Assembly (NCBI GenBank): GCA_964421535.1
Contig: CAYQYB010000002.1
Location: 1-45,231 of the forward strand
DNA length: 45,231 nucleotides
Direction: 5' to 3'
Source of the DNA: an uncultured Verrucomicrobiota bacterium
GTDB lineage: Bacteria > Verrucomicrobiota > Kiritimatiellia > CAIQIC01 > JAGNIJ01
The notes beneath the pieces were generated by a model. That model made no database searches. It had not been told where the DNA came from and saw only the letters and a list, made by a program, of their open reading frames with translations. Of this stretch, positions 1-45,231 are shown one piece after another. Both the position numbers and the translations under genes were made by a program. Each line of letters begins with the position of its first letter. The first letter of the stretch is position 1.

Positions 1-2
1 TC

Positions 3-1547
3 CCGCCGGAGCCGAACGGCTACCTGCACATCGGGCACGCGAAGGCGATCTGCATCGATTTCGGCACGGCGCTGAAGTACGGCGGCGAGTGCCACCTGCG
101 CATGGACGACACGAACCCGACGAAGGAAGAGGTCGAGTACATCGAGTCCATCAAGGAGGACGTCCGCTGGCTGGGCTTCGACTGGGGCAAGCATTTCTAT
201 TTTGCGTCGGACTTCTTCGGCAAGATGTACGACTGCTGCGTTGAGCTGATCAAGAAGGGCAAGGCCTACGTCTGCGCGCTGAGCATGGACGAGTGGAAGG
301 ACTACCGCGGCTCGCCGCCGAACCCCGGCAAGGAGAGCCCGTACCGCAACCGGCCGGTCGAGGAAAGCCTGCGGCTGTTCGAGGAGATGCGCGCCGGGAA
401 GTACGCCGACGGCTCTCTCTGCGTCCGCGCGAAGATCGACATGGCGTCGTCGAACATCCACCTGCGCGACCCGGTGATCTACCGCATCCTGCACGCCGAG
501 CACCCGAACACCGGAAACAAGTGGTGCGTCTACCCGACGTACGATTTCGCCCACCCGCTCGAGGACGCCTACGAGGGCATCACGCATTCGATGTGCACGC
601 TGGAATTCGAGGTGCACCGACCGCTGTATGACTGGGTGATCGACAACCTCGACAACCTGCCGTCGCGGCCGCGGCAATACGAATTTGCGCGGCTGAACCT
701 CGGCTACACCGTGATGAGCAAGCGTCGGTTCATCGAACTGGTGGAAAAGAAGCTCGTGAACGGCTGGGACGACCCGCGCATGCCGACGATCGGCGGCATT
801 CGGCGCCGCGGCTACACGCCGGAGGCGATCCGCAATTTCTGCGAGACGATCGGCGTTACGAAATTCGAAAGCCTGACCGACGTGGCCCTGCTCGAGTTCT
901 GCGTCCGCGAGGACCTCAACAAGCGCGCGCTGCGGCGGATGGCCGTGCTCAAGCCGCTGAAGGTCGTCATCGAGAACGCATCGGAGATCCCGTCCGAGGT
1001 CGACGCGGTGAACAACCCCGAGGACGAGTCGGCCGGCACGCGCAAGATCCCGTTCTCCAGCGAGCTGTACATCGAGAGCGACGACTTCATGGATATCCCG
1101 CCGCCGAAATATTTCCGACTGTCGCCCGGCAAGTCGGTGCGCATCCGCTACGCTGGATTCCTGACCTGCCTGCGCAAGGAGAGCGACGCGATCGTCTGCA
1201 AGTGGTCGCCGCCGTCCGCCGAGCTGAAGGTGAAAGGGACGATCCACTGGGTATCCGCGAAGCACGCCGTCGCCGCCGAGGTGCGCCTGTACGACCGGCT
1301 GTTCACGGTCGAGAACCCGATGGCGATGGAAGGCCGCGACTACAAGGAGTTCCTGAACCCGCACTCGCTCGACATCGCCACCGCGCACGTCGAGCCGAGC
1401 CTGGCGGACGTCAACCCGCTGGCGCATTTCCAATTCGAGCGCATCGGCTACTTCAACGCCGACCCCGACTCCAAGCCCGGCAAGCCGGTGTTCAATCGCA
1501 CCGTCACGCTGAAGGATTCGTGGGCGAAGGAAGCGAAGAAGGGCTGA
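3..1547 (+). CDS. glnS: glutamine--tRNA ligase (GlnRS), 5' end truncated by window edge
   Basis: The frame is open from nt 3 (PPEPNGYLHIGHAKAICIDFG...), so the Met at 102 in the ORF track is internal and the gene continues upstream of the window. Class I aaRS HIGH motif (LHIGHAK) and KMSKS-type loop (VMSKRR). GlnRS-like core (YPTYDFAHPLEDAYEGITHSMCTLEF) and a C-terminal anticodon-binding part. Stop TGA 1545-1547. Confidence 0.93.
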   Translation, partial: PPEPNGYLHIGHAKAICIDFGTALKYGGECHLRMDDTNPTKEEVEYIESIKEDVRWLGFDWGKHFYFASDFFGKMYDCCVELIKKGKAYVCALSMDEWKDYRGSPPNPGKESPYRNRPVEESLRLFEEMRAGKYADGSLCVRAKIDMASSNIHLRDPVIYRILHAEHPNTGNKWCVYPTYDFAHPLEDAYEGITHSMCTLEFEVHRPLYDWVIDNLDNLPSRPRQYEFARLNLGYTVMSKRRFIELVEKKLVNGWDDPRMPTIGGIRRRGYTPEAIRNFCETIGVTKFESLTDVALLEFCVREDLNKRALRRMAVLKPLKVVIENASEIPSEVDAVNNPEDESAGTRKIPFSSELYIESDDFMDIPPPKYFRLSPGKSVRIRYAGFLTCLRKESDAIVCKWSPPSAELKVKGTIHWVSAKHAVAAEVRLYDRLFTVENPMAMEGRDYKEFLNPHSLDIATAHVEPSLADVNPLAHFQFERIGYFNADPDSKPGKPVFNRTVTLKDSWAKEAKKG

Positions 1548-1550
1548 CGG

Positions 1551-2267
1551 TCAAACACCTCCCACGATCACAAATCGCCCCGGCAGAATCCGTCGGATAC
1601 TCACACGCGTCATCCCCTGCGTGAGCCGTTCCAACTCCGGCCCGACGAAGCCGCGCCGGATCGAGAGCAGTCCGTCGTACCGGGCAAAGCTCCGGTGCAG
1701 GAACAGGCTCGCGAACGCGGCATAGCCCGCGTATGCCCACGGGCTCCGCGCGAGATCGCTGACGACGAAGCGCCGCCGCGCGGTCCGCGCCGCCAACGCG
1801 AGGAAGGCCGAGATCTTCCCGTCGGGCAGGTGATGCAGGAAGTGGTTGCAGAACACGTAATCCGCATCCGCGGTGTTCTCGAGAAGCTGGAAAGCGTCTC
1901 CGCAGACGACGGTCACCCCCTGCTCTCCCTCCGCCATCTTCCGCGCGTGTTCGGCGACGCGCGGATCGGCGTCGATCGCCGTCACGCGAAGACGAAGGCC
2001 CTTGCGTTGGGCCGCGCGGACGAGCCAGAGAGGAATGTCCGCGCCGCCGGCCCCCACGTCCACCAGGTGCCGCTCGCGCGACGGATCGGCGCGCATATCC
2101 TCGAGGACCCAGCGGGAGAGAATGGCGCGGTACCGGCTGAACAGGAGATTGGTCACCCGGAACTGGTCCACGGTGCGAAGCAGTTTGTTCGTATCGCACG
2201 CGGGATCGTCCATCAACTCGAGGGACGTCGAACGCTTTGTCATGTCGGGGATCATGGCGGATGTCAC
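1551..2267 (-). CDS. class I SAM-dependent methyltransferase (last gene of the PKS operon)
   Basis: 238-aa ORF with glycine-rich motif I (HLVDVGAGGADIP), acidic motif II (VTAIDAD) and FCNHFLHHL. The listed start is GTG at 2267 and overlaps the upstream stop as GTGA, which suggests translational coupling. In-frame ATGs at 2255 and 2243 are alternative starts. Confidence 0.8.
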   Translation of the reverse strand: MTSAMIPDMTKRSTSLELMDDPACDTNKLLRTVDQFRVTNLLFSRYRAILSRWVLEDMRADPSRERHLVDVGAGGADIPLWLVRAAQRKGLRLRVTAIDADPRVAEHARKMAEGEQGVTVVCGDAFQLLENTADADYVFCNHFLHHLPDGKISAFLALAARTARRRFVVSDLARSPWAYAGYAAFASLFLHRSFARYDGLLSIRRGFVGPELERLTQGMTRVSIRRILPGRFVIVGGV

Positions 2268-4264
2268 AGGTCATCCGAAACCGCGGCCACGCGCGTGGGA
2301 ACGCGCTCGAGCGTGTTGAAAGGAATGGTCAGCATGGCGAAGTACGCGGGCAGCATTTCGCGGAGCGGCGGGCGCAGGAGCAGGCGCCGGATGGCCCAGT
2401 CGCGCAGGCTCGTGGCCAACCGCCCGGTCCGCGTGCCCAGCCACATTCCACGCGCGGCGCGGGCGGATGCGGCGGCAAACGCCCGGCGGCGGAAGAAGTC
2501 GTAGTGAGAGAGAAGATCACCGGCCGCCGCGCCCTGCCGGCAGATCGCGACCAGCGCGTCAGCCAGGAACTCGGCGTCGGCGAACCCCGTGTTCATCCCC
2601 TGCCCGCCGATGGGGCTCATGACGTGGGCGGCGTCGCCGCAGCACACTACGCGGCCGCTGAAGTACCGGCGCGCAAGAACTCGCCTGACCCGGAACGGGC
2701 TCTGTGAGAGCCTCCGGCTTCCCGCCAGCTCGCGGCCGGAGCGTTCGCGGACGATCCTCTCGATGACACCATCGGGGGCATTCTCCATGAACGAGTCCGT
2801 GAGCACGATCCAGCGGCGGCGCCCGCCCGGGAGAGGGAACGATTCGACCGAGCCGCCCGGCGTGAAGAACAGATGCGCCTCGTCGGCGAGATCGCCGCGA
2901 TCCTCGAAGTCCGCCATCAGGAAATTGAGCCCGTAGTCCTTCGTGTCGACCGGGATTCCCGCAAGGTCCCGGACGAGGCTCCTGGCGCCGTCGCACGCGG
3001 CCAGGAACCGGGCGCGAACGGTTTCCTCGCCATTCGCGCTCTTCAGGGTCACGGCCACGTCGTTCGCCCCATCCTGCATGCCGGACACCTCGACGCCCCG
3101 GCGAAGTTCGACGGACGGGAACCGGCGAAGGCTTTCCTCCAGAAGGCCGATCGTCTCGCTCTGCGGCACGGAGAGAATGTACGCGTGATCGCCGGGCAGA
3201 TGACTGAAACTGACGCCACCCAGCATCCCGTCCCCGCCATGCACGACCGCTTTCCGGATCGTCACGCCGCGCCGCACGAGTTCGTGGTCCAGGCCGAGCG
3301 CCTTGAGGATCTTGAGCGACGGTGGCGTGACGCCGATCGCCATGGACAGGTCCGGCCGCTGGACGCGCTTCTCGACAACCAGCACTTTCAGGCCGTGCGA
3401 ACCAAGCAGGTTCGCCAGAAGCAGGCCGACGGGGCCCGCGCCCGCGACGACGACCTCCCAACCGCCGGCGGGGACCGGCTCGGACGGCCGACGCCGGAAC
3501 ACGCGATGCCCGGGTCCGCTGAGAACGATCCGCGCCAGCCTCGGGACCCAGTACGGAACAATGCCCTGGTACATGGCGAACGACTCGCCGTAGTGCTTGC
3601 GGTAACGCTGCTCCTTGAAGAGGGGGCCGACGATGCAATACGCGGTCCACGCGAGCGCAAGAATGAGCCGGTCAGGGGTCCAGACCGGACCCGTCCACAA
3701 CGTCAGCGCGAACGCGATGTACACGGGCTGGCGGACGTAGCGGTAAAGTCCACGCACCTCGAACGGCTGGTTCACGGGCCGGCGGCCGCGGAACACGGAC
3801 CACCAGCCGAGGCTGCCCATCTGAACGGAAAGGCCCGCGTCGTTCATGCCTTTGATCAGCAAGGCCCACGATGCGGCGTACGGAACGGTCCACGCGATCC
3901 AGCCCCATCCGCGCGGCTGGTACCAGAGAATCCCGGAGGGCGACCACAGGAGGAACACCACGAGCAACTGGAAGGAGGCGAACACGGCGAAGAGAGTCGT
4001 GCTCAAGTCGCGCCCCAACCCGAGCGGCGCACAGCGGCTCATCCATTTCCGCCCGAGAGGGCCGAGGAAGAAGGAGTGAAGAATCGGGAACTGCAGAACA
4101 AGCAGGGCGTTGACGAGGACCGCCGCGGCGCCGCGAAACGGACCGAGCCCGAGCGCCATGCCGGCGTACAGCCCGAACACCATCGCCCCGACGCCGGCGG
4201 CGAAGAGCGCGTGAGCAAGCACGCCGTACAGGAGAGCCACGGCCCGTTGTGTCCGCGTGTACAT
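2264..4264 (-). CDS. fusion protein: polytopic ICMT/PEMT-like membrane methyltransferase (N-terminal) + FAD-dependent aromatic monooxygenase (C-terminal)
   Basis: 666-aa ORF. The N-terminal ~250 aa has several hydrophobic helices and a YRYVRQPVYIAF...EQRYRKHYGESFAMY segment like the catalytic C-terminal region of ICMT/PEMT/NnrU-type enzymes. The C-terminal ~400 aa carries flavoprotein monooxygenase motifs of the UbiH/PHBH class: VVVAGAGPVGLLLANLLGSHGLKVLVVEKR (GxGxxG), CDGARSLVRD (DG motif) and GDAAHVMSPIGGQGMNTGFADA (GD motif). ATG 4264 lies 6 nt after the PKS stop. Confidence 0.82.
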   Translation of the reverse strand: MYTRTQRAVALLYGVLAHALFAAGVGAMVFGLYAGMALGLGPFRGAAAVLVNALLVLQFPILHSFFLGPLGRKWMSRCAPLGLGRDLSTTLFAVFASFQLLVVFLLWSPSGILWYQPRGWGWIAWTVPYAASWALLIKGMNDAGLSVQMGSLGWWSVFRGRRPVNQPFEVRGLYRYVRQPVYIAFALTLWTGPVWTPDRLILALAWTAYCIVGPLFKEQRYRKHYGESFAMYQGIVPYWVPRLARIVLSGPGHRVFRRRPSEPVPAGGWEVVVAGAGPVGLLLANLLGSHGLKVLVVEKRVQRPDLSMAIGVTPPSLKILKALGLDHELVRRGVTIRKAVVHGGDGMLGGVSFSHLPGDHAYILSVPQSETIGLLEESLRRFPSVELRRGVEVSGMQDGANDVAVTLKSANGEETVRARFLAACDGARSLVRDLAGIPVDTKDYGLNFLMADFEDRGDLADEAHLFFTPGGSVESFPLPGGRRRWIVLTDSFMENAPDGVIERIVRERSGRELAGSRRLSQSPFRVRRVLARRYFSGRVVCCGDAAHVMSPIGGQGMNTGFADAEFLADALVAICRQGAAAGDLLSHYDFFRRRAFAAASARAARGMWLGTRTGRLATSLRDWAIRRLLLRPPLREMLPAYFAMLTIPFNTLERVPTRVAAVSDDL

Positions 4265-4270
4265 GGCGAA

Positions 4271-5428
4271 TCAGCCCAACTCCGCCCGTTGCGGGGCCGT
4301 TTCACCGGCAGGCTGGACCCGCGCCGGAAGCGCGTGAAGCAGGCCGAGCTCGATGGTCAACCCGGGGCCGAACGCCATCGCGCACACGGACGTTTCCTTC
4401 CCGGCGGGCCGGTGCCTCAGGAAATCGGCGAGCACGAACAGGATGGTCGCGCTGCTCATATTTCCGAACCGTCCCAGAACGGAACGAGAGACATCGAGCG
4501 CGTCCTTCGGCAAACCGAGCCCCTTCTCGACCTTGTCCAGAATCGCCTTCCCGCCGGGGTGCACGGCCCAGAACTCGATATCCCGGCGGTCGAACCCGGC
4601 GCCGGCCAGAACCGGATCCACAAGCTCGGCAATGTTCGCGCCGATAATGTCAGGCACGTAGCTGCTGAGCACGATGTTGAACCCGTGGTTGCCGATCGAC
4701 CACGCCATGTCCTTCTCTCCGCCCACGGCGTGGCCGGTGGCGAATTGGCCCAGGCGGTACACGGACCGAGCGGCAAGGTTCTCCCGCGCGTGCACGATCG
4801 CACACGCCGCCCCGTCGGAGAACAGCGCGTTCGCCAGCACCGAATCCGCGCCGCCGTTGACTTGAAGATGCAGGCTGCAGAACTCGAGACACAGAACGAG
4901 CACGACGGCGCGCGGGTCCGCCTCGCAGAACTGCTGGGCCATTTTCAGCGCGGGAAACGCCGCGTAGCAGCCCATGAAGCCGAGGTGGAACCGCTGCGTG
5001 GAGGGGTTCAGGCCCAGGTCGGTGACCAGGTGGAAATCGAGGCCCGGGTTGCTGAATCCGGTGCAGGACGCCGTCACCACGTGCGTGATCTCCTCGCGGC
5101 GGATTTCGGGGCAGGCGGCGAGGGCGCGGCCCGCGACCCGGCCGGCCAGCACGCGGGACTCCCGCGCGAAGACATTGTTCCGCTCCTCCGTGCCGGGATT
5201 GGCCAGCCGCCCGGAGGCATCCGTCGGAAAAAGCTTCGCGTCCTCGGGATTCGCGAAATCCTCGCAGACGCTGTGCCGGTACTGGATGCCGGACTGCCTG
5301 TAGACGTGGTGAACGATCCGTCGATCGCGCTCGGACGCCGTCCAGGACTTCATCTGCTCGCGCGCGAAATCCTGCGAGTAGGCGTAATCCGGCACGCCGG
5401 TTTCCAAATGGAGTATGTGGGTTGACAT
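4271..5428 (-). CDS. type III polyketide synthase (chalcone synthase superfamily)
   Basis: 385-aa ORF. Active-site contexts: Cys (VVTASCTGFSNPG), His (FWAVHPGG), Asn (RFGNMSSATILF). GGAGGAG lies about 9 nt upstream of ATG 5428. The gene sits 31 nt downstream of the YceI gene stop on the same strand. Confidence 0.9.
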   Translation of the reverse strand: MSTHILHLETGVPDYAYSQDFAREQMKSWTASERDRRIVHHVYRQSGIQYRHSVCEDFANPEDAKLFPTDASGRLANPGTEERNNVFARESRVLAGRVAGRALAACPEIRREEITHVVTASCTGFSNPGLDFHLVTDLGLNPSTQRFHLGFMGCYAAFPALKMAQQFCEADPRAVVLVLCLEFCSLHLQVNGGADSVLANALFSDGAACAIVHARENLAARSVYRLGQFATGHAVGGEKDMAWSIGNHGFNIVLSSYVPDIIGANIAELVDPVLAGAGFDRRDIEFWAVHPGGKAILDKVEKGLGLPKDALDVSRSVLGRFGNMSSATILFVLADFLRHRPAGKETSVCAMAFGPGLTIELGLLHALPARVQPAGETAPQRAELG

Positions 5429-5459
5429 GGCGATCGACTCCTCCGCCGCAGGGCGCGGC

Positions 5460-6023
5460 CTACTCCTTCTTCAGGACAACGTGGGCCAGAACGTCCACGC
5501 GGTCGCTCACCTTCATCATACCCATCATGGACGGCGGTTTCACCCCATACTGGCCAAGGCTGACGGGAAATGCCATGTCGAACTCAACGCGCTTCTCGTC
5601 CTCCTGCCAGTTGGACACGTCCGCCTCGACCTGTGAATCCCTGGCGAGCAGGCTGAGTTTGAGAGGAAGCTTGGACGGTCCGGCGGCATTTCGAAAAGCG
5701 GCCGGAGCCGCGCGGGCCACGGCGCCACGGATGATGGGGAACTCGACCACCTTCAGGAGGGCGCGCATCTTGCGGTCGCGGGCGCCGTTGCCGGTGTTCA
5801 TCTGGTCCGCTGTCACGTTGACGTCCACGCTCCAGGTTTCCTCCCCGTTCTCCGCCTGCGCCACCGCAACCTCGAACGGCTGGCTGTGTACGGTTCCCCT
5901 GAAATCGTGCAGCGTGGAATGGCCCGTGAATTCGATGGAGCATTCGCCCGTGAGCGCGGCTCCCGCCCGCGCCGACAACGCAAAGGCCAGCCAAGCGGCT
6001 GCCTGTATTTGTGCGATTCTCAT
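5460..6023 (-). CDS. secreted YceI-like lipid/polyisoprenoid-binding protein
   Basis: 187-aa ORF with a signal peptide (MRIAQIQAAAWLAFALSARAGA). YceI-family hallmarks: FTGHSTLHDFRGT and MNTGNGARDRKMRALLKVVEFP. First gene of the PKS operon. Confidence 0.75.
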   Translation of the reverse strand: MRIAQIQAAAWLAFALSARAGAALTGECSIEFTGHSTLHDFRGTVHSQPFEVAVAQAENGEETWSVDVNVTADQMNTGNGARDRKMRALLKVVEFPIIRGAVARAAPAAFRNAAGPSKLPLKLSLLARDSQVEADVSNWQEDEKRVEFDMAFPVSLGQYGVKPPSMMGMMKVSDRVDVLAHVVLKKE

Positions 6024-6147
6024 ATCCCCCTGCCCTCCAAGAGCGGCGCGTCACTATACCACGGGGTTATCGCCTTTCAAGAGGTGCATCAATCCGCGTG
6101 CGCCGGCGCACGCGTTCTGGCAAGATCGGCGGGAGCGAGGAGGCACC

Positions 6148-6891
6148 ATGACACAATGGCATGACGACGATGGATTCTGGAACGCGTGGGCCCCGGTCAT
6201 GTTTCCCCCGGAGCGGTTCGAGAAGGCCGGGGCGGAGGTCGAGCAGATCCTCGCGCTTCTGAAACCCCGGCCCGGCGCGGCGATTCTGGATCTCTGCTGC
6301 GGCCCCGGCCGTCATTCCGTCGAACTCGCCCGCCGCGGATACAAGGTCACCGGCGTGGACCGCACGCGGTCGTACCTCGCGCGGGCGCGCCAGTCGGCGG
6401 CGAAGGCGAAGCGCGACGTCGAGTTCGTTCTGGCCGACATGCGACGCTTCCGCCGGCCGCGCGCGTTCGACGCGGTCGTCAACATGTTCACCGCGTTCGG
6501 CTATTTCAAGAAGCAGGCCGACGACATCCGCGTCCTGAAGAACGTGTACGCCTCGCTCAAGCCGGGCGGCGTGTTCCTGATGGACCTGATGGGCAAGGAG
6601 CGAATCGCAAGGATCTTCAACCCGCGCACGTGGCACCGCGAGCCGGACGGGACGATCATCCTGGAGGAGCGCTGGCTGGAAGACGACTTCGGCTGGATCG
6701 AAAACAAGTGGACGATGATCCGCAAGGGGCGCATGCGCACGCACGCCATCTCGCACCGGCTCTACTCCGCCGTCGAGCTGCGCACGCTGCTGAAGCAGGT
6801 CGGCTTCGCGCGGGTGAAGGCGTTCGGCAGCCTGGACAGGAAGCCTTACGACCACGATGCCCAGCGCTTGGTCCTCGTGGCGCGAAAGTGA
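6148..6891 (+). CDS. class I SAM-dependent methyltransferase
   Basis: I place the start at ATG 6148, with a GGAGCGAGGAGG purine run just upstream. The longer listed ORF (from 5422) would run antisense through the YceI gene. Motif I ILDLCCGPGRHSVELARRGYKVTGVDRT, then FVLADM, NMFTAFGYF and LKPGGVFLMD. Divergent from the PKS operon across a 124-bp spacer. Confidence 0.85.
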   Translation: MTQWHDDDGFWNAWAPVMFPPERFEKAGAEVEQILALLKPRPGAAILDLCCGPGRHSVELARRGYKVTGVDRTRSYLARARQSAAKAKRDVEFVLADMRRFRRPRAFDAVVNMFTAFGYFKKQADDIRVLKNVYASLKPGGVFLMDLMGKERIARIFNPRTWHREPDGTIILEERWLEDDFGWIENKWTMIRKGRMRTHAISHRLYSAVELRTLLKQVGFARVKAFGSLDRKPYDHDAQRLVLVARK

Positions 6892-6923
6892 CAGGCGCGC
6901 GTATCAACGCCGCCGGCATCGAT

Positions 6924-7703
6924 CTACTGAACGGGATACACCGTCAGCCCGACCCGGTAGTTCCCCCTGTGCGATCCGTAGTAGTCCATGCAGCGGATGG
7001 TGTAGATCCCCGTGGACGTGAGCCGGTTGGAGAGCACGGCGGTGTCGTCCGCGCAGGCGTAGGCGACCTGCGAGCCGTCCGGATCGTAGAGGGCGACGTG
7101 CGACATGAGAACGTTCGTCGCTTCGCTGCGGCCCATGGTGATTCGCGCGGCCTGGCCGCTGACGACGCAGAAGCGGGCGGTGTCCATGTCGGCCCAGTGC
7201 GTGAGGGTCGCGGCGCGCACCGCTCCGTTCGTGATGAGCCCCGCGTCCGGCACGCGCGCCGGCGCCCCCCGCCTCGCGCTCATCCACGCCAGCGACACGG
7301 CGTACGTGCCGGTGCGCGAGCCGTAGTACTCGGAGACCCGGAGGGTGTACGTCCCCGTTTTCGCCAGCCGCGGCTCCAGGATTCCCGTGGCATGGCCGTC
7401 GCCGCCGCACGCCTCCCCCACGATCGCCCCCGTCGGGTCCTGGAGCTCCAGCCTCGGCGCCAGGGGCGTTGAAATCGGCGTGACGCGGATGTTCACGACA
7501 TCGCCCGAGCTCGCCGCGAAACGTGCGGCATCAACCTCCAGCGGCTGGTTGATCACGCCCACCTTCGTTTCCCCGTCCGCCAGCCACCCCAGCTCCGGCT
7601 TTCCCGGCACGCGCACGGAAATCATCGTCAGCGCATGCGCGGCGGACGCGCCGACCAGCGCGCCGAACACAACCCCCATCACGGAACGGAGAGAGCGCTT
7701 CAT
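6924..7703 (-). CDS. secreted protein with two PPC-like (pre-peptidase C-terminal type) beta-sandwich domains, function unknown
   Basis: 259-aa ORF with a signal peptide (MKRSLRSVMGVVFGALVGASAAHA). Two homologous halves end in GTYTLRVSEYYGSRTGTYAVSL and GIYTIRCMDYYGSHRGNYRVGL. Confidence 0.6.
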   Translation of the reverse strand: MKRSLRSVMGVVFGALVGASAAHALTMISVRVPGKPELGWLADGETKVGVINQPLEVDAARFAASSGDVVNIRVTPISTPLAPRLELQDPTGAIVGEACGGDGHATGILEPRLAKTGTYTLRVSEYYGSRTGTYAVSLAWMSARRGAPARVPDAGLITNGAVRAATLTHWADMDTARFCVVSGQAARITMGRSEATNVLMSHVALYDPDGSQVAYACADDTAVLSNRLTSTGIYTIRCMDYYGSHRGNYRVGLTVYPVQ

Positions 7704-7722
7704 GGAAACAACCTTAATTAGC

Positions 7723-7774
7723 GTACTACAGTAATTGTACCGCGATGTCCAGCTTTATTTGTACTACAGTTAAT
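7723..7774. promoter_or_regulatory. direct repeat GTACTACAGT(T)AAT x2 in an AT-rich divergent promoter region
   Basis: GTACTACAGTAAT at 7723-7735 and GTACTACAGTTAAT at 7761-7774 (38-bp register), between the minus gene starting at 7703 and the kinase gene at 7863. Candidate operator or promoter elements; no known consensus assigned. Confidence 0.25.
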
Positions 7775-7862
7775 CAACGCAGCGCGGCGATATCTTCTGT
7801 TGCCGACGCCGACGGGTGCGGGTAGTCTTTCCGGCGGGTTGAAACAGAGGCGTTCCGACTGT

Positions 7863-10800
7863 ATGGCCGCCAAACCGCGAGCAAAGACCATTTCGGATTA
7901 TCTCGACCGGCTCACCGGGCCGGCCGACCGGGCACGGCGGGCCCGGGAGGCCAAGGCCGACATCATCTGCGTCGGCGGCGGGCGCAAGTATCTCCGGAAG
8001 AGGATCATCTCCAGGGGGGAGATGGGGGTGATCTACGAGGTCGAGGACGTGGACTGCCGCCGCACCGTCGCGCTGAAGGTCCTGCCGCGCAGGCGCGGCG
8101 TACCCGCCAAGGACACGCTCCGGTTCATCGCCGAGGCCCAGATCACCTCCCAGCTCGAGCACCCGAACATCGTCCCCATTCACGACCTCGGCATCGACGA
8201 CGACGGCAACGTGTTCTACACCATGAAGTACGTGCGCGGGCACACGCTGGCCGAGGTGCTGGACCGGATCAAGCGCGGCGACCCGGACACGATCCGCAAG
8301 TACCCGCTGTCCCGCCTGCTGAACGTCTTCCAGCGCATCTGCGAGGCGCTGACGTTCGCGCACGCGCGCCGCGTCGTGCACCGCGACATCAAGCCCAGCA
8401 ACGTGATGCTGGGCGACTACGGCGAGGTGCTGCTCATGGATTGGGGGCTGGCCAAGCCGGTCGACTCGTTGAAGCCCGTCGCGGCCGCCGCGCCGGCCCA
8501 CTCCCTGCCGTCGGTATCCACGCGTCGGACCGAGGGCCAGGGCTTCTCCCTGGGAACCCTGAAGGGACAGGTGCTCGGCAGCCCGGGGTTCATGGCGCCG
8601 GAGCAGGTGTATGACCACGACCGCATCGACACGCGGGCGGACATCTACGGGCTGGGCGCCGTCCTGTACCACATCCTGACGCTGCAGCCCACGGTCCCCC
8701 CCAGCGGCGCGATGAACGTGCTCAAGAGAATCGTGTCCGGCGACTTCCCCCCGCCGCTGTTCTTCGACCGCGGCGGGGCCTCGCCGCAGAAGTTCCCGCA
8801 CTGCCCTGACGGCCGCATACCGCCCATCCTGTCCGACATCGCGATGCGCGCCCTGGCGACGAACCCGGACGAGCGCTATCCAACGGTCGCGTCGCTGCAG
8901 GAAGACGTCGAGGCGTATCAGAACGGCCAGATCTGGATCCCGGTGATCGACGAGGATTTCACGGATCCGAACATCGAGGACCGGTGGGACCTGGTCAACG
9001 CCCGCGGGGAACTGCGCGACGGCGAGTTCGTCGTCGACGGCGGCGAGCCGTTCCTGATGATCCTGAGGAAGCCGGTCTCCGGCGACATCCGCATCGAATT
9101 CGAATGCCAGCAGGACGGCAGCAGCCTGAACGACCTGTCCTGCTTCATCGCGGCCGTTCCGGTGCCGAACAAGCGGGACATCTACCTGACCGGCTACGAG
9201 TTCAAGTTCGGCGGGTACAACAACTCCATGATCCTGCTCATCCGGAACGACATCCGGCTCTGGGCCAGGTCCACGTCGCCCATCGAGCGAGGGCGGCGCT
9301 ACCACGTGGTCGCCGAGCGCGTTGGCCCGCGACTGCGCCTGCTGGTGAACGGCGTCGAGATCTACCGGGTCAACGATCCGAACCCTCTTTCGGGCCCGCA
9401 CCGGAACGTGGCGGGCCTGTTCGGCTGGAGCGCGACGACGCGGTACTTCCGCGTGCGCATCTACACGCTTCAAGCTGCGGGACAGAGCGACCTGCTCGAT
9501 TTCGCAGACCGCCAGGCGCAGAAGGGCAACTACGCGATGGCGGAAATGCTGTACGACGAGGTGGCGCGCACGTATCGCGATCCGATCAAGGCCCAGCACG
9601 CCCGCGAGGGACTCGACATCGCCATCCGCAACAAGATGCTCAGCGAGGACATCCCCAGGATCCGCGAGCACCTGGAACGAACCTGGCCGGGACGGATCGT
9701 CCAGCTGGCCCTGGACCACGACGGGCTGACGCTCGACATCACCGGCGGCAGCATCACGGACCTGGAACCGCTGCGGGGACTGCCGATCCGCGCGCTCCAC
9801 TGCGCCAGCAACCGGATCCGGAGCCTCGAGCCTCTCCGGGGCATGAAACTGGTGTCGCTGGATTGTTCGGGCAACCCTCTTTCAAGTCTCGACCCGATCC
9901 GGAACATGCCCATGGCGAAGCTGCTTTGCGAATGCTGCGCGATCACCGACATCACGCCGCTGCAGGGCATGCCCCTCCAGCTTCTCTCCGCCGGCGGCAA
10001 CCCGCTCGGCTCGCTGGAGCATCTGCGGGGGCTCCCCCTGACCAACCTGTACATCTGGGGGACGGGCATCCGCGACCTCGAGCCGCTGCGCGGCATGCCG
10101 CTCACCACCCTGCACTGCAACGCGAACCGCATTGCCGATCTCGGGCCTCTCGAATCGGCGCCCCTCGTATCGCTCAACTGCGCCGGCAACGAGATCGAGC
10201 GTCTCGATCCGCTCCGCGGCATGCCGCTCCGGTTCCTGACCCTCAACCAGAACCGGATCTCGGACCTGGGACCGCTGCGCGGAAGCCAGATCTGCATCCT
10301 GACCTGCGCGGGCAACCGCATCCGGAGCCTCGCGCCCCTCGAAGCGATGCCGCTGTTCGGGCTCGTCTGCGGCAACAACGAGCTGGCCAGCCTCGATCCC
10401 TTCGTGGAGAACCCGCCGACCAACTTCACCTACGACTGCGACACGCTGAACGCGCGGGAGATTCGGCGCGCGCGATCCGCATGGAAGCGAAGGAAGGACC
10501 GCCTTCCGCTGGCCAACCAGGCCGACGTCCTCCTCGCGCTGCGGGAAGGCAAAACCGAGGCCCTGCACGGCCTGGCGGCGCACGTGGATCGCCACGCGTA
10601 TCTCTTCATTCCGAAGTCCATGACCTGGGAGGATGCGCGCGCGTTCTGCGAGCAGCTGGGCGGACATCTGTTCGTCGTCCGGTCGGAAGAAGAGCACGCG
10701 CTCCTCGATTCCTGGTTCGGCTCCTACTGGGTCTGGATGGGGCTGCGGGTGACGGAACACGGTCCTGAATGGGTAACCGGCGAACCGGTGGAGTACACGA

Positions 10801-10952
10801 ACTTCGCGAATCTTCTGCATGCGCTGCGGATCGGCCCCAAGGTGTTCGCGAAGAAATGGTCCTCCCAGGACGAGCCCGGCTTCGAGAACTGCTTCGTGAT
10901 CGAATGGGACCTGCCGTTCGAACGCGCTCACACCCGCCGAAACCATCAATAG
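7863..10952 (+). CDS. Ser/Thr protein kinase with jelly-roll (ConA/DUF1080-like) domain, ~11 leucine-rich repeats and C-terminal C-type lectin-like domain
   Basis: ATG 7863 is preferred over the listed TTG 7800. Hanks kinase motifs: VALKVL, HRDIKPSNVML, DWGLAK (DFG position), GSPGFMAPE. These are followed by a jelly roll (YHVVAERVGPRLRLLVNGVEIYRVND), a helical linker, the LRR array and a CTLD (MTWEDARAFCEQLGGHLFVVRSEEEH...WVWMGL...WVTGEP...ENCFVIEW). I see no signal peptide or hydrophobic helix. Confidence 0.9.
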   Translation: MAAKPRAKTISDYLDRLTGPADRARRAREAKADIICVGGGRKYLRKRIISRGEMGVIYEVEDVDCRRTVALKVLPRRRGVPAKDTLRFIAEAQITSQLEHPNIVPIHDLGIDDDGNVFYTMKYVRGHTLAEVLDRIKRGDPDTIRKYPLSRLLNVFQRICEALTFAHARRVVHRDIKPSNVMLGDYGEVLLMDWGLAKPVDSLKPVAAAAPAHSLPSVSTRRTEGQGFSLGTLKGQVLGSPGFMAPEQVYDHDRIDTRADIYGLGAVLYHILTLQPTVPPSGAMNVLKRIVSGDFPPPLFFDRGGASPQKFPHCPDGRIPPILSDIAMRALATNPDERYPTVASLQEDVEAYQNGQIWIPVIDEDFTDPNIEDRWDLVNARGELRDGEFVVDGGEPFLMILRKPVSGDIRIEFECQQDGSSLNDLSCFIAAVPVPNKRDIYLTGYEFKFGGYNNSMILLIRNDIRLWARSTSPIERGRRYHVVAERVGPRLRLLVNGVEIYRVNDPNPLSGPHRNVAGLFGWSATTRYFRVRIYTLQAAGQSDLLDFADRQAQKGNYAMAEMLYDEVARTYRDPIKAQHAREGLDIAIRNKMLSEDIPRIREHLERTWPGRIVQLALDHDGLTLDITGGSITDLEPLRGLPIRALHCASNRIRSLEPLRGMKLVSLDCSGNPLSSLDPIRNMPMAKLLCECCAITDITPLQGMPLQLLSAGGNPLGSLEHLRGLPLTNLYIWGTGIRDLEPLRGMPLTTLHCNANRIADLGPLESAPLVSLNCAGNEIERLDPLRGMPLRFLTLNQNRISDLGPLRGSQICILTCAGNRIRSLAPLEAMPLFGLVCGNNELASLDPFVENPPTNFTYDCDTLNAREIRRARSAWKRRKDRLPLANQADVLLALREGKTEALHGLAAHVDRHAYLFIPKSMTWEDARAFCEQLGGHLFVVRSEEEHALLDSWFGSYWVWMGLRVTEHGPEWVTGEPVEYTNFANLLHALRIGPKVFAKKWSSQDEPGFENCFVIEWDLPFERAHTRRNHQ
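9753..10432 (+). repeat. about 11 tandem 22-residue leucine-rich repeats (66-nt periodicity) inside the kinase gene
   Basis: Repeating L(E/D)PLRGMPLxxLxCxxNxIxx units, for example LEPLRGMKLVSLDCSGNPLSS, LEPLRGMPLTTLHCNANRIAD and LDPLRGMPLRFLTLNQNRISD. Confidence 0.85.
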
Positions 10953-10956
10953 GCAT

Positions 10957-10984
10957 ATGACAAGCGCGGCGGCCGTGTTATATT
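10957..10984 (+). promoter_or_regulatory. sigma70-like promoter for the small RHH gene
   Basis: ATGACA (10957-10962), 16 nt, TATATT (10979-10984): 5/6 and 5/6 matches to TTGACA/TATAAT. The -10 ends 9 nt before ATG 10994 and there is no Shine-Dalgarno. This implies a leaderless or near-leaderless mRNA. Confidence 0.45.
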
Positions 10985-10993
10985 GATTGTGTT

Positions 10994-11164
10994 ATGAAAA
11001 GAGGACGCGGAAGACCTCCGTTGGCAAAAGGGGAACGACGCCAGGAGACCATTTCGTTGCGCCTGAAGACCAACGAAGTGGATGCGTTGCGCAAAGCGGC
11101 CTCCAAGTCAGGGAAGACCCTGTCTGAGTGGCTGAGGAAAAATCTCCTCGACTCCGCGAAGTAA
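10994..11164 (+). CDS. small ribbon-helix-helix (CopG/Arc/MetJ-like) DNA-binding protein, 56 aa, not in the ORF track
   Basis: My translation is MKRGRGRPPLAKGERRQETISLRLKTNEVDALRKAASKSGKTLSEWLRKNLLDSAK. It has a basic N-terminal tail, a short beta-strand (ISLRL) and two helices, which is the typical RHH layout. It has its own promoter-like element and a weak hairpin at 11166-11179 after the stop. No partner toxin ORF follows. Confidence 0.55.
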   Translation: MKRGRGRPPLAKGERRQETISLRLKTNEVDALRKAASKSGKTLSEWLRKNLLDSAK

Positions 11165-11350
11165 AAGCCGCCGTCGGCTCTGTCTTCGTTCGCGGCGCAG
11201 GCGGGACAGGCTCGGGCTGTTCCTCTACACCTGTATCGTGAAGCGGTCCCGGCCCGCGCCCCGTTCAACACGCATCTCCCGCCCCGATGAGCGCGCTCCA
11301 TTGACGTCTTCGCGAACGGAGCGCATCGAGGCAGGCGGCGATAAACGATC

Positions 11351-11376
11351 GGGGGCGGCGCGTCTGCGCCGCCCCC
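11351..11376 (-). terminator. strong GC hairpin terminator downstream of the giant gene
   Basis: Perfect 11-bp stem GGGGGCGGCGC / GCGCCGCCCCC with a 4-nt loop (GTCT). It lies about 30 nt after the stop of the 3109-aa gene. On the minus strand it is followed by GATCGTTTAT. Confidence 0.6.
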
Positions 11377-11406
11377 GCTCATTCTACAGGACGCTCTACC
11401 CGGAAC

Positions 11407-14400
11407 TCAGGGCGTGAGCGACCAACGGACATTGTCGATGCTGAACTGGTTTGCATCGCCGTCCATCCGCTGCCAGCTCGGATACGAGCTGCTGAAGTCG
11501 GTGCTCTTGAGGATGCACGGCGTGTTGAACGGAGTATCCAGCGCCATGAACAGCGTGCCCGAATCCGTGAACACGAAGTCGGACGCGTTGCCGTAGTACC
11601 CGCACCACGAGCCGGACCACGAGGCGCCGCCGTCGGTCGTCTTGTAGACCGATCCGTTCACGCCGCACACGAAGCCCGTCTGCGTGTTCTGCCAGCCCGT
11701 GCCGTAGAACGCGTCATACGAGGCCGGAATGCCGATGTCCGTCCACGTGGCGCCCGCGTCGGCCGACTTCCGGATCGCGGCGCCTTCGCCGGACACCACC
11801 ACGTTCGTCGCGTTGATCACGAACACGTCGACCAGCACCTCGGTGCCGACATCGAGTTCCGTCCACGTCGCGCCCCCGTTCACCGTGCGCATGACCTTGC
11901 CGGTGCCGTACCAGAAGCCGCCGACCGCCCAGCCGTTGTTGGCGTTCGCGAATCGGAGCTTGGAGTAGTACACGTACATGTTCGTGCAGGCATACTGCGC
12001 CGTCCATGTCGCGCCGCCGTTGACGGTCTTGAAGATCCGCCCGTGAACGGCGCGGTCCAGGGCCCAGCCCGTGTTCGCATCGATGAAGTCCACGCTCCAA
12101 ATGCTGGCATTCGTGAACCCGTTCGTCTGCTGCGTCCACGTCAACCCGCCGTCCGTCGTGCGCAGGACGCCCTTGTCGGCCGCGGCGATCCAGCCCGTGT
12201 TCGTGCTGACGAAGTCCACGTCGTAGAACGTCGCGAGCTCGAAGTTCGTGCCCGGGGTCAGGAACGTCCAGTTCGTGCCGCCGTTGCCCGACGTCTTCAG
12301 GATCGAGCTCACCTGCACCCCGCGGCCGCCGTCGTACATCGAGCCGACCGCGTAGCCGACATTCGTCGACGGGAACGAGAGCGACTTCGACCGCGGCGCC
12401 AGGAGCGTCACGGAGAAGGAGCCGAACACGTTCGTGAGCGGCCGGCCGAACCCGAAGTTCGTGATCGGGATCGTGACCTCCTGCCACTGGCCGGCCAGCG
12501 CCGGATTCCAGTTGGAGCCGTAGAGATCGACGGCCTTCTTGGTGTTCAGCGGAGCCTCGATCTCGATCTTGATCGGCCGGCGCGACTTGACCCAGAACTT
12601 CATGTAGTTGAACCGGCTCAGGTCGATCGTGAAGCTCGGGTAGAAGACTCCCCAGCCGCCATACAGGTACGGCACGATGCTCTTCCAGTACTTCACGCCC
12701 TCGGGCGCGCCGTTCGTGTAGTTGCCGTCATTGATGCTGCTGCCCCAGACCGGCGCGCTCGCCCCCATCGGGATGCCGATGTCCGCGTAGGCGATGTAGC
12801 TGCCGCCCGTGCTGTTCATGCGCACAGTCGTCTCCGGCTCCACGCCGGCTCCGCTCGGGGCAAACCGGAACGTGTCGTCACGCCCGATGCGCTGGCCCTG
12901 CGGATCCGCCGCGTTGGTCGGATAGATGTACGCGACCCACGCGTAGTTGCTGCCCGGAGGCACGCCCGCCGGGATCGTGATCGGGTACGCCCCGCTGCCG
13001 CTCGCCACGGACACGGCGAAGTTCGACTCCATGTACCGGCACCCGGTCATCGCGTCCTGCAGGTAGATGCCCATCCGCGACGGAACGATGTCCAGGTTCT
13101 CCCAGTCCACCGGCACGTTCACGGTCTGGCCGATCGACAGGTTGGTCGGGAAGGTGGCTTGCTCCACCATCAGCCGCGGCGTGAAGTACAGCGAGGCCGC
13201 CTGCGAGCCGCGCGTGTTCTCCTCGCGCAGGTACGCAAAGAACTCGTACACGCCGCCGTACGCGGAGCCGTCGTACTCCCACCAGGCCGGGTCGTAGTCC
13301 GGCACGGTCGCCCACAGCATGTCGTTGGTCGTCTTCGGCGCGAACTCGCCGAGCACGTTGTCGCGGAGCGCGGTCGAGTACTGCTCGTCCACGAGCCGGA
13401 ACGAGTCGATGTTCATCGTGCCCGCGTAGTACGGGCTCAGGAAACCGACCGTCGTGGAGGTCCAGTTGGTCACCTGGATCGGCTCGTCCAGGAACACCGG
13501 CACGTTGTTCACGTACAGGTCGGTCCGCTTGTACGGGGCGCCGTCGCGGATGCTCACCCGGACGTCCACCCACTGGAGCTGAGGCACCTGGTTGCTGACG
13601 TAGTTCGGGACGTTGTCCGCCCAGCCGCAGAGGGTCGGGTTCACGTAGCACACGCGCCCGCCGAACGTCATCCCGCCCTCGCTCGCGTTGTTGAAGTACG
13701 CGCGGTACTCCACCGTCACGTTCCGGCCGGTCACGTTCAGGCCCGTGCGCGTGACGTACGCATAGCCGTAGTTCGTGCCGAGCACGGTCGCATACAGCAT
13801 GTTGTTGGTTTCCTGCCAACTGATGTTGGCGTGCGGCGTGATGGTCCAGCCGGAGAGGGTCGCGTCGTTGAAGTTATCCTCGTTCAGCAGCGTGCCCTTC
13901 TCCTTGAAGCCGTACGCCATGGCCACCGACTGCGTCGCGTTGTAGAGCGTCCAGATGTCCCAGTCGCGCCCCGCGTACACGTAGCGCGGCAGGCCCATCA
14001 GCTGCAGGCCGCAGCCCGCGAGCTTGACCAGGGGGCCGCCGTCGTTGCCGGACGAGTACGAGCCGCCGGCCGCGAGCCACGGATCCGCCGCGTCCCACGG
14101 ATAGACGAACATCGACCAGTACAGGTTCGTGCCGGTCATGATGTTCTCCGTCGGGATCGTGATGTAGAGCGTGTTCGTGCCGCTGCCCGTCAGGATCCAG
14201 CCGTTCGTGACCACGACCGTCAGGTCGCCGTCCGGATTCAGCGGATCGAGCTGGTACTTGAGTTCAAGGCGGACCTTGTACGCCTGGCCCTGCACCCATT
14301 CGAACGCTCGCTTGGCGAGGTTGCTGAACACGGTGCCCGTCAGCAACGTCCCCGTGTCGATGCCGAAGTTGAAGCAGAAGACCTTCGCCGGAGCGCCCGG

Positions 14401-17400
14401 GTTGTTCGTGATCGTGTTCACGATCAGCGCCGGCTTGCCGCCGGCGTTCGTGATCGTGCCCAGGGCCTTCCCGCTCGTCACCAGCGGCCACACCACGGCC
14501 GCGCCCGATGCCGTCAGGTTCGAGCCCGGCTTGTAGTCCAGCGTCACGTAGTGGTCGTTGGTGCCAACCACGACGCGGCTCACCAGCGTCAGGTTCGTGA
14601 TCGTCGTGGCCACGCCGAACAGGTCCTCGATGCGGCCCGTGTCGTTCGCGTTCAGCTCGTTCCTGCGCGCGACGCCGCCGTCGGTGGCCAGCAGAGAGTG
14701 CAGACCGTTCGTCAGCCACGTCCGGACGTTCAGCACTTCCGTGTCGCTCATGACGTACGTGCTCGGCAGGACGAGCATCGGGAAGAAGCTCTGCAGGTAG
14801 CCCCAGTCGAGGTTCAGCGGCTTGCCGACCGCGAGCGTCTCGCCGTTGTCGCCGTAGTAGCTCAGCTCATCGTCGTCGATGAAGTAGTAGCCCTTCTGCG
14901 GCTCCCAGATGCCGAGCTGCTCCGCGCGCGTGCCCAGCGCCACCTTGCCGCTTGCGAAGTTCGTCGCCCAGAACGTGCCGACGAGCGCGTTGTTGAAGTA
15001 CACCTTGTTCGTGCTGCCGTAGGCCTCGACCTTCAGGTTGTACCACAGGTTCTCCGCCGGGATGTTCGTCTTGGCGAAGTCATACAGCCAGCCCTGCTGG
15101 GCCACGGCCCCACCCGCCTTGACGGTGTACTTGATCCGCCAGAACCCGTAGTAGTTCCGAATGCCGACCTTGTAGTAGTTGCTCCGGTTCTGGTAGCGGA
15201 ACAGCATCTCCGCGTCGCTGAAGTAGTAGCCCTTCTTCTGGTACCGCACGTCCATGGACAGCGTGTGGTTGGTCCACGTGCCCGAGCTGATGCCGAAGAG
15301 GTTGTCGTCGTTGCCGATGCGCCACGCCCTCAGGCTGTACCCGCTGCCCGTGTTCCGGTAGTCCTCCATCACCTGGTTGGATGTCAGGCAGGTGTTGAAG
15401 ATCTTGATTTCGTCCATCACGCCATTCAGCCCGTAACCCGTGTAGCCACGCGCGATCAGGACCGCGTTCGTTGTCTTCACGGGCAGGGTGTTCGTATCGT
15501 TCGCGTACGTCGTCGTGTTCCGCTGAATGCCGTTCACGAAACTCTTCAACGTGCGGTTCTTCCCGTCACGCGTGATCGTAATATGCATCCACGAGTTGTT
15601 CGTGACGCTGTTCGCCGGCAGCGCAGCCCAGCTGATGTACTGGCCCGAAACCTTGGCCTTGCCCTGGAAGAAGTTCAGCGAGCGGTTCGTCTCGATCGTC
15701 AGCGAGAACTCGCCGCCGTAGCTCTTGTCCAGAGGGTTGATCCGGCCGGAGCCAATGTTCTGCCCCTTGATCCAGAAGCTCAGCGTCAGGTTGCTGTTCA
15801 CCTGCAGGTACGACGTGTTCGTGCAGATGACGTAGTTGGTCGAAGTGAACGAGCCCGCCCGCGTGCGGCGCGCGTCGTTCGTCGTGCGCGGGCCGTTCAC
15901 CGGCGTGCCGTGGTTCGCGCGGCCGGAGCTGTCCACCACCTGCCTCACCCCGTTCGTCCACGCCGCCTCGTCGCACTTCCAGTAACCGACCGTCCCCGTG
16001 ACCAGGCTGGTCGGCGAAGGCAGGACCGCCCAGTTGCCGCAACCGGCAAGCCGCGCCCACCCGGTGTAGTTGCCGTCGTTGAAGTCGTCGGTGAACGTGC
16101 CGTTCACGAGCACGTTGTCGAACAGAACGTCCTGCGGATTGCTGTTGCTGTAGCCCAGCCTCTGCAGCCAGTCGCACACGGCGTTCACCTTGGTGAACTG
16201 CCCGGGGTAGTACTGCTCGGTCTTGCTCGACCGGAAGATCGCCACGCGCGACGGGAACGCGCTGTTGCGCGCCAGCGGCGTGTTCTGCCAGTAGAGCTGC
16301 TCGTAGAGGTCCTCCCACTCGACCGGTATGCTGACGACCTGGCCCTTGATCAGGTTGTTCGAGATCGTGGCGGTCGGTCGAATGCCCCACTCCAGCCGCG
16401 TCGGGAACGGCGTGGACTCGGCCACGCGCTGCGTCGGGCTGACCTCCAGCGAGGCCAGGAACTGGTACTTGCCGCCGTCGATCGTCGACTTGTAATCCGT
16501 GTCGGTCGTGCTGTAGTCCGGGATCCACATCCAGAAGATGTTCTCGCCGTTCGCCACGGCGTTGGTCGTGAGAACCTGGTAGATCTCGTTCGTCACGCCG
16601 TCGCCGTTGTCGCCGGCCTCCATGAACGCCAGCCGCAGCGTCAGTCCGGCGGTGCCCGCGCTGTCATACTTGACCCGCACCGAGATCAGCCGGTTGCTGT
16701 AGCCGACCGGGTGGATGATGGACGGGCCGTCCTTGATCTGCACGACGTAGGGCACGTTGGTGTCCACGACCGCAAACGGCCACGCCGTGCCGTCGCTGAA
16801 AGCGTAGAAGTAGGACCCGGCGTTGAAGAACGCCCAGCCGTTCTTTGTGAAGGGATCGTACGAGCTGTAGCCTCCATAGAGGTAATCTCCGCTCCAGAGC
16901 TGCGCGCCATTCGTCGGATTCAACGCGTAGAACTTGTCGGCGTTGAAGTAGATCGCGTTGTTCGCGCACATCACGGAGCTGCCGTACGCCAACGGGAACT
17001 GGACCTGCCACAGCAGGCTCGTCGACGCCGCGTTGAACGCGTACATGTAGCAGTTGGTCGAGCTGAGCTGCTGGCCCAGGATGAACATCCGCCCGTTGGC
17101 CACAGCCGGCCCGGTTTGCTGGAACATGATATTGAAGCCGCTGTAGTGGAACAGGTTGCTGCCCGTGTTCAGGTCGTACACCCGCACGCCGTCGCCGCCG
17201 TCGTTCATCGCCACGTAGATCCGGTTGCTGTAGACGGCCGGCGCCGACTGCGCCCAGCCCGACCGCGGTATGTAGGTCGACCACATCTGGCTGCCGTTCG
17301 TGGTGTTGAAGGCGTACATCGTGGAGCCGACCACGATCAGCAGCTTGTTGCTGGCCAGCGTGACGCCCGCGTAGTGGGACGAGCCCACCGTGTTGCTCGA

Positions 17401-20400
17401 CTGCCAGATCGTTTCCCCGGTCTCTGCGGAGACGGCATACAGCGGATCGTTCGCTCCGCCGAAGTACACCACGCCATCCCGGACGCAGACGGGCGTGGCG
17501 TTGATGTTCGTCAGGTTCCGCTTCCACTTGAACGTGCCGGTCGCCGCGTCGATCGCGTAGACCGCGCCGGTCGGGGCGCCGTAGTTGTTCTTCGTCGTCC
17601 CGTACACCGTTCCGTTCGCCACCGCGAGCGAGTAGCGGTTCCACATCTCGCCCGCGGACAGGGAGTACGTCCACAGGTTCGAGCCCGTCGCCGGGTTGAC
17701 GGCGGACAGCAGGGTCGAGAAGTAGTTGTACGTGATAAACATCCGGTCCCCTTCAATGACCGGAGCTCCGCCGTAATCAAAGTAGTTGGTCCACTTGCTC
17801 TGCAGGGGGAAGGACGCCGGGCCGGACGGCAGCGCGCCGCTGCGCGCGTTGTCGCCGCGGTACATCGTCCCGTCTGAATCGTCGTTCACCGCCGGCGGAG
17901 TGCTGTTGCCGAACGCGTACAGCATCTCGTGGCCGTCGGGCGCGAGCGTCAGCGTGAACACCCCGTCGCTGGCCTGCTCGATGATCCGGCCCGCTTCGAA
18001 CGCGCGGATCGTCTTGCCGACCAGCATGTCGCTCTGGAGCGCGAAGGTCTGCGGCGCGCCGCCGGTCGGGTTGAAGTAATCGTAAAGATAGTTCTTCACC
18101 TGGATGAGGATCGCGCCGTTCGTGCACGTGCGGTACTCGGGCAGGCAGAGGTATGCGTTCGCGCCCACGGCCTTGATCGCCGGCTGGACGCCGCAGTAGT
18201 CCTTAAGGATCCCGCCGAGTACGTCGTAGCGCCACTGGTACGGCAGGTTGTCGGGATTGTAGTCTCCGTTGCCGTCAGGCAGGCAGTCCAGCGAGTGCAG
18301 TACGATGACCGCCTTGCCCGCGCCGTGGCTCTTCGCCACCACCGCCGGGGCGAATGTGTCGGCGTCGACGTACAGCGAGCCGATCGGTGAGTTGGTCGCG
18401 CGATCGAGCTTCCGGACTGTGCGCCCGAACGCCACGTTCGAGGGCGCGATGGAAGACGCGGTGAACAGCTGCCACGCGTTGTTCGCCGCAGTCAGCCGCG
18501 GGCTCTCGGCGGAACTGATCAGGTTCGAGTTCTTGTCGTACCATTCGATCATCACCACGCCGAACGTGCCGTTCGAAAGGCCGTCGTCGCTGTTGTTCCT
18601 CAGGTAGGCATCGGCCGTGTACTTGTGGCCGGGAAGCGCTTCGAAATTCTGCCACAGGCCCGCCCAGCCCATCAGCCGCACCATGTTCGTGCCTTCGTAG
18701 GGGAACCAGTCGCGGATCTCGTAAAGGCCCCACGTGTTCCAGCCCGGCAACCACGCCGCGCTGCTCTCGAAGCCGCGGTTCGTGCCGGTGTCCATCTTCG
18801 CCCACAGCGTGCCGCCGTTCCCGTTCACGCGCACGCGGTCGTTGTACTTCCACACGCTCGGATTGTACGTGTAGTTCACCAGGCTGGCCGGGGCGTTCGT
18901 GTTGTACTGGATGTTGATCCGGCGGTAGTAGTTCCAGTAGATGCTGTCGTCCATCGATCCCGCCGGCTGGATCGCGCCGACGTCCGACGCGTCCACGCCG
19001 AACAGCTGCGACACTTCGTTCGAGAACGCCGCGCGCGGCTTGCCCCACCGGTCCTGCATGCCCGGCAGATCCGCCACCGCGATCACGTGGATGCCTTTCG
19101 GCAGAACTTGGGTGAGGAAGAAGTTCAACACGCTGTTCGTGTAGCCCGGCACCGTGTCGCTCACGCGCATGTTGCGCGGAAGAATGATCGCCTTGAAGTT
19201 CGTGTACGCGCCGTTCGCGAGTTCGCTGACGCCCATCAGGAAGTTGGGTTCGAAGCCCAGGCGCTCCAGCGCGCCGGCCTCGTGCTGCATTTCGTTTTCA
19301 AACCGGATGTACTGCGAGTCCGTTGCGTCGTCCCAGAAGAACGCGATGTCCGGCTTCGGGTCGGCGGAGCCTCTCAGCAGGTCGGCAATCTTCACCTGCT
19401 CCATCAGGTTGAAGGTGTCTCGCGTGGTCCAGAACGCGGGCTTGATGACGCGGTCGCCGTACAGAATGCCGAAGCCCTTCTCGCGGTCGGTGATCCACGG
19501 CCGGTCCTGCCACGTGAACACGTGCGTGCCGATGCCGCCCGCCGCCAGGCTCTCCCACAGCGCGTTGCGGATGAGAACGCCCTGCCGGTCGAGAGTCATC
19601 CCCGGGAAAAGCGTCTCGGAACTCGTGAATCCTGTTTCGCTGTAGACCACCGGGATGCCCGCGGTCTTCTTCGTATAGGAAATGCCCCACTGCCCGTTTC
19701 GTGTTTCGGAACCGTCCATCGCCCACGGGTAGTTGTTGATCGAGAAGAAACCCAGGGCCGCGTTGTTCGACGCGCAGGCGCGCGCGATTTTGCCGCGGTC
19801 TTCCGCGTGATAGCGCCAGTCTTCCTCGCCCCACTGCATGCCGACGGTTGAATAGGAGAGAAGATGGTTCGTGTCCCCTACACGCGCGGCGCGGGCGCCG
19901 GCCGCCGTGAAGCCGGCGATCGAGTCCTCGTGCCACTGCACCATGTCCGACCACAGCGCCCCCTTCGGCCCCTTCCACTCGTACGTGTCCGACAACACGA
20001 TCGCGCTGAAGCTCGTGTACGCGCTTCCCCATTTCGCGTTCAGGTTCGTGATCTGCGTGTACTTCTGCGTGCACCAGGTCCGGAACGCCGTCTCGCAGTT
20101 CGTGTCGTACCCGTCATACTTCAGGCTCCACAAGCCCAGGTAGCCGTACTCGTTGCCCACGATCCAGCCCGCGATCGCCTTCGAGTTCTTGTAGCGGGCG
20201 CAGACCGTGTACAGGAAGTTGGAGTACTGCGCGCGCGCCAGCGGATTCTCGTAGTTGATGATGTCGGACTGCCAGCGGTTCGTGTGCATGATCCCTTCGT
20301 TGTCCAGTCCGGGAGGATGCATCGTATAGTACGAATCCGGGAACCAGTTCGGCGGCCACTGGTAACCGACGAGCGCAAAGATCCGCATGTCGCGTTGCTC

Positions 20401-20736
20401 GCACGCCGAGACGAGGTAGTCGTAGTTCGTCCAGCTCCATATATTGTCGCCCAACTCCTCGATGTGCTGCCAGACGAAGTCGACGCGAATCGAGTTCGCG
20501 CCCATCTTCTTCATCTCGTCGAGGTCGTAGTCGATCTGGTCTTTCGTCTGCCAGACGCCCAACGGCCGGTTCCAGGTTTGATACGCGATGCCATGCGGCA
20601 CCCATGGTTGCCCTGTGCCGGAGTCGTAGAAATATCCGTCCTGCATTTTTATGAATCCCGTCATCGCGGGATATGCGGGAAGGATAATCACTGCGAGGAA
20701 GAACACGGTGAGAACACCGAGCAACCAACTACGCAT
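11407..20736 (-). CDS. giant (3109 aa) secreted multi-domain glycoside hydrolase-like protein
   Basis: AAGGAGG lies 6 nt upstream of ATG 20736, and there is an N-terminal signal/anchor helix (LLGVLTVFFLAVIILPAYPA). Modules from N to C: (1) clan GH-A (GH42/GH5-like) TIM barrel with GNEYG (acid/base-type) and YSETGF (nucleophile-type) motifs, plus a GH42-like middle domain; (2) CBM4/9-like jelly roll (NRGFESSAAW...); (3) PQQ-like beta-propeller repeats (AIDAATGTFKWK, AVSAETGETIWQ, ALNPTNGAQLWS); (4) LamG-type domain (LTLSFWIKG...GVMDEIKIFNTCLT); (5) further DUF1080-like jelly rolls; (6) C-terminal BNR/Asp-box propeller (SGNGGTNW, TTDGGLTW, TVNGGATW x2, SADAGATW, TTDGGASW). Confidence 0.9.
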   Translation of the reverse strand: MRSWLLGVLTVFFLAVIILPAYPAMTGFIKMQDGYFYDSGTGQPWVPHGIAYQTWNRPLGVWQTKDQIDYDLDEMKKMGANSIRVDFVWQHIEELGDNIWSWTNYDYLVSACEQRDMRIFALVGYQWPPNWFPDSYYTMHPPGLDNEGIMHTNRWQSDIINYENPLARAQYSNFLYTVCARYKNSKAIAGWIVGNEYGYLGLWSLKYDGYDTNCETAFRTWCTQKYTQITNLNAKWGSAYTSFSAIVLSDTYEWKGPKGALWSDMVQWHEDSIAGFTAAGARAARVGDTNHLLSYSTVGMQWGEEDWRYHAEDRGKIARACASNNAALGFFSINNYPWAMDGSETRNGQWGISYTKKTAGIPVVYSETGFTSSETLFPGMTLDRQGVLIRNALWESLAAGGIGTHVFTWQDRPWITDREKGFGILYGDRVIKPAFWTTRDTFNLMEQVKIADLLRGSADPKPDIAFFWDDATDSQYIRFENEMQHEAGALERLGFEPNFLMGVSELANGAYTNFKAIILPRNMRVSDTVPGYTNSVLNFFLTQVLPKGIHVIAVADLPGMQDRWGKPRAAFSNEVSQLFGVDASDVGAIQPAGSMDDSIYWNYYRRINIQYNTNAPASLVNYTYNPSVWKYNDRVRVNGNGGTLWAKMDTGTNRGFESSAAWLPGWNTWGLYEIRDWFPYEGTNMVRLMGWAGLWQNFEALPGHKYTADAYLRNNSDDGLSNGTFGVVMIEWYDKNSNLISSAESPRLTAANNAWQLFTASSIAPSNVAFGRTVRKLDRATNSPIGSLYVDADTFAPAVVAKSHGAGKAVIVLHSLDCLPDGNGDYNPDNLPYQWRYDVLGGILKDYCGVQPAIKAVGANAYLCLPEYRTCTNGAILIQVKNYLYDYFNPTGGAPQTFALQSDMLVGKTIRAFEAGRIIEQASDGVFTLTLAPDGHEMLYAFGNSTPPAVNDDSDGTMYRGDNARSGALPSGPASFPLQSKWTNYFDYGGAPVIEGDRMFITYNYFSTLLSAVNPATGSNLWTYSLSAGEMWNRYSLAVANGTVYGTTKNNYGAPTGAVYAIDAATGTFKWKRNLTNINATPVCVRDGVVYFGGANDPLYAVSAETGETIWQSSNTVGSSHYAGVTLASNKLLIVVGSTMYAFNTTNGSQMWSTYIPRSGWAQSAPAVYSNRIYVAMNDGGDGVRVYDLNTGSNLFHYSGFNIMFQQTGPAVANGRMFILGQQLSSTNCYMYAFNAASTSLLWQVQFPLAYGSSVMCANNAIYFNADKFYALNPTNGAQLWSGDYLYGGYSSYDPFTKNGWAFFNAGSYFYAFSDGTAWPFAVVDTNVPYVVQIKDGPSIIHPVGYSNRLISVRVKYDSAGTAGLTLRLAFMEAGDNGDGVTNEIYQVLTTNAVANGENIFWMWIPDYSTTDTDYKSTIDGGKYQFLASLEVSPTQRVAESTPFPTRLEWGIRPTATISNNLIKGQVVSIPVEWEDLYEQLYWQNTPLARNSAFPSRVAIFRSSKTEQYYPGQFTKVNAVCDWLQRLGYSNSNPQDVLFDNVLVNGTFTDDFNDGNYTGWARLAGCGNWAVLPSPTSLVTGTVGYWKCDEAAWTNGVRQVVDSSGRANHGTPVNGPRTTNDARRTRAGSFTSTNYVICTNTSYLQVNSNLTLSFWIKGQNIGSGRINPLDKSYGGEFSLTIETNRSLNFFQGKAKVSGQYISWAALPANSVTNNSWMHITITRDGKNRTLKSFVNGIQRNTTTYANDTNTLPVKTTNAVLIARGYTGYGLNGVMDEIKIFNTCLTSNQVMEDYRNTGSGYSLRAWRIGNDDNLFGISSGTWTNHTLSMDVRYQKKGYYFSDAEMLFRYQNRSNYYKVGIRNYYGFWRIKYTVKAGGAVAQQGWLYDFAKTNIPAENLWYNLKVEAYGSTNKVYFNNALVGTFWATNFASGKVALGTRAEQLGIWEPQKGYYFIDDDELSYYGDNGETLAVGKPLNLDWGYLQSFFPMLVLPSTYVMSDTEVLNVRTWLTNGLHSLLATDGGVARRNELNANDTGRIEDLFGVATTITNLTLVSRVVVGTNDHYVTLDYKPGSNLTASGAAVVWPLVTSGKALGTITNAGGKPALIVNTITNNPGAPAKVFCFNFGIDTGTLLTGTVFSNLAKRAFEWVQGQAYKVRLELKYQLDPLNPDGDLTVVVTNGWILTGSGTNTLYITIPTENIMTGTNLYWSMFVYPWDAADPWLAAGGSYSSGNDGGPLVKLAGCGLQLMGLPRYVYAGRDWDIWTLYNATQSVAMAYGFKEKGTLLNEDNFNDATLSGWTITPHANISWQETNNMLYATVLGTNYGYAYVTRTGLNVTGRNVTVEYRAYFNNASEGGMTFGGRVCYVNPTLCGWADNVPNYVSNQVPQLQWVDVRVSIRDGAPYKRTDLYVNNVPVFLDEPIQVTNWTSTTVGFLSPYYAGTMNIDSFRLVDEQYSTALRDNVLGEFAPKTTNDMLWATVPDYDPAWWEYDGSAYGGVYEFFAYLREENTRGSQAASLYFTPRLMVEQATFPTNLSIGQTVNVPVDWENLDIVPSRMGIYLQDAMTGCRYMESNFAVSVASGSGAYPITIPAGVPPGSNYAWVAYIYPTNAADPQGQRIGRDDTFRFAPSGAGVEPETTVRMNSTGGSYIAYADIGIPMGASAPVWGSSINDGNYTNGAPEGVKYWKSIVPYLYGGWGVFYPSFTIDLSRFNYMKFWVKSRRPIKIEIEAPLNTKKAVDLYGSNWNPALAGQWQEVTIPITNFGFGRPLTNVFGSFSVTLLAPRSKSLSFPSTNVGYAVGSMYDGGRGVQVSSILKTSGNGGTNWTFLTPGTNFELATFYDVDFVSTNTGWIAAADKGVLRTTDGGLTWTQQTNGFTNASIWSVDFIDANTGWALDRAVHGRIFKTVNGGATWTAQYACTNMYVYYSKLRFANANNGWAVGGFWYGTGKVMRTVNGGATWTELDVGTEVLVDVFVINATNVVVSGEGAAIRKSADAGATWTDIGIPASYDAFYGTGWQNTQTGFVCGVNGSVYKTTDGGASWSGSWCGYYGNASDFVFTDSGTLFMALDTPFNTPCILKSTDFSSSYPSWQRMDGDANQFSIDNVRWSLTP

Positions 20737-20844
20737 ATACAGCCTCCTTGTGCGACGCGAACAACTCAGATCGAGAATCCAAGCTGAATTGATGAATAGG
20801 TATGCAACAGAATGAAAGGTGTATAGAGGCAGTGTAACAATTTA

Positions 20845-20860
20845 CAAAAAATATTTTTTG
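20845..20860. promoter_or_regulatory. perfect 16-bp AT palindrome in the giant-gene upstream region
   Basis: CAAAAAATATTTTTTG is its own reverse complement. It sits in the AT-rich stretch about 110 bp upstream of ATG 20736, next to -35/-10-like hexamers on the minus strand (TTGTAA, 16 nt, TATACA). Confidence 0.3.
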
Positions 20861-20909
20861 CCCAATATCAACAGATGTGTAAGCGATTACATTCGTGGGC
20901 AGAAAAATT

Positions 20910-20996
20910 GCGCTGGGAAAGGAGCGCTCGACGAACTGATCAGGCTGACAGTCGGTCAGTACTTCGCCGCTCGATACAACATGCGCTTCCCAGCGC
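20910..20996. repeat. 87-bp imperfect inverted repeat (potential RNA/DNA stem-loop)
   Basis: The outer 10-bp arms are perfect: GCGCTGGGAA (20910-20919) and TTCCCAGCGC (20987-20996). There is an inner 5-bp stem CTGAC/GTCAG around 20945-20959 and further partial pairing. Confidence 0.35.
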
Positions 20997-21023
20997 CTCC
21001 GGTTGACCCGTTACTACTTGGTA

Positions 21024-21056
21024 CAAAAAAGCTGTTAGTCTGGAAGAGCTAACAGC
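21024..21056 (-). terminator. orphan rho-independent-type terminator on the minus strand
   Basis: 8-bp stem GCTGTTAG (21031-21038) / CTAACAGC (21049-21056) with a 10-nt loop. On the minus strand the hairpin is followed directly by TTTTTT (21025-21030). No annotated minus-strand gene ends here. Confidence 0.4.
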
Positions 21057-21269
21057 GTTGAATTGCAAGCTATCCGAAATCCCATCCCGACTCAAGCCAA
21101 AAAGGGCCGCCTCGCCGAAAACCCGCGTCAAATCAGCGCGGAAACGGTGTTTTTTGTGCCACCAAAATCATTTTTTTGCATTACGCAACCGCATTCCTGT
21201 TCGGCAACAGATGTCCGCGCCATCCGCGGTCCCTCTTCGTCGTTGTAAATCGCACCCGCGCCTCTCGAC

Positions 21270-21531
21270 CCGGCGAAGCCCACTCTTCCAGAGGTCAGCC
21301 GCCTTCGCCGAGCCTACGGCGTGCCAAGGAGGTCAGCTCCCGGCAGGAGCGCCGCTCTCTTTCCGTTAACCTCCCCCACCTTTGCGTCTCTTTGCGCCCT
21401 TCGCGCCTTTGCGTTGAAATCCTTCCGTCTCCTCGTCGTTTCACCCCACCGCGCCTTTACAGTCCGGCGAAGCCCACTCTTTCATCTGCGCCTATCTGCG
21501 TGTTCCGCGGGCAACCTTCTTTCCGTTAACC
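21270..21531. repeat. two copies of a composite intergenic repeat
   Basis: CCGGCGAAGCCCACTCTT occurs at 21270-21287 and 21464-21481. TCTTTCCGTTAACC occurs at 21358-21371 and 21518-21531. The internal spacing is unequal (102 vs 68 nt). Confidence 0.55.
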
Positions 21532-21553
21532 CGCCTTCCATCCCCTTTCTTCT

Positions 21554-21583
21554 TTCGTGTATTTCGCGTATTTCGTGGTTAAC
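21554..21583. repeat. left arm of an imperfect ~30-bp inverted repeat bracketing the flavin reductase gene
   Basis: TTCGTGTATTTCGCGTATTTCGTGGTTAAC. The reverse complement of 22124-22154 is TTCGTGTCCATTCGTGTTTTTCGTGGTTAAC, which shares the TTCGTGT start and the TTTCGTGGTTAAC end. Confidence 0.55.
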
Positions 21584-21603
21584 ATCTTGTCAGGAGGTCT
21601 TAC

Positions 21604-22128
21604 ATGAGCACATTCACAGAACTTCGCCCCGAGGACATCAAGGACAACCCGTTCAAGCTCATCGGCGGCGACTGGATGCTCATCACCGCCGGCGATATGA
21701 AGTCCTTCAACACGATGACCGCGAGCTGGGGCGGCCTCGGCGTGCTCTGGGACAAGAACGTCGCGTTCTGCTTCGTCCGGCCCACGCGCCACACGTTCGA
21801 GTTCATGAACAAGGCAGAGACCTTCACGCTCTCGTTCTTCGACGAACGGTATCGCGGCGTGCTGACCTACTGCGGCTCCCACTCCGGCAAGCACGTCGAC
21901 AAGGTCAAGAAATGCGGCATCACGCCGGTGAAGGGCTCGACCGACGACGTCTACTTCGCAGAAGCCCGCCTTGTCCTCGAATGCCGCAAGCTCTACTTCG
22001 CAGATATCAACCCGTCCGCGTTCCTCGCGCAGACACTGACGGATGTTTATCCGGAGAAGGATTATCATCGGATGTATATCGGCGAGATCGAGCACGTCCT
22101 CTGCAGGGAAGTTACGAAGACGGGTTAA
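21604..22128 (+). CDS. flavin reductase-like (FMN-binding split-barrel) protein
   Basis: 174-aa ORF with CAGGAGG 7 nt upstream of the ATG. Typical N-terminal pattern of the flavin reductase-like domain family (NPFKLIGGDWMLITAG...FNTMTASWGGLGVLWDKNVAFCFVRPTRHT). Confidence 0.82.
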   Translation: MSTFTELRPEDIKDNPFKLIGGDWMLITAGDMKSFNTMTASWGGLGVLWDKNVAFCFVRPTRHTFEFMNKAETFTLSFFDERYRGVLTYCGSHSGKHVDKVKKCGITPVKGSTDDVYFAEARLVLECRKLYFADINPSAFLAQTLTDVYPEKDYHRMYIGEIEHVLCREVTKTG

Positions 22129-22154
22129 CCACGAAAAACACGAATGGACACGAA
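22124..22154. repeat. right arm of the inverted repeat bracketing the flavin reductase gene
   Basis: GTTAACCACGAAAAACACGAATGGACACGAA overlaps the TAA stop (22126-22128). A third, degenerate copy in the left-arm orientation (CTCCGTGTCTCCGTGGTT) lies at 23922-23939. Confidence 0.55.
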
Positions 22155-22190
22155 GGGGATGCGTCTTCGTCAGCACTCCAATCTCTGAAG

Positions 22191-22238
22191 ATTGGGGAGA
22201 TCGAACGGGTGCTGCACCGCGAACCGACGAAGGGTTGA
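22191..22238 (+). pseudogene. relic 3' end of a flavin-reductase homologue (15 codons + stop), out of frame with and downstream of the intact gene
   Basis: 22191-22238 translates to IGEIERVLHREPTKG*. The end of the intact gene (22078-22128) is IGEIEHVLCREVTKTG*. Twelve residues are identical, and most nucleotide differences are synonymous-type third-position changes. Confidence 0.5.
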
Positions 22239-22267
22239 GACACGGAAGTAAAGGAGAGGGGGACATT

Positions 22268-23842
22268 ATGAACAGCGCCAGACTGTCCTTGGCCTTCAAA
22301 GCCGGCACGTTTCTGATCCTTTCAGCTCTTATCCAGTCCATGCTCTTCTGCGCATCCGCGGCAGAGACAACTTTGAGGCCGACCGCGAAGAACCCGGGCG
22401 CCGCTCCCGGTGCTGGGCAAGCCGACTACAAGATCGGCATGCAATATCTGCGCGGAGAGGGCGTCCGCACGAATTACGCTCTGGCGGCGGAGAGTTTTCG
22501 CAAGGCCGCAGAAGCGGGGAATACTCCTGCCCAGACCGAGTTGGGTGTGCTGTACGAAAACGGATGGGGAGTGCCTCGTGACATAACGAACGCGGCGTTG
22601 TGTTACAGAATCGCGGCGGAGGCGGCGGATGTCGAAGGATGCTATCGCCTGGGCCTCTGTTACCATAACGGATCCGGTATGGAATCGAACACGGCCAAGG
22701 CGGCAAAATGGTTCCGCACCGCGGCGGAAGCCGGTCATCCCCGCGCGCAAAGCCAACTCGGATCCATGCTCTTCTTCGGCGACGGCGGCTTGCGCCAGGA
22801 CCAGGCCGAGGCCGTCAAGTGGTACCGAAAGTCCGCGCTCCAAGGCGACCGGCGCGCCATGAACAACCTCAGCTTCTGCCTCGAAGCCGGCTGCGGCGTC
22901 GATGCGAGCCAGGACGAGGCGGCCGAGTGGTGCTTGAAGGCCGCAACACTCGGCGATGATATAGCCCAGACGCGACTTGGATTGCATTTTATCGACGGGG
23001 CATGGCCGGGTGTACCCGTGAATCCGTCTACCGGGCTCGAGTTTCTGCGCAAAGCGGCCGAACAAACCAACATAACAGCGATGACCGCACTGGCGCACTG
23101 TTACGAGAGTGGAACCGGCGTGAAGCGCAGCAGGCAGACCGCAAAGGAGTGGTACAACAAGGCATGCGACATGGGCGGGGTGGGTAAGATCTCAGGGATT
23201 GTCTTCGAGTACTTGATGAACGCGGAGTCCATCCAAGACTACCCCGATGCCATCCGTTGGCTCGACCGGGCCGCGGCCGCCGGACAGTCCGACGCCTGCC
23301 TCATGTTGGCCGGCTTCTACGGGAACGCGATGGAGGACATTGATCTCAAGGCGTTGCTGCAAGAACAAGGCCTTTTCGACAAGGTAAAGGCTGCGTATCT
23401 TTTCATGCAAGCTGACAGGGGCCAGTACTTCCCCGGTGAGACCAGCGCCTCCAATCAATTTGCTGAAGCCGCGCAACTCGCTCCCGCTTACACAAATGCC
23501 GCCCGGTTTCTTATGTATGATTCGAAGAAGATCAGCTCCGCGATGAAGAGACAGTTCCATAATAACACGCTGCCTCCAGAACTGGAGAGTATCGGCGCCG
23601 CCATGGTCCTGGCAACGAACCCGCCAGGATCTGTCATGATTGACAAACAAATCGTATCTCAAGGCACCGTCACCACGAATGCCAATGGCGCGGTTGTCAC
23701 TGAAATCAATCTTTTCGGCGACGACATCCCTCAGGAAGCGATTGACCTAATGCCGGAGTTGTCAAACGCGACCATTTACCGCCCTGCCGTAACCCGGCCC
23801 ACAAACAGCGTCGGAAACGCGCCCGTGATAATTTTTCATTAA
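22268..23842 (+). CDS. secreted Sel1-like repeat (SLR/TPR-family) protein
   Basis: Start at ATG 22268 (AAGGAGAGGGGG upstream), with signal peptide MNSARLSLAFKAGTFLILSALIQSMLFCASAAE. At least six Sel1-type repeats (for example AAEAGNTPAQTELGVLYENGWGVPRDITNAALCY and AAEAGHPRAQSQLGSMLFFGDGGLRQDQAEAVKWY). GC is visibly lower (about 55% in two hand-counted 60-nt lines) than in flanking genes. Confidence 0.85.
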   Translation: MNSARLSLAFKAGTFLILSALIQSMLFCASAAETTLRPTAKNPGAAPGAGQADYKIGMQYLRGEGVRTNYALAAESFRKAAEAGNTPAQTELGVLYENGWGVPRDITNAALCYRIAAEAADVEGCYRLGLCYHNGSGMESNTAKAAKWFRTAAEAGHPRAQSQLGSMLFFGDGGLRQDQAEAVKWYRKSALQGDRRAMNNLSFCLEAGCGVDASQDEAAEWCLKAATLGDDIAQTRLGLHFIDGAWPGVPVNPSTGLEFLRKAAEQTNITAMTALAHCYESGTGVKRSRQTAKEWYNKACDMGGVGKISGIVFEYLMNAESIQDYPDAIRWLDRAAAAGQSDACLMLAGFYGNAMEDIDLKALLQEQGLFDKVKAAYLFMQADRGQYFPGETSASNQFAEAAQLAPAYTNAARFLMYDSKKISSAMKRQFHNNTLPPELESIGAAMVLATNPPGSVMIDKQIVSQGTVTTNANGAVVTEINLFGDDIPQEAIDLMPELSNATIYRPAVTRPTNSVGNAPVIIFH

Positions 23843-23921
23843 TCCGCGGTCGAATAGCCCCGCCGCCTCACCTCGGTCACAGGACTTGCTTCATCCGCGG
23901 TCGAAGATCATTCCCTGGATT

Positions 23922-23996
23922 CTCCGTGTCTCCGTGGTTGGGATTCGGAGTATGAGTGTGAGTAAGAGCATGAGTATGAGTACGAGAGCGAGCGTG
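23922..23996. repeat. intergenic repeat block: degenerate TTCGTG...CGTGGTT element plus (GAGNRN)n hexamer tract
   Basis: CTCCGTGTCTCCGTGGTT (23922-23939) is followed by GAGTATGAGTGTGAGTAAGAGCATGAGTATGAGTACGAGAGCGAGCGTG (23948-23996). A 12-nt direct repeat TCCGCGGTCGAA also occurs at 23843-23854 and 23894-23905. Confidence 0.5.
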
Positions 23997-24077
23997 ATCC
24001 GTCTTCACTGCCCTGCGATTGTTGTATTGATCCGCACACAGGGAGCGGGGAGAATCCGGGGCATGGAGGGTAGCGGA

Positions 24078-24587
24078 ATGAAAAAGATTGCTGCAGTCGT
24101 GGCCACGCTCCTGCTCGCCGGCTGTTCCACGATCACGCCGTACACCGCCGACATCGCCAAGGAGAGCCCGCAGTTCGGCTCGCTCACCAAGGCGGAGGCG
24201 GCGCAGATCATCAAGAAGCAGGCCGACGTCAGCGGCGAGACGGCCGACTACGGCAGCTTCATCGTCGACGAGGAGGGCTTCAGCTTCAAGAAGACGACCG
24301 AGGAGGAGAAGACCGAGTGGAAGGACGGCAAGCCGGTCTCAAGGAAATACACGAGCTGGATCGAGCGGAACGTGCCTTGGGACGCGATCACCAAAATGAC
24401 GCCGTACATGGAGGAATACAAGGCGCCGTTCCACCACATCCGCTACCGCGTCGGCCTCGACTACCAGATCACCACAGTCAAGTTCTCCAGCCGCACGAAG
24501 GAGAGCGAGGAGATCATCCTGAACTGCAAAACGTACGAATCGCTCGTCGACGTCACCGCCGCGCTGAAGGTGCTGACCGGGCTGTGA
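24078..24587 (+). CDS. hypothetical lipoprotein (169 aa)
   Basis: I place the start at ATG 24078. MKKIAAVVATLLLAGC has a canonical lipobox (LLAGC). The longer listed ORF would translate through the hexamer repeat tract. The mature part is K/E-rich and I recognise no domain. Confidence 0.65.
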   Translation: MKKIAAVVATLLLAGCSTITPYTADIAKESPQFGSLTKAEAAQIIKKQADVSGETADYGSFIVDEEGFSFKKTTEEEKTEWKDGKPVSRKYTSWIERNVPWDAITKMTPYMEEYKAPFHHIRYRVGLDYQITTVKFSSRTKESEEIILNCKTYESLVDVTAALKVLTGL

Positions 24588-24596
24588 CGGCCGCGT

Positions 24597-25958
24597 CTAC
24601 GGCCTCGGCTGTTCCTGCTTTGCCTGCATCTGGTCGAGCCGGGCGCGGGCTTCGTCGGCGGCGGCGGGAGCCGGGTTCGACATCAGGTAGAGCTTCAAGT
24701 CGCGGGCGGCCTCGCTAAAACGGCCGATCGCCCCCTCGGCGAGCGCGCGGCGGTAGTAGACTTCGGCCCACCACGGCACGATCTGCAGGGCCTTGTCGTA
24801 CTCGGCCACCGCGAGCTCGACGTCCGCCCCGTTCTTCGCCTTCTCCTCGAACTCCCGCCCCTTGTCGAAAAGAGCCCGCGCGTCGTCAGGGATGGGCGGA
24901 GGCGGCCTCAGCTCGCGCACGAGCGTGATCATCCGCCCCAGCAGGTAGTCCATCCGTTGATCGCGCAGCCCGCCGCCACGGTTCCTCGCCGATTCTTTCA
25001 GGACCCGGAAATCGGCCTCGTATTGATCGAGCGCGGGATACAGCTTGAGCTGGCGCCGCAATTCGTCCGCGGTGGGCGGCTCCTGGAGCTTCCGCAGCGC
25101 ATCCTCCGCTTTCTCGCGGACCGCCGCCTCGGGATCGTACGAGGCGATACGCAGGGCGTCCTTCGCGCGCGCGTCGCCCCGGTCGCCGAACTTCGCGGCC
25201 GCCGCCACGCGGATCTCCACGCTCGGATTCTCGAGCAGGTCGGAGATGTCGTGGCGGAACACGGTGTTGTCGGCGGCGATGTCGGTCTTCCCGAGGTCAC
25301 CGCCCTCGAGAGCCTGAACCACCGCCTCGATACAGGAGTCCAGCGTCAGCTTCCGGCTCCTGTCCCCAAACCCGGGGTCCTCGAACCCGAGGATCGTGGT
25401 GGAACTGCGCGGGATGTCTGTCTGGCCCGGCACCGGGATCAGCCCCAGCGGCGTGAACACCGTCCACCACGCCGCGTTCCTGCGCTGGAAGGCGACGGCC
25501 GGATACTTGATCGGTCCGTGGTCCGGGTCCACCGCGCTCACGCGCACGCTGAAATCCCCCGACTCGTTCCCCCCGGCCGGTGCGGGCGTGGGCACGAGGC
25601 CCAGGGTCAGGACGGTCAGCAGGGCGTATTTCCCCGCGCGATCGCTGAAATCGTCGTACTCGCAATCCACCTCCACGCTGACCGGCAGGGCATCCCGCTC
25701 CTCGGCGAAGATGAGCGGATACTGCTGGCGCGCCGCGGCCATGAACTTCCTGCGCGACATGTCGGGCACGATATTTCCGTAGCCGTTCGGCGAGGACAGG
25801 TTCAGGTTGGTGACGTTCACCTTCACGAGCCCCAGGGCGCGGTCGCGCGAGCCGACCGGGGGAAGAGTCGTGGAATAGCGCACCGACATGCAGCCGGTCG
25901 CGAACAACAGGCACGCGACCGCAGGCAAGCATACGAAATATGATCTCAGGCAGTTCAT
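24597..25958 (-). CDS. hypothetical lipoprotein with HEAT-like and TPR-like C-terminal repeats (453 aa)
   Basis: I place the start at ATG 25958 (MNCLRSYFVCLPAVACLLFATGC, a lipobox-like signal). The listed 641-aa ORF extends 188 Arg/Pro/Gly-rich codons upstream and overlaps the SGNH gene in another frame. HEAT-like segment VEIRVAAAAKFGDRGDARAKDALRIASYDPEAAVREKAEDALRKL. TPR-like end AEYDKALQIVPWWAEVYYRRALAEGAIGRFSEAARDLKLYL. Confidence 0.62.
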   Translation of the reverse strand: MNCLRSYFVCLPAVACLLFATGCMSVRYSTTLPPVGSRDRALGLVKVNVTNLNLSSPNGYGNIVPDMSRRKFMAAARQQYPLIFAEERDALPVSVEVDCEYDDFSDRAGKYALLTVLTLGLVPTPAPAGGNESGDFSVRVSAVDPDHGPIKYPAVAFQRRNAAWWTVFTPLGLIPVPGQTDIPRSSTTILGFEDPGFGDRSRKLTLDSCIEAVVQALEGGDLGKTDIAADNTVFRHDISDLLENPSVEIRVAAAAKFGDRGDARAKDALRIASYDPEAAVREKAEDALRKLQEPPTADELRRQLKLYPALDQYEADFRVLKESARNRGGGLRDQRMDYLLGRMITLVRELRPPPPIPDDARALFDKGREFEEKAKNGADVELAVAEYDKALQIVPWWAEVYYRRALAEGAIGRFSEAARDLKLYLMSNPAPAAADEARARLDQMQAKQEQPRP

Positions 25959-26038
25959 ACGCGCGCGGGTGAGATTCTTACCGCATGCGGCGTATTGAGG
26001 AAAGGCCGAATACGCGGGACGACGCGCAGGCGCGCGCC

Positions 26039-26692
26039 CTACTCCAGGTACGGCTTCAGGATGTCGCGCCAGATCCGGTATGCCGCGGGGCTCATGTGCA
26101 GGCCGTCCTCGACGTACAGCTCCGGCCGCGGCAGGCCGTCCTTCCCCAGCATCGGCGTGAAAACGTCCACGCATTCCACCAGCGGGTCCGCGTCCGCGAT
26201 CGCGCGGATCTCCGCGTTGACCGCCCTCGCCTTGTCGGCCAGGTGCCAGCGCTGGGGGCTCGGCTTGATGAAAAGGAGAACGATCTTTGCCGCCGGAAGC
26301 TTGTCGTGGACGCGCGCCACGAACTCGCGGATGTCCCGGACCACCTGCCCCGCCGAGCGGCCGTGCGCGAGATCGTTGTCGCCGTCGTAGAACACGATCG
26401 CGCGCGGCCGGTACGGGATGACGATGCGGTCCATGAAATAGAGGACGTCGGGACACGTCGCGCCGCCGAAGCCGCGGTTGAACAGGACGACGCCCGGGAA
26501 GTCGGCCTGCACGGTCTCCCACAGCCGGATCGTGGAGCTGCCGATGAAGAGGACCGCGTTCGTCGGCGGCGGGCTCGCGCGATCCGCCTCCTCGAACGCG
26601 CGGATGTCGTTTTCGAAATAGTTCTCCGCCTGGGCGTCTGTGGTCATGACCATCGCTGCAAGAAGAATGAAATGCCGCGCGAACCGCCGCAT
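26039..26692 (-). CDS. secreted SGNH/GDSL-family hydrolase (esterase/deacetylase type)
   Basis: Start at ATG 26692 (GGAGGG 7 nt upstream), with signal peptide MRRFARHFILLAAMVMTTDAQA. SGNH blocks: LFIGSSTI (block I Ser), NRGFGGAT (block II Gly), FYDGDND (block III) and EDGLHMS (block V Asp/His). Confidence 0.8.
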   Translation of the reverse strand: MRRFARHFILLAAMVMTTDAQAENYFENDIRAFEEADRASPPPTNAVLFIGSSTIRLWETVQADFPGVVLFNRGFGGATCPDVLYFMDRIVIPYRPRAIVFYDGDNDLAHGRSAGQVVRDIREFVARVHDKLPAAKIVLLFIKPSPQRWHLADKARAVNAEIRAIADADPLVECVDVFTPMLGKDGLPRPELYVEDGLHMSPAAYRIWRDILKPYLE

Positions 26693-26904
26693 GATCCCTC
26701 CTACTCTACCGCCCTGCATGACTCCTGTAAAACGATGAGGAGTTTTACTGCGGACGGACTACCCATGGGGTCACGCCCGTACCCACCCCGGCCTGTCGGC
26801 CACCCCTCCCAAGAGGGGATTTTTCCAAGATCCCCTCCATCGGAGGGGTGCCCGCAGGGCGGGGTGGGTTTTGTCAGCGAATTGCCCACCTACCCCCCAG
26901 CCAA

Positions 26905-28698
26905 TCACTGCGGGATAAATTCCACGCTGCTGAACCACAGGATGTGGGCGCGGGTCTTGGTCCGGCTGCCGTAGACCAGCCGCCGGTCCGCCCGCGCGCC
27001 GATGTAGCTGTACGCAGGCCATTGGAAGTCGGACGCGGAAATCCTGAACTCCACTCCCGGCCGCACGACCGCGTTGAACGCGACCTGCCCGTTGTAGAGG
27101 AATCCCGTGCTTCCGCGGAACGTGATGTTGCTGGCCGCAACCGAGACGCCGGAAGGCCGTCGGTACCCCATGCTATTGAACTTGATGATCACGTTCTGCG
27201 ACTGGTTGCTGGGCATGAACGTCAGCACGTCGCGGTAGCTGAACGTCTCGCGGTTCCACTCGAGCTCGTTGACATAGTCGGAGACCTGGTTGCGCCAGAC
27301 CGCCTCCTCGCCGAACCACGCGAACGTCGTCGGCGACGACTGCGGCGAGTAGGACGTGCTGGTTGCGTTTTCCGTTTCGCAATTCGGCGTCGGCACGTAG
27401 GTGCACGTCGTCACGCTCTGCTTGAGGATCTCCGTCAGCTGGCTGTCGGCCTTGGACCAGTGATCGCGGTACAGCCACCAACCGTCCACCGTGTCCCACT
27501 GCGGGATGTCGTTGAAGTACGCGAGCATGCTGTACCAGTTGCTGTACACGCCGTCCCAGAGCGTCTGCGGGAACGAGTTGCCCACGTAGACCGGCGGCGC
27601 GTTGCTGCCGGAGGTCGTCCGCGTGACGGACACCGTCACGCCGGCCGCGTGCCCCGCGGAGTCGCGCGCGAGGACCTGGATCCGGTTGAGCCCGTTCGTC
27701 AGGTAAACCTGCCCATACTGGAAGTACGACGTGAGCACGCCGTCCGCCCACTGGCCGTTCACGAAGACCTGGACGGGCCCGCAGTCGTCGAGCGCGTAGC
27801 CCTGCACCTGGACGTTCTCGAGGTCCGTCACGGTGCCGTTCGTCGGGAGGATGCCGGACAGCTGCGGCGGCAGGGTGTCGAAGACGAACCGCTGCTCGAT
27901 GAGTTCGCTTTCCGCGCCGTCGGACGAGCGCCGGAGCCGGGCGTACAGCACCTGCCACCCGTTGTTCGAGGACGACAGGTTGTAGGTGAAGATGCCGGGC
28001 AGCGGGTTGGTCGTGCTGTTTGCCATGTCCGGCGACTCCGAGATCACGACGGTGTCCGCGACGTGCGGCCCGAAGTCCACGCGGACCGCCGTGTTGGTGA
28101 CGTAGAACGCGTTGGTGTTCACGCGGAACTCGAGCATCGGCGCGCTCGCGGGGTTCGTCGGATGCGTGCCCATGAAGACTTCGTACCCGTCGAGCACCCA
28201 GTCCTTGTCCGAGTCGCGGTTCGTCGGGTTCGCGCCGTAAACGTACTCGCCGTAGTTGTACAGGCCGTCGCCGTCCTGGTCCTGCTGGCCGTCGGCCGCG
28301 TTCACCGGATCGAGAAAGCTCCAGCGGAGCTCGTACAGGTCGGGCATGCCGTCGCCGTCCTCGTCGAGCGAGTTCGTCTGCGGCACCCGGCGCACCTTGT
28401 AGAAGACCCTCTGGCTCGCGCCGGTGAGGAACGCCGTGTTCGTCCACGCCTGCATGCCGGCGAGGCCGAGCTCCATGTGGACCGCCGCGAAGCGGCCGGT
28501 CGGAGCGGGCGCCTGGTGGATCTGGAAGTACGAACTCGTGTCGCCGGGGAACCCGATGACCGCGTCGCGCGACGGGCCGCGATCGCCCGTGATCGTGAAC
28601 GATTGGGCAGCCGCAACAGCCGCCGCGAAAACGGCGGCGGCATAAAAGAATCGCGCGAGATGGAACAACCGATGCTTGATGGGAACAACCCCCTCCAC
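26905..28698 (-). CDS. secreted protein: N-terminal FYKVR-type module, thrombospondin-type-3-like Ca-binding linkers, Ig-like and unknown C-terminal domains
   Basis: 597-aa ORF with a GTG start at 28698 and a hydrophobic signal (LARFFYAAAVFAAAVAAAQS). Acidic DxDxDG repeats: DEDGDGMPDLYE, DQDGDGLYNYGE, DSDKDWVLDGYE. No catalytic motif recognised. Confidence 0.68.
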   Translation of the reverse strand: MEGVVPIKHRLFHLARFFYAAAVFAAAVAAAQSFTITGDRGPSRDAVIGFPGDTSSYFQIHQAPAPTGRFAAVHMELGLAGMQAWTNTAFLTGASQRVFYKVRRVPQTNSLDEDGDGMPDLYELRWSFLDPVNAADGQQDQDGDGLYNYGEYVYGANPTNRDSDKDWVLDGYEVFMGTHPTNPASAPMLEFRVNTNAFYVTNTAVRVDFGPHVADTVVISESPDMANSTTNPLPGIFTYNLSSSNNGWQVLYARLRRSSDGAESELIEQRFVFDTLPPQLSGILPTNGTVTDLENVQVQGYALDDCGPVQVFVNGQWADGVLTSYFQYGQVYLTNGLNRIQVLARDSAGHAAGVTVSVTRTTSGSNAPPVYVGNSFPQTLWDGVYSNWYSMLAYFNDIPQWDTVDGWWLYRDHWSKADSQLTEILKQSVTTCTYVPTPNCETENATSTSYSPQSSPTTFAWFGEEAVWRNQVSDYVNELEWNRETFSYRDVLTFMPSNQSQNVIIKFNSMGYRRPSGVSVAASNITFRGSTGFLYNGQVAFNAVVRPGVEFRISASDFQWPAYSYIGARADRRLVYGSRTKTRAHILWFSSVEFIPQ

Positions 28699-28797
28699 GC
28701 CCTAAGCGTGTGACAATAATTGCATAATTTGCATGAAAAGACAAACCGCAAATCGGGCGGTGAGCACGGAATCTTGACCGCGGATTACGCGGATAGT

Positions 28798-28821
28798 AGA
28801 CGCGATTTCGAAATCGCGTCT
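28798..28821. promoter_or_regulatory. perfect 24-bp palindrome (candidate operator)
   Basis: AGACGCGATTTC|GAAATCGCGTCT has two 12-bp arms and no spacer. It lies 2 nt upstream of a -35-like TTGACG in the divergent region between 28698 (minus gene) and 28862 (cyclophilin gene). Confidence 0.35.
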
Positions 28822-28823
28822 GC

Positions 28824-28851
28824 TTGACGGCGGCACGTTTCGGTGGATACT
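28824..28851 (+). promoter_or_regulatory. sigma70-like promoter candidate for the cyclophilin gene
   Basis: TTGACG (28824-28829), 16 nt, GATACT (28846-28851). The ATG at 28862 follows 10 nt later with no Shine-Dalgarno, giving a short or absent leader. Confidence 0.3.
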
Positions 28852-28861
28852 GCCCTGCCGC

Positions 28862-29707
28862 ATGAAGACGCGCGGATTTCTTGTCGTGTTCCTCCACAGC
28901 CTTCTGCTGGCCGCGGCGGCGGACGCGGGCACGCTGGTCCAGTTCCGGACCACGCTGGGGGACATGGTGGTCGAGCTGTACGACCGCGACAAGCCGGTCA
29001 CGGTGGCCAACTTCCTCCGCTACGTCTACTCCGGGCGCTACACCAACATCTTCTTCCACCGCTGCATCACCAACTTCGTGGTGCAGGGCGGCGGCTACGG
29101 CGTCGCGGACCCCGCATCGACGAACTCACTGGCCTTCTACATTCCCGTGTCGGCTTACGACGCGATCACGAACGAGTTCGGCGTCGGCACGCGCTACAGC
29201 AACGTGTACGGGACGATCGCGATGGCCAAGACGACGAACAGCCCGGACACGGCCACGTGCCAGTGGTTCTTCAACCTGGCCGACAACTCGGCGAACCTGG
29301 ACAACCAGAACGGCGGGTTCACCGTGTTCGGCCGCGTGATCAAGGGAACCAACGTCCTGGAGCAATTTAACAACCGCTCGCTGTGGAACGGCATAAGACC
29401 CTTGGATGCGGGCGTGTTCAGCGCGGTACCGGTGACGTTCGCCGGCACCGCGTGGCCGCACTACAACGAACTGATCTACGCAGCCGTCGAACCGCTGTCG
29501 GTCGAAATCCGCGCGGCCGCCGGCGGCGAGTGCACGCTCTCGTGGGCGGGCGTGGCGGGCATGACGAACATCGTCGAATACGCGGACACGCCATGGCCCG
29601 AGGACTGGCATTTCCTGCTGTCCACGAACCCGGCGGGCGGCGTGCTGAATGTTTCGGACCCGATGGCAGGCGCCACCAGCCGCGTTTACCGGATCCGTGT
29701 GGAGTGA
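28862..29707 (+). CDS. secreted cyclophilin-type peptidyl-prolyl cis-trans isomerase with C-terminal ~70-aa YRIRV module
   Basis: Signal peptide MKTRGFLVVFLHSLLLAAAADA. Cyclophilin core motifs: TVANFLRYVYSGRYTNIFFHRCITNFVVQGGGY, GTIAMAKT..SPDTATCQWFFNL, FTVFGRVIKGTNVLEQF. The C-terminal extension ends in ATSRVYRIRVE. Confidence 0.88.
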   Translation: MKTRGFLVVFLHSLLLAAAADAGTLVQFRTTLGDMVVELYDRDKPVTVANFLRYVYSGRYTNIFFHRCITNFVVQGGGYGVADPASTNSLAFYIPVSAYDAITNEFGVGTRYSNVYGTIAMAKTTNSPDTATCQWFFNLADNSANLDNQNGGFTVFGRVIKGTNVLEQFNNRSLWNGIRPLDAGVFSAVPVTFAGTAWPHYNELIYAAVEPLSVEIRAAAGGECTLSWAGVAGMTNIVEYADTPWPEDWHFLLSTNPAGGVLNVSDPMAGATSRVYRIRVE

Positions 29708-29877
29708 CACTACCGCACTGCCGTCCTCACATTCGGGGGCTCTCCCCTTCAGGCTTGCTTTTTGGGACCGGTTTTGTACACTGTTGGAAGCCGTTGCCGG
29801 AGGGGTAGTTCCGCGTAATCATCGAAAATCCTGCCTGGCGTATTGGCGAGTCTTTCAGGTGTTCAAAGGGGAGGGAT

Positions 29878-32800
29878 ATGCGCACGGACAGAACCAGGGC
29901 ACTCGTCGTTCTTCTCGTCTTTCTCGGCCTCGCATTTTCCTGCCGCGGCGGCACAACTCAACCGAACGGAAGCATCGGCGTCTCCATCGATGTCCCCGCG
30001 ATGAGTGTGACGCAATCGCCCGACGGCTTCGTGGACATCACGATCGACGGGTTCACCGCCGGCGGCCAATCGGCTCAGCCGATGCTTCCGATCAAAAATT
30101 CGTTCTACGCCCTCCCCCCCAACACAGATCCCGCCAGCGTGTCCGTGGTCGTCACGCGCGTGGAGTACGACGAGTCCGCCTTGCCCGGTCCGGTGCGGCC
30201 GCGCGGCGCGATGGCGCAAACCGGAAACCCGGATGCGCCGCTGTCCTACGGCGGCGCGACGAACGTCGTGGACGGCCGGGACATGGACGTGTACGGGCGC
30301 GATGCGTTCTTCCCGGCGCAGCCGGTCCGGCTGGCGGGCGTCCCGCAGATGCGGAAGTGGCAGTTCGCCGGCGTGACCGTCTGCCCCGTCGCGTATAACC
30401 CGGTGGCCTCGACTGCCCGCCGCTGCAGCCGCATCGAGTTCAGCATCCTCTATCGCCTGAAGACGAGCCCGCCGGCGGCCGCCACGTTGTCCGACTCAAT
30501 TATGGACTCCGCGGCGCTCGCGCTGGCGGCGAACCCGAAGGACGCCGCGGCATGGTACGGGACGCCCTCGACGATGGACGAGAAACCGTTCCTGGGCGTG
30601 GGCTATCTCATCATGACCACGGACCGGATCTACACGAACAGCCCCACGCTCTACGGGCTCGTGCCGCACAAGCAGATGATGGGCTACACGGTGTCCGTGG
30701 TGACGGAGACGGGCGTGGACGGGAATTCCGCGGCGACCGGCTGGAACGAGGTCACCGGGCAGTCGCCGGACGGCAAGGCGGACCGGATGCGGGAATGGCT
30801 TCAAATGCACGTCTCGAACTGGCACATCAAGTACGTCCTGCTGATCGGCGACCCGACGCCGGACACCGGCGACCTGCCGATGAAGATCTGCTATCCGGAG
30901 AGAACGGAAAGCACCGTGGCCACGGACTGGTACTACTCGGACCTGTCGGGCAACTGGAACCCGAACGGCGACGCGTACTACGGCAACTGGAGCGGCGACT
31001 ACCCGTACGGCTCGATCGATTTTCTCGCCGAAGCGATCGTGGGCCGGATTCCCGTCTACAACCAGGCGCACTGGCAGGGCATCCTGCGGCGGATCATCCT
31101 GAAGACGATCGCGTACGAGCGCGAGATGTACCCGTCCTGGCGCAGGCGGGCGCTCTTCGGCGAGACGTTCCTCGACGACGTGACCGACACGGCCTACCTC
31201 TCCGAAACGCTGAAGTCGCGCGTACTCAACGCGGAGGGCTTCGTGTCGCACACGATGTACGAGCAGGGCGGGCTGAGCTCGTACAGCGGCGCGACCAACC
31301 GCAACTCCATCTTCGATTCGGACGAGGAAGTGATGCACGAATCCGTGAAGAACAACTGGTCGAGCAACTTCTACGGCCTCGTCGAAATGTCGTGCCACGG
31401 CTCGTCGCGCGGCATGGGCTTCTCCGCGGGCAACCTTTTCGTGAGCTGGAACTGCGCGGCGTTGAACGACGCGATGCCCGCGCTGGTCTTCAACCTCGCG
31501 TGCAGCACGGGCTATCCCGAGGACAAGGACAACTGCGGATACTCCCTGCTGAAAAACGGCGCCATCGCATCGCTCGCGGCAACCCGGATGACCTACTACT
31601 ACGTGGGAACGCAGGAGCCGCAGATGTCCGGCGCGTCCGACCCGGCGATGGCCTATCACTTCTGCTCCCGCGCGGCGAGCAACCACGTGACCTTCGGCGA
31701 GGCGAACATCGCGATCGGCGAGATCATGGAGCTGAACAACGCCGGCGACTGGAACAACGTGATGACGTGCAACATCTACGGCGACCCCAGCCTCGCGCTC
31801 CGGCCGATCCTGCCGGACGATTCCGACGGCGACGGAATGCCCGACGCGTGGGAGTCCCTGCAGTCGCTCAACCCGAATGACCCGCAGGACGCGTTGCAGG
31901 ACACTGACGGCGACGGGCTGGCGAACAAGCAGGAATACGTCTGCCTCTCTGACCCGCGCGTCCAGGACTCGGACGGCGACAGCCTGTCCGACGGCGTGGA
32001 AGCCCAGCGCTTCGATTTGATCACCGGCGACCGGACCTGGGAGCAATCGCGCGTGGACGCTCTTTCGCGCACCGGCCACCTGGCCACCATCACGACCGAG
32101 GGCGAGTGGATGTTCATCCGCGCGTCGTTCAACAGCGCGCTGCAGAGCCGCTACACATGGCTCGGCGCGAGCGATGCGGAGACCGAAGGAACATGGAAAT
32201 GGGTCACCGGCGAAACATGGGGCTTCACCCGCTGGCTGCCGGGCCAGCCGGATGCCGGAATCATTCAGAACTATCTCGCCATCTGGGGCGAGGCCAGCAC
32301 CAACCTGATGTGGGATGACGGGTTCCCAACCGCAACCGCGCCGGGCTATCTCTTCGAGCGAAGCTGGTCAAGCGCGCCGATGAACCCGGATACCGACGTG
32401 GACGACATCCCCGACGGCTGGGAATTCATCAACGGGCTCGATTGCACGTCCGCGGCCGACGGCGAAGCGGACACCGACGGCGACGAGCTTTCGAACATCA
32501 CCGAGTATCAGCTCGGCGCAGATCCGGCTGACGTGGACACCGACGACGACGGGTTGACGGACGGGGCCGAGGCGATGCGTTACCAGCTCGTCGGCACATA
32601 CCTTACCTGGCCGCAGGCGCGCGACGAGGCGCAGAGCCGCGGCGGGCATCTCGCCACGATCACCAGCGAGGCCGAATGGGTCCAGATCCAGTCTTTGCTC
32701 GGCTATGCCCTTCAGGGCAAGTACGTGTGGATCGGCGCGAGCGATGCGGAGGCCGAGGGCCAGTGGAAATGGGTGACCGGCGAGCCGTGGGGCTACGCGC

Positions 32801-33264
32801 GCTGGATGCCGGGGCAGCCGGACGGCGGCACATACCAGAATTACATTGCCATCTGGGGATCCGCGGATCCCGAGGAACTTCGCTGGGATGACGGCAACTC
32901 GACCGCGGGATATTTTCTCATGGAGAAAGACTGGTCCAGCAATCCGACGCGGCCCGACACCGACGGCGACGGGATGAAGGATCGCGACGAGGTCGTGGCG
33001 GGCACCGACCCCTCCGATACCGGATCCGTGTGGCGCGCTGCGGCCGCGGCCGCGCCGACGAACTCGCAGCTGCTTCGCATCTCCTGGAACATGTCGAGCG
33101 GGCGCACGTACAGCATTCACCGCCGCTACGGGCTCTCGGGCACCAACGCGTGGTCCGCCGTGCCGGGCTACACCAACATCGCAGGAACCGGGCTCTACAC
33201 GGCCGAACTGGCCATCCCGTCCGATGTCTCCAATTGTCTTTTCAAAGTACGGGCAATGAAGTAG
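29878..33264 (+). CDS. secreted gingipain-like cysteine peptidase (family C25) with TSP3-like linkers, two C-type lectin-like domains and C-terminal FKVR module
   Basis: GGGGAGGG lies upstream of ATG 29878, with signal peptide MRTDRTRALVVLLVFLGLAFSC. C25-like catalytic contexts: VEMSCHGSSRG (His) and LVFNLACSTGYP (Cys), followed by GAIASLAATRMTYY. This order matches gingipain GHGS ... ACxxG ... ASTxxS. It is followed by DSDGDGMPDAWE/DTDGDGLANKQEY linkers and two CTLDs (WLGASDAETEGTWKWVTGE..., WIGASDAEAEGQWKWVTGE...). Confidence 0.86.
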   Translation: MRTDRTRALVVLLVFLGLAFSCRGGTTQPNGSIGVSIDVPAMSVTQSPDGFVDITIDGFTAGGQSAQPMLPIKNSFYALPPNTDPASVSVVVTRVEYDESALPGPVRPRGAMAQTGNPDAPLSYGGATNVVDGRDMDVYGRDAFFPAQPVRLAGVPQMRKWQFAGVTVCPVAYNPVASTARRCSRIEFSILYRLKTSPPAAATLSDSIMDSAALALAANPKDAAAWYGTPSTMDEKPFLGVGYLIMTTDRIYTNSPTLYGLVPHKQMMGYTVSVVTETGVDGNSAATGWNEVTGQSPDGKADRMREWLQMHVSNWHIKYVLLIGDPTPDTGDLPMKICYPERTESTVATDWYYSDLSGNWNPNGDAYYGNWSGDYPYGSIDFLAEAIVGRIPVYNQAHWQGILRRIILKTIAYEREMYPSWRRRALFGETFLDDVTDTAYLSETLKSRVLNAEGFVSHTMYEQGGLSSYSGATNRNSIFDSDEEVMHESVKNNWSSNFYGLVEMSCHGSSRGMGFSAGNLFVSWNCAALNDAMPALVFNLACSTGYPEDKDNCGYSLLKNGAIASLAATRMTYYYVGTQEPQMSGASDPAMAYHFCSRAASNHVTFGEANIAIGEIMELNNAGDWNNVMTCNIYGDPSLALRPILPDDSDGDGMPDAWESLQSLNPNDPQDALQDTDGDGLANKQEYVCLSDPRVQDSDGDSLSDGVEAQRFDLITGDRTWEQSRVDALSRTGHLATITTEGEWMFIRASFNSALQSRYTWLGASDAETEGTWKWVTGETWGFTRWLPGQPDAGIIQNYLAIWGEASTNLMWDDGFPTATAPGYLFERSWSSAPMNPDTDVDDIPDGWEFINGLDCTSAADGEADTDGDELSNITEYQLGADPADVDTDDDGLTDGAEAMRYQLVGTYLTWPQARDEAQSRGGHLATITSEAEWVQIQSLLGYALQGKYVWIGASDAEAEGQWKWVTGEPWGYARWMPGQPDGGTYQNYIAIWGSADPEELRWDDGNSTAGYFLMEKDWSSNPTRPDTDGDGMKDRDEVVAGTDPSDTGSVWRAAAAAAPTNSQLLRISWNMSSGRTYSIHRRYGLSGTNAWSAVPGYTNIAGTGLYTAELAIPSDVSNCLFKVRAMK
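31990..32960 (+). repeat. tandem duplication of a ~190-aa [acidic linker + C-type lectin-like domain] unit inside the C25 gene
   Basis: The register offset is 570 nt. The core at 32158-32259 versus 32728-32829 is 83/102 nt identical by my hand alignment. Protein units are DGVEAQRFDLITGDRTWEQSR...SWSSAPMNPDTD and DGAEAMRYQLVGTYLTWPQAR...DWSSNPTRPDTD. Confidence 0.8.
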
Positions 33265-33289
33265 TTATTCCCGGGGATAGGGAGACATA

Positions 33290-33883
33290 ATGAGGGTGAG
33301 GGACAGGACAACCATCCGCGACGTAATCTGGTTCCAGTATTCCAAACTCGTCGCGCGGCGCGCCTACAAACTGCCGGACGGGCACGAAGCCAAGAAGCAC
33401 TGCTACGGATTCATCAAGGAACTGCTCGACGAACTCCGAGAAGGCACAAAGACCTGGTCCGACATCACGCGCGAAAACTGGCCGCCCGCCGCCGCCGAAA
33501 CAAGCTGCCTGTACTGCGGGAGCGCGGACGACCTCGATCGCGTCCCCGTCCTGCCCAGGCCTCACCTGATCGAGGACCGCTGCCCCTACTGCGACAAGAA
33601 ACAATCCGCCCGCTTCCTCGTTTGGGTCTGCGGTTCCTGCGCCCGGGAAAAGAGCGGCATGGGGTTCTACGAATTCTTCAGGCTGCGGATGGCGGACCAG
33701 CGCAAGTTCTACGACTTCATCCCCGCCCTCGCGGAGAAGAAGTACCTCGAAGCCGCATACCAGTGCCTCGAATGCGCGAACCGCCTGGACGAAGGCGACC
33801 AGGACGGCGACGACGAGCTCACCGTCCTGGACATCGACCACGCGCTGAAACCGAACGGCGCGTCACCGCATCCCGAAGACTAA
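33290..33883 (+). CDS. Cys-rich HNH/zinc-ribbon-like protein, catalytic residues apparently substituted
   Basis: 197-aa ORF with AGGGAG 6 nt upstream of the ATG. Three CxxC pairs (CLYC, CPYC, CGSC) are laid out like HNH nucleases (CxxC ... D/E-H ... N ... CxxC-N-xx-K). The expected His position reads DLDRVPVLP and the CxxCN position reads CGSCAREKSG. From memory, the N-terminal IRDVIWFQYSKLVARRAY...KKHCYGFIKELLDEL region resembles a family of ~190-aa HNH proteins. Confidence 0.5.
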   Translation: MRVRDRTTIRDVIWFQYSKLVARRAYKLPDGHEAKKHCYGFIKELLDELREGTKTWSDITRENWPPAAAETSCLYCGSADDLDRVPVLPRPHLIEDRCPYCDKKQSARFLVWVCGSCAREKSGMGFYEFFRLRMADQRKFYDFIPALAEKKYLEAAYQCLECANRLDEGDQDGDDELTVLDIDHALKPNGASPHPED

Positions 33884-33894
33884 GCTCTTCAACG

Positions 33895-34122
33895 TCAGCG
33901 CCTGCCTGAAGCCAGTCGTGGCCGGCGTGTTCTCTTTGCTTGTTTCGGCCGGCGAGCGACCGCGCACCCGACTTCGCGCTGCATGGCCGTTAGGCCCTCC
34001 GCCCAGGCCTCCACGTGCGGCACCACCCCGTACGCGCCGGCCTTCTTCAGCCGCTCGAGCTTGCACACTTCCTCGCTCAACGTTTCATCGCCCGACTTCA
34101 CTGTCTTCGCTTTTGTTTTCAT
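33895..34122 (-). CDS. hypothetical small protein (75 aa)
   Basis: I place the start at ATG 34122 (AAGGAG 10 nt upstream) rather than the listed 34155. Sequence MKTKAKTVKSGDETLSEEVCKLERLKKAGAYGVVPHVEAWAEGLTAMQRE... with a basic tail. Convergent with the HNH-like gene (11-nt gap). No recognisable domain. Confidence 0.4.
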   Translation of the reverse strand: MKTKAKTVKSGDETLSEEVCKLERLKKAGAYGVVPHVEAWAEGLTAMQREVGCAVARRPKQAKRTRRPRLASGRR

Positions 34123-34402
34123 GTTCTGCGCACTCCTTTCGAGTGTCCATCGCACCCTGTAAATCTATGCCACCTCCCGTGCCTGTCAAACCGCAGCCTG
34201 CGGCCGGCGTGCTGCACTTTTGAGCAGTGGGTCAAGTCGCCGCGCAGTCCACCCCCGACTCTCTTCGAGGTCGGGGCGCCGGCGGCGGCGAAAGAGGCGT
34301 AGCCGCGCCCGCAAGGGCGTGGCGAATGGGAATGACAGACCCACTTCCCACTTTTGATCCTGCTTGCGCGGTCCGTTCACGGCGGGTAGCCTCTCTGTTG
34401 CC

Positions 34403-35161
34403 ATGCCCCTGTCGCCCAACGAGCTGCACGCGTTCGTGGACGCGACGATCCGGAAGCTGAAGGACGCCGGGTTGAACGCCGGCGCCCTGGAGCGTGTGCA
34501 GTCCGCGGCTTACACAACCGGGTCCGAATGGAGGGGAGAGCTGGGGCTCGCCATCTGGAAAATCGCGGGCCAGGACATTCGCGACGAGGCGATCTGGAAA
34601 GACCTCGACCTGATCGCCATGGAAGTCCGCCGCGCGTGGCCGGGTTTTCCGCGCGCCAAAAAGAACTCCATCCATCCCTCGCTCAGAACCAACCTCTGGC
34701 TGAATCAATTCGTCGGCATGCCGCTCATGGCCCTGATCGCGGCCGGCATCTTCCGCTCGGTCATCGCCGCGGCGATCCGGGGCGACGAGGACTGGCCGCT
34801 CCTTCTCTTGCGCGCCGGCATCGGCCTGATCTTCGTCTGGGCGGCGGCGCACGCGTGGACCAGCGGGCGGTGGTACCGGCGCGTGTCGCGGCTCGTCCAG
34901 CAAAGCGAGGCCGTGCCGGTGAACGTCGAGTTCGGCTGGCTGGAGCACGCGCTCGTCGCGACGGTCAGGCCGAAAGTGCCCGGACAGTTTCCGGGCCGAT
35001 CCGTCGTATGCGGTCCGCCGGACTGGAAAGTTGATTTGGTGAAGGGAACGGAGATCCTCGGCTACGTGGACCCGGACCCGCGCGGGCCCGTCGTTCTCGA
35101 GACCGCGTGCGGGCTCATCTGGCCGCTCGAGCGGGGCAGCGTCGAGGTCCTGAAGGAGTGA
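34403..35161 (+). CDS. hypothetical membrane protein (2 predicted TM helices)
   Basis: ATG 34403 is preferred over the listed TTG 34364. It has an ~85-aa helical N-terminal domain, two hydrophobic helices (FVGMPLMALIAAGIFRSVIAAAI and WPLLLLRAGIGLIFVWAAAHAW) and a ~90-aa C-terminal domain. No motif recognised and no clear RBS. Confidence 0.5.
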   Translation: MPLSPNELHAFVDATIRKLKDAGLNAGALERVQSAAYTTGSEWRGELGLAIWKIAGQDIRDEAIWKDLDLIAMEVRRAWPGFPRAKKNSIHPSLRTNLWLNQFVGMPLMALIAAGIFRSVIAAAIRGDEDWPLLLLRAGIGLIFVWAAAHAWTSGRWYRRVSRLVQQSEAVPVNVEFGWLEHALVATVRPKVPGQFPGRSVVCGPPDWKVDLVKGTEILGYVDPDPRGPVVLETACGLIWPLERGSVEVLKE

Positions 35162-35223
35162 TGGCCGCGATTCCCCGGATCGCTGTTGTCAGACCCTGCT
35201 CGCTGTACTACTTTATATAGACC

Positions 35224-36600
35224 GTGCATTTGAAACGCATGCGGCTGTTGGGGGTCCTTCTCGTCTTCGCCCTCATCTGGGCGGGGCCGGCGCATGCACA
35301 AGCGGTGCCGCCCGCCGACCGGCACGTCATCGTCATTTCCATCGACGGCCTGCTGCCGAAGTTCTACCTCCCCGGCACGAACTCGGCGCCGAACACGGTC
35401 CTGGTGGGGCTGCGCGAGCAGGGCAGCCACGCCCGCGCGATGCTTCCGATTTACCCCTCGGTGACGTACGCGTCCCACGGGTCGCTCTCCACGGCGGTCA
35501 CGCCGTCGAAGCACGGCATCAACGCGAACAACGCGCTGGATACCCGCACCGGAAACGGCCGCGGCCTCTGGTACGCCTCGGACTTCAAGGTCCGCACGAT
35601 CTGGGACGCCGCGAAAAAGGCCGGGCTCACGGTCGGAGCGCTCTCGTGGCCCACGACCGCGGGCTCCAGCAACATCGACTGGAACCTGCCCGAGTTCTGG
35701 ACCACGCCCTACGGCCAGGAGCCCGCGCTGGTGCGCAAGCACGCGTCCGGCGGCGTGATCGAGATGATGGAGAAGGCCGGCCGCAAGCTGGAGAACGTTC
35801 ACCTCAACATCATGGCCCCGCGCGATTCGTTCATGACGGCCACGGCGGTTGAGCTCATCCGGCTGAAGAAGCCGAATCTCCTTCTCGTCCACCTGATCGA
35901 CCTCGACCACACCGAGCACGTCGAAGGGCCGAACTCGCCCGTGGTCGCCGCCGAGATGGAGCGGCTGGACAACCACGTCCGCGAAATCGTCAACGCGACG
36001 CGCGCGGCAGGCATCTACAACCGGACCACGTTCATCATCCTGGGGGATCACGGGTCGAGCGAGGTCCAGCTCAGCCTCGCGCCGAACTCGCTGCTCGCGA
36101 CGGAAGGCCTGATCCGGCTCCGCGACGAGAGGATCGAATCCTGGGAAGCGATCGTTCAGAACACGGGCGGCTCCGCGGCCGTGTACGTGCGCGACGGCGA
36201 AAACGCCGCGATGCTTCGGCGCGTCCGCACCCTGTTCGAAAAGCACCGCTTCGGCCCGGACAGGAAACCTCTCTACACCGTCATCGACCGCCCCACCCTG
36301 GCGCGCCTCGGCGGGCCGGCCGGCGCGGCGTTCTATCTCGAGGGCGAACCCGGCGTCATGTTCTCCGGCTCCTTCGGCCCCGGCAACTGGAGCCGCCGCT
36401 CCAACCTGCGGGGAAACCACGGCTACCTGCCGACCAAGCCCGACATGCACACCGGCTTCATCGCCTTCGGCCGCGGCATCCGCAAGGGCGTCGAGCTCGA
36501 CACCGTGCGCGTCACGGACGTGGCGCCGACCATCGCGTCCCTCCTCGGCTTCCCGTTCGAATCCACGCAGGGCCGCGTCCTGCGCGAGATCCTGAAGTAG
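35224..36600 (+). CDS. secreted nucleotide pyrophosphatase/phosphodiesterase (NPP, alkaline-phosphatase superfamily)
   Basis: Signal peptide MRLLGVLLVFALIWAGPAHAQA; ATG 35239 is an alternative to the listed GTG 35224. Metal and nucleophile motifs of the type I phosphodiesterase family: VIVISIDGL, YPSVTYASHGSLSTAVTPSKHGI, HLIDLDHTEH, FIILGDHG, GNHGY. Confidence 0.84.
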   Translation: MHLKRMRLLGVLLVFALIWAGPAHAQAVPPADRHVIVISIDGLLPKFYLPGTNSAPNTVLVGLREQGSHARAMLPIYPSVTYASHGSLSTAVTPSKHGINANNALDTRTGNGRGLWYASDFKVRTIWDAAKKAGLTVGALSWPTTAGSSNIDWNLPEFWTTPYGQEPALVRKHASGGVIEMMEKAGRKLENVHLNIMAPRDSFMTATAVELIRLKKPNLLLVHLIDLDHTEHVEGPNSPVVAAEMERLDNHVREIVNATRAAGIYNRTTFIILGDHGSSEVQLSLAPNSLLATEGLIRLRDERIESWEAIVQNTGGSAAVYVRDGENAAMLRRVRTLFEKHRFGPDRKPLYTVIDRPTLARLGGPAGAAFYLEGEPGVMFSGSFGPGNWSRRSNLRGNHGYLPTKPDMHTGFIAFGRGIRKGVELDTVRVTDVAPTIASLLGFPFESTQGRVLREILK

Positions 36601-36617
36601 CCGGCGCACCCAAGCCT

Positions 36618-36731
36618 ATCGTCCTCGTCCTCCTCCTCGCTTGCCCCGGCGTAGCCTTGGCGAAGTCGGGTCGTCGTACTCGATTCCCGCGAACGCCCGA
36701 GGACGAGTGCGAGGACGACGACGAGTACGAT
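36618..36731. repeat. long imperfect inverted repeat built from (GAGGAC/GAGTAC)-type hexamers
   Basis: Left arm ATCGTCCTCGTCCTCCTCCTCGC (36618-36640) pairs with right arm GCGAGGACGACGACGAGTACGAT (36709-36731) at 20/23 positions, with a nested partial stem inside. It lies between the NPP gene stop and the next gene. It is compositionally related to the hexamer tract at 23948-23996. Confidence 0.5.
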
Positions 36732-36866
36732 TCATCCTCGACACGCCGCTTCAAAACAGGATAAAGAGGGCCGTGTTACTCCCCGGGCCTCCGAATCGCC
36801 GTCTTGGCAGGCGCGAGCGGATGGGAACGTGCCCAACTGGGATGCGAACAGGGAAGGGATAGAATA

Positions 36867-39530
36867 ATGAAACTCCAACTCGTTCTGCTTGCGGTGCTGA
36901 CAGGCGCGGCCTTTTCCGCCGCCGCGGCGGATGCGTCGACCAACGCGCCCGCAGGCGCTCCGTGCCAGGCGATGATCCGGATGTCCGGCTCGCGGTACCA
37001 GCTTCTGTTGGATTGTGCTCCTTACACGATTAAAGGCGCGTTCGCGACGAACCGCCTGCGGGACGTGACCGCCGCCGGCGCGAACTGCGTCGTGGCGCCC
37101 GATCTCGGAACCGCCGACGGCGTCCTGGACCGAGCGAAGGACGCAGGACTCATGGGCGCGGTTGTCGTCCGCCTCGAGCCGGACAGCGGGCTGGTCTACG
37201 CGAGCACGCAGGCCGTCACGGCAGTCGCGGAGAAGATCCGCGTCCACGTCCGGCGCCTGAAGACGCATCCGCGCCTCATCGCGTGGATCATCCACAGCCG
37301 CGTCTCCGCCTCGGAGCGCCAGAACGCCGCGGCCTATCGCGCCGTCAACGAGCTCGCGCGGATCCTGCACCAGGAGGACCCGAGCCACATCGTCATCAGC
37401 GACGTCGGCCTGCTGACGCCGGACGACATCAAGGCGCGGTTGTCCGCGGAGCACTGCCGCGAAGTGGACGCGCTGGGCTGGACGCCGGGCCGCGGCGTCA
37501 CGAATCTCGTCGAGACGCCCGCGGGCGCGGGCTGGTACAAGCCGTTCGTGATCCTGCGGGCCGGCGTCCCGCACCCCAACGCCGTCGAGCACGCTTCGTG
37601 GGGCGCGCCGCTGGAGCCGCTTCCCTCGGACAAGATCGCCCTTTGGCTGAAGTTCGTCACGAACACGCTGCCCGCGGCGGCGGGCTCGTGCCTCGGCTCG
37701 TTCATCTACGACTGGGACCCCAGCGAGGTGGCGACCCCGACCTGGTACAGCCTGCATCACGCCGACGGCGCGCGCGCGGAGCTGGTTGACGCCATGACGT
37801 TCGCGTGGGCGGGCAAATATCCGAGCAACCGCTGCCCCGTCATCACCGTCCTCACCTCGGCCGCGAACGCGCGGCTGGTCTCGCCCGGCCTGCTCGAGAG
37901 CGCCCAGGTGGTCGCCTCGGACCCGGACAACGATCCGCTCACCTACTCGTGGCGGCTTGCGCGCGAGGTCAGGGGCAGCGGCGACGACGCCCAGCTGCCG
38001 GCCGAATTCGCCGAGATCGCGGACGGCGCCCCGACGCAATCCGTGCCGAAGATCACGTTCATGATCCCGTCGGAAGCGGGCCCGTACCGGCTCTTCGTGT
38101 ACGTCCGCGACAACAAGGGCCACGTGTCCAGCGCGAACATTCCGTTTCTCGTGGAGGCGACGCGCGCGCCGCTCGCGCCGGCGGCCGATCAGGTCGTGCA
38201 GCCGCCGGACCACAGCGAGCCCTCGACCCTGCCCGAAGAGCCGGACACCGGCGCCGTGATCATCGGCAAGCCCACTCACGCCGCGATCGAAAAGACCGGA
38301 GTCGGCGGCGGCTGGCAGCTCGTGGTCGACGGCAAGCCCTACTTCGTCAAGGGCGCCGGCGGCCGGAAGTACATCCCCGAGCTCAAGGCGGCCGGCGCGA
38401 ACACGATCCGGACCTGGAGCACGGACTTCGTCACTCCCGTGCTGGACGAGGCCCAGAAGAACGGCCTCAAGGTCTGCCTCGGATTGTGGATGAAGCAGGA
38501 GCGCCACAAGTTCAACTACTCCGATCCCGAGGCCGTCGCTTCCCAACTCCAGAAACTGCGCAGCGCCGTGCGCAAGTACCGGAACCACCCTGCCCTGATG
38601 ATGTGGTGCTGCGGCATCGAGGTGGAATCCGGCCCGGGCACGAACGTCGCCGTGTACAAGGCGATCAACGACGTCGCGCGCATGGTTCACGAGGAGGACC
38701 GCCACCATCCCACGACCACCGCGTTTGCCGACCTCGGCTACAACAACGTGAAGGCCGCGCTCGCGGCGCAGTACTGCCCCGAGCTGGACATCTTCGGCGT
38801 CAACAGCTACGGCGGGCTCGCGACGATGGCCGAGCGCCTGCGCGGCGTGGGCTGGTCGCGGCCCTACATGATCATGGAGTTCGGCCCGAAGGGCCAATGG
38901 GAAGTGCCGCGAACGGCGTGGGAATCCGAGGTCGAACAGATGCCGATGGACAAGGCGGCGTTCTACCTTGAGTCGTACAACAAGAGCATCAGCAGCCAGG
39001 AGAACTGGTGCCTCGGCTCGTTCGTGTTCAGCTGGGACTACAAGTTCGAATGCACCCCCACGTGGTACAGCATGCATCTCGCCGACGGCTCCCGCATGAA
39101 CACGTGCGACACGATGTGGAAGGCCTGGAGCGGCAGGGAGCCGACGAACCGCTGCCCGCAGGTCCGCTGGATCGGCTCCCCGCTGGACCGGCAGAAAGTC
39201 CCACCCAACAAGCTGTACACGCTGGACGCCGACGTCGCCGACCCGGACAACGACCCGCTCCGCATCGAGTGGATTCTGATGTCCGAGGTCAAGAAGAAGG
39301 GCGCCGACGGCTTCATCACCACCGACCTGAAACCGGTCGGCGGACGGATCGCCGACGCGAACACGAAGAAGGCCAGGATCACAACGCCCACGGGCGCCGG
39401 GGCCTACCGCGTGTTCGTGTACGTCTACGACGGCAAGGGGAACGCCAGCAGCGCCAATATGTCGTTCTACGTCGAGCCCGCGAGCGCGGTCACAAGCACG
39501 AAGGCGACGAACACGGTGACGCGGAAGTAG
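36867..39530 (+). CDS. secreted protein with two tandem [GH-A-like TIM barrel + Ig-like] modules (GH2-type TIM-barrel-like)
   Basis: Start at ATG 36867, with signal peptide MKLQLVLLAVLTGAAFSAAAADA. Module 2 (from about 38313) is WQLVVDGKPYFVKGAGG...AAGANTIRTW...HPALMMWCCGIEVES...YMIMEFGPKG...CLGSFVFSWDYKFECTPTWYSM. Module 1 (from about 36996) aligns throughout: YQLLLDCAPYTIKGAFA...AAGANCVVAP...HPRLIAWIIHSRVSAS...FVILRAGVPH...CLGSFIYDWDPSEVATPTWYSL. Each module is followed by DPDNDPL(T/R)... and (P/A)YR(L/V)FVYV...SSAN. Confidence 0.8.
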   Translation: MKLQLVLLAVLTGAAFSAAAADASTNAPAGAPCQAMIRMSGSRYQLLLDCAPYTIKGAFATNRLRDVTAAGANCVVAPDLGTADGVLDRAKDAGLMGAVVVRLEPDSGLVYASTQAVTAVAEKIRVHVRRLKTHPRLIAWIIHSRVSASERQNAAAYRAVNELARILHQEDPSHIVISDVGLLTPDDIKARLSAEHCREVDALGWTPGRGVTNLVETPAGAGWYKPFVILRAGVPHPNAVEHASWGAPLEPLPSDKIALWLKFVTNTLPAAAGSCLGSFIYDWDPSEVATPTWYSLHHADGARAELVDAMTFAWAGKYPSNRCPVITVLTSAANARLVSPGLLESAQVVASDPDNDPLTYSWRLAREVRGSGDDAQLPAEFAEIADGAPTQSVPKITFMIPSEAGPYRLFVYVRDNKGHVSSANIPFLVEATRAPLAPAADQVVQPPDHSEPSTLPEEPDTGAVIIGKPTHAAIEKTGVGGGWQLVVDGKPYFVKGAGGRKYIPELKAAGANTIRTWSTDFVTPVLDEAQKNGLKVCLGLWMKQERHKFNYSDPEAVASQLQKLRSAVRKYRNHPALMMWCCGIEVESGPGTNVAVYKAINDVARMVHEEDRHHPTTTAFADLGYNNVKAALAAQYCPELDIFGVNSYGGLATMAERLRGVGWSRPYMIMEFGPKGQWEVPRTAWESEVEQMPMDKAAFYLESYNKSISSQENWCLGSFVFSWDYKFECTPTWYSMHLADGSRMNTCDTMWKAWSGREPTNRCPQVRWIGSPLDRQKVPPNKLYTLDADVADPDNDPLRIEWILMSEVKKKGADGFITTDLKPVGGRIADANTKKARITTPTGAGAYRVFVYVYDGKGNASSANMSFYVEPASAVTSTKATNTVTRK

Positions 39531-39539
39531 CGCGCGCGT

Positions 39540-41051
39540 TCACCGCGCCGCCCTCACGCGGTAGTATGCGGCGTCGGCGGGTGCGTCGGTGTAGATGTTG
39601 ACGGGCGGCGTCGCCGCAATGTTCGACGCCACGACGGAAAACTGCTGAAGCAGGTTCGTGGACCGACCCACCTCGTAGGTCCGGCCTGTGACGCTGCTCC
39701 ACTGCACGACGACTCCGCCCGCGTCCTCCGGCGACGGACTTTCCATGCGAAACAGCGAGTTCGAGTCGGACGGGCTCGTTCCCGCAATGAATTCCTGGGC
39801 GTTGAGAAAATGATCGCCGTCAAGGTCGCCGGCGGCATCTCCCGCCGTGTTGGTGCTCAGGCCGTAGTACACCTCCCACGCGTCATGCATGCCGTCCGCG
39901 TCCGCGTCGGCGAATATCTCGTCGACGCGCAGGATGCGGCCGCCGGAGTAGTCGCACACGTAGATGCGGCCGTCTTCGCCTTCGCCGAACCCCGTGATGT
40001 TGAACGCCGCCTGCAGGAGCTGGTTGGTCCGCCACAGTCCGCCGTCCCGCTTGAGGGCCCAGAGGCGGCCGCTGCAGTAATCGGCGAACAGATACGCGCC
40101 ATACATGTAGGAATAGTAAACGCCGCGGTACACCTTGCCGCCGGTGACCGAACAGCCGAGCGAGTGGTCGTACTCGGCCACGGGCATCGTGAGGCCGTTC
40201 GTGCCGCACGTGTTCAGGCTGGTGCAGTGAAAGCCTTCGAAGGACCTCCAGCCGTAATTCTGCCCGCCCGAGCTCGACGCAGGCTGGAAGTTCACCTCTT
40301 CCCACACGTTCTGGCCGACGTCACCAATGTACAGGTCGGCCGTGACCCGGTCGAACGCCCACCGCCACGGGTTGCGAAGGCCCAGCGCCCAGATCTCGGG
40401 CCGGAAACCGCCCACGCCGACAAACGGGTTGTCCGCGGGTATCGCGTAGGTCGTCCCATTCGGCGGCTCGACGCCGATCCGGAGCATCTTGCCGAGCAGC
40501 TGGCTCGTGTTCTGCGCGAGATTGGAGGGATCGTTTCCGGAGCCGCCGTCGCCGAACCCGACGTAGAGATACGCGTTATTGGAGGGGCTGAAGCCGATCT
40601 GCCCGCCATTGTGATTCGCGTACGGCTGGTGCACGCGAAGCAGCTGCTCCTCGCTGTTCGTGTCGGCAAGGTTCGGGTTGCCCGGCAAGAGCCAGAAGCG
40701 GGAGACCACCGAGGTCCAGCCGGGGTCCGTATATGAAACGTAGAAGTGCCGGCCGGTCGCGAACCCGGACGGGAAAGCGACGCCGAGAAGGCCCTGCTCT
40801 CCTCCGAATATGATCCGGCTTCCGATGTCGAGCAGCGTGCCGATGACCACCCCGTTGCTGACGATCAGGATCTGTCCGCTCTGCTGAACAACGTACAGCC
40901 GCCCGCTGCCGTCCCCCGCGCTTGCCACCTCCACGGGCGCCGACACGCCGGTGACGACCGGGGTCAGCGCGATCGACGGCCAGTTCGCCGCCGCCGCGCA
41001 GACGGCCGTCCCGAGAACGATCAGCACAGCCTGACGCCATCCGGAGTCCAT
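39540..41051 (-). CDS. secreted PQQ-dependent sugar dehydrogenase (soluble glucose/sorbosone dehydrogenase family) with TSP3-like linker and C-terminal YYRVR module
   Basis: GGAGG lies 5 nt upstream of ATG 41051. Family motifs: GGEQGLLGVAFPSGFATGRHFYVSYT, HQPYANHNGGQIGFSP, YVGFGDGGSGNDP, LLGKMLRI, IWALGLRNPWRWAFD, LYIGDVGQNVWEEVN. The C-terminus has DADADGMHDAWEVYYG...DLDGDHFLNAQEF and ends in AAYYRVRAAR. Confidence 0.87.
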   Translation of the reverse strand: MDSGWRQAVLIVLGTAVCAAAANWPSIALTPVVTGVSAPVEVASAGDGSGRLYVVQQSGQILIVSNGVVIGTLLDIGSRIIFGGEQGLLGVAFPSGFATGRHFYVSYTDPGWTSVVSRFWLLPGNPNLADTNSEEQLLRVHQPYANHNGGQIGFSPSNNAYLYVGFGDGGSGNDPSNLAQNTSQLLGKMLRIGVEPPNGTTYAIPADNPFVGVGGFRPEIWALGLRNPWRWAFDRVTADLYIGDVGQNVWEEVNFQPASSSGGQNYGWRSFEGFHCTSLNTCGTNGLTMPVAEYDHSLGCSVTGGKVYRGVYYSYMYGAYLFADYCSGRLWALKRDGGLWRTNQLLQAAFNITGFGEGEDGRIYVCDYSGGRILRVDEIFADADADGMHDAWEVYYGLSTNTAGDAAGDLDGDHFLNAQEFIAGTSPSDSNSLFRMESPSPEDAGGVVVQWSSVTGRTYEVGRSTNLLQQFSVVASNIAATPPVNIYTDAPADAAYYRVRAAR

Positions 41052-41345
41052 AGAACCTCCGCATCCTGGGTCAATATAACCCGGGATGCCGGCGATTCCA
41101 CGCAGGCGCCGGCTGCGGCCGCCGGGTGGACATCCAAAGCCCGGCGGCGAAGCCCGTTGCGCTCAAGTCAGGTTTTTCGAACCCCACAGGGCTGGGCACT
41201 CCGGCGACGTAATCCGACTGCGGGATCCTTCGACCACAAGGCCGTAGACACGCGTGCATTCATGGCTTCACCCCTGCGTCTTTAGTCTTTGACAGCGTGC
41301 CGCCATTGCGGCCAAATTCCCGCACAAGGAGCGTATGACTACCCC

Positions 41346-44300
41346 ATGAGAAGGAAACAATTCATGCCCGTCTGCCGGATCGCCGTTTACATGCTGATGG
41401 TTTCCGTCGCACCCGTCTTTGCCGAGAGCAACACCGTCACGCTCGTTTCCGGCATCTACAGCAACTCGCCGAGCGGCGTGATCGTCGGCTTCACGGGAAC
41501 CAATAATTCGCTGACCGTCCAGAGTGCCGGCGTCCTGAACACCACGAACTTCTCCGCGGTCGGAATCATGACCGAGGCGTGCTTCAACGCGGCCACCGTC
41601 ACGGGCGCCGGCTCGACCTGGTCCAGCGGCGCCGGGCTCTACGTCGGCGGCTATGGCTCGTTCAACCGGCTGACGATCGCCGCGGGCGGACGGGTCCTCG
41701 TCAGCAACATCGCGTTCATGGCCATGGACCCGGTGTCGTCCAACAACACGATGCTGATTACCGGATCCGGTTCGGCGTTCATCGTGCCCACCAACCGCGA
41801 GATTGACATCGGCTATGCGGGCAGCGGCAACAGCGTCACCATTTCCAACAGCGGGTGCCTGGCCGCCGGGCAGGTTTCGATCGGGATGGCGGCAACCGCG
41901 TCGCGAAACAGCCTGCTCGTCTACGGCGGCACGGTCACCGCCAACTACGTCTATGTCGGCGACGAAGGAGGCTACAGCAATCGCCTCCTCCTGTCGGGCG
42001 CCGGGACCCTCCTCTTCGTATCCAACACTCTGGCCTGCGGCGCGTCGGGCCGCGCGGGCCGCATGGAGATCCTAGATGGCGCGCGCGCCGAGAACGGCTG
42101 GGGCCAGATCGGCTGGGAACTCGGCAGCGACTCGAACATCGTCGTCGTCTCCGCCTCGACGTGGTCGAACCGCAACGACCTCTACCTTGGATTCCGCGGC
42201 TCGTACAACACGCTTGTCGTTACCAACGGCGGCAAAGTGTACAGCCGCGGCTGGACGGCCATCGCCGGGGATTCCAACAGCGCGGGCAACACAGCCATCG
42301 TGACAGGACCCGGCTCCGCATGGGTCACGACCAACGAGTTCCGCGTCGGCCATAACGGCTCGTCCAACCGCCTCGAGATCCGCGACGGGGCCAGCGTGTC
42401 GAACGGCTGGAGCGCGCACGTCGGCGACTCCGCCACCGCCCACGGCAACAGCGTCCTCGTCACCGGAACCAACACGCGCTGGGTGATCCGGGAAACGTTC
42501 CGCATCGGCGAGTATTCGGCGGGGAACCGGATGGACCTGCGCGACGGCGCGTTCCTGTCCGACTCCAACGCCTACCTCGGCGCAGGGTTCTCCGGGTTCT
42601 CCGGCAACGTCGTCTGCGTGTCCGGGCCCGGCACGGTGTGGACAAACACCGGCGAGGTGGACCTGTACGGCGGCGGCAACGTTCTGACCGTCAGCAACGG
42701 CGCGGTTGGCTATTCCCTCGAGCTCACGGCCAACGGCGGCGGCGCGACCGGCGGCATCGTGCTCGACGGCACGAACACGCGCTGGCTCTGCGCGGGCCGC
42801 GCGGGAGCCGGCCTGTACTCGTCGGACTCGAGCCTCACGATCACCAACGGCGCCCGCCTCGCCAGCGGCAACGGCTCGATCGGCCTGGGCACGGTCGAGA
42901 GCAACATGGTCGTGGTGACCGGCTCCGGCTCCGTCTGGTCCAACAGCGGCTCTCTCCGGGCCGGGTACGACGGCAACGCGAACTCGCTGACCGTTGATCG
43001 GGGCGGCCAGGTCTTCTGCTCCGACGGCAGCGTGGGCGCGGACACCGGCGGGGATTGGAACTTCGCGCGGGTATCGGATACGGGCTCCCTCTGGCGCTGC
43101 TCGGGAAGCCTGCTGGTCGGCAACAGTCACTTCAACCGCCTCCTCGTCGAGAACGGAGCCGCGCTCGCCTGCACGTCCGCCGTCGTCGGCTGGGGCACCT
43201 CGAACGAAGTCGTGGTGACGGGCGCGGGCTCGTCGTGGTCGAACTCCGGCGGCCTCGTGATCGGCGCCGGCTCGTTCGGCGAGCAGAACCGGTTCATGGT
43301 GAGCGGCGGCGCATGCGCCTGGACCCGCAGCGCGATCCTCGGCGAGAGGATCGGCACCGCTAACTGCGCCGTGGTGACGGGCGGCGGGTCCGTGTGGACG
43401 AGCGCGGCCTGGATCACCGTCGGCCTGACCGGGCTGTACAACCGACTGCTCGTGGAAGACGGCGGCGCGGTCTACTGCCGGACCGGCTTCGTCGGAGCGG
43501 CCGCCGGAAGCACCGGCAACGTCGCGTGCGTCTCCGGCACAGGCTCCCTCTGGAGCATCGCCACGCGGCTCTACGTCGGGTTCAGCGGCGTCGGCAACCG
43601 GATGGTCGTCGAACAGGGCGGCGCGGTGAACGCCGACCGCGGCTACGTCGGATTCACAAACGCCTCCGGCAGCGAGCTGGTTGTGGATGGCGGGCGGATG
43701 ATCTTCACGAACTTCCTGGAAGTTGGCGACGGCGCCTCCGGCAGCCGGCTCACGATCACGAACGGGGGGCTTGTGCAGGATGACTACGCGATCCTGGGCT
43801 ACTACGGATCCTCATCGAACAATGAGGCCGTCGTCAGCGGTCCGGGCAGCATCTGGTCAAACGTCACCGACCTGCAGGTCGGCCGCCTCGGCACGAACAA
43901 CGGCCTCCGCATCGAGCGCGGCGGCGCGGTGTACGCGGACAGCGTCAGCCTCTCGGGCAACGGCGGGGCCGCAAACCGCCTCGTCGTCGCGGATACCGGC
44001 TCCCTTCTGGTCTGCGCAGGAATGCTGCACGTGTCCTACGGATCGAGCAACTCCGTCATGATCTGCAGCGGTGCGACGGTCCGCACGACCGGAGGCGGCG
44101 CCTTCGGGTTCAACCCGGGAGCGGACAGCAACACGATGACCATCGCGGGCCACGGCACCCGGTTCATCTCCGCGGACAACTACCAGATCGGCTGGCAATC
44201 GGGCTGCAACCGCTTCACGGTCCGCGACGGCGCGTACGTCGAGCTGGCCCGGTCCAGCGACATCGGCTCGCGCGGCTCGCGAAACGTCGCCGTCGCGGAT

Positions 44301-45231
44301 GGCGCGGGAACCATCTGGACGAACCGGGCCGACCTGAACATCGGATCCACGTTCAGCAACTACTTCGGCAACCGGCTCGAGATCACGAACAGCGCGGCGG
44401 TCCACGTGGACGGCCACTTACTCGTGGGCCGCCGATGGGACCGCGGGTCGAACGACGTTGCCGTCGTCTATCCGGACTCGTTGTTGATCGTGCGCTCGAA
44501 CCTGTGGGTGATCAGAGGGACGAACGAACTGCGCGGCGGCACGATCCGCGCCGGCGCATTGGTGATGACCAACAGCACAGCGCGAATGGCGTTTGAGAGC
44601 GGGACGCTCTCGATCGGTGCCGCCGAGGTGTCCAATGGCGTGCCTCTGCTTGTCGGCGGCGCGCTGACGTTCGGCGGCGGCTCCTTCCGTTTCGCGGACG
44701 GATTGCGGGTCGGCACAAACGCGATGGCGAGCGGCGTGGGGACCGTGAAGGTGGACTCCGCGTCGTTCGTCAACCACGGCACGGTCACCTTCGGAACCCC
44801 GGCCGCGCCGGGGCAGATTGTCGTGGATGGATCCTTCAGCCAGCAGATCACCGGCCGGCTGACGTTCAAGCTTGCGGGCGACCAGCCGGGTTCCGGGCAT
44901 GACCAGCTCGCCGTGCTCGGCAAGTACAACAACTTCGGTACGCTGACCGTCACCCGGACCACCGGCTTCCTGCCGAAGGCGGGCCAGGAGTTCTGGCTGA
45001 TCACGTACACGAACTGGAACGGCGTCTTCGGGGCCGAGGAACTCCCCCCCTGGTTCGGCTGGACGGTGCAGTACACGCCCACCGGCATCGCCGTCTACGT
45101 GATGAGCGTCGAGACCGCGACGAACGGCGTGCCGAAGGCGTGGCTCGCGGACAGCGGCTGGACCAACAACTTCGACGCCGCGGCGACCAACGATGCCGAT
45201 GGTGATCATGTCGCGACGTGGCAGGAATACT
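41346..45231 (+). CDS. secreted beta-helix repeat protein (T5SS/PEP-CTERM-associated-repeat-like), 3' end beyond window; absent from the ORF track
   Basis: My translation in the frame of ATG 41346 (alternative ATG 41364) gives MRRKQFMPVCRIAVYMLMVSVAPVFAES..., a signal peptide. I found no in-frame stop to nt 45231; the frame was spot-checked codon by codon at about 42060, 42960, 43020, 43320, 43800, 44400, 44460 and 45060. There are about 18 repeats of ~60 aa with the pattern V(T/S)G(x)GS(x)W(x)n L(x)VG(x)nN(R/S)L(x)(V/I)(x)(N/D)GG(x)V. The visible end is NDADGDHVATWQEY, the start of a TSP3-like linker. No listed + ORF uses this frame, as expected if the track only reports ORFs closed by a stop. 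Confidence 0.85.
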   Translation, partial: MRRKQFMPVCRIAVYMLMVSVAPVFAESNTVTLVSGIYSNSPSGVIVGFTGTNNSLTVQSAGVLNTTNFSAVGIMTEACFNAATVTGAGSTWSSGAGLYVGGYGSFNRLTIAAGGRVLVSNIAFMAMDPVSSNNTMLITGSGSAFIVPTNREIDIGYAGSGNSVTISNSGCLAAGQVSIGMAATASRNSLLVYGGTVTANYVYVGDEGGYSNRLLLSGAGTLLFVSNTLACGASGRAGRMEILDGARAENGWGQIGWELGSDSNIVVVSASTWSNRNDLYLGFRGSYNTLVVTNGGKVYSRGWTAIAGDSNSAGNTAIVTGPGSAWVTTNEFRVGHNGSSNRLEIRDGASVSNGWSAHVGDSATAHGNSVLVTGTNTRWVIRETFRIGEYSAGNRMDLRDGAFLSDSNAYLGAGFSGFSGNVVCVSGPGTVWTNTGEVDLYGGGNVLTVSNGAVGYSLELTANGGGATGGIVLDGTNTRWLCAGRAGAGLYSSDSSLTITNGARLASGNGSIGLGTVESNMVVVTGSGSVWSNSGSLRAGYDGNANSLTVDRGGQVFCSDGSVGADTGGDWNFARVSDTGSLWRCSGSLLVGNSHFNRLLVENGAALACTSAVVGWGTSNEVVVTGAGSSWSNSGGLVIGAGSFGEQNRFMVSGGACAWTRSAILGERIGTANCAVVTGGGSVWTSAAWITVGLTGLYNRLLVEDGGAVYCRTGFVGAAAGSTGNVACVSGTGSLWSIATRLYVGFSGVGNRMVVEQGGAVNADRGYVGFTNASGSELVVDGGRMIFTNFLEVGDGASGSRLTITNGGLVQDDYAILGYYGSSSNNEAVVSGPGSIWSNVTDLQVGRLGTNNGLRIERGGAVYADSVSLSGNGGAANRLVVADTGSLLVCAGMLHVSYGSSNSVMICSGATVRTTGGGAFGFNPGADSNTMTIAGHGTRFISADNYQIGWQSGCNRFTVRDGAYVELARSSDIGSRGSRNVAVADGAGTIWTNRADLNIGSTFSNYFGNRLEITNSAAVHVDGHLLVGRRWDRGSNDVAVVYPDSLLIVRSNLWVIRGTNELRGGTIRAGALVMTNSTARMAFESGTLSIGAAEVSNGVPLLVGGALTFGGGSFRFADGLRVGTNAMASGVGTVKVDSASFVNHGTVTFGTPAAPGQIVVDGSFSQQITGRLTFKLAGDQPGSGHDQLAVLGKYNNFGTLTVTRTTGFLPKAGQEFWLITYTNWNGVFGAEELPPWFGWTVQYTPTGIAVYVMSVETATNGVPKAWLADSGWTNNFDAAATNDADGDHVATWQEY

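Follow-up and report, generated by a model that had tools for sequence, protein, structure and literature searches.

The window analysed here is a 45,231-nt stretch of a contig from an uncultured Kiritimatiellia bacterium (CAYQYB010000002.1). Four co-directional genes on its minus strand form a real operon, in the order YceI-like protein, type III polyketide synthase (PKS), fusion of a membrane domain with a FAD monooxygenase, and class I methyltransferase (MT1). A second class I methyltransferase (MT2) is divergently oriented next to it. The features are as follows.

6148-6891, plus strand: MT2, class I methyltransferase (247 aa), a divergent neighbor only
6053-6080, minus strand: promoter-like site, candidate operon promoter, TTGAAA-16 nt-(TG)TATAGT
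5460-6023, minus strand: YceI-like protein (187 aa, Pfam PF04264), operon gene 1
4271-5428, minus strand: type III PKS (385 aa, Chal_sti_synt_N and _C)
2264-4264, minus strand: whole fusion protein (666 aa)
3530-4264, minus strand: fusion N-terminal polytopic membrane domain, aa 1-245 (sub-threshold PEMT match, AF2/Foldseek, invariant residues)
3467-3529, minus strand: fusion flexible linker, aa 246-266 (low pLDDT, gap-rich alignment)
2264-3466, minus strand: fusion group A FAD monooxygenase domain, aa 267-666 plus stop codon (FAD_binding_3)
1551-2267, minus strand: MT1, class I SAM methyltransferase (238 aa, GTG start), last operon gene

The ORF list and a direct reading of the junctions reproduced all gene coordinates, so that the four-gene layout of the initial annotation was recovered with every coordinate and gap. 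The YceI gene is separated from the PKS by 31 nt and the PKS from the fusion by 6 nt, the fusion and MT1 share a 4-nt GTGA overlap, and a 124-bp spacer lies between the operon and MT2. From this spacing, the four genes are likely to be co-transcribed. The promoter-like site is located in the spacer, ~30 nt upstream of the YceI start codon, and matches 10 of 12 positions, plus an extended -10, of a consensus that may not be that of Kiritimatiellia. Two promoter-like sites were observed against 0.3 expected from shuffles, and within the operon such a site occurs upstream of YceI only. A terminator scan found no convincing terminator-like site between the operon genes. Its sole minus-strand match falls inside MT1 (2013-1997), and matches were fewer than the shuffles predict.

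Both chalcone/stilbene synthase domains of the PKS score above the Pfam gathering thresholds. FabH models are far under their cut-offs and the Cys-His-Asn triad is present, and a FabH assignment was rejected. The type III PKS with intact catalytic residues that had been noted from the sequence is thus confirmed: Cys154, His290, and Asn323 are invariant in 120 homologs, as is Trp243. The best PDB matches are Ectocarpus PKS1, Mycobacterium tuberculosis PKS18, and Steely1. Trp243 aligns with Leu266 of PKS18, which is the position of ArsB Trp281 and ArsC Gly284. A Trp here is a mark of resorcinol-forming enzymes, whereas pyrone synthases have Gly or Leu (PMC7064976; PMC6274091). On this determinant, the enzyme is predicted to be a long-chain alkylresorcinol synthase.

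The C-terminal part of the fusion matches FAD_binding_3 above the gathering threshold (residues 270-598, E = 5.5e-55). It also matches UbiH/MhpA-type NCBIfam models, all of them under their cut-offs. Its best PDB matches are PnpA (6ain, 1e-35), PgaE, rifampin monooxygenase, and VisC, and the motifs GAGPVG, CDGARS, and GDAAH...GGQG are invariant in the alignment. The FAD monooxygenase proposed earlier can therefore be placed in group A. The enzyme class is clear; the predicted substrate is a resorcinol ring, which the domain would hydroxylate. A linker (residues 246-266) with pLDDT below 50, variable and gap-rich in the alignment, precedes it. The predicted structure of the whole fusion reaches a pTM of only 0.62, with both domains confident and the disordered linker joining them. 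The same two domains are also found as separate genes and fused in reversed order, and these arrangements suggest that the two work together.

The N-terminal membrane domain is harder to classify. Its one Pfam match is to PEMT (E = 0.023), at 15.5 bits against a cut-off of 25. PEMT is matched by 10 of 13 members of the domain family (best E = 8e-6), and the family profile matches Ma-ICMT (4a2n) at the cofactor motif (E = 0.056). Some distant members score higher on NnrU or DUF1295 than on PEMT or ICMT. An AF2 model of the domain has a pLDDT of 91.8. The top Foldseek matches of this model, to ICMT, SRD5A, and sterol reductase, are uniformly weak (E-values 0.01-0.3, TM-scores 0.2-0.37). The family alignment contains ~50 invariant residues, among them R178, P180, Y182, K217, E218, R220, G226, and Y232, and yields the motif R-x-P-x-Y ... 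K-E-x-R-x-x-x-x-Y-G-x-x-F-x-x-Y. Most members have RQP in place of the RHP motif. His18, His63, and Cys210 are also invariant and sit in transmembrane helices, outside the ICMT motif. The domain occurs as a standalone gene in three loci (L072, L024, and L097), each time within a PKS cluster. It falls in the ICMT/PEMT/NnrU/DUF1295/steroid-reductase superfamily, as a subfamily without a model of its own, and the assignment holds at the superfamily level only. Within that superfamily we regard it as a putative SAM-dependent methyltransferase acting on lipid within the membrane. Because the domain scores under the Pfam thresholds and hhalign does not connect it with a true ICMT of the BpsB type, the methyltransferase function is a tentative one, suggested by the motif and by weak fold matches among which NADPH-dependent reductases are equally represented, and the link to srsB and bpsB is an analogy. 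The original "ICMT/PEMT-like methyltransferase" label thus stands for superfamily and motif and goes too far in naming the family.

MT1 scores above the gathering thresholds of Methyltransf_25 and _11, and it also matches PRK06202 (E = 1.5e-54, under its cut-off). Its sequence identity is 51% with the final gene of the Pontiella cluster, 37% with the Deinococcus cluster methyltransferase, and 32%, over the full length, with the methyltransferase of the methyltransferase-oxidoreductase-PKS operon of the planctomycete Paludisphaera. Present in ~45 related loci, MT1 is, as judged by sequence, the conserved cluster methyltransferase, and its first description as a class I SAM enzyme holds. MT2 passes the same two Pfam thresholds. 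Its best NCBIfam matches are unrelated methyltransferase families, all under cut-off; its similarity to MT1 is not significant, and with the UbiE-like and CMAS-like methyltransferases of related clusters it shares the Rossmann core only (20-39% over ~100 aa).

The first gene of the operon encodes a PF04264 protein (37 bits against a cut-off of 23.7) in which a hydrophobic N-terminus is followed by a conserved F.G.STLHDF motif. The six orthologs checked have the same arrangement and all carry signal peptides, in agreement with the secreted YceI-like protein first reported here. A sequence search against solved structures gave no match. In >40 related loci the gene immediately precedes that of the PKS, and we propose that its product is a periplasmic carrier for the lipid product.

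The same genes adjoin in most of ~95 related loci from several phyla (tallies cover 89 loci), which goes well past what chance would give. The order YceI-PKS-fusion recurs in ~30 Verrucomicrobiota and Kiritimatiellota loci, which provides the co-occurrence in relatives that had been put forward as a check on the operon. An identical YceI-PKS-fusion-MT1 operon is found in one Verrucomicrobiae MAG (GCA_022072455.1). The closest relative (68% identity) reads YceI-PKS-U195-fusion-UbiE-like methyltransferase-MT1, Pontiella agarivorans reads YceI-PKS-MMPL-fusion-MT-MT1, and Roseimicrobium reads YceI-PKS-fusion. In the window operon, U195, the UbiE-like methyltransferase, and the transporter seen in relatives are missing. 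Sister clusters encode transporters of the MMPL or RND type as well as a second secreted protein. The neighbors of the Roseimicrobium gellanilyticum cluster include cbb3 oxidase, globin, Usp, and PAS-sensor genes; other loci adjoin OmpR-type two-component systems, RND or MMPL transporters, or unrelated genes. The core trio of PKS, MT1-type methyltransferase, and flavoenzyme extends to Deinococcus, Balneolales, Arthrobacter, and Spirochaetales. The combination is not rare: the fusion alone comprises ~90 protein clusters at 90% identity and already bears a JGI name (FAD oxidoreductase/isoprenylcysteine O-methyltransferase), and a YceI-like gene is present in the 'Saltatorellus ferox' operon (PMC10896814). 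We found no experimental characterization of the YceI-PKS-fusion architecture in the literature searched. The operon is an uncharacterized yet widespread variant of the srs/hid/pkq-type phenolic-lipid pathway.

Streptomyces griseus srsABC, Mycobacterium smegmatis pkqABC, and Myxococcus ftp follow the same logic of type III PKS, membrane methyltransferase, and FAD hydroxylase, and convert an alkylresorcinol via its methyl ether to an alkylquinone (PMC6669644; PMC9927152; PMC10896814). Beyond this set, the window operon encodes a class I methyltransferase and YceI. Its membrane domain, joined to the hydroxylase in one protein, represents another, unmodelled branch of the superfamily, whereas SrsB and BpsB are ICMT-family proteins, SrsB by its annotation (PMC6669644). 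The closest conserved core appears, from sequence comparison, to be the Deinococcus/Balneolales-type trio rather than srsABC. In Deinococcus radiodurans (megaplasmid, M7777_RS15120-15130) all three proteins are full-length homologs (PKS 45%, MT1 37%, flavoenzyme 39%). This PKS-MT-FAD order, shared with Balneolales and Arthrobacter, occurs in 11 loci; it is without YceI, its flavoenzyme is without the membrane domain, and the Deinococcus cluster has an additional glycosyltransferase. A characterization of this trio was not found in the literature searched.

The planctomycetal mtr-fdo-t3pks and cyanobacterial hidABC (hierridin B) operons resemble the window in that each encodes a class I methyltransferase and a flavoenzyme together with a PKS of the alkylresorcinol type (PMC10896814; PMC8086630). 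The Paludisphaera PKS, from an operon in the planctomycetal gene order, is 39% identical to that of the window and conserves the Trp. These three-gene operons run in reversed order and are without YceI or a membrane domain. Their hid-like flavoenzyme shares only the dinucleotide-binding and GD motifs with that of the window; the two are not orthologous, and thus hierridin chemistry is not simply transferable. The sole published operon that we found with a YceI-like and a secreted protein beside a type III PKS and methyltransferases is, by its description, the pentacistronic operon of 'Saltatorellus ferox' Poly30 (lipoprotein, lipid/isoprenoid-binding protein, two methyltransferases, type III PKS), whose PKS makes alkylresorcinols. 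It differs in gene order, in its methylmalonyl-incorporating PKS type, and in having no reported flavoenzyme (PMC10896814). In Bacillus bpsAB, too, a type III PKS is encoded together with a small membrane methyltransferase, one that belongs to the superfamily of the window domain. BpsA makes pyrones (found as alkylpyrone methyl ethers), BpsB is a clear PF04140 member (98 bits) for which hhalign gives no link to the window domain, and hydroxylase and YceI are lacking. Long-chain alkylresorcinols are also the envelope lipids made by Azotobacter vinelandii arsABCD, whose ArsB is the enzyme in which the Trp determinant was defined. There, a dedicated type I fatty acid synthase, ArsA, feeds the PKSs, and ArsD is a second such synthase; the window has no ars-type type I fatty acid synthase genes. 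To our knowledge, the ars cluster has no tailoring enzymes.

The four-gene operon probably makes a tailored, i.e., methylated and hydroxylated, long-chain phenolic lipid. The alkylresorcinol/alkylquinone envelope-lipid pathway originally suggested is still the best reading, given the PKS class, Trp243, and synteny; its ICMT label, its inclusion of MT2, a rare combination of genes, and srsABC as the closest system are overstated or not supported. The PKS would extend a fatty-acyl starter with three malonyl units and close the ring by aldol condensation, giving a 5-alkylresorcinol. Experiments have demonstrated C15/C17 alkylresorcinol formation by planctomycetal PKSs whose operons also encode a methyltransferase and a flavin oxidoreductase (PMC10896814). 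The flavoenzyme domain would then hydroxylate the ring, with the N-terminal domain tethering it to the membrane and so placing it where the lipid partitions. MT1, and probably also the ICMT/PEMT-superfamily domain, would methylate ring oxygens or carbons. The expected product is a methoxy- or methyl-alkyl-hydroquinone, -quinone, or -phenol, comparable to hierridins, SrsABC alkylquinones, and mycobacterial polyketide quinones. The secreted YceI barrel may take up this hydrophobic product in the periplasm for the envelope, a step supported by the transporters (MMPL/RND) and second secreted protein of sister clusters.

The pathway could be the same with an N-terminal domain that is not a methyltransferase. 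It may be a membrane anchor and substrate-access module of the flavoenzyme, an NADPH-dependent reductase (SRD5A/sterol-reductase-like), or a haem-dependent NnrU/Z-ISO-like protein, and we hold this to be possible if somewhat unlikely. The sub-threshold Pfam scores, SRD5A and sterol reductase Foldseek matches equal to those of ICMT, the preference of distant members for NnrU or DUF1295, the lack of a BpsB relation by hhalign, the invariant His18, His63, and Cys210 outside the ICMT motif, the RQP substitution, and the many clusters that manage without the domain all fit such a protein. However, the C-terminal signature (Y/F)G-x-x-(F/Y)-x-x-Y after K-E is of the ICMT/PEMT type and is where the 10 of 13 members match PEMT, the COG-based JGI annotation is isoprenylcysteine O-methyltransferase, and a pure anchor would not need ~50 invariant residues. 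In Roseimicrobium, Brevifollis, and several Verrucomicrobiaceae loci, moreover, no methyltransferase candidate other than this domain is encoded close to the PKS. MT2 has only a small chance of acting in the pathway, where it would add a methylation in place of the UbiE-like methyltransferase that sister clusters encode between fusion and MT1. The shared 124-bp divergent spacer and the presence of a second class I methyltransferase in the closest relatives, but not in the window operon, speak for it. No MT2 ortholog lies beside any of the ~95 related clusters, and thus its membership is unsupported; its NCBIfam matches and the Rossmann-core-only similarity to cluster-associated methyltransferases, with no orthology, also speak against it. 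MT2 stands as a divergent class I methyltransferase and is probably an unrelated neighbor.

The nature of the product can also be read differently. A PKS that lactonises to alkylpyrones, as BpsA, PKS18, and ArsC do, with the tailoring enzymes acting on the pyrone, would be consistent with PKS18 being among the best structural matches and with the pyrones that resorcinol synthases often release in vitro (PMC7064976). Trp243, invariant at the cyclisation-determining position in the 120 homologs, and a group A phenol hydroxylase that is always co-encoded make this highly improbable. A polyketide quinone serving as a low-oxygen membrane electron carrier, rather than a structural or protective envelope lipid, seems unlikely to us, less so than pyrones. 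The PnpA match of the flavoenzyme would suit it, as PnpA is a para-hydroxylating enzyme that yields benzoquinone, and so would the respiratory and sensor genes beside the Roseimicrobium gellanilyticum cluster. Carriers of this low-oxygen type have been shown for the mycobacterial pkq operon and for Streptomyces spores, and PKS, methyltransferase, and hydroxylase are together the pkq logic (PMC9927152). The respiratory context, however, is that of one genome, with no respiratory genes near the cluster in the window, and the secreted YceI and the transporters point to export, which an inner-membrane carrier would not need.

The operon described in the initial annotation is real, and the core of that reading, a packed run of genes for a probable phenolic-lipid pathway, is right. 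An ORF list and a direct reading of the junctions both confirmed the coordinates of four co-directional genes on the minus strand. A fifth gene diverges from them across a 124-bp spacer. The genes are as follows:

5460-6023, minus strand, YceI-like gene, 187 aa
4271-5428, minus strand, type III polyketide synthase (PKS) gene, 385 aa
2264-4264, minus strand, fusion gene, 666 aa (N-terminal membrane domain, aa 1-245; C-terminal FAD monooxygenase, aa 267-666)
1551-2267, minus strand, methyltransferase gene MT1, 238 aa, GTG start
6148-6891, plus strand, methyltransferase gene MT2, 247 aa, beyond the spacer

The junctions within the operon are, in order, a 31-nt gap, a 6-nt gap and a 4-nt GTGA overlap, and the G+C of the region is even (0.65-0.69). 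The spacer holds a sigma-70-like candidate site, TTGAAA-16-(TG)TATAGT, about 30 nt 5′ of the YceI start. Between the four genes, no terminator-like site is convincing. The sole minus-strand match lies inside MT1, and terminator-like matches are fewer than expected from shuffled sequence. These promoter and terminator signals are weak, and they fit a single transcription unit. Chance adjacency of the genes is ruled out because their synteny is kept in related loci.

Profile scores identify the product of 4271-5428 as a type III PKS of the chalcone/stilbene synthase superfamily. Both Chal_sti_synt domains pass the cut-off of 27 bits (PF02797, 95.5 bits; PF00195, 73.4 bits). We also checked for a FabH/KAS III identity; the ACP_syn_III domains score much lower, and the NCBIfam FabH models give 42-57 bits against cut-offs of 249-292. 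The Cys-His-Asn triad, first reported as intact, is present: the catalytic residues of PKS18 and Ectocarpus PKS1 line up with Cys154 (FMGCYAA), His290 (WAVHPGG) and Asn323 (FGNMSSA), which, together with Trp243, are invariant across 120 PKS homologs. The nearest solved structures are Ectocarpus PKS1, Mycobacterium tuberculosis PKS18 and Dictyostelium Steely1. Trp243 falls on PKS18 Leu266 in the HMMER alignment, the position equivalent to ArsB Trp281 and ArsC Gly284 (PMC7064976). Mutational evidence shows that this position switches between resorcinol and pyrone cyclisation (PMC6274091), and a bulky aromatic residue such as Trp favors aldol cyclisation there (PMC7064976, PMC6274091). The enzyme carries the resorcinol-type determinant and is predicted to be of the alkylresorcinol synthase subtype.

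The 666-aa protein had been read as a membrane methyltransferase fused to an FAD monooxygenase. The second half of this reading stands. The C-terminal 400 residues score 187 bits on FAD_binding_3 (PF01494; cut-off 22, E = 5.5e−55), and the motifs GAGPVG, CDGARS and GDAAHxxxPxGGQG, corresponding to the GxGxxG, DG and GD fingerprints, are invariant in the family alignment. Matches in the PDB include PHBH and, as the four best, PnpA, PgaE, rifampin monooxygenase and VisC; none of the NCBIfam equivalog cut-offs is reached. By its motifs and profile matches this domain is a group A flavoprotein aromatic monooxygenase of the PHBH/UbiH class. A full-length AF2 model of the fusion contains two confident domains and a disordered linker (residues 246-266), with a pTM of 0.62. 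It lends no support to a defined interface between the domains and indicates a tethered pair.

The ICMT/PEMT label on the first half is less secure. Alone, the N-terminal domain scores 15.5 bits on PEMT (PF04191), under the cut-off of 25, and does not match ICMT (PF04140). Ten of 13 relatives of the domain match PEMT (best E = 8e−6), and others match DUF1295, NnrU or ICMT. Searched against the PDB, a profile of the family has a single match, a marginal one to Ma-ICMT (E = 0.056) over the C-terminal cofactor motif. The top six Foldseek matches of the confident AlphaFold model of the domain (pLDDT 91.8) are to ICMT (5v7p, and Ma-ICMT 4a2n), to steroid 5-alpha-reductases such as SRD5A (7c83) and to a sterol reductase (4quv); these matches are weak (E 0.01-0.3, TM-scores 0.2-0.37) and support placement at the level of the superfamily only. 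As a PKS-associated ICMT reference we used a Bacillus BpsB ortholog, which scores 98 bits on PF04140, in place of SrsB. A Streptomyces plasmid type III PKS tried as a source of SrsB belongs to an unrelated cluster, one that contains cupin and aminotransferase genes. An hhalign comparison found no relation between the N-terminal domain and the BpsB ortholog (probability 0.9% over 19 columns, using a single-sequence template of low sensitivity). Taken together, the sub-threshold Pfam score, the mixed family matches, the weak structural matches and the lack of a relation to BpsB place the domain in an unmodelled branch of the ICMT/PEMT/NnrU/DUF1295/steroid-reductase superfamily.

This superfamily holds both methyltransferases and reductases, and it is the cofactor motif that bears on the choice. 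The C-terminal cofactor motif of Ma-ICMT is R-H-P-x-Y ... E-E-x-x-L-x-x-x-F-G-x-x-Y-x-x-Y. The N-terminal domain has RYVRQPVY ... KEQRYRKHYGESFAMYQ, and R178, P180, Y182, E218, G226 and Y232 are invariant in its family. Compared with the Ma-ICMT motif, Gln stands in place of His in most members, and Lys in place of the first Glu. The motif resembles the SAM-binding signature of ICMT/PEMT proteins more than that of the reductases, and because of this we keep methyl transfer as the likeliest activity of the domain, at somewhat better than even confidence. A further argument, that class I methyltransferases are absent wherever the domain is present, is weakened by an MT1 HMM, which finds divergent MT1-like ORFs 3′ of the fusion in many Prosthecobacter loci. 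The argument still applies only to Roseimicrobium, Brevifollis and a handful of further loci.

An exhaustive profile search with the N-terminal domain gave about 4,100 representatives, of which 111 reach E ≤ 1e−30. The majority stand alone, at 240-265 aa, and in one the domain order is reversed. In the latter (P0402 of the representative library, 628 aa), FAD_binding_3 is N-terminal and the membrane domain occupies residues 388-622; the two partners appear to have been fused independently here.

The first gene of the operon encodes, as first proposed, a secreted YceI-like protein. It scores 37 bits on YceI (PF04264; cut-off 23.7), and a signal-peptide-like N-terminus followed by a conserved F.G.STLHDF motif is found in it and in six orthologs. 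Its sequence has no match among solved structures in the PDB. We assign it to the YceI-like lipid/polyisoprenoid-binding family, with putative ligand binding. MT1 is a class I methyltransferase resembling NCBIfam PRK06202. MT2 had been counted as a possible second methyltransferase of the pathway, and we considered whether it is the UbiE-like methyltransferase of sister clusters (Pontiella, L085, L010) in a new position. Its similarity to any cluster-associated methyltransferase is limited to the Rossmann core; on present evidence MT2 is treated as a neighbor and not as a pathway member.

Relatives of the fusion with full-length coverage form about 90 protein clusters (at 90% identity) and are 43-68% identical to it. 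Carriers include Pontiella agarivorans, Roseimicrobium gellanilyticum, isolates of the Pontiellaceae and numerous MAGs. The fusion itself had no entry in the contig index; the closest public relatives (68% identical) are on metagenomic contigs, and among species representatives of the genome collection the best relative is about 52% identical among the matches listed. The check for co-occurrence of the genes in relatives gave a positive answer, and the arrangements found are as follows:

Gene arrangements around the type III PKS in related loci
YceI-PKS-fusion: about 30 Verrucomicrobiaceae and Kiritimatiellia loci
Two-component system (divergent)-YceI-PKS-fusion-MT1, operon identical to that of the window: one Verrucomicrobiae MAG
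YceI-PKS-U195-fusion-UbiE-like methyltransferase-MT1: closest relative
YceI-PKS-U195-fusion-UbiE-like methyltransferase-MT1 plus MMPL transporter: Pontiellaceae
YceI-PKS-FAD-UbiE-like methyltransferase, lacking a membrane domain within 7 kb: other Verrucomicrobia and Desulfuromonadales
PKS-MT1-FAD: Balneolales, Deinococcota and Arthrobacter
FAD-PKS-MT1: Spirochaetales
Membrane domain encoded on its own within PKS clusters: L072, L024 and L097

By tally, PKS-MT1-FAD occurs in 11 loci, FAD-PKS-MT1 in four and PKS-FAD-(UbiE-like methyltransferase)-MT1 in 11, and the PKS is linked to a secreted YceI in more than 40. In a rough neighbor-joining tree of the flavoenzyme domains, without bootstraps, fused and unfused forms are interleaved. 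This and the reversed fusion suggest repeated fusion or fission of the two domains, and therefore a functional partnership. The initial annotation knew of no characterized example of this combination of genes. We found no experimental characterization of it in our literature searches, but the architecture is widespread, and relatives of the fusion already carry the JGI label FAD oxidoreductase/isoprenylcysteine O-methyltransferase.

Other genes recur near the sister clusters. MMPL-family or AcrB-type RND transporters lie inside or beside many of them (L001, 5987-8011; L010, 1173-4316; L090, 1-4400, with an outer-membrane factor; L014, L027, L041, L058, L097), which suggests that the lipid of the pathway is exported. 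In three distant relatives an OmpR-type two-component system (HAMP-HisKA-HATPase sensor and Response_reg/Trans_reg_C regulator) is divergent and directly 5′ of YceI (L001, 2361-4135; L091, 2778-4509; L092, 3495-5215). MT2 takes its position in the window. In Roseimicrobium gellanilyticum (L003), the flanks of the cluster (3827-5488 and 13424-18058) hold a cbb3-type oxidase operon as well as Rrf2, globin, Usp and PAS-sensor genes. This low-oxygen context, seen in the Roseimicrobium genome only, recalls by analogy the mycobacterial polyketide quinones; the OmpR-type system is a more frequent neighbor than the respiratory genes.

U195 (160-195 aa) has a signal peptide and belongs to no Pfam family. 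In the nearest relatives its gene sits between those of the PKS and the fusion (L085, 1673-2260; also L020, L021, L024, L027, L084, L091), and it is absent from the window; in the closest relative of all it has 195 aa. An operon of ‘Saltatorellus ferox’ holds a lipoprotein and a lipid/isoprenoid-binding protein beside two methyltransferases and a PKS (PMC10896814), and U195 may be the counterpart of that lipoprotein.

Among known systems, the D. radiodurans megaplasmid has an adjacent PKS, class I methyltransferase and FAD oxidoreductase that are full-length homologs of the window proteins (45, 37 and 39% identity, respectively). By these homologies and the adjacency of the genes, the core of the window operon belongs with this widespread Deinococcus-type cassette of PKS, PRK06202-like methyltransferase and FAD_binding_3 protein. 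Next after the D. radiodurans trio come genes for a glycosyltransferase and a phospholipase D-like protein (L093, 6974-8230), hinting at a glycosylated phenolic lipid in the Deinococcus lineage. A methyltransferase-oxidoreductase-PKS order is known from planctomycetes and from cyanobacterial hidABC (PMC10896814, PMC8086630), and in Corynebacterium, PKSs taken from planctomycetal operons of this kind yield C15/C17 alkylresorcinols (PMC10896814). A plasmid operon of Paludisphaera borealis has this hidABC-like order. Its methyltransferase (32%, E = 8e−15) and PKS (39%, Trp conserved) are homologous to those of the window, whereas its flavoenzyme is not orthologous, the similarity being limited to cofactor motifs. 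With a different flavoenzyme, the window operon would fall outside the hidABC/planctomycetal mtr-fdo-t3pks group.

The srsABC, pkqABC and ftp clusters set the precedent for conversion of an alkylresorcinol to a methyl ether and then to an alkylquinone (PMC6669644, PMC9927152). The functional classes of srsABC/pkqABC are present in the window, but the methyltransferase-like domain lies outside the ICMT family. Of the proposed kinship to srsABC and bpsAB, the chemical logic is kept; no homology of the N-terminal domain to BpsB was detected, and both the ICMT label and the link to srsB/bpsB stand as analogies. Our literature searches found nothing joining ‘type III polyketide synthase’ with ‘YceI’, nothing on such clusters in Kiritimatiellota/Verrucomicrobiota and no characterization of the Deinococcus cluster. 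As a natural-product cluster, the operon is an incremental variant of srs/hid/pkq chemistry.

We infer the following pathway. The PKS, primed by a fatty acyl group, would make an alkylresorcinol; the membrane-tethered flavoenzyme would hydroxylate the ring; and MT1, and probably the N-terminal domain, would add one or two methyl groups. The product, a candidate methoxyphenol, hydroquinone or quinone, would pass to periplasmic YceI for delivery to the envelope, a step supported by the MMPL/RND genes and U195 of the sister clusters. Its role could be protective, structural or respiratory. A bolder and rather improbable reading is that a dedicated route from membrane to periplasm, for a non-isoprenoid polyketide quinone/quinol, is common to Verrucomicrobiota and Kiritimatiellota. 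The fusion, a phenol hydroxylase joined to a new methyltransferase branch of the ICMT superfamily, would be a membrane-embedded bifunctional enzyme turning alkylresorcinol into methoxy-alkylquinone inside the bilayer, and the cognate YceI barrel, with the MMPL/RND pumps of sister clusters, would carry the quinone across the periplasm. If so, YceI proteins would gain a defined natural ligand, and in PVC bacteria a type III PKS would supply a quinone for the envelope or for respiration.

Lipids derived from alkylresorcinols are known in bacteria to act in cyst envelopes, in antibiotic tolerance and in respiration at low oxygen. To our knowledge, no mechanism has been described by which such insoluble lipids leave the inner membrane, and we know of no defined natural ligand for most YceI proteins. 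The link of the PKS to a secreted YceI in so many loci, and the transporters of the sister clusters, make this operon family a tractable system for lipid exit from the inner membrane; Pontiella agarivorans, Roseimicrobium gellanilyticum and Brevifollis gellanilyticus are cultured carriers. Repeated fusion to a hydroxylase would likewise give a first function to the large membrane-domain family. The main value of the operon lies in the YceI link and in this family without an assigned function.

The rest of the window holds no transporter, acyl-activating enzyme or ACP assignable to the cluster, and there are no tRNA genes anywhere in it. The other features are as follows:

1-1547, plus strand, glutaminyl-tRNA synthetase gene truncated by the window start, HIGH motif at about nt 20
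7800-10952, plus strand, 1050-aa protein with a Ser/Thr kinase domain, leucine-rich repeats and, at the C-terminus, a C-type lectin domain
11407-20736, minus strand, single ORF of 3109 aa with a hydrophobic segment at the N-terminus
22043-23842, plus strand, Sel1-repeat protein, 599 aa
29878-33264, plus strand, 1128-aa gingipain-like peptidase (Peptidase_C25 and propeptide) with C-type lectin domains and a bacterial TSP3 repeat

The best named relatives of the glutaminyl-tRNA synthetase are from Kiritimatiellia, at up to 80% identity, which places the host in the Kiritimatiellota, within the PVC superphylum. The 3109-aa product is probably a giant secreted or surface protein. The Sel1-repeat gene lies in a stretch of lower G+C (20000-24000; 0.55-0.60 vs. 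about 0.65 elsewhere in the window) that may be horizontally acquired.

What the first reader, a model, noticed from the sequence alone, without database searches (positions are those of the whole stretch)
26905..45231. Shared acidic TSP3-like linker plus ~65-aa W..G..Y...(F/Y)Y(R/K)(V/I)R module on functionally unrelated secreted proteins: possible common anchoring/display system
Seen: an acidic DxDxDG(M)xDxWE ... DxDGDGxxNxxE(Y/F) linker is followed by a small module with the pattern (L/V)x(I/V)xW...G..Y.(I/V)......(F/Y)Y(R/K)(V/I)R at the C-terminus of two proteins. They are the C25 peptidase (LLRISWNMSSGRTYSIHRRY...CLFKVRAMK) and the PQQ sugar dehydrogenase (VVVQWSSVTGRTYEVGRST...AAYYRVRAAR). 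The cyclophilin carries the module (CTLSWAGVAGMTNIVEYAD...SRVYRIRVE), but I saw no acidic linker before it. In the 26905-28698 protein the order is mirrored at the N-terminus, right after the signal peptide: module (...SYFQIHQAP...QRVFYKVRRV) and then linkers. The beta-helix protein at 41346 reaches an NDADGDHVATWQEY linker exactly at the window edge. Established: TSP3-type repeats bind calcium. C-terminal conserved domains mark cargo in systems such as T9SS and PEP-CTERM/exosortase. Inference: the module is a common cell-surface attachment or sorting domain for a set of exoenzymes. Its occurrence at an N-terminus argues for a binding domain rather than a cleaved C-terminal tag. I cannot name the family.
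Basis: partly seen in the sequence, partly recalled or inferred. Interest (0 to 1): 0.62.

Follow-up and report, generated by a model that had tools for sequence, protein, structure and literature searches.

The report
Shared FN3-like tail on secreted enzymes
Several unrelated secreted enzymes in this Verrucomicrobia-type genome end in the same calcium-loop linker plus small fibronectin-III-like domain; this belongs to a large uncatalogued family that almost always sits at the very end of exported proteins, so it may be a surface-address tag, but that role is untested.

Summary
A profile built only from outside sequences finds the module at the C-termini of the PQQ dehydrogenase (E 4e-23), the cyclophilin (3e-13) and the C25 peptidase (4e-8). 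Orthologues of the truncated beta-helix protein all end in linker plus module. The N-terminal copy in the 597-aa protein is only probable (hhalign 70%).

The module is a short FN3 relative. It has strands A-F, and the chain stops 4-6 residues after the R of FYR(V/I), where ordinary FN3 continues with the FG loop and G strand. No Pfam or NCBIfam model hits it. A three-sequence profile found 2252 representative proteins.

In 80 loci, 69 of them labelled Kiritimatiellia, Verrucomicrobiota or Lentisphaerae, 95 of 99 carrier ORFs with a stop codon end within 10 residues of the module. 69 of 95 have TSP3 loops just upstream. Cargo spans 58 Pfam families.

Most likely it is a C-terminal localisation or retention cassette for exoenzymes (about 0.45). 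An ordinary FN3 spacer or binding module is the main rival (0.33).

The parts
39543..39752 (-). Terminal FN3-like module of the PQQ/GSDH sugar dehydrogenase (aa 434-503), 'ATPPxNxYTD' subfamily; ends ...AAYYRVRAAR-stop
   Evidence: External-only HMM iE 3.6e-23. AF2 pLDDT 82.5 with six strands. Foldseek top hits are 3mpc and 5g56, both Fn3.
39753..39917 (-). Acidic TSP3-type linker pair of the PQQ protein (aa 379-433: DADADGMHDAWE ... DLDGDHFLNAQEFIAGTSPSD)
   Evidence: Motif scan. NCBIfam partial matches to the TSP3 regions of MtsD and Amuc_1099.
39540..41051 (-). PQQ-dependent glucose/sorbosone dehydrogenase gene (503 aa) carrying the cassette
   Evidence: Pfam GSDH 3.2e-36. The gene is absent at this position in the related contig L081.
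33049..33261 (+). Terminal FN3-like module of the C25 peptidase (aa 1058-1128); ends ...CLFKVRAMK-stop
   Evidence: External-only HMM iE 3.7e-8. hhalign 95.0% against the family.
32950..33024 (+). TSP3 unit directly before the C25 module (aa 1025-1049: RPDTDGDGMKDRDEVVAGTDPSD)
   Evidence: Pfam TSP3_bac at residues 1027-1047, 48.5 bits.
31807..31977 (+). Internal TSP3 pair of the C25 protein (aa 644-700) between the catalytic domain and the first C-type lectin domain
   Evidence: Motif scan. NCBIfam CglD, MtsD and Amuc_1099 partial matches at residues 648-710.
29878..33264 (+). C25 (gingipain-family) peptidase gene, 1128 aa: propeptide, catalytic domain, two C-type lectin domains, TSP3 units, terminal module
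   Evidence: Pfam Peptidase_C25 2.7e-30, Lectin_C 5e-17, Propeptide_C25 3e-7.
29495..29704 (+). Terminal FN3-like module of the cyclophilin (aa 212-281), with no TSP3 linker; ends ...SRVYRIRVE-stop
   Evidence: External-only HMM iE 2.5e-13. hhalign 97.7%.
28862..29707 (+). Secreted cyclophilin-type peptidyl-prolyl isomerase gene (281 aa)
   Evidence: Pfam Pro_isomerase 6e-35.
28381..28602 (-). Probable divergent copy of the module at the N-terminus of the 597-aa protein (aa 33-106, directly after the signal peptide; ends ...RVFYKVRRVP)
   Evidence: hhalign of the orthologue profile against the family: probability 70%, E 4e-5, 70 columns, score 27.3 against a shuffle maximum of 16.1. The HMM matches only the last strand, iE 0.63. 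AF2 pLDDT 42.
28165..28374 (-). TSP3-type repeats of the 597-aa protein (aa 109-178), downstream of the N-terminal module
   Evidence: Motifs at residues 112 and 140. NCBIfam MtsD and CglD partial matches at residues 108-173.
26905..28698 (-). 597-aa secreted protein of unknown function (Glucodextran_B-like Ig domain at aa 278-360); four orthologues in metagenomes
41346..45231 (+). Beta-helix protein with 15 T5SS/PEP-CTERM-associated repeats (TIGR04393), cut by the contig end inside the linker
   Evidence: NCBIfam TIGR04393 1.3e-79. Orthologues P0184-P0188 (38-87% identical over the region), plus the more distant homologues P0189 and P0190, end in linker plus module.
45117..45231 (+). Start of the beta-helix protein's linker (TNGVPKAWLADSGWTNNFDAAATNDADGDHVATWQEY)
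   Evidence: blastp to the linkers of three module-bearing proteins. Orthologue P0184 continues ...YAGTDPTNGVSFFQCLEV... and then the module.

Best explanation
WHAT IT IS (shown). The element is a modular cassette. It has one or two bacterial TSP3-type acidic calcium-loop repeats ending in (E/Q)(Y/F)xAGT(D/S)PxD. These are followed by a ~65-aa beta-sandwich that is a remote fibronectin-III homologue. The sandwich comprises only strands A, B, C, C', E and F. The polypeptide stops 4-6 residues after the R of the F-strand motif (F/Y)Y(R/K)(V/I), where canonical FN3 continues with the FG loop and G strand. The family is very large, has no Pfam or NCBIfam model, and is concentrated in PVC bacteria (Kiritimatiellia, Verrucomicrobiia, Lentisphaeria). 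It sits almost always at the extreme C-terminus of proteins that carry an N-terminal hydrophobic, signal-peptide-like segment and have unrelated catalytic or binding 'cargo'.

HOW IT MOST LIKELY WORKS (inferred). After Sec export, the calcium-loaded TSP3 loops form a stiff acidic stalk. The terminal G-less FN3 domain, with its free C-terminus, serves as a common localisation handle. It is recognised by, or binds to, a cell-envelope component, so that diverse exoenzymes (here a C25 protease, a cyclophilin, a PQQ sugar dehydrogenase and a beta-helix adhesin-like protein) are retained or displayed on the cell surface rather than lost. It would be a functional analogue of C-terminal sorting domains such as the T9SS CTD, not a relative of them.
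For: Family membership of the three window modules is shown. The beta-helix protein is a carrier by orthology.

Size of the family: 2252 representatives at E<=1e-3 with a three-sequence profile.

Terminal placement: 49 of 49 single-copy top hits. In genomic loci with real stop codons, 95 of 99 ORFs are terminal, including 88 of 92 single copies. The chain ends 4-6 residues after the R of FYR in most cases.

Cargo independence: 58 Pfam families in 61 carriers, including subtilases (6), C25 peptidases (4) and alpha-amylases (3).

Export: 69 of 82 carriers have an N-terminal hydrophobic segment, against 55 of 164 control ORFs.

Cassette: 69 of 95 carriers have TSP3 motifs within 90 aa upstream. 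The consensus of 61 unrelated proteins retains only the cassette.

Positional equivalence with known C-terminal sorting signals: TIGR04393 'T5SS/PEP-CTERM-associated repeat' proteins end in the cassette here. C25 peptidases, which from general knowledge carry a T9SS CTD in Porphyromonas, end in it five times. PEP-CTERM tails occur in the same PVC loci but never together with the module.

Fold and G-strand loss.
Against: No receptor, sortase-like enzyme or translocon was identified. No gene family recurs next to carriers; the most frequent one is in 6 of 80 loci.

The same G-less module forms tandem arrays of 2-8 copies with Pro-rich linkers. It probably also occurs once at an N-terminus (N597). 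The fold itself is therefore not restricted to a terminus and behaves like an ordinary extracellular repeat.

Bacterial Fn3 modules are usually spacers or binding modules, and the closest solved relatives are cellulosomal Fn3 modules.

Modules within one genome are only 26-46% identical, so a single receptor would have to read little more than the fold and the FYRV end.

The terminal-position statistics come from profiles seeded with terminal copies. There are no experimental data on localisation or processing.
Confidence: 0.45

Rival explanations
1. It is an ordinary FN3-type structural or spacer module with no role in localisation. The G-less FN3 is a stable six-stranded extracellular repeat. 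On this view it accumulates at C-termini because 3'-end domain accretion is the easiest way to shuffle a small cassette, and because nothing but a Pro-rich linker or a stop codon is tolerated after the F strand.
For: Homology to FN3 is clear. Tandem arrays of the same module exist. The closest solved relatives are cellulosomal Fn3 modules (3mpc, 5g56); from general knowledge such modules are usually regarded as structural spacers. No partner gene was found. There is a probable N-terminal copy in N597. The 75% identical cassettes on unrelated genes in L081 show that the cassette moves between genes.
Against: Spacer domains are normally internal, between functional modules. Here 88 of 92 single copies are the very last element, where a spacer has nothing to space. 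The cyclophilin carries it directly, with no other module. The near-constant chain end 4-6 residues after FYR suggests selection on the free terminus.
Confidence: 0.33
2. It is a carbohydrate- or substrate-binding module (CBM-like) that targets exoenzymes to polysaccharide or glycoprotein substrates rather than to the producer's own surface.
For: The profile also weakly matches the discoidin/CBM32-type domains of glucanases (4zy9, 2rv9; E 1e-4). Many carriers are glycan-active enzymes such as alpha-amylases. The subfamily has an invariant surface-loop motif, ATPPxNxYxD.
Against: The cargo includes a cyclophilin, proteases, a PQQ dehydrogenase, RCC1 propellers and beta-helix repeat proteins, which share no common glycan substrate. 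CBMs show no such strict C-terminal placement. The conserved residues are mostly FN3 core positions (W, Y, L, Y).
Confidence: 0.12
3. It is a cleaved outer-membrane translocation signal in the strict T9SS-CTD sense. The module would be recognised by a dedicated translocon, removed, and the cargo covalently attached to a surface glycolipid.
For: The placement is extreme C-terminal and cargo-independent, on cargo families that use CTDs in Bacteroidota. A conserved AGTDPxD junction precedes the module.
Against: There is no match to Por_Secre_tail or TIGR04183. Tandem arrays and the cyclophilin fusion without a linker fit a cleaved tag poorly. No machinery is known in PVC bacteria or was seen here.
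Confidence: 0.08
4. It is a chance resemblance of short low-complexity C-termini.
For: Some pairwise scores between window modules are weak, for example PQQ against the cyclophilin at z 1.8.
Against: The external-profile E-values range from 4e-23 to 4e-8, and there are thousands of homologues.
Confidence: 0.01

Closest known systems
Fibronectin type III domain (Pfam fn3, PF00041), especially bacterial 'Fn3-like' modules of cellulosomal enzymes (PDB 3mpc; the Fn3 of CtXyl5A, 5g56)
   Same: It is a beta-sandwich with W in strand B, Y in strand C, a 'tsYtD' E strand and a 'YYRVxA' F strand. The profile hits 3mpc at E 2.5e-5. Foldseek's best hits are 3mpc and 5g56, with TM 0.59-0.62 and 28% identity. 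The module profile also retrieves canonical PF00041 arrays.
   Different: No member reaches PF00041 even at E<=1. The FG loop and G strand are missing. The repeat period is 75-80 aa against about 90 aa. It sits at the extreme C-terminus rather than internally.
T9SS C-terminal domain (type A CTD: Por_Secre_tail PF18962 / TIGR04183) of Bacteroidota
   Same: Both are small Ig-like beta-sandwiches at the very C-terminus of Sec-exported proteins. Both are independent of cargo and are found on the same kinds of cargo, such as C25 peptidases, subtilases and glycosidases.
   Different: There is no sequence match. This is a different superfamily (FN3, six strands). It can be tandemly repeated. No T9SS or other machinery is identified. 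Cleavage and attachment are unknown.
Bacterial TSP3 repeats (Pfam TSP3_bac PF18884; the TSP3 regions of MtsD, CglD and Amuc_1099)
   Same: The linkers are DxDxDGxxDxxE calcium-loop repeats. Pfam hits the C25 protein, and NCBIfam gives partial matches in N597, C25 and PQQ.
   Different: Here the repeats form a fixed junction (…E(Y/F)xAGTDPxD…) with a specific terminal domain. TSP3 repeats as such are generic.
PEP-CTERM/exosortase sorting signals
   Same: Both are C-terminal ends on secreted proteins of the same phyla. The TIGR04393 repeat proteins that usually carry PEP-CTERM or an autotransporter barrel carry the cassette here.
   Different: The module has no PEP motif, transmembrane helix or basic tail (sequence read directly). 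The two endings never co-occur in the loci examined.
X-module-dockerin dyads of cellulosomal scaffoldins
   Same: Both pair an Ig/FN3-like module with a duplicated calcium-binding segment at a protein terminus and attach many enzymes to a surface scaffold. This comparison comes from general knowledge and was not tested.
   Different: No dockerin (PF00404) match was found. The order is reversed, except in N597. No cohesin-like partner was found.

Membership tests
Pfam fn3 (PF00041) | Sequence match above the gathering threshold | tested here: not met
   There is no PF00041 hit for the window modules at E<=10, for 41 family members at E<=1, or for arrays of the module (P0005, P0008, P0017, P0002) at E<=0.01. 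Canonical arrays scanned in the same call score 1e-109 to 1e-30.
FN3 superfamily (fold level) | FN3-type beta-sandwich topology with remote profile similarity | tested here: met
   The AF2 model has pLDDT 82.5. Foldseek top hits are 3mpc and 5g56, followed by many FN3 domains. The profile against PDB sequences hits 3mpc at E 2.5e-5.
FN3 superfamily (fold level) | Seven strands A-G | tested here: not met
   The model has six strands. In the alignment to 3mpc, FYR pairs with YYY at chain residues 69-72 of 103. Canonical copies continue with xNxxGxS and a G strand, whereas the module ends or goes straight into a Pro-rich linker.
T9SS CTD (Por_Secre_tail PF18962 / TIGR04183) | Sequence match to the CTD models | tested here: not met
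   There is no such hit in Pfam or NCBIfam for the whole proteins or the modules.
T9SS CTD (Por_Secre_tail PF18962 / TIGR04183) | Extreme C-terminal position on Sec-exported, unrelated cargo | tested here: met
T9SS CTD (Por_Secre_tail PF18962 / TIGR04183) | Presence of T9SS machinery (SprA/Sov, PorK-N, PorU/V) in the genome | not testable with these tools
Nothing of the kind is in the window.
PEP-CTERM (exosortase substrates) | PEP motif, hydrophobic helix and basic tail at the C-terminus | tested here: not met
   The tails are ...YYRVRAAR...FKVRAMK and ...YRIRVE. A regex scan of the window found none. The eight PEP-CTERM ORFs in the PVC loci lack the module.
Bacterial TSP3 repeat (PF18884) | DxDxDGxxDxxE calcium-loop repeat matching the model | tested here: met
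   C25 scores 48.5 bits against a cutoff of 25. For PQQ and N597 there are only motif-level matches and NCBIfam partial matches.
Dockerin (PF00404) | Duplicated F-hand matching the model | tested here: not met
   There is no hit at E<=0.1 in any of the eight proteins scanned.

The most novel reading that the evidence does not exclude
The FYRV-terminal, G-strand-less FN3 domain is the cargo signal of an undescribed export or attachment pathway found across the PVC group. Its exposed F-strand edge and free C-terminus would be recognised, perhaps by beta-strand complementation, by an outer-membrane receptor or translocon. Dozens of exoenzymes per cell would then be displayed on the surface by one shared mechanism, as with the T9SS CTD in Bacteroidota. 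The TSP3 loops would supply a calcium-stiffened stalk.
Probability: 0.12. Interest if true: 0.85.

Novelty: new variant of a known kind. Interest (0 to 1): 0.5.

Why it matters
PVC bacteria such as Kiritimatiellia, Verrucomicrobia and Lentisphaerae are major degraders of complex and sulfated polysaccharides. How they keep their very large exoenzyme sets at the cell surface is unknown. A single uncatalogued cassette that closes thousands of unrelated exported proteins is a concrete handle on that question. It defines a testable tag through reporter fusions, surface proteomics and C-terminal mass spectrometry. It also gives a search image for partner machinery and a missing domain model for annotation. 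If it is only a spacer, the result still removes a recurrent 'unknown C-terminal domain' from these genomes by assigning it to the FN3 superfamily.

Tried and rejected
- Word-indexed search with the PQQ module region: it found only the protein itself.
- MAFFT of the four reader-defined segments: poor alignment. Pairwise Smith-Waterman is significant only for C25/PQQ and C25/N597.
It was replaced by the ATPP subfamily alignment.
- AF2 of the N597 N-terminal region with five orthologues: pLDDT 42, uninformative.
- Conserved neighbour or partner gene: none. The largest non-carrier family is in 6 of 80 loci.
- Small PEP-CTERM proteins next to carriers as possible cohesin-like receptors: there are eight, mutually unrelated (CBM- or LamG-like), none is in the window, so this was rejected.
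- Concerted evolution of modules within a genome: within-locus identity is 37%, the same as between loci. L081 is an exception at 75%.
- Taxon names for the broader family through the listing of cluster members: only one labelled member, from Verrucomicrobiota.
- Exact look-up of the window's PQQ protein: not on record.
- Literature searches for a described PVC C-terminal domain or sorting system: nothing relevant.
- Dockerin, T9SS CTD and PEP-CTERM membership: no matches.

Full report
**Anatomy of the region.** The window is a whole contig of about 65% G+C.
- The stretch 26905-45231 encodes a 597-aa secreted protein ('N597', minus strand).
- Next come a 281-aa cyclophilin and a 1128-aa C25 peptidase with two C-type lectin domains.
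- Then follow a 197-aa Cys-rich protein, a membrane protein, a type I phosphodiesterase and a 908-aa duplicated GH2-like protein.
- The last two genes are a 503-aa PQQ glucose/sorbosone dehydrogenase (minus strand) and a beta-helix protein of more than 1295 aa.
- The beta-helix protein is made of 15 T5SS/PEP-CTERM-associated repeats and runs off the contig.
I did not verify that. N597's orthologues are labelled Verrucomicrobiota or Planctomycetota MAGs.

Profile methods settle the matter.
- A three-sequence profile (PQQ, C25, cyclophilin) was searched against 1.84 billion representative proteins. It found 2252 proteins at E<=1e-3 and 65 at E<=1e-10.
- I rebuilt a profile from 318 external domains, leaving out the window's PQQ protein, the only window protein among the representatives. 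I ran it on all six frames of the window.
- It hits exactly the three C-termini: PQQ 3.6e-23, cyclophilin 2.5e-13, C25 3.7e-8. Nothing else scores below 0.03.
- hhalign of the cyclophilin and C25 modules against 41 external terminal modules gives 97.7% and 95.0%.
- Neither Pfam nor NCBIfam has a model that matches the modules or 41 relatives.

**The linker.**
- Pfam TSP3_bac matches the unit directly before the C25 module.
- D.D.DG..[DN]..E motifs are present in N597 (2), C25 (4) and PQQ (1, plus a degenerate second).
- NCBIfam gives partial matches to the TSP3 segments of MtsD, CglD and Amuc_1099.
- The cyclophilin has none.
- When 61 unrelated carrier proteins from other genomes are aligned, the only consensus that survives is the cassette: D....G..D.WE - ~14 aa - D.D.DG.....E..AGT.P....S - ~15 aa - module.
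- 69 of 95 terminal carriers have a TSP3-like motif within 90 aa upstream.

**The beta-helix protein.**
- Its last residues (…TNGVPKAWLADSGWTNNFDAAATNDADGDHVATWQEY) align to linkers that precede a terminal module in three other proteins.
- Five orthologues (38-87% identical over the last 315 residues) and two more distant TIGR04393-type proteins all end in …YAGTDP… plus the module (iE 1e-16 to 1e-8).
- The window copy is therefore a fifth carrier that lacks only about 70 residues.

**The N-terminal copy in N597.**
- The family HMM matches only the FYKVRRV strand (iE 0.63).
- Four orthologues were retrieved.
- Their profile aligns over 70 columns with the terminal-module alignment. hhalign probability is 70%, E is 4e-5 and the score is 27.3. 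Sixty column shuffles gave a mean of 10.6, an sd of 2.4 and a maximum of 16.1.
- Against the broader 318-domain alignment only the last strand matches.
- The AF2 model is unusable (pLDDT 42).
- I treat this as a probable, divergent and shortened copy. It is not an established one.

**What the module is.**
- AF2 with 41 sequences gives pLDDT 82.5 and six strands.
- Foldseek's best PDB matches are the Clostridium thermocellum 'Fn3-like protein' 3mpc and the Fn3 of CtXyl5A (5g56). TM is 0.59-0.62 at 28% identity, and many FN3 domains follow.
- A sequence profile against PDB sequences independently finds 3mpc (E 2.5e-5) and 5g56.
- The profile also retrieves canonical FN3 arrays. P0077, P0021 and P0078 are PF00041 arrays with up to 15 repeats.
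- In those arrays the motif YYYRVRA is strand F. It is followed by xNxxGxS and a G strand, and the period is about 90 aa.
- In arrays of the present module (P0005, P0008, P0017, P0002) RFYRVxLx is followed directly by a Pro-rich linker and the next A strand. The period is 75-80 aa and PF00041 does not match.
- In terminal copies the protein ends 4-6 residues after the R of FYR, and the last residue is most often P or E.
- The module is therefore an FN3 relative comprising strands A-F only.

**Distribution and placement.**
- The PQQ module belongs to a subfamily with an invariant ATPPxNxYxD loop.
- A scan of one genome per GTDB species with that motif gave 159 confirmed sites.
- I counted the record titles of the 80 best loci by hand. 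15 are labelled Kiritimatiellia, 39 Verrucomicrobiota-type, 15 Lentisphaerae or Victivallales, 9 unlabelled and 2 other phyla.
- In these 1.2 Mb, 100 ORFs carry the module. Of the 99 with a stop codon, 95 end within 10 residues of it (92 within 5).
- 88 of 92 single copies are terminal, and 14 of the 79 carrier loci hold two to four carriers.
- Among the top 150 database representatives, 49 of 49 single-copy hits are terminal.
- The cargo is extremely diverse: 58 Pfam families in 61 proteins, led by subtilases, C25 peptidases and alpha-amylases.
- 69 of 82 carriers with a complete 5' end have an N-terminal hydrophobic segment, against 55 of 164 control ORFs. This is a crude proxy for a signal peptide.

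**Search for a partner.**
- No gene family recurs beside carriers.
- PEP-CTERM proteins occur in the same loci (8) and never carry the module. They are mutually unrelated, and none is in the window.
- Modules within a locus are no more alike than modules from different genomes (37% against 37%). The window's own modules are 26-46% identical.
- In a related contig (L081) a subtilase and the beta-helix orthologue carry cassettes that are 75% identical. The PQQ gene is absent from between the GH-like and beta-helix genes there. The cassette and its carriers are therefore mobile on short timescales.

**Interpretation.** The structural assignment and the family-level statistics are shown. The function is inferred.
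- Four observations favour a localisation or retention handle over a spacer, because a spacer at the very end has nothing to space. These are the very strict terminal placement, the constant short tail after the F strand, the independence from cargo, and its occurrence where related cargo in other lineages carries PEP-CTERM, an autotransporter barrel or a T9SS CTD.
- Four observations count against that reading. The module forms tandem arrays. It probably occurs once at an N-terminus. No machinery was found. Bacterial FN3 modules have an ordinary record.
- I put the localisation reading at about 0.45. An ordinary FN3 spacer or cap is at 0.33, glycan binding at 0.12, and a cleaved translocation signal in the strict T9SS sense at 0.08.

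**Relation to earlier notes of this scan.** Three earlier follow-ups on other Kiritimatiellia genomes described the same cassette and reached similar conclusions. I treated them as leads and re-derived each point here. They are not independent support.

**Limits.**
- The placement statistics come from profiles seeded with terminal copies.
- Taxon labels are available only for the ATPP subfamily.

Noticed in passing
L081:2-1660 and L081:6832-10986 (related metagenome contig): A subtilase-like protein and the beta-helix orthologue carry linker-plus-module cassettes that are 75% identical, although their bodies are unrelated. This points to recent cassette exchange or gene conversion between genes of one genome. 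Elsewhere within-locus identity (37%) equals between-genome identity.
   Followed up: partly
window 39540-41051 versus L081:4057-10986: In the related contig the GH2-like gene is followed directly by the beta-helix gene. The PQQ dehydrogenase gene (opposite strand in the window) is missing there, so it is a recent insertion or deletion within an otherwise syntenic exoenzyme island.
   Followed up: partly
window 29878-33264: The C25 (gingipain-family) peptidase carries two C-type lectin domains, each bracketed by TSP3 units. This is an unusual architecture for a bacterial C25 protease. C25 peptidases with the same terminal module recur in four other PVC loci.
   Followed up: partly
window 33290-33883: A 197-aa Cys-rich protein has several CxxC pairs and only a faint PHF5-like match (E 0.014). 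It has no signal peptide and sits between the C25 gene and a membrane protein. Its function is unknown.
   Followed up: no
window 26905-28698: N597 belongs to a small family of four metagenomic orthologues, 60-96% identical over the N-terminal region. It has only a sub-threshold Glucodextran_B-like Ig domain, and the conserved C-terminal ~230 aa have no family assignment.
   Followed up: partly
P0191 (weak homologue of the beta-helix protein): A distant beta-helix homologue (E 1e-6) ends in a FlgD_ig-like domain (PF13860) at the position where the window family carries the TSP3/FN3-like cassette.
   Followed up: no
L002, L003, L009, L012, L013, L030, L042: Small PEP-CTERM proteins (111-348 aa, CBM- or LamG-like) lie close to module carriers in seven PVC loci. 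They are heterogeneous and never carry the module.
   Followed up: partly
L048:62-2905 (Zixibacteria MAG) and L077 (Gemmatimonadales MAG): Two of the 80 best loci are labelled outside the PVC group. In L048 the module is internal, 380 aa from the end. This could be a binning error or a horizontal transfer.
   Followed up: no
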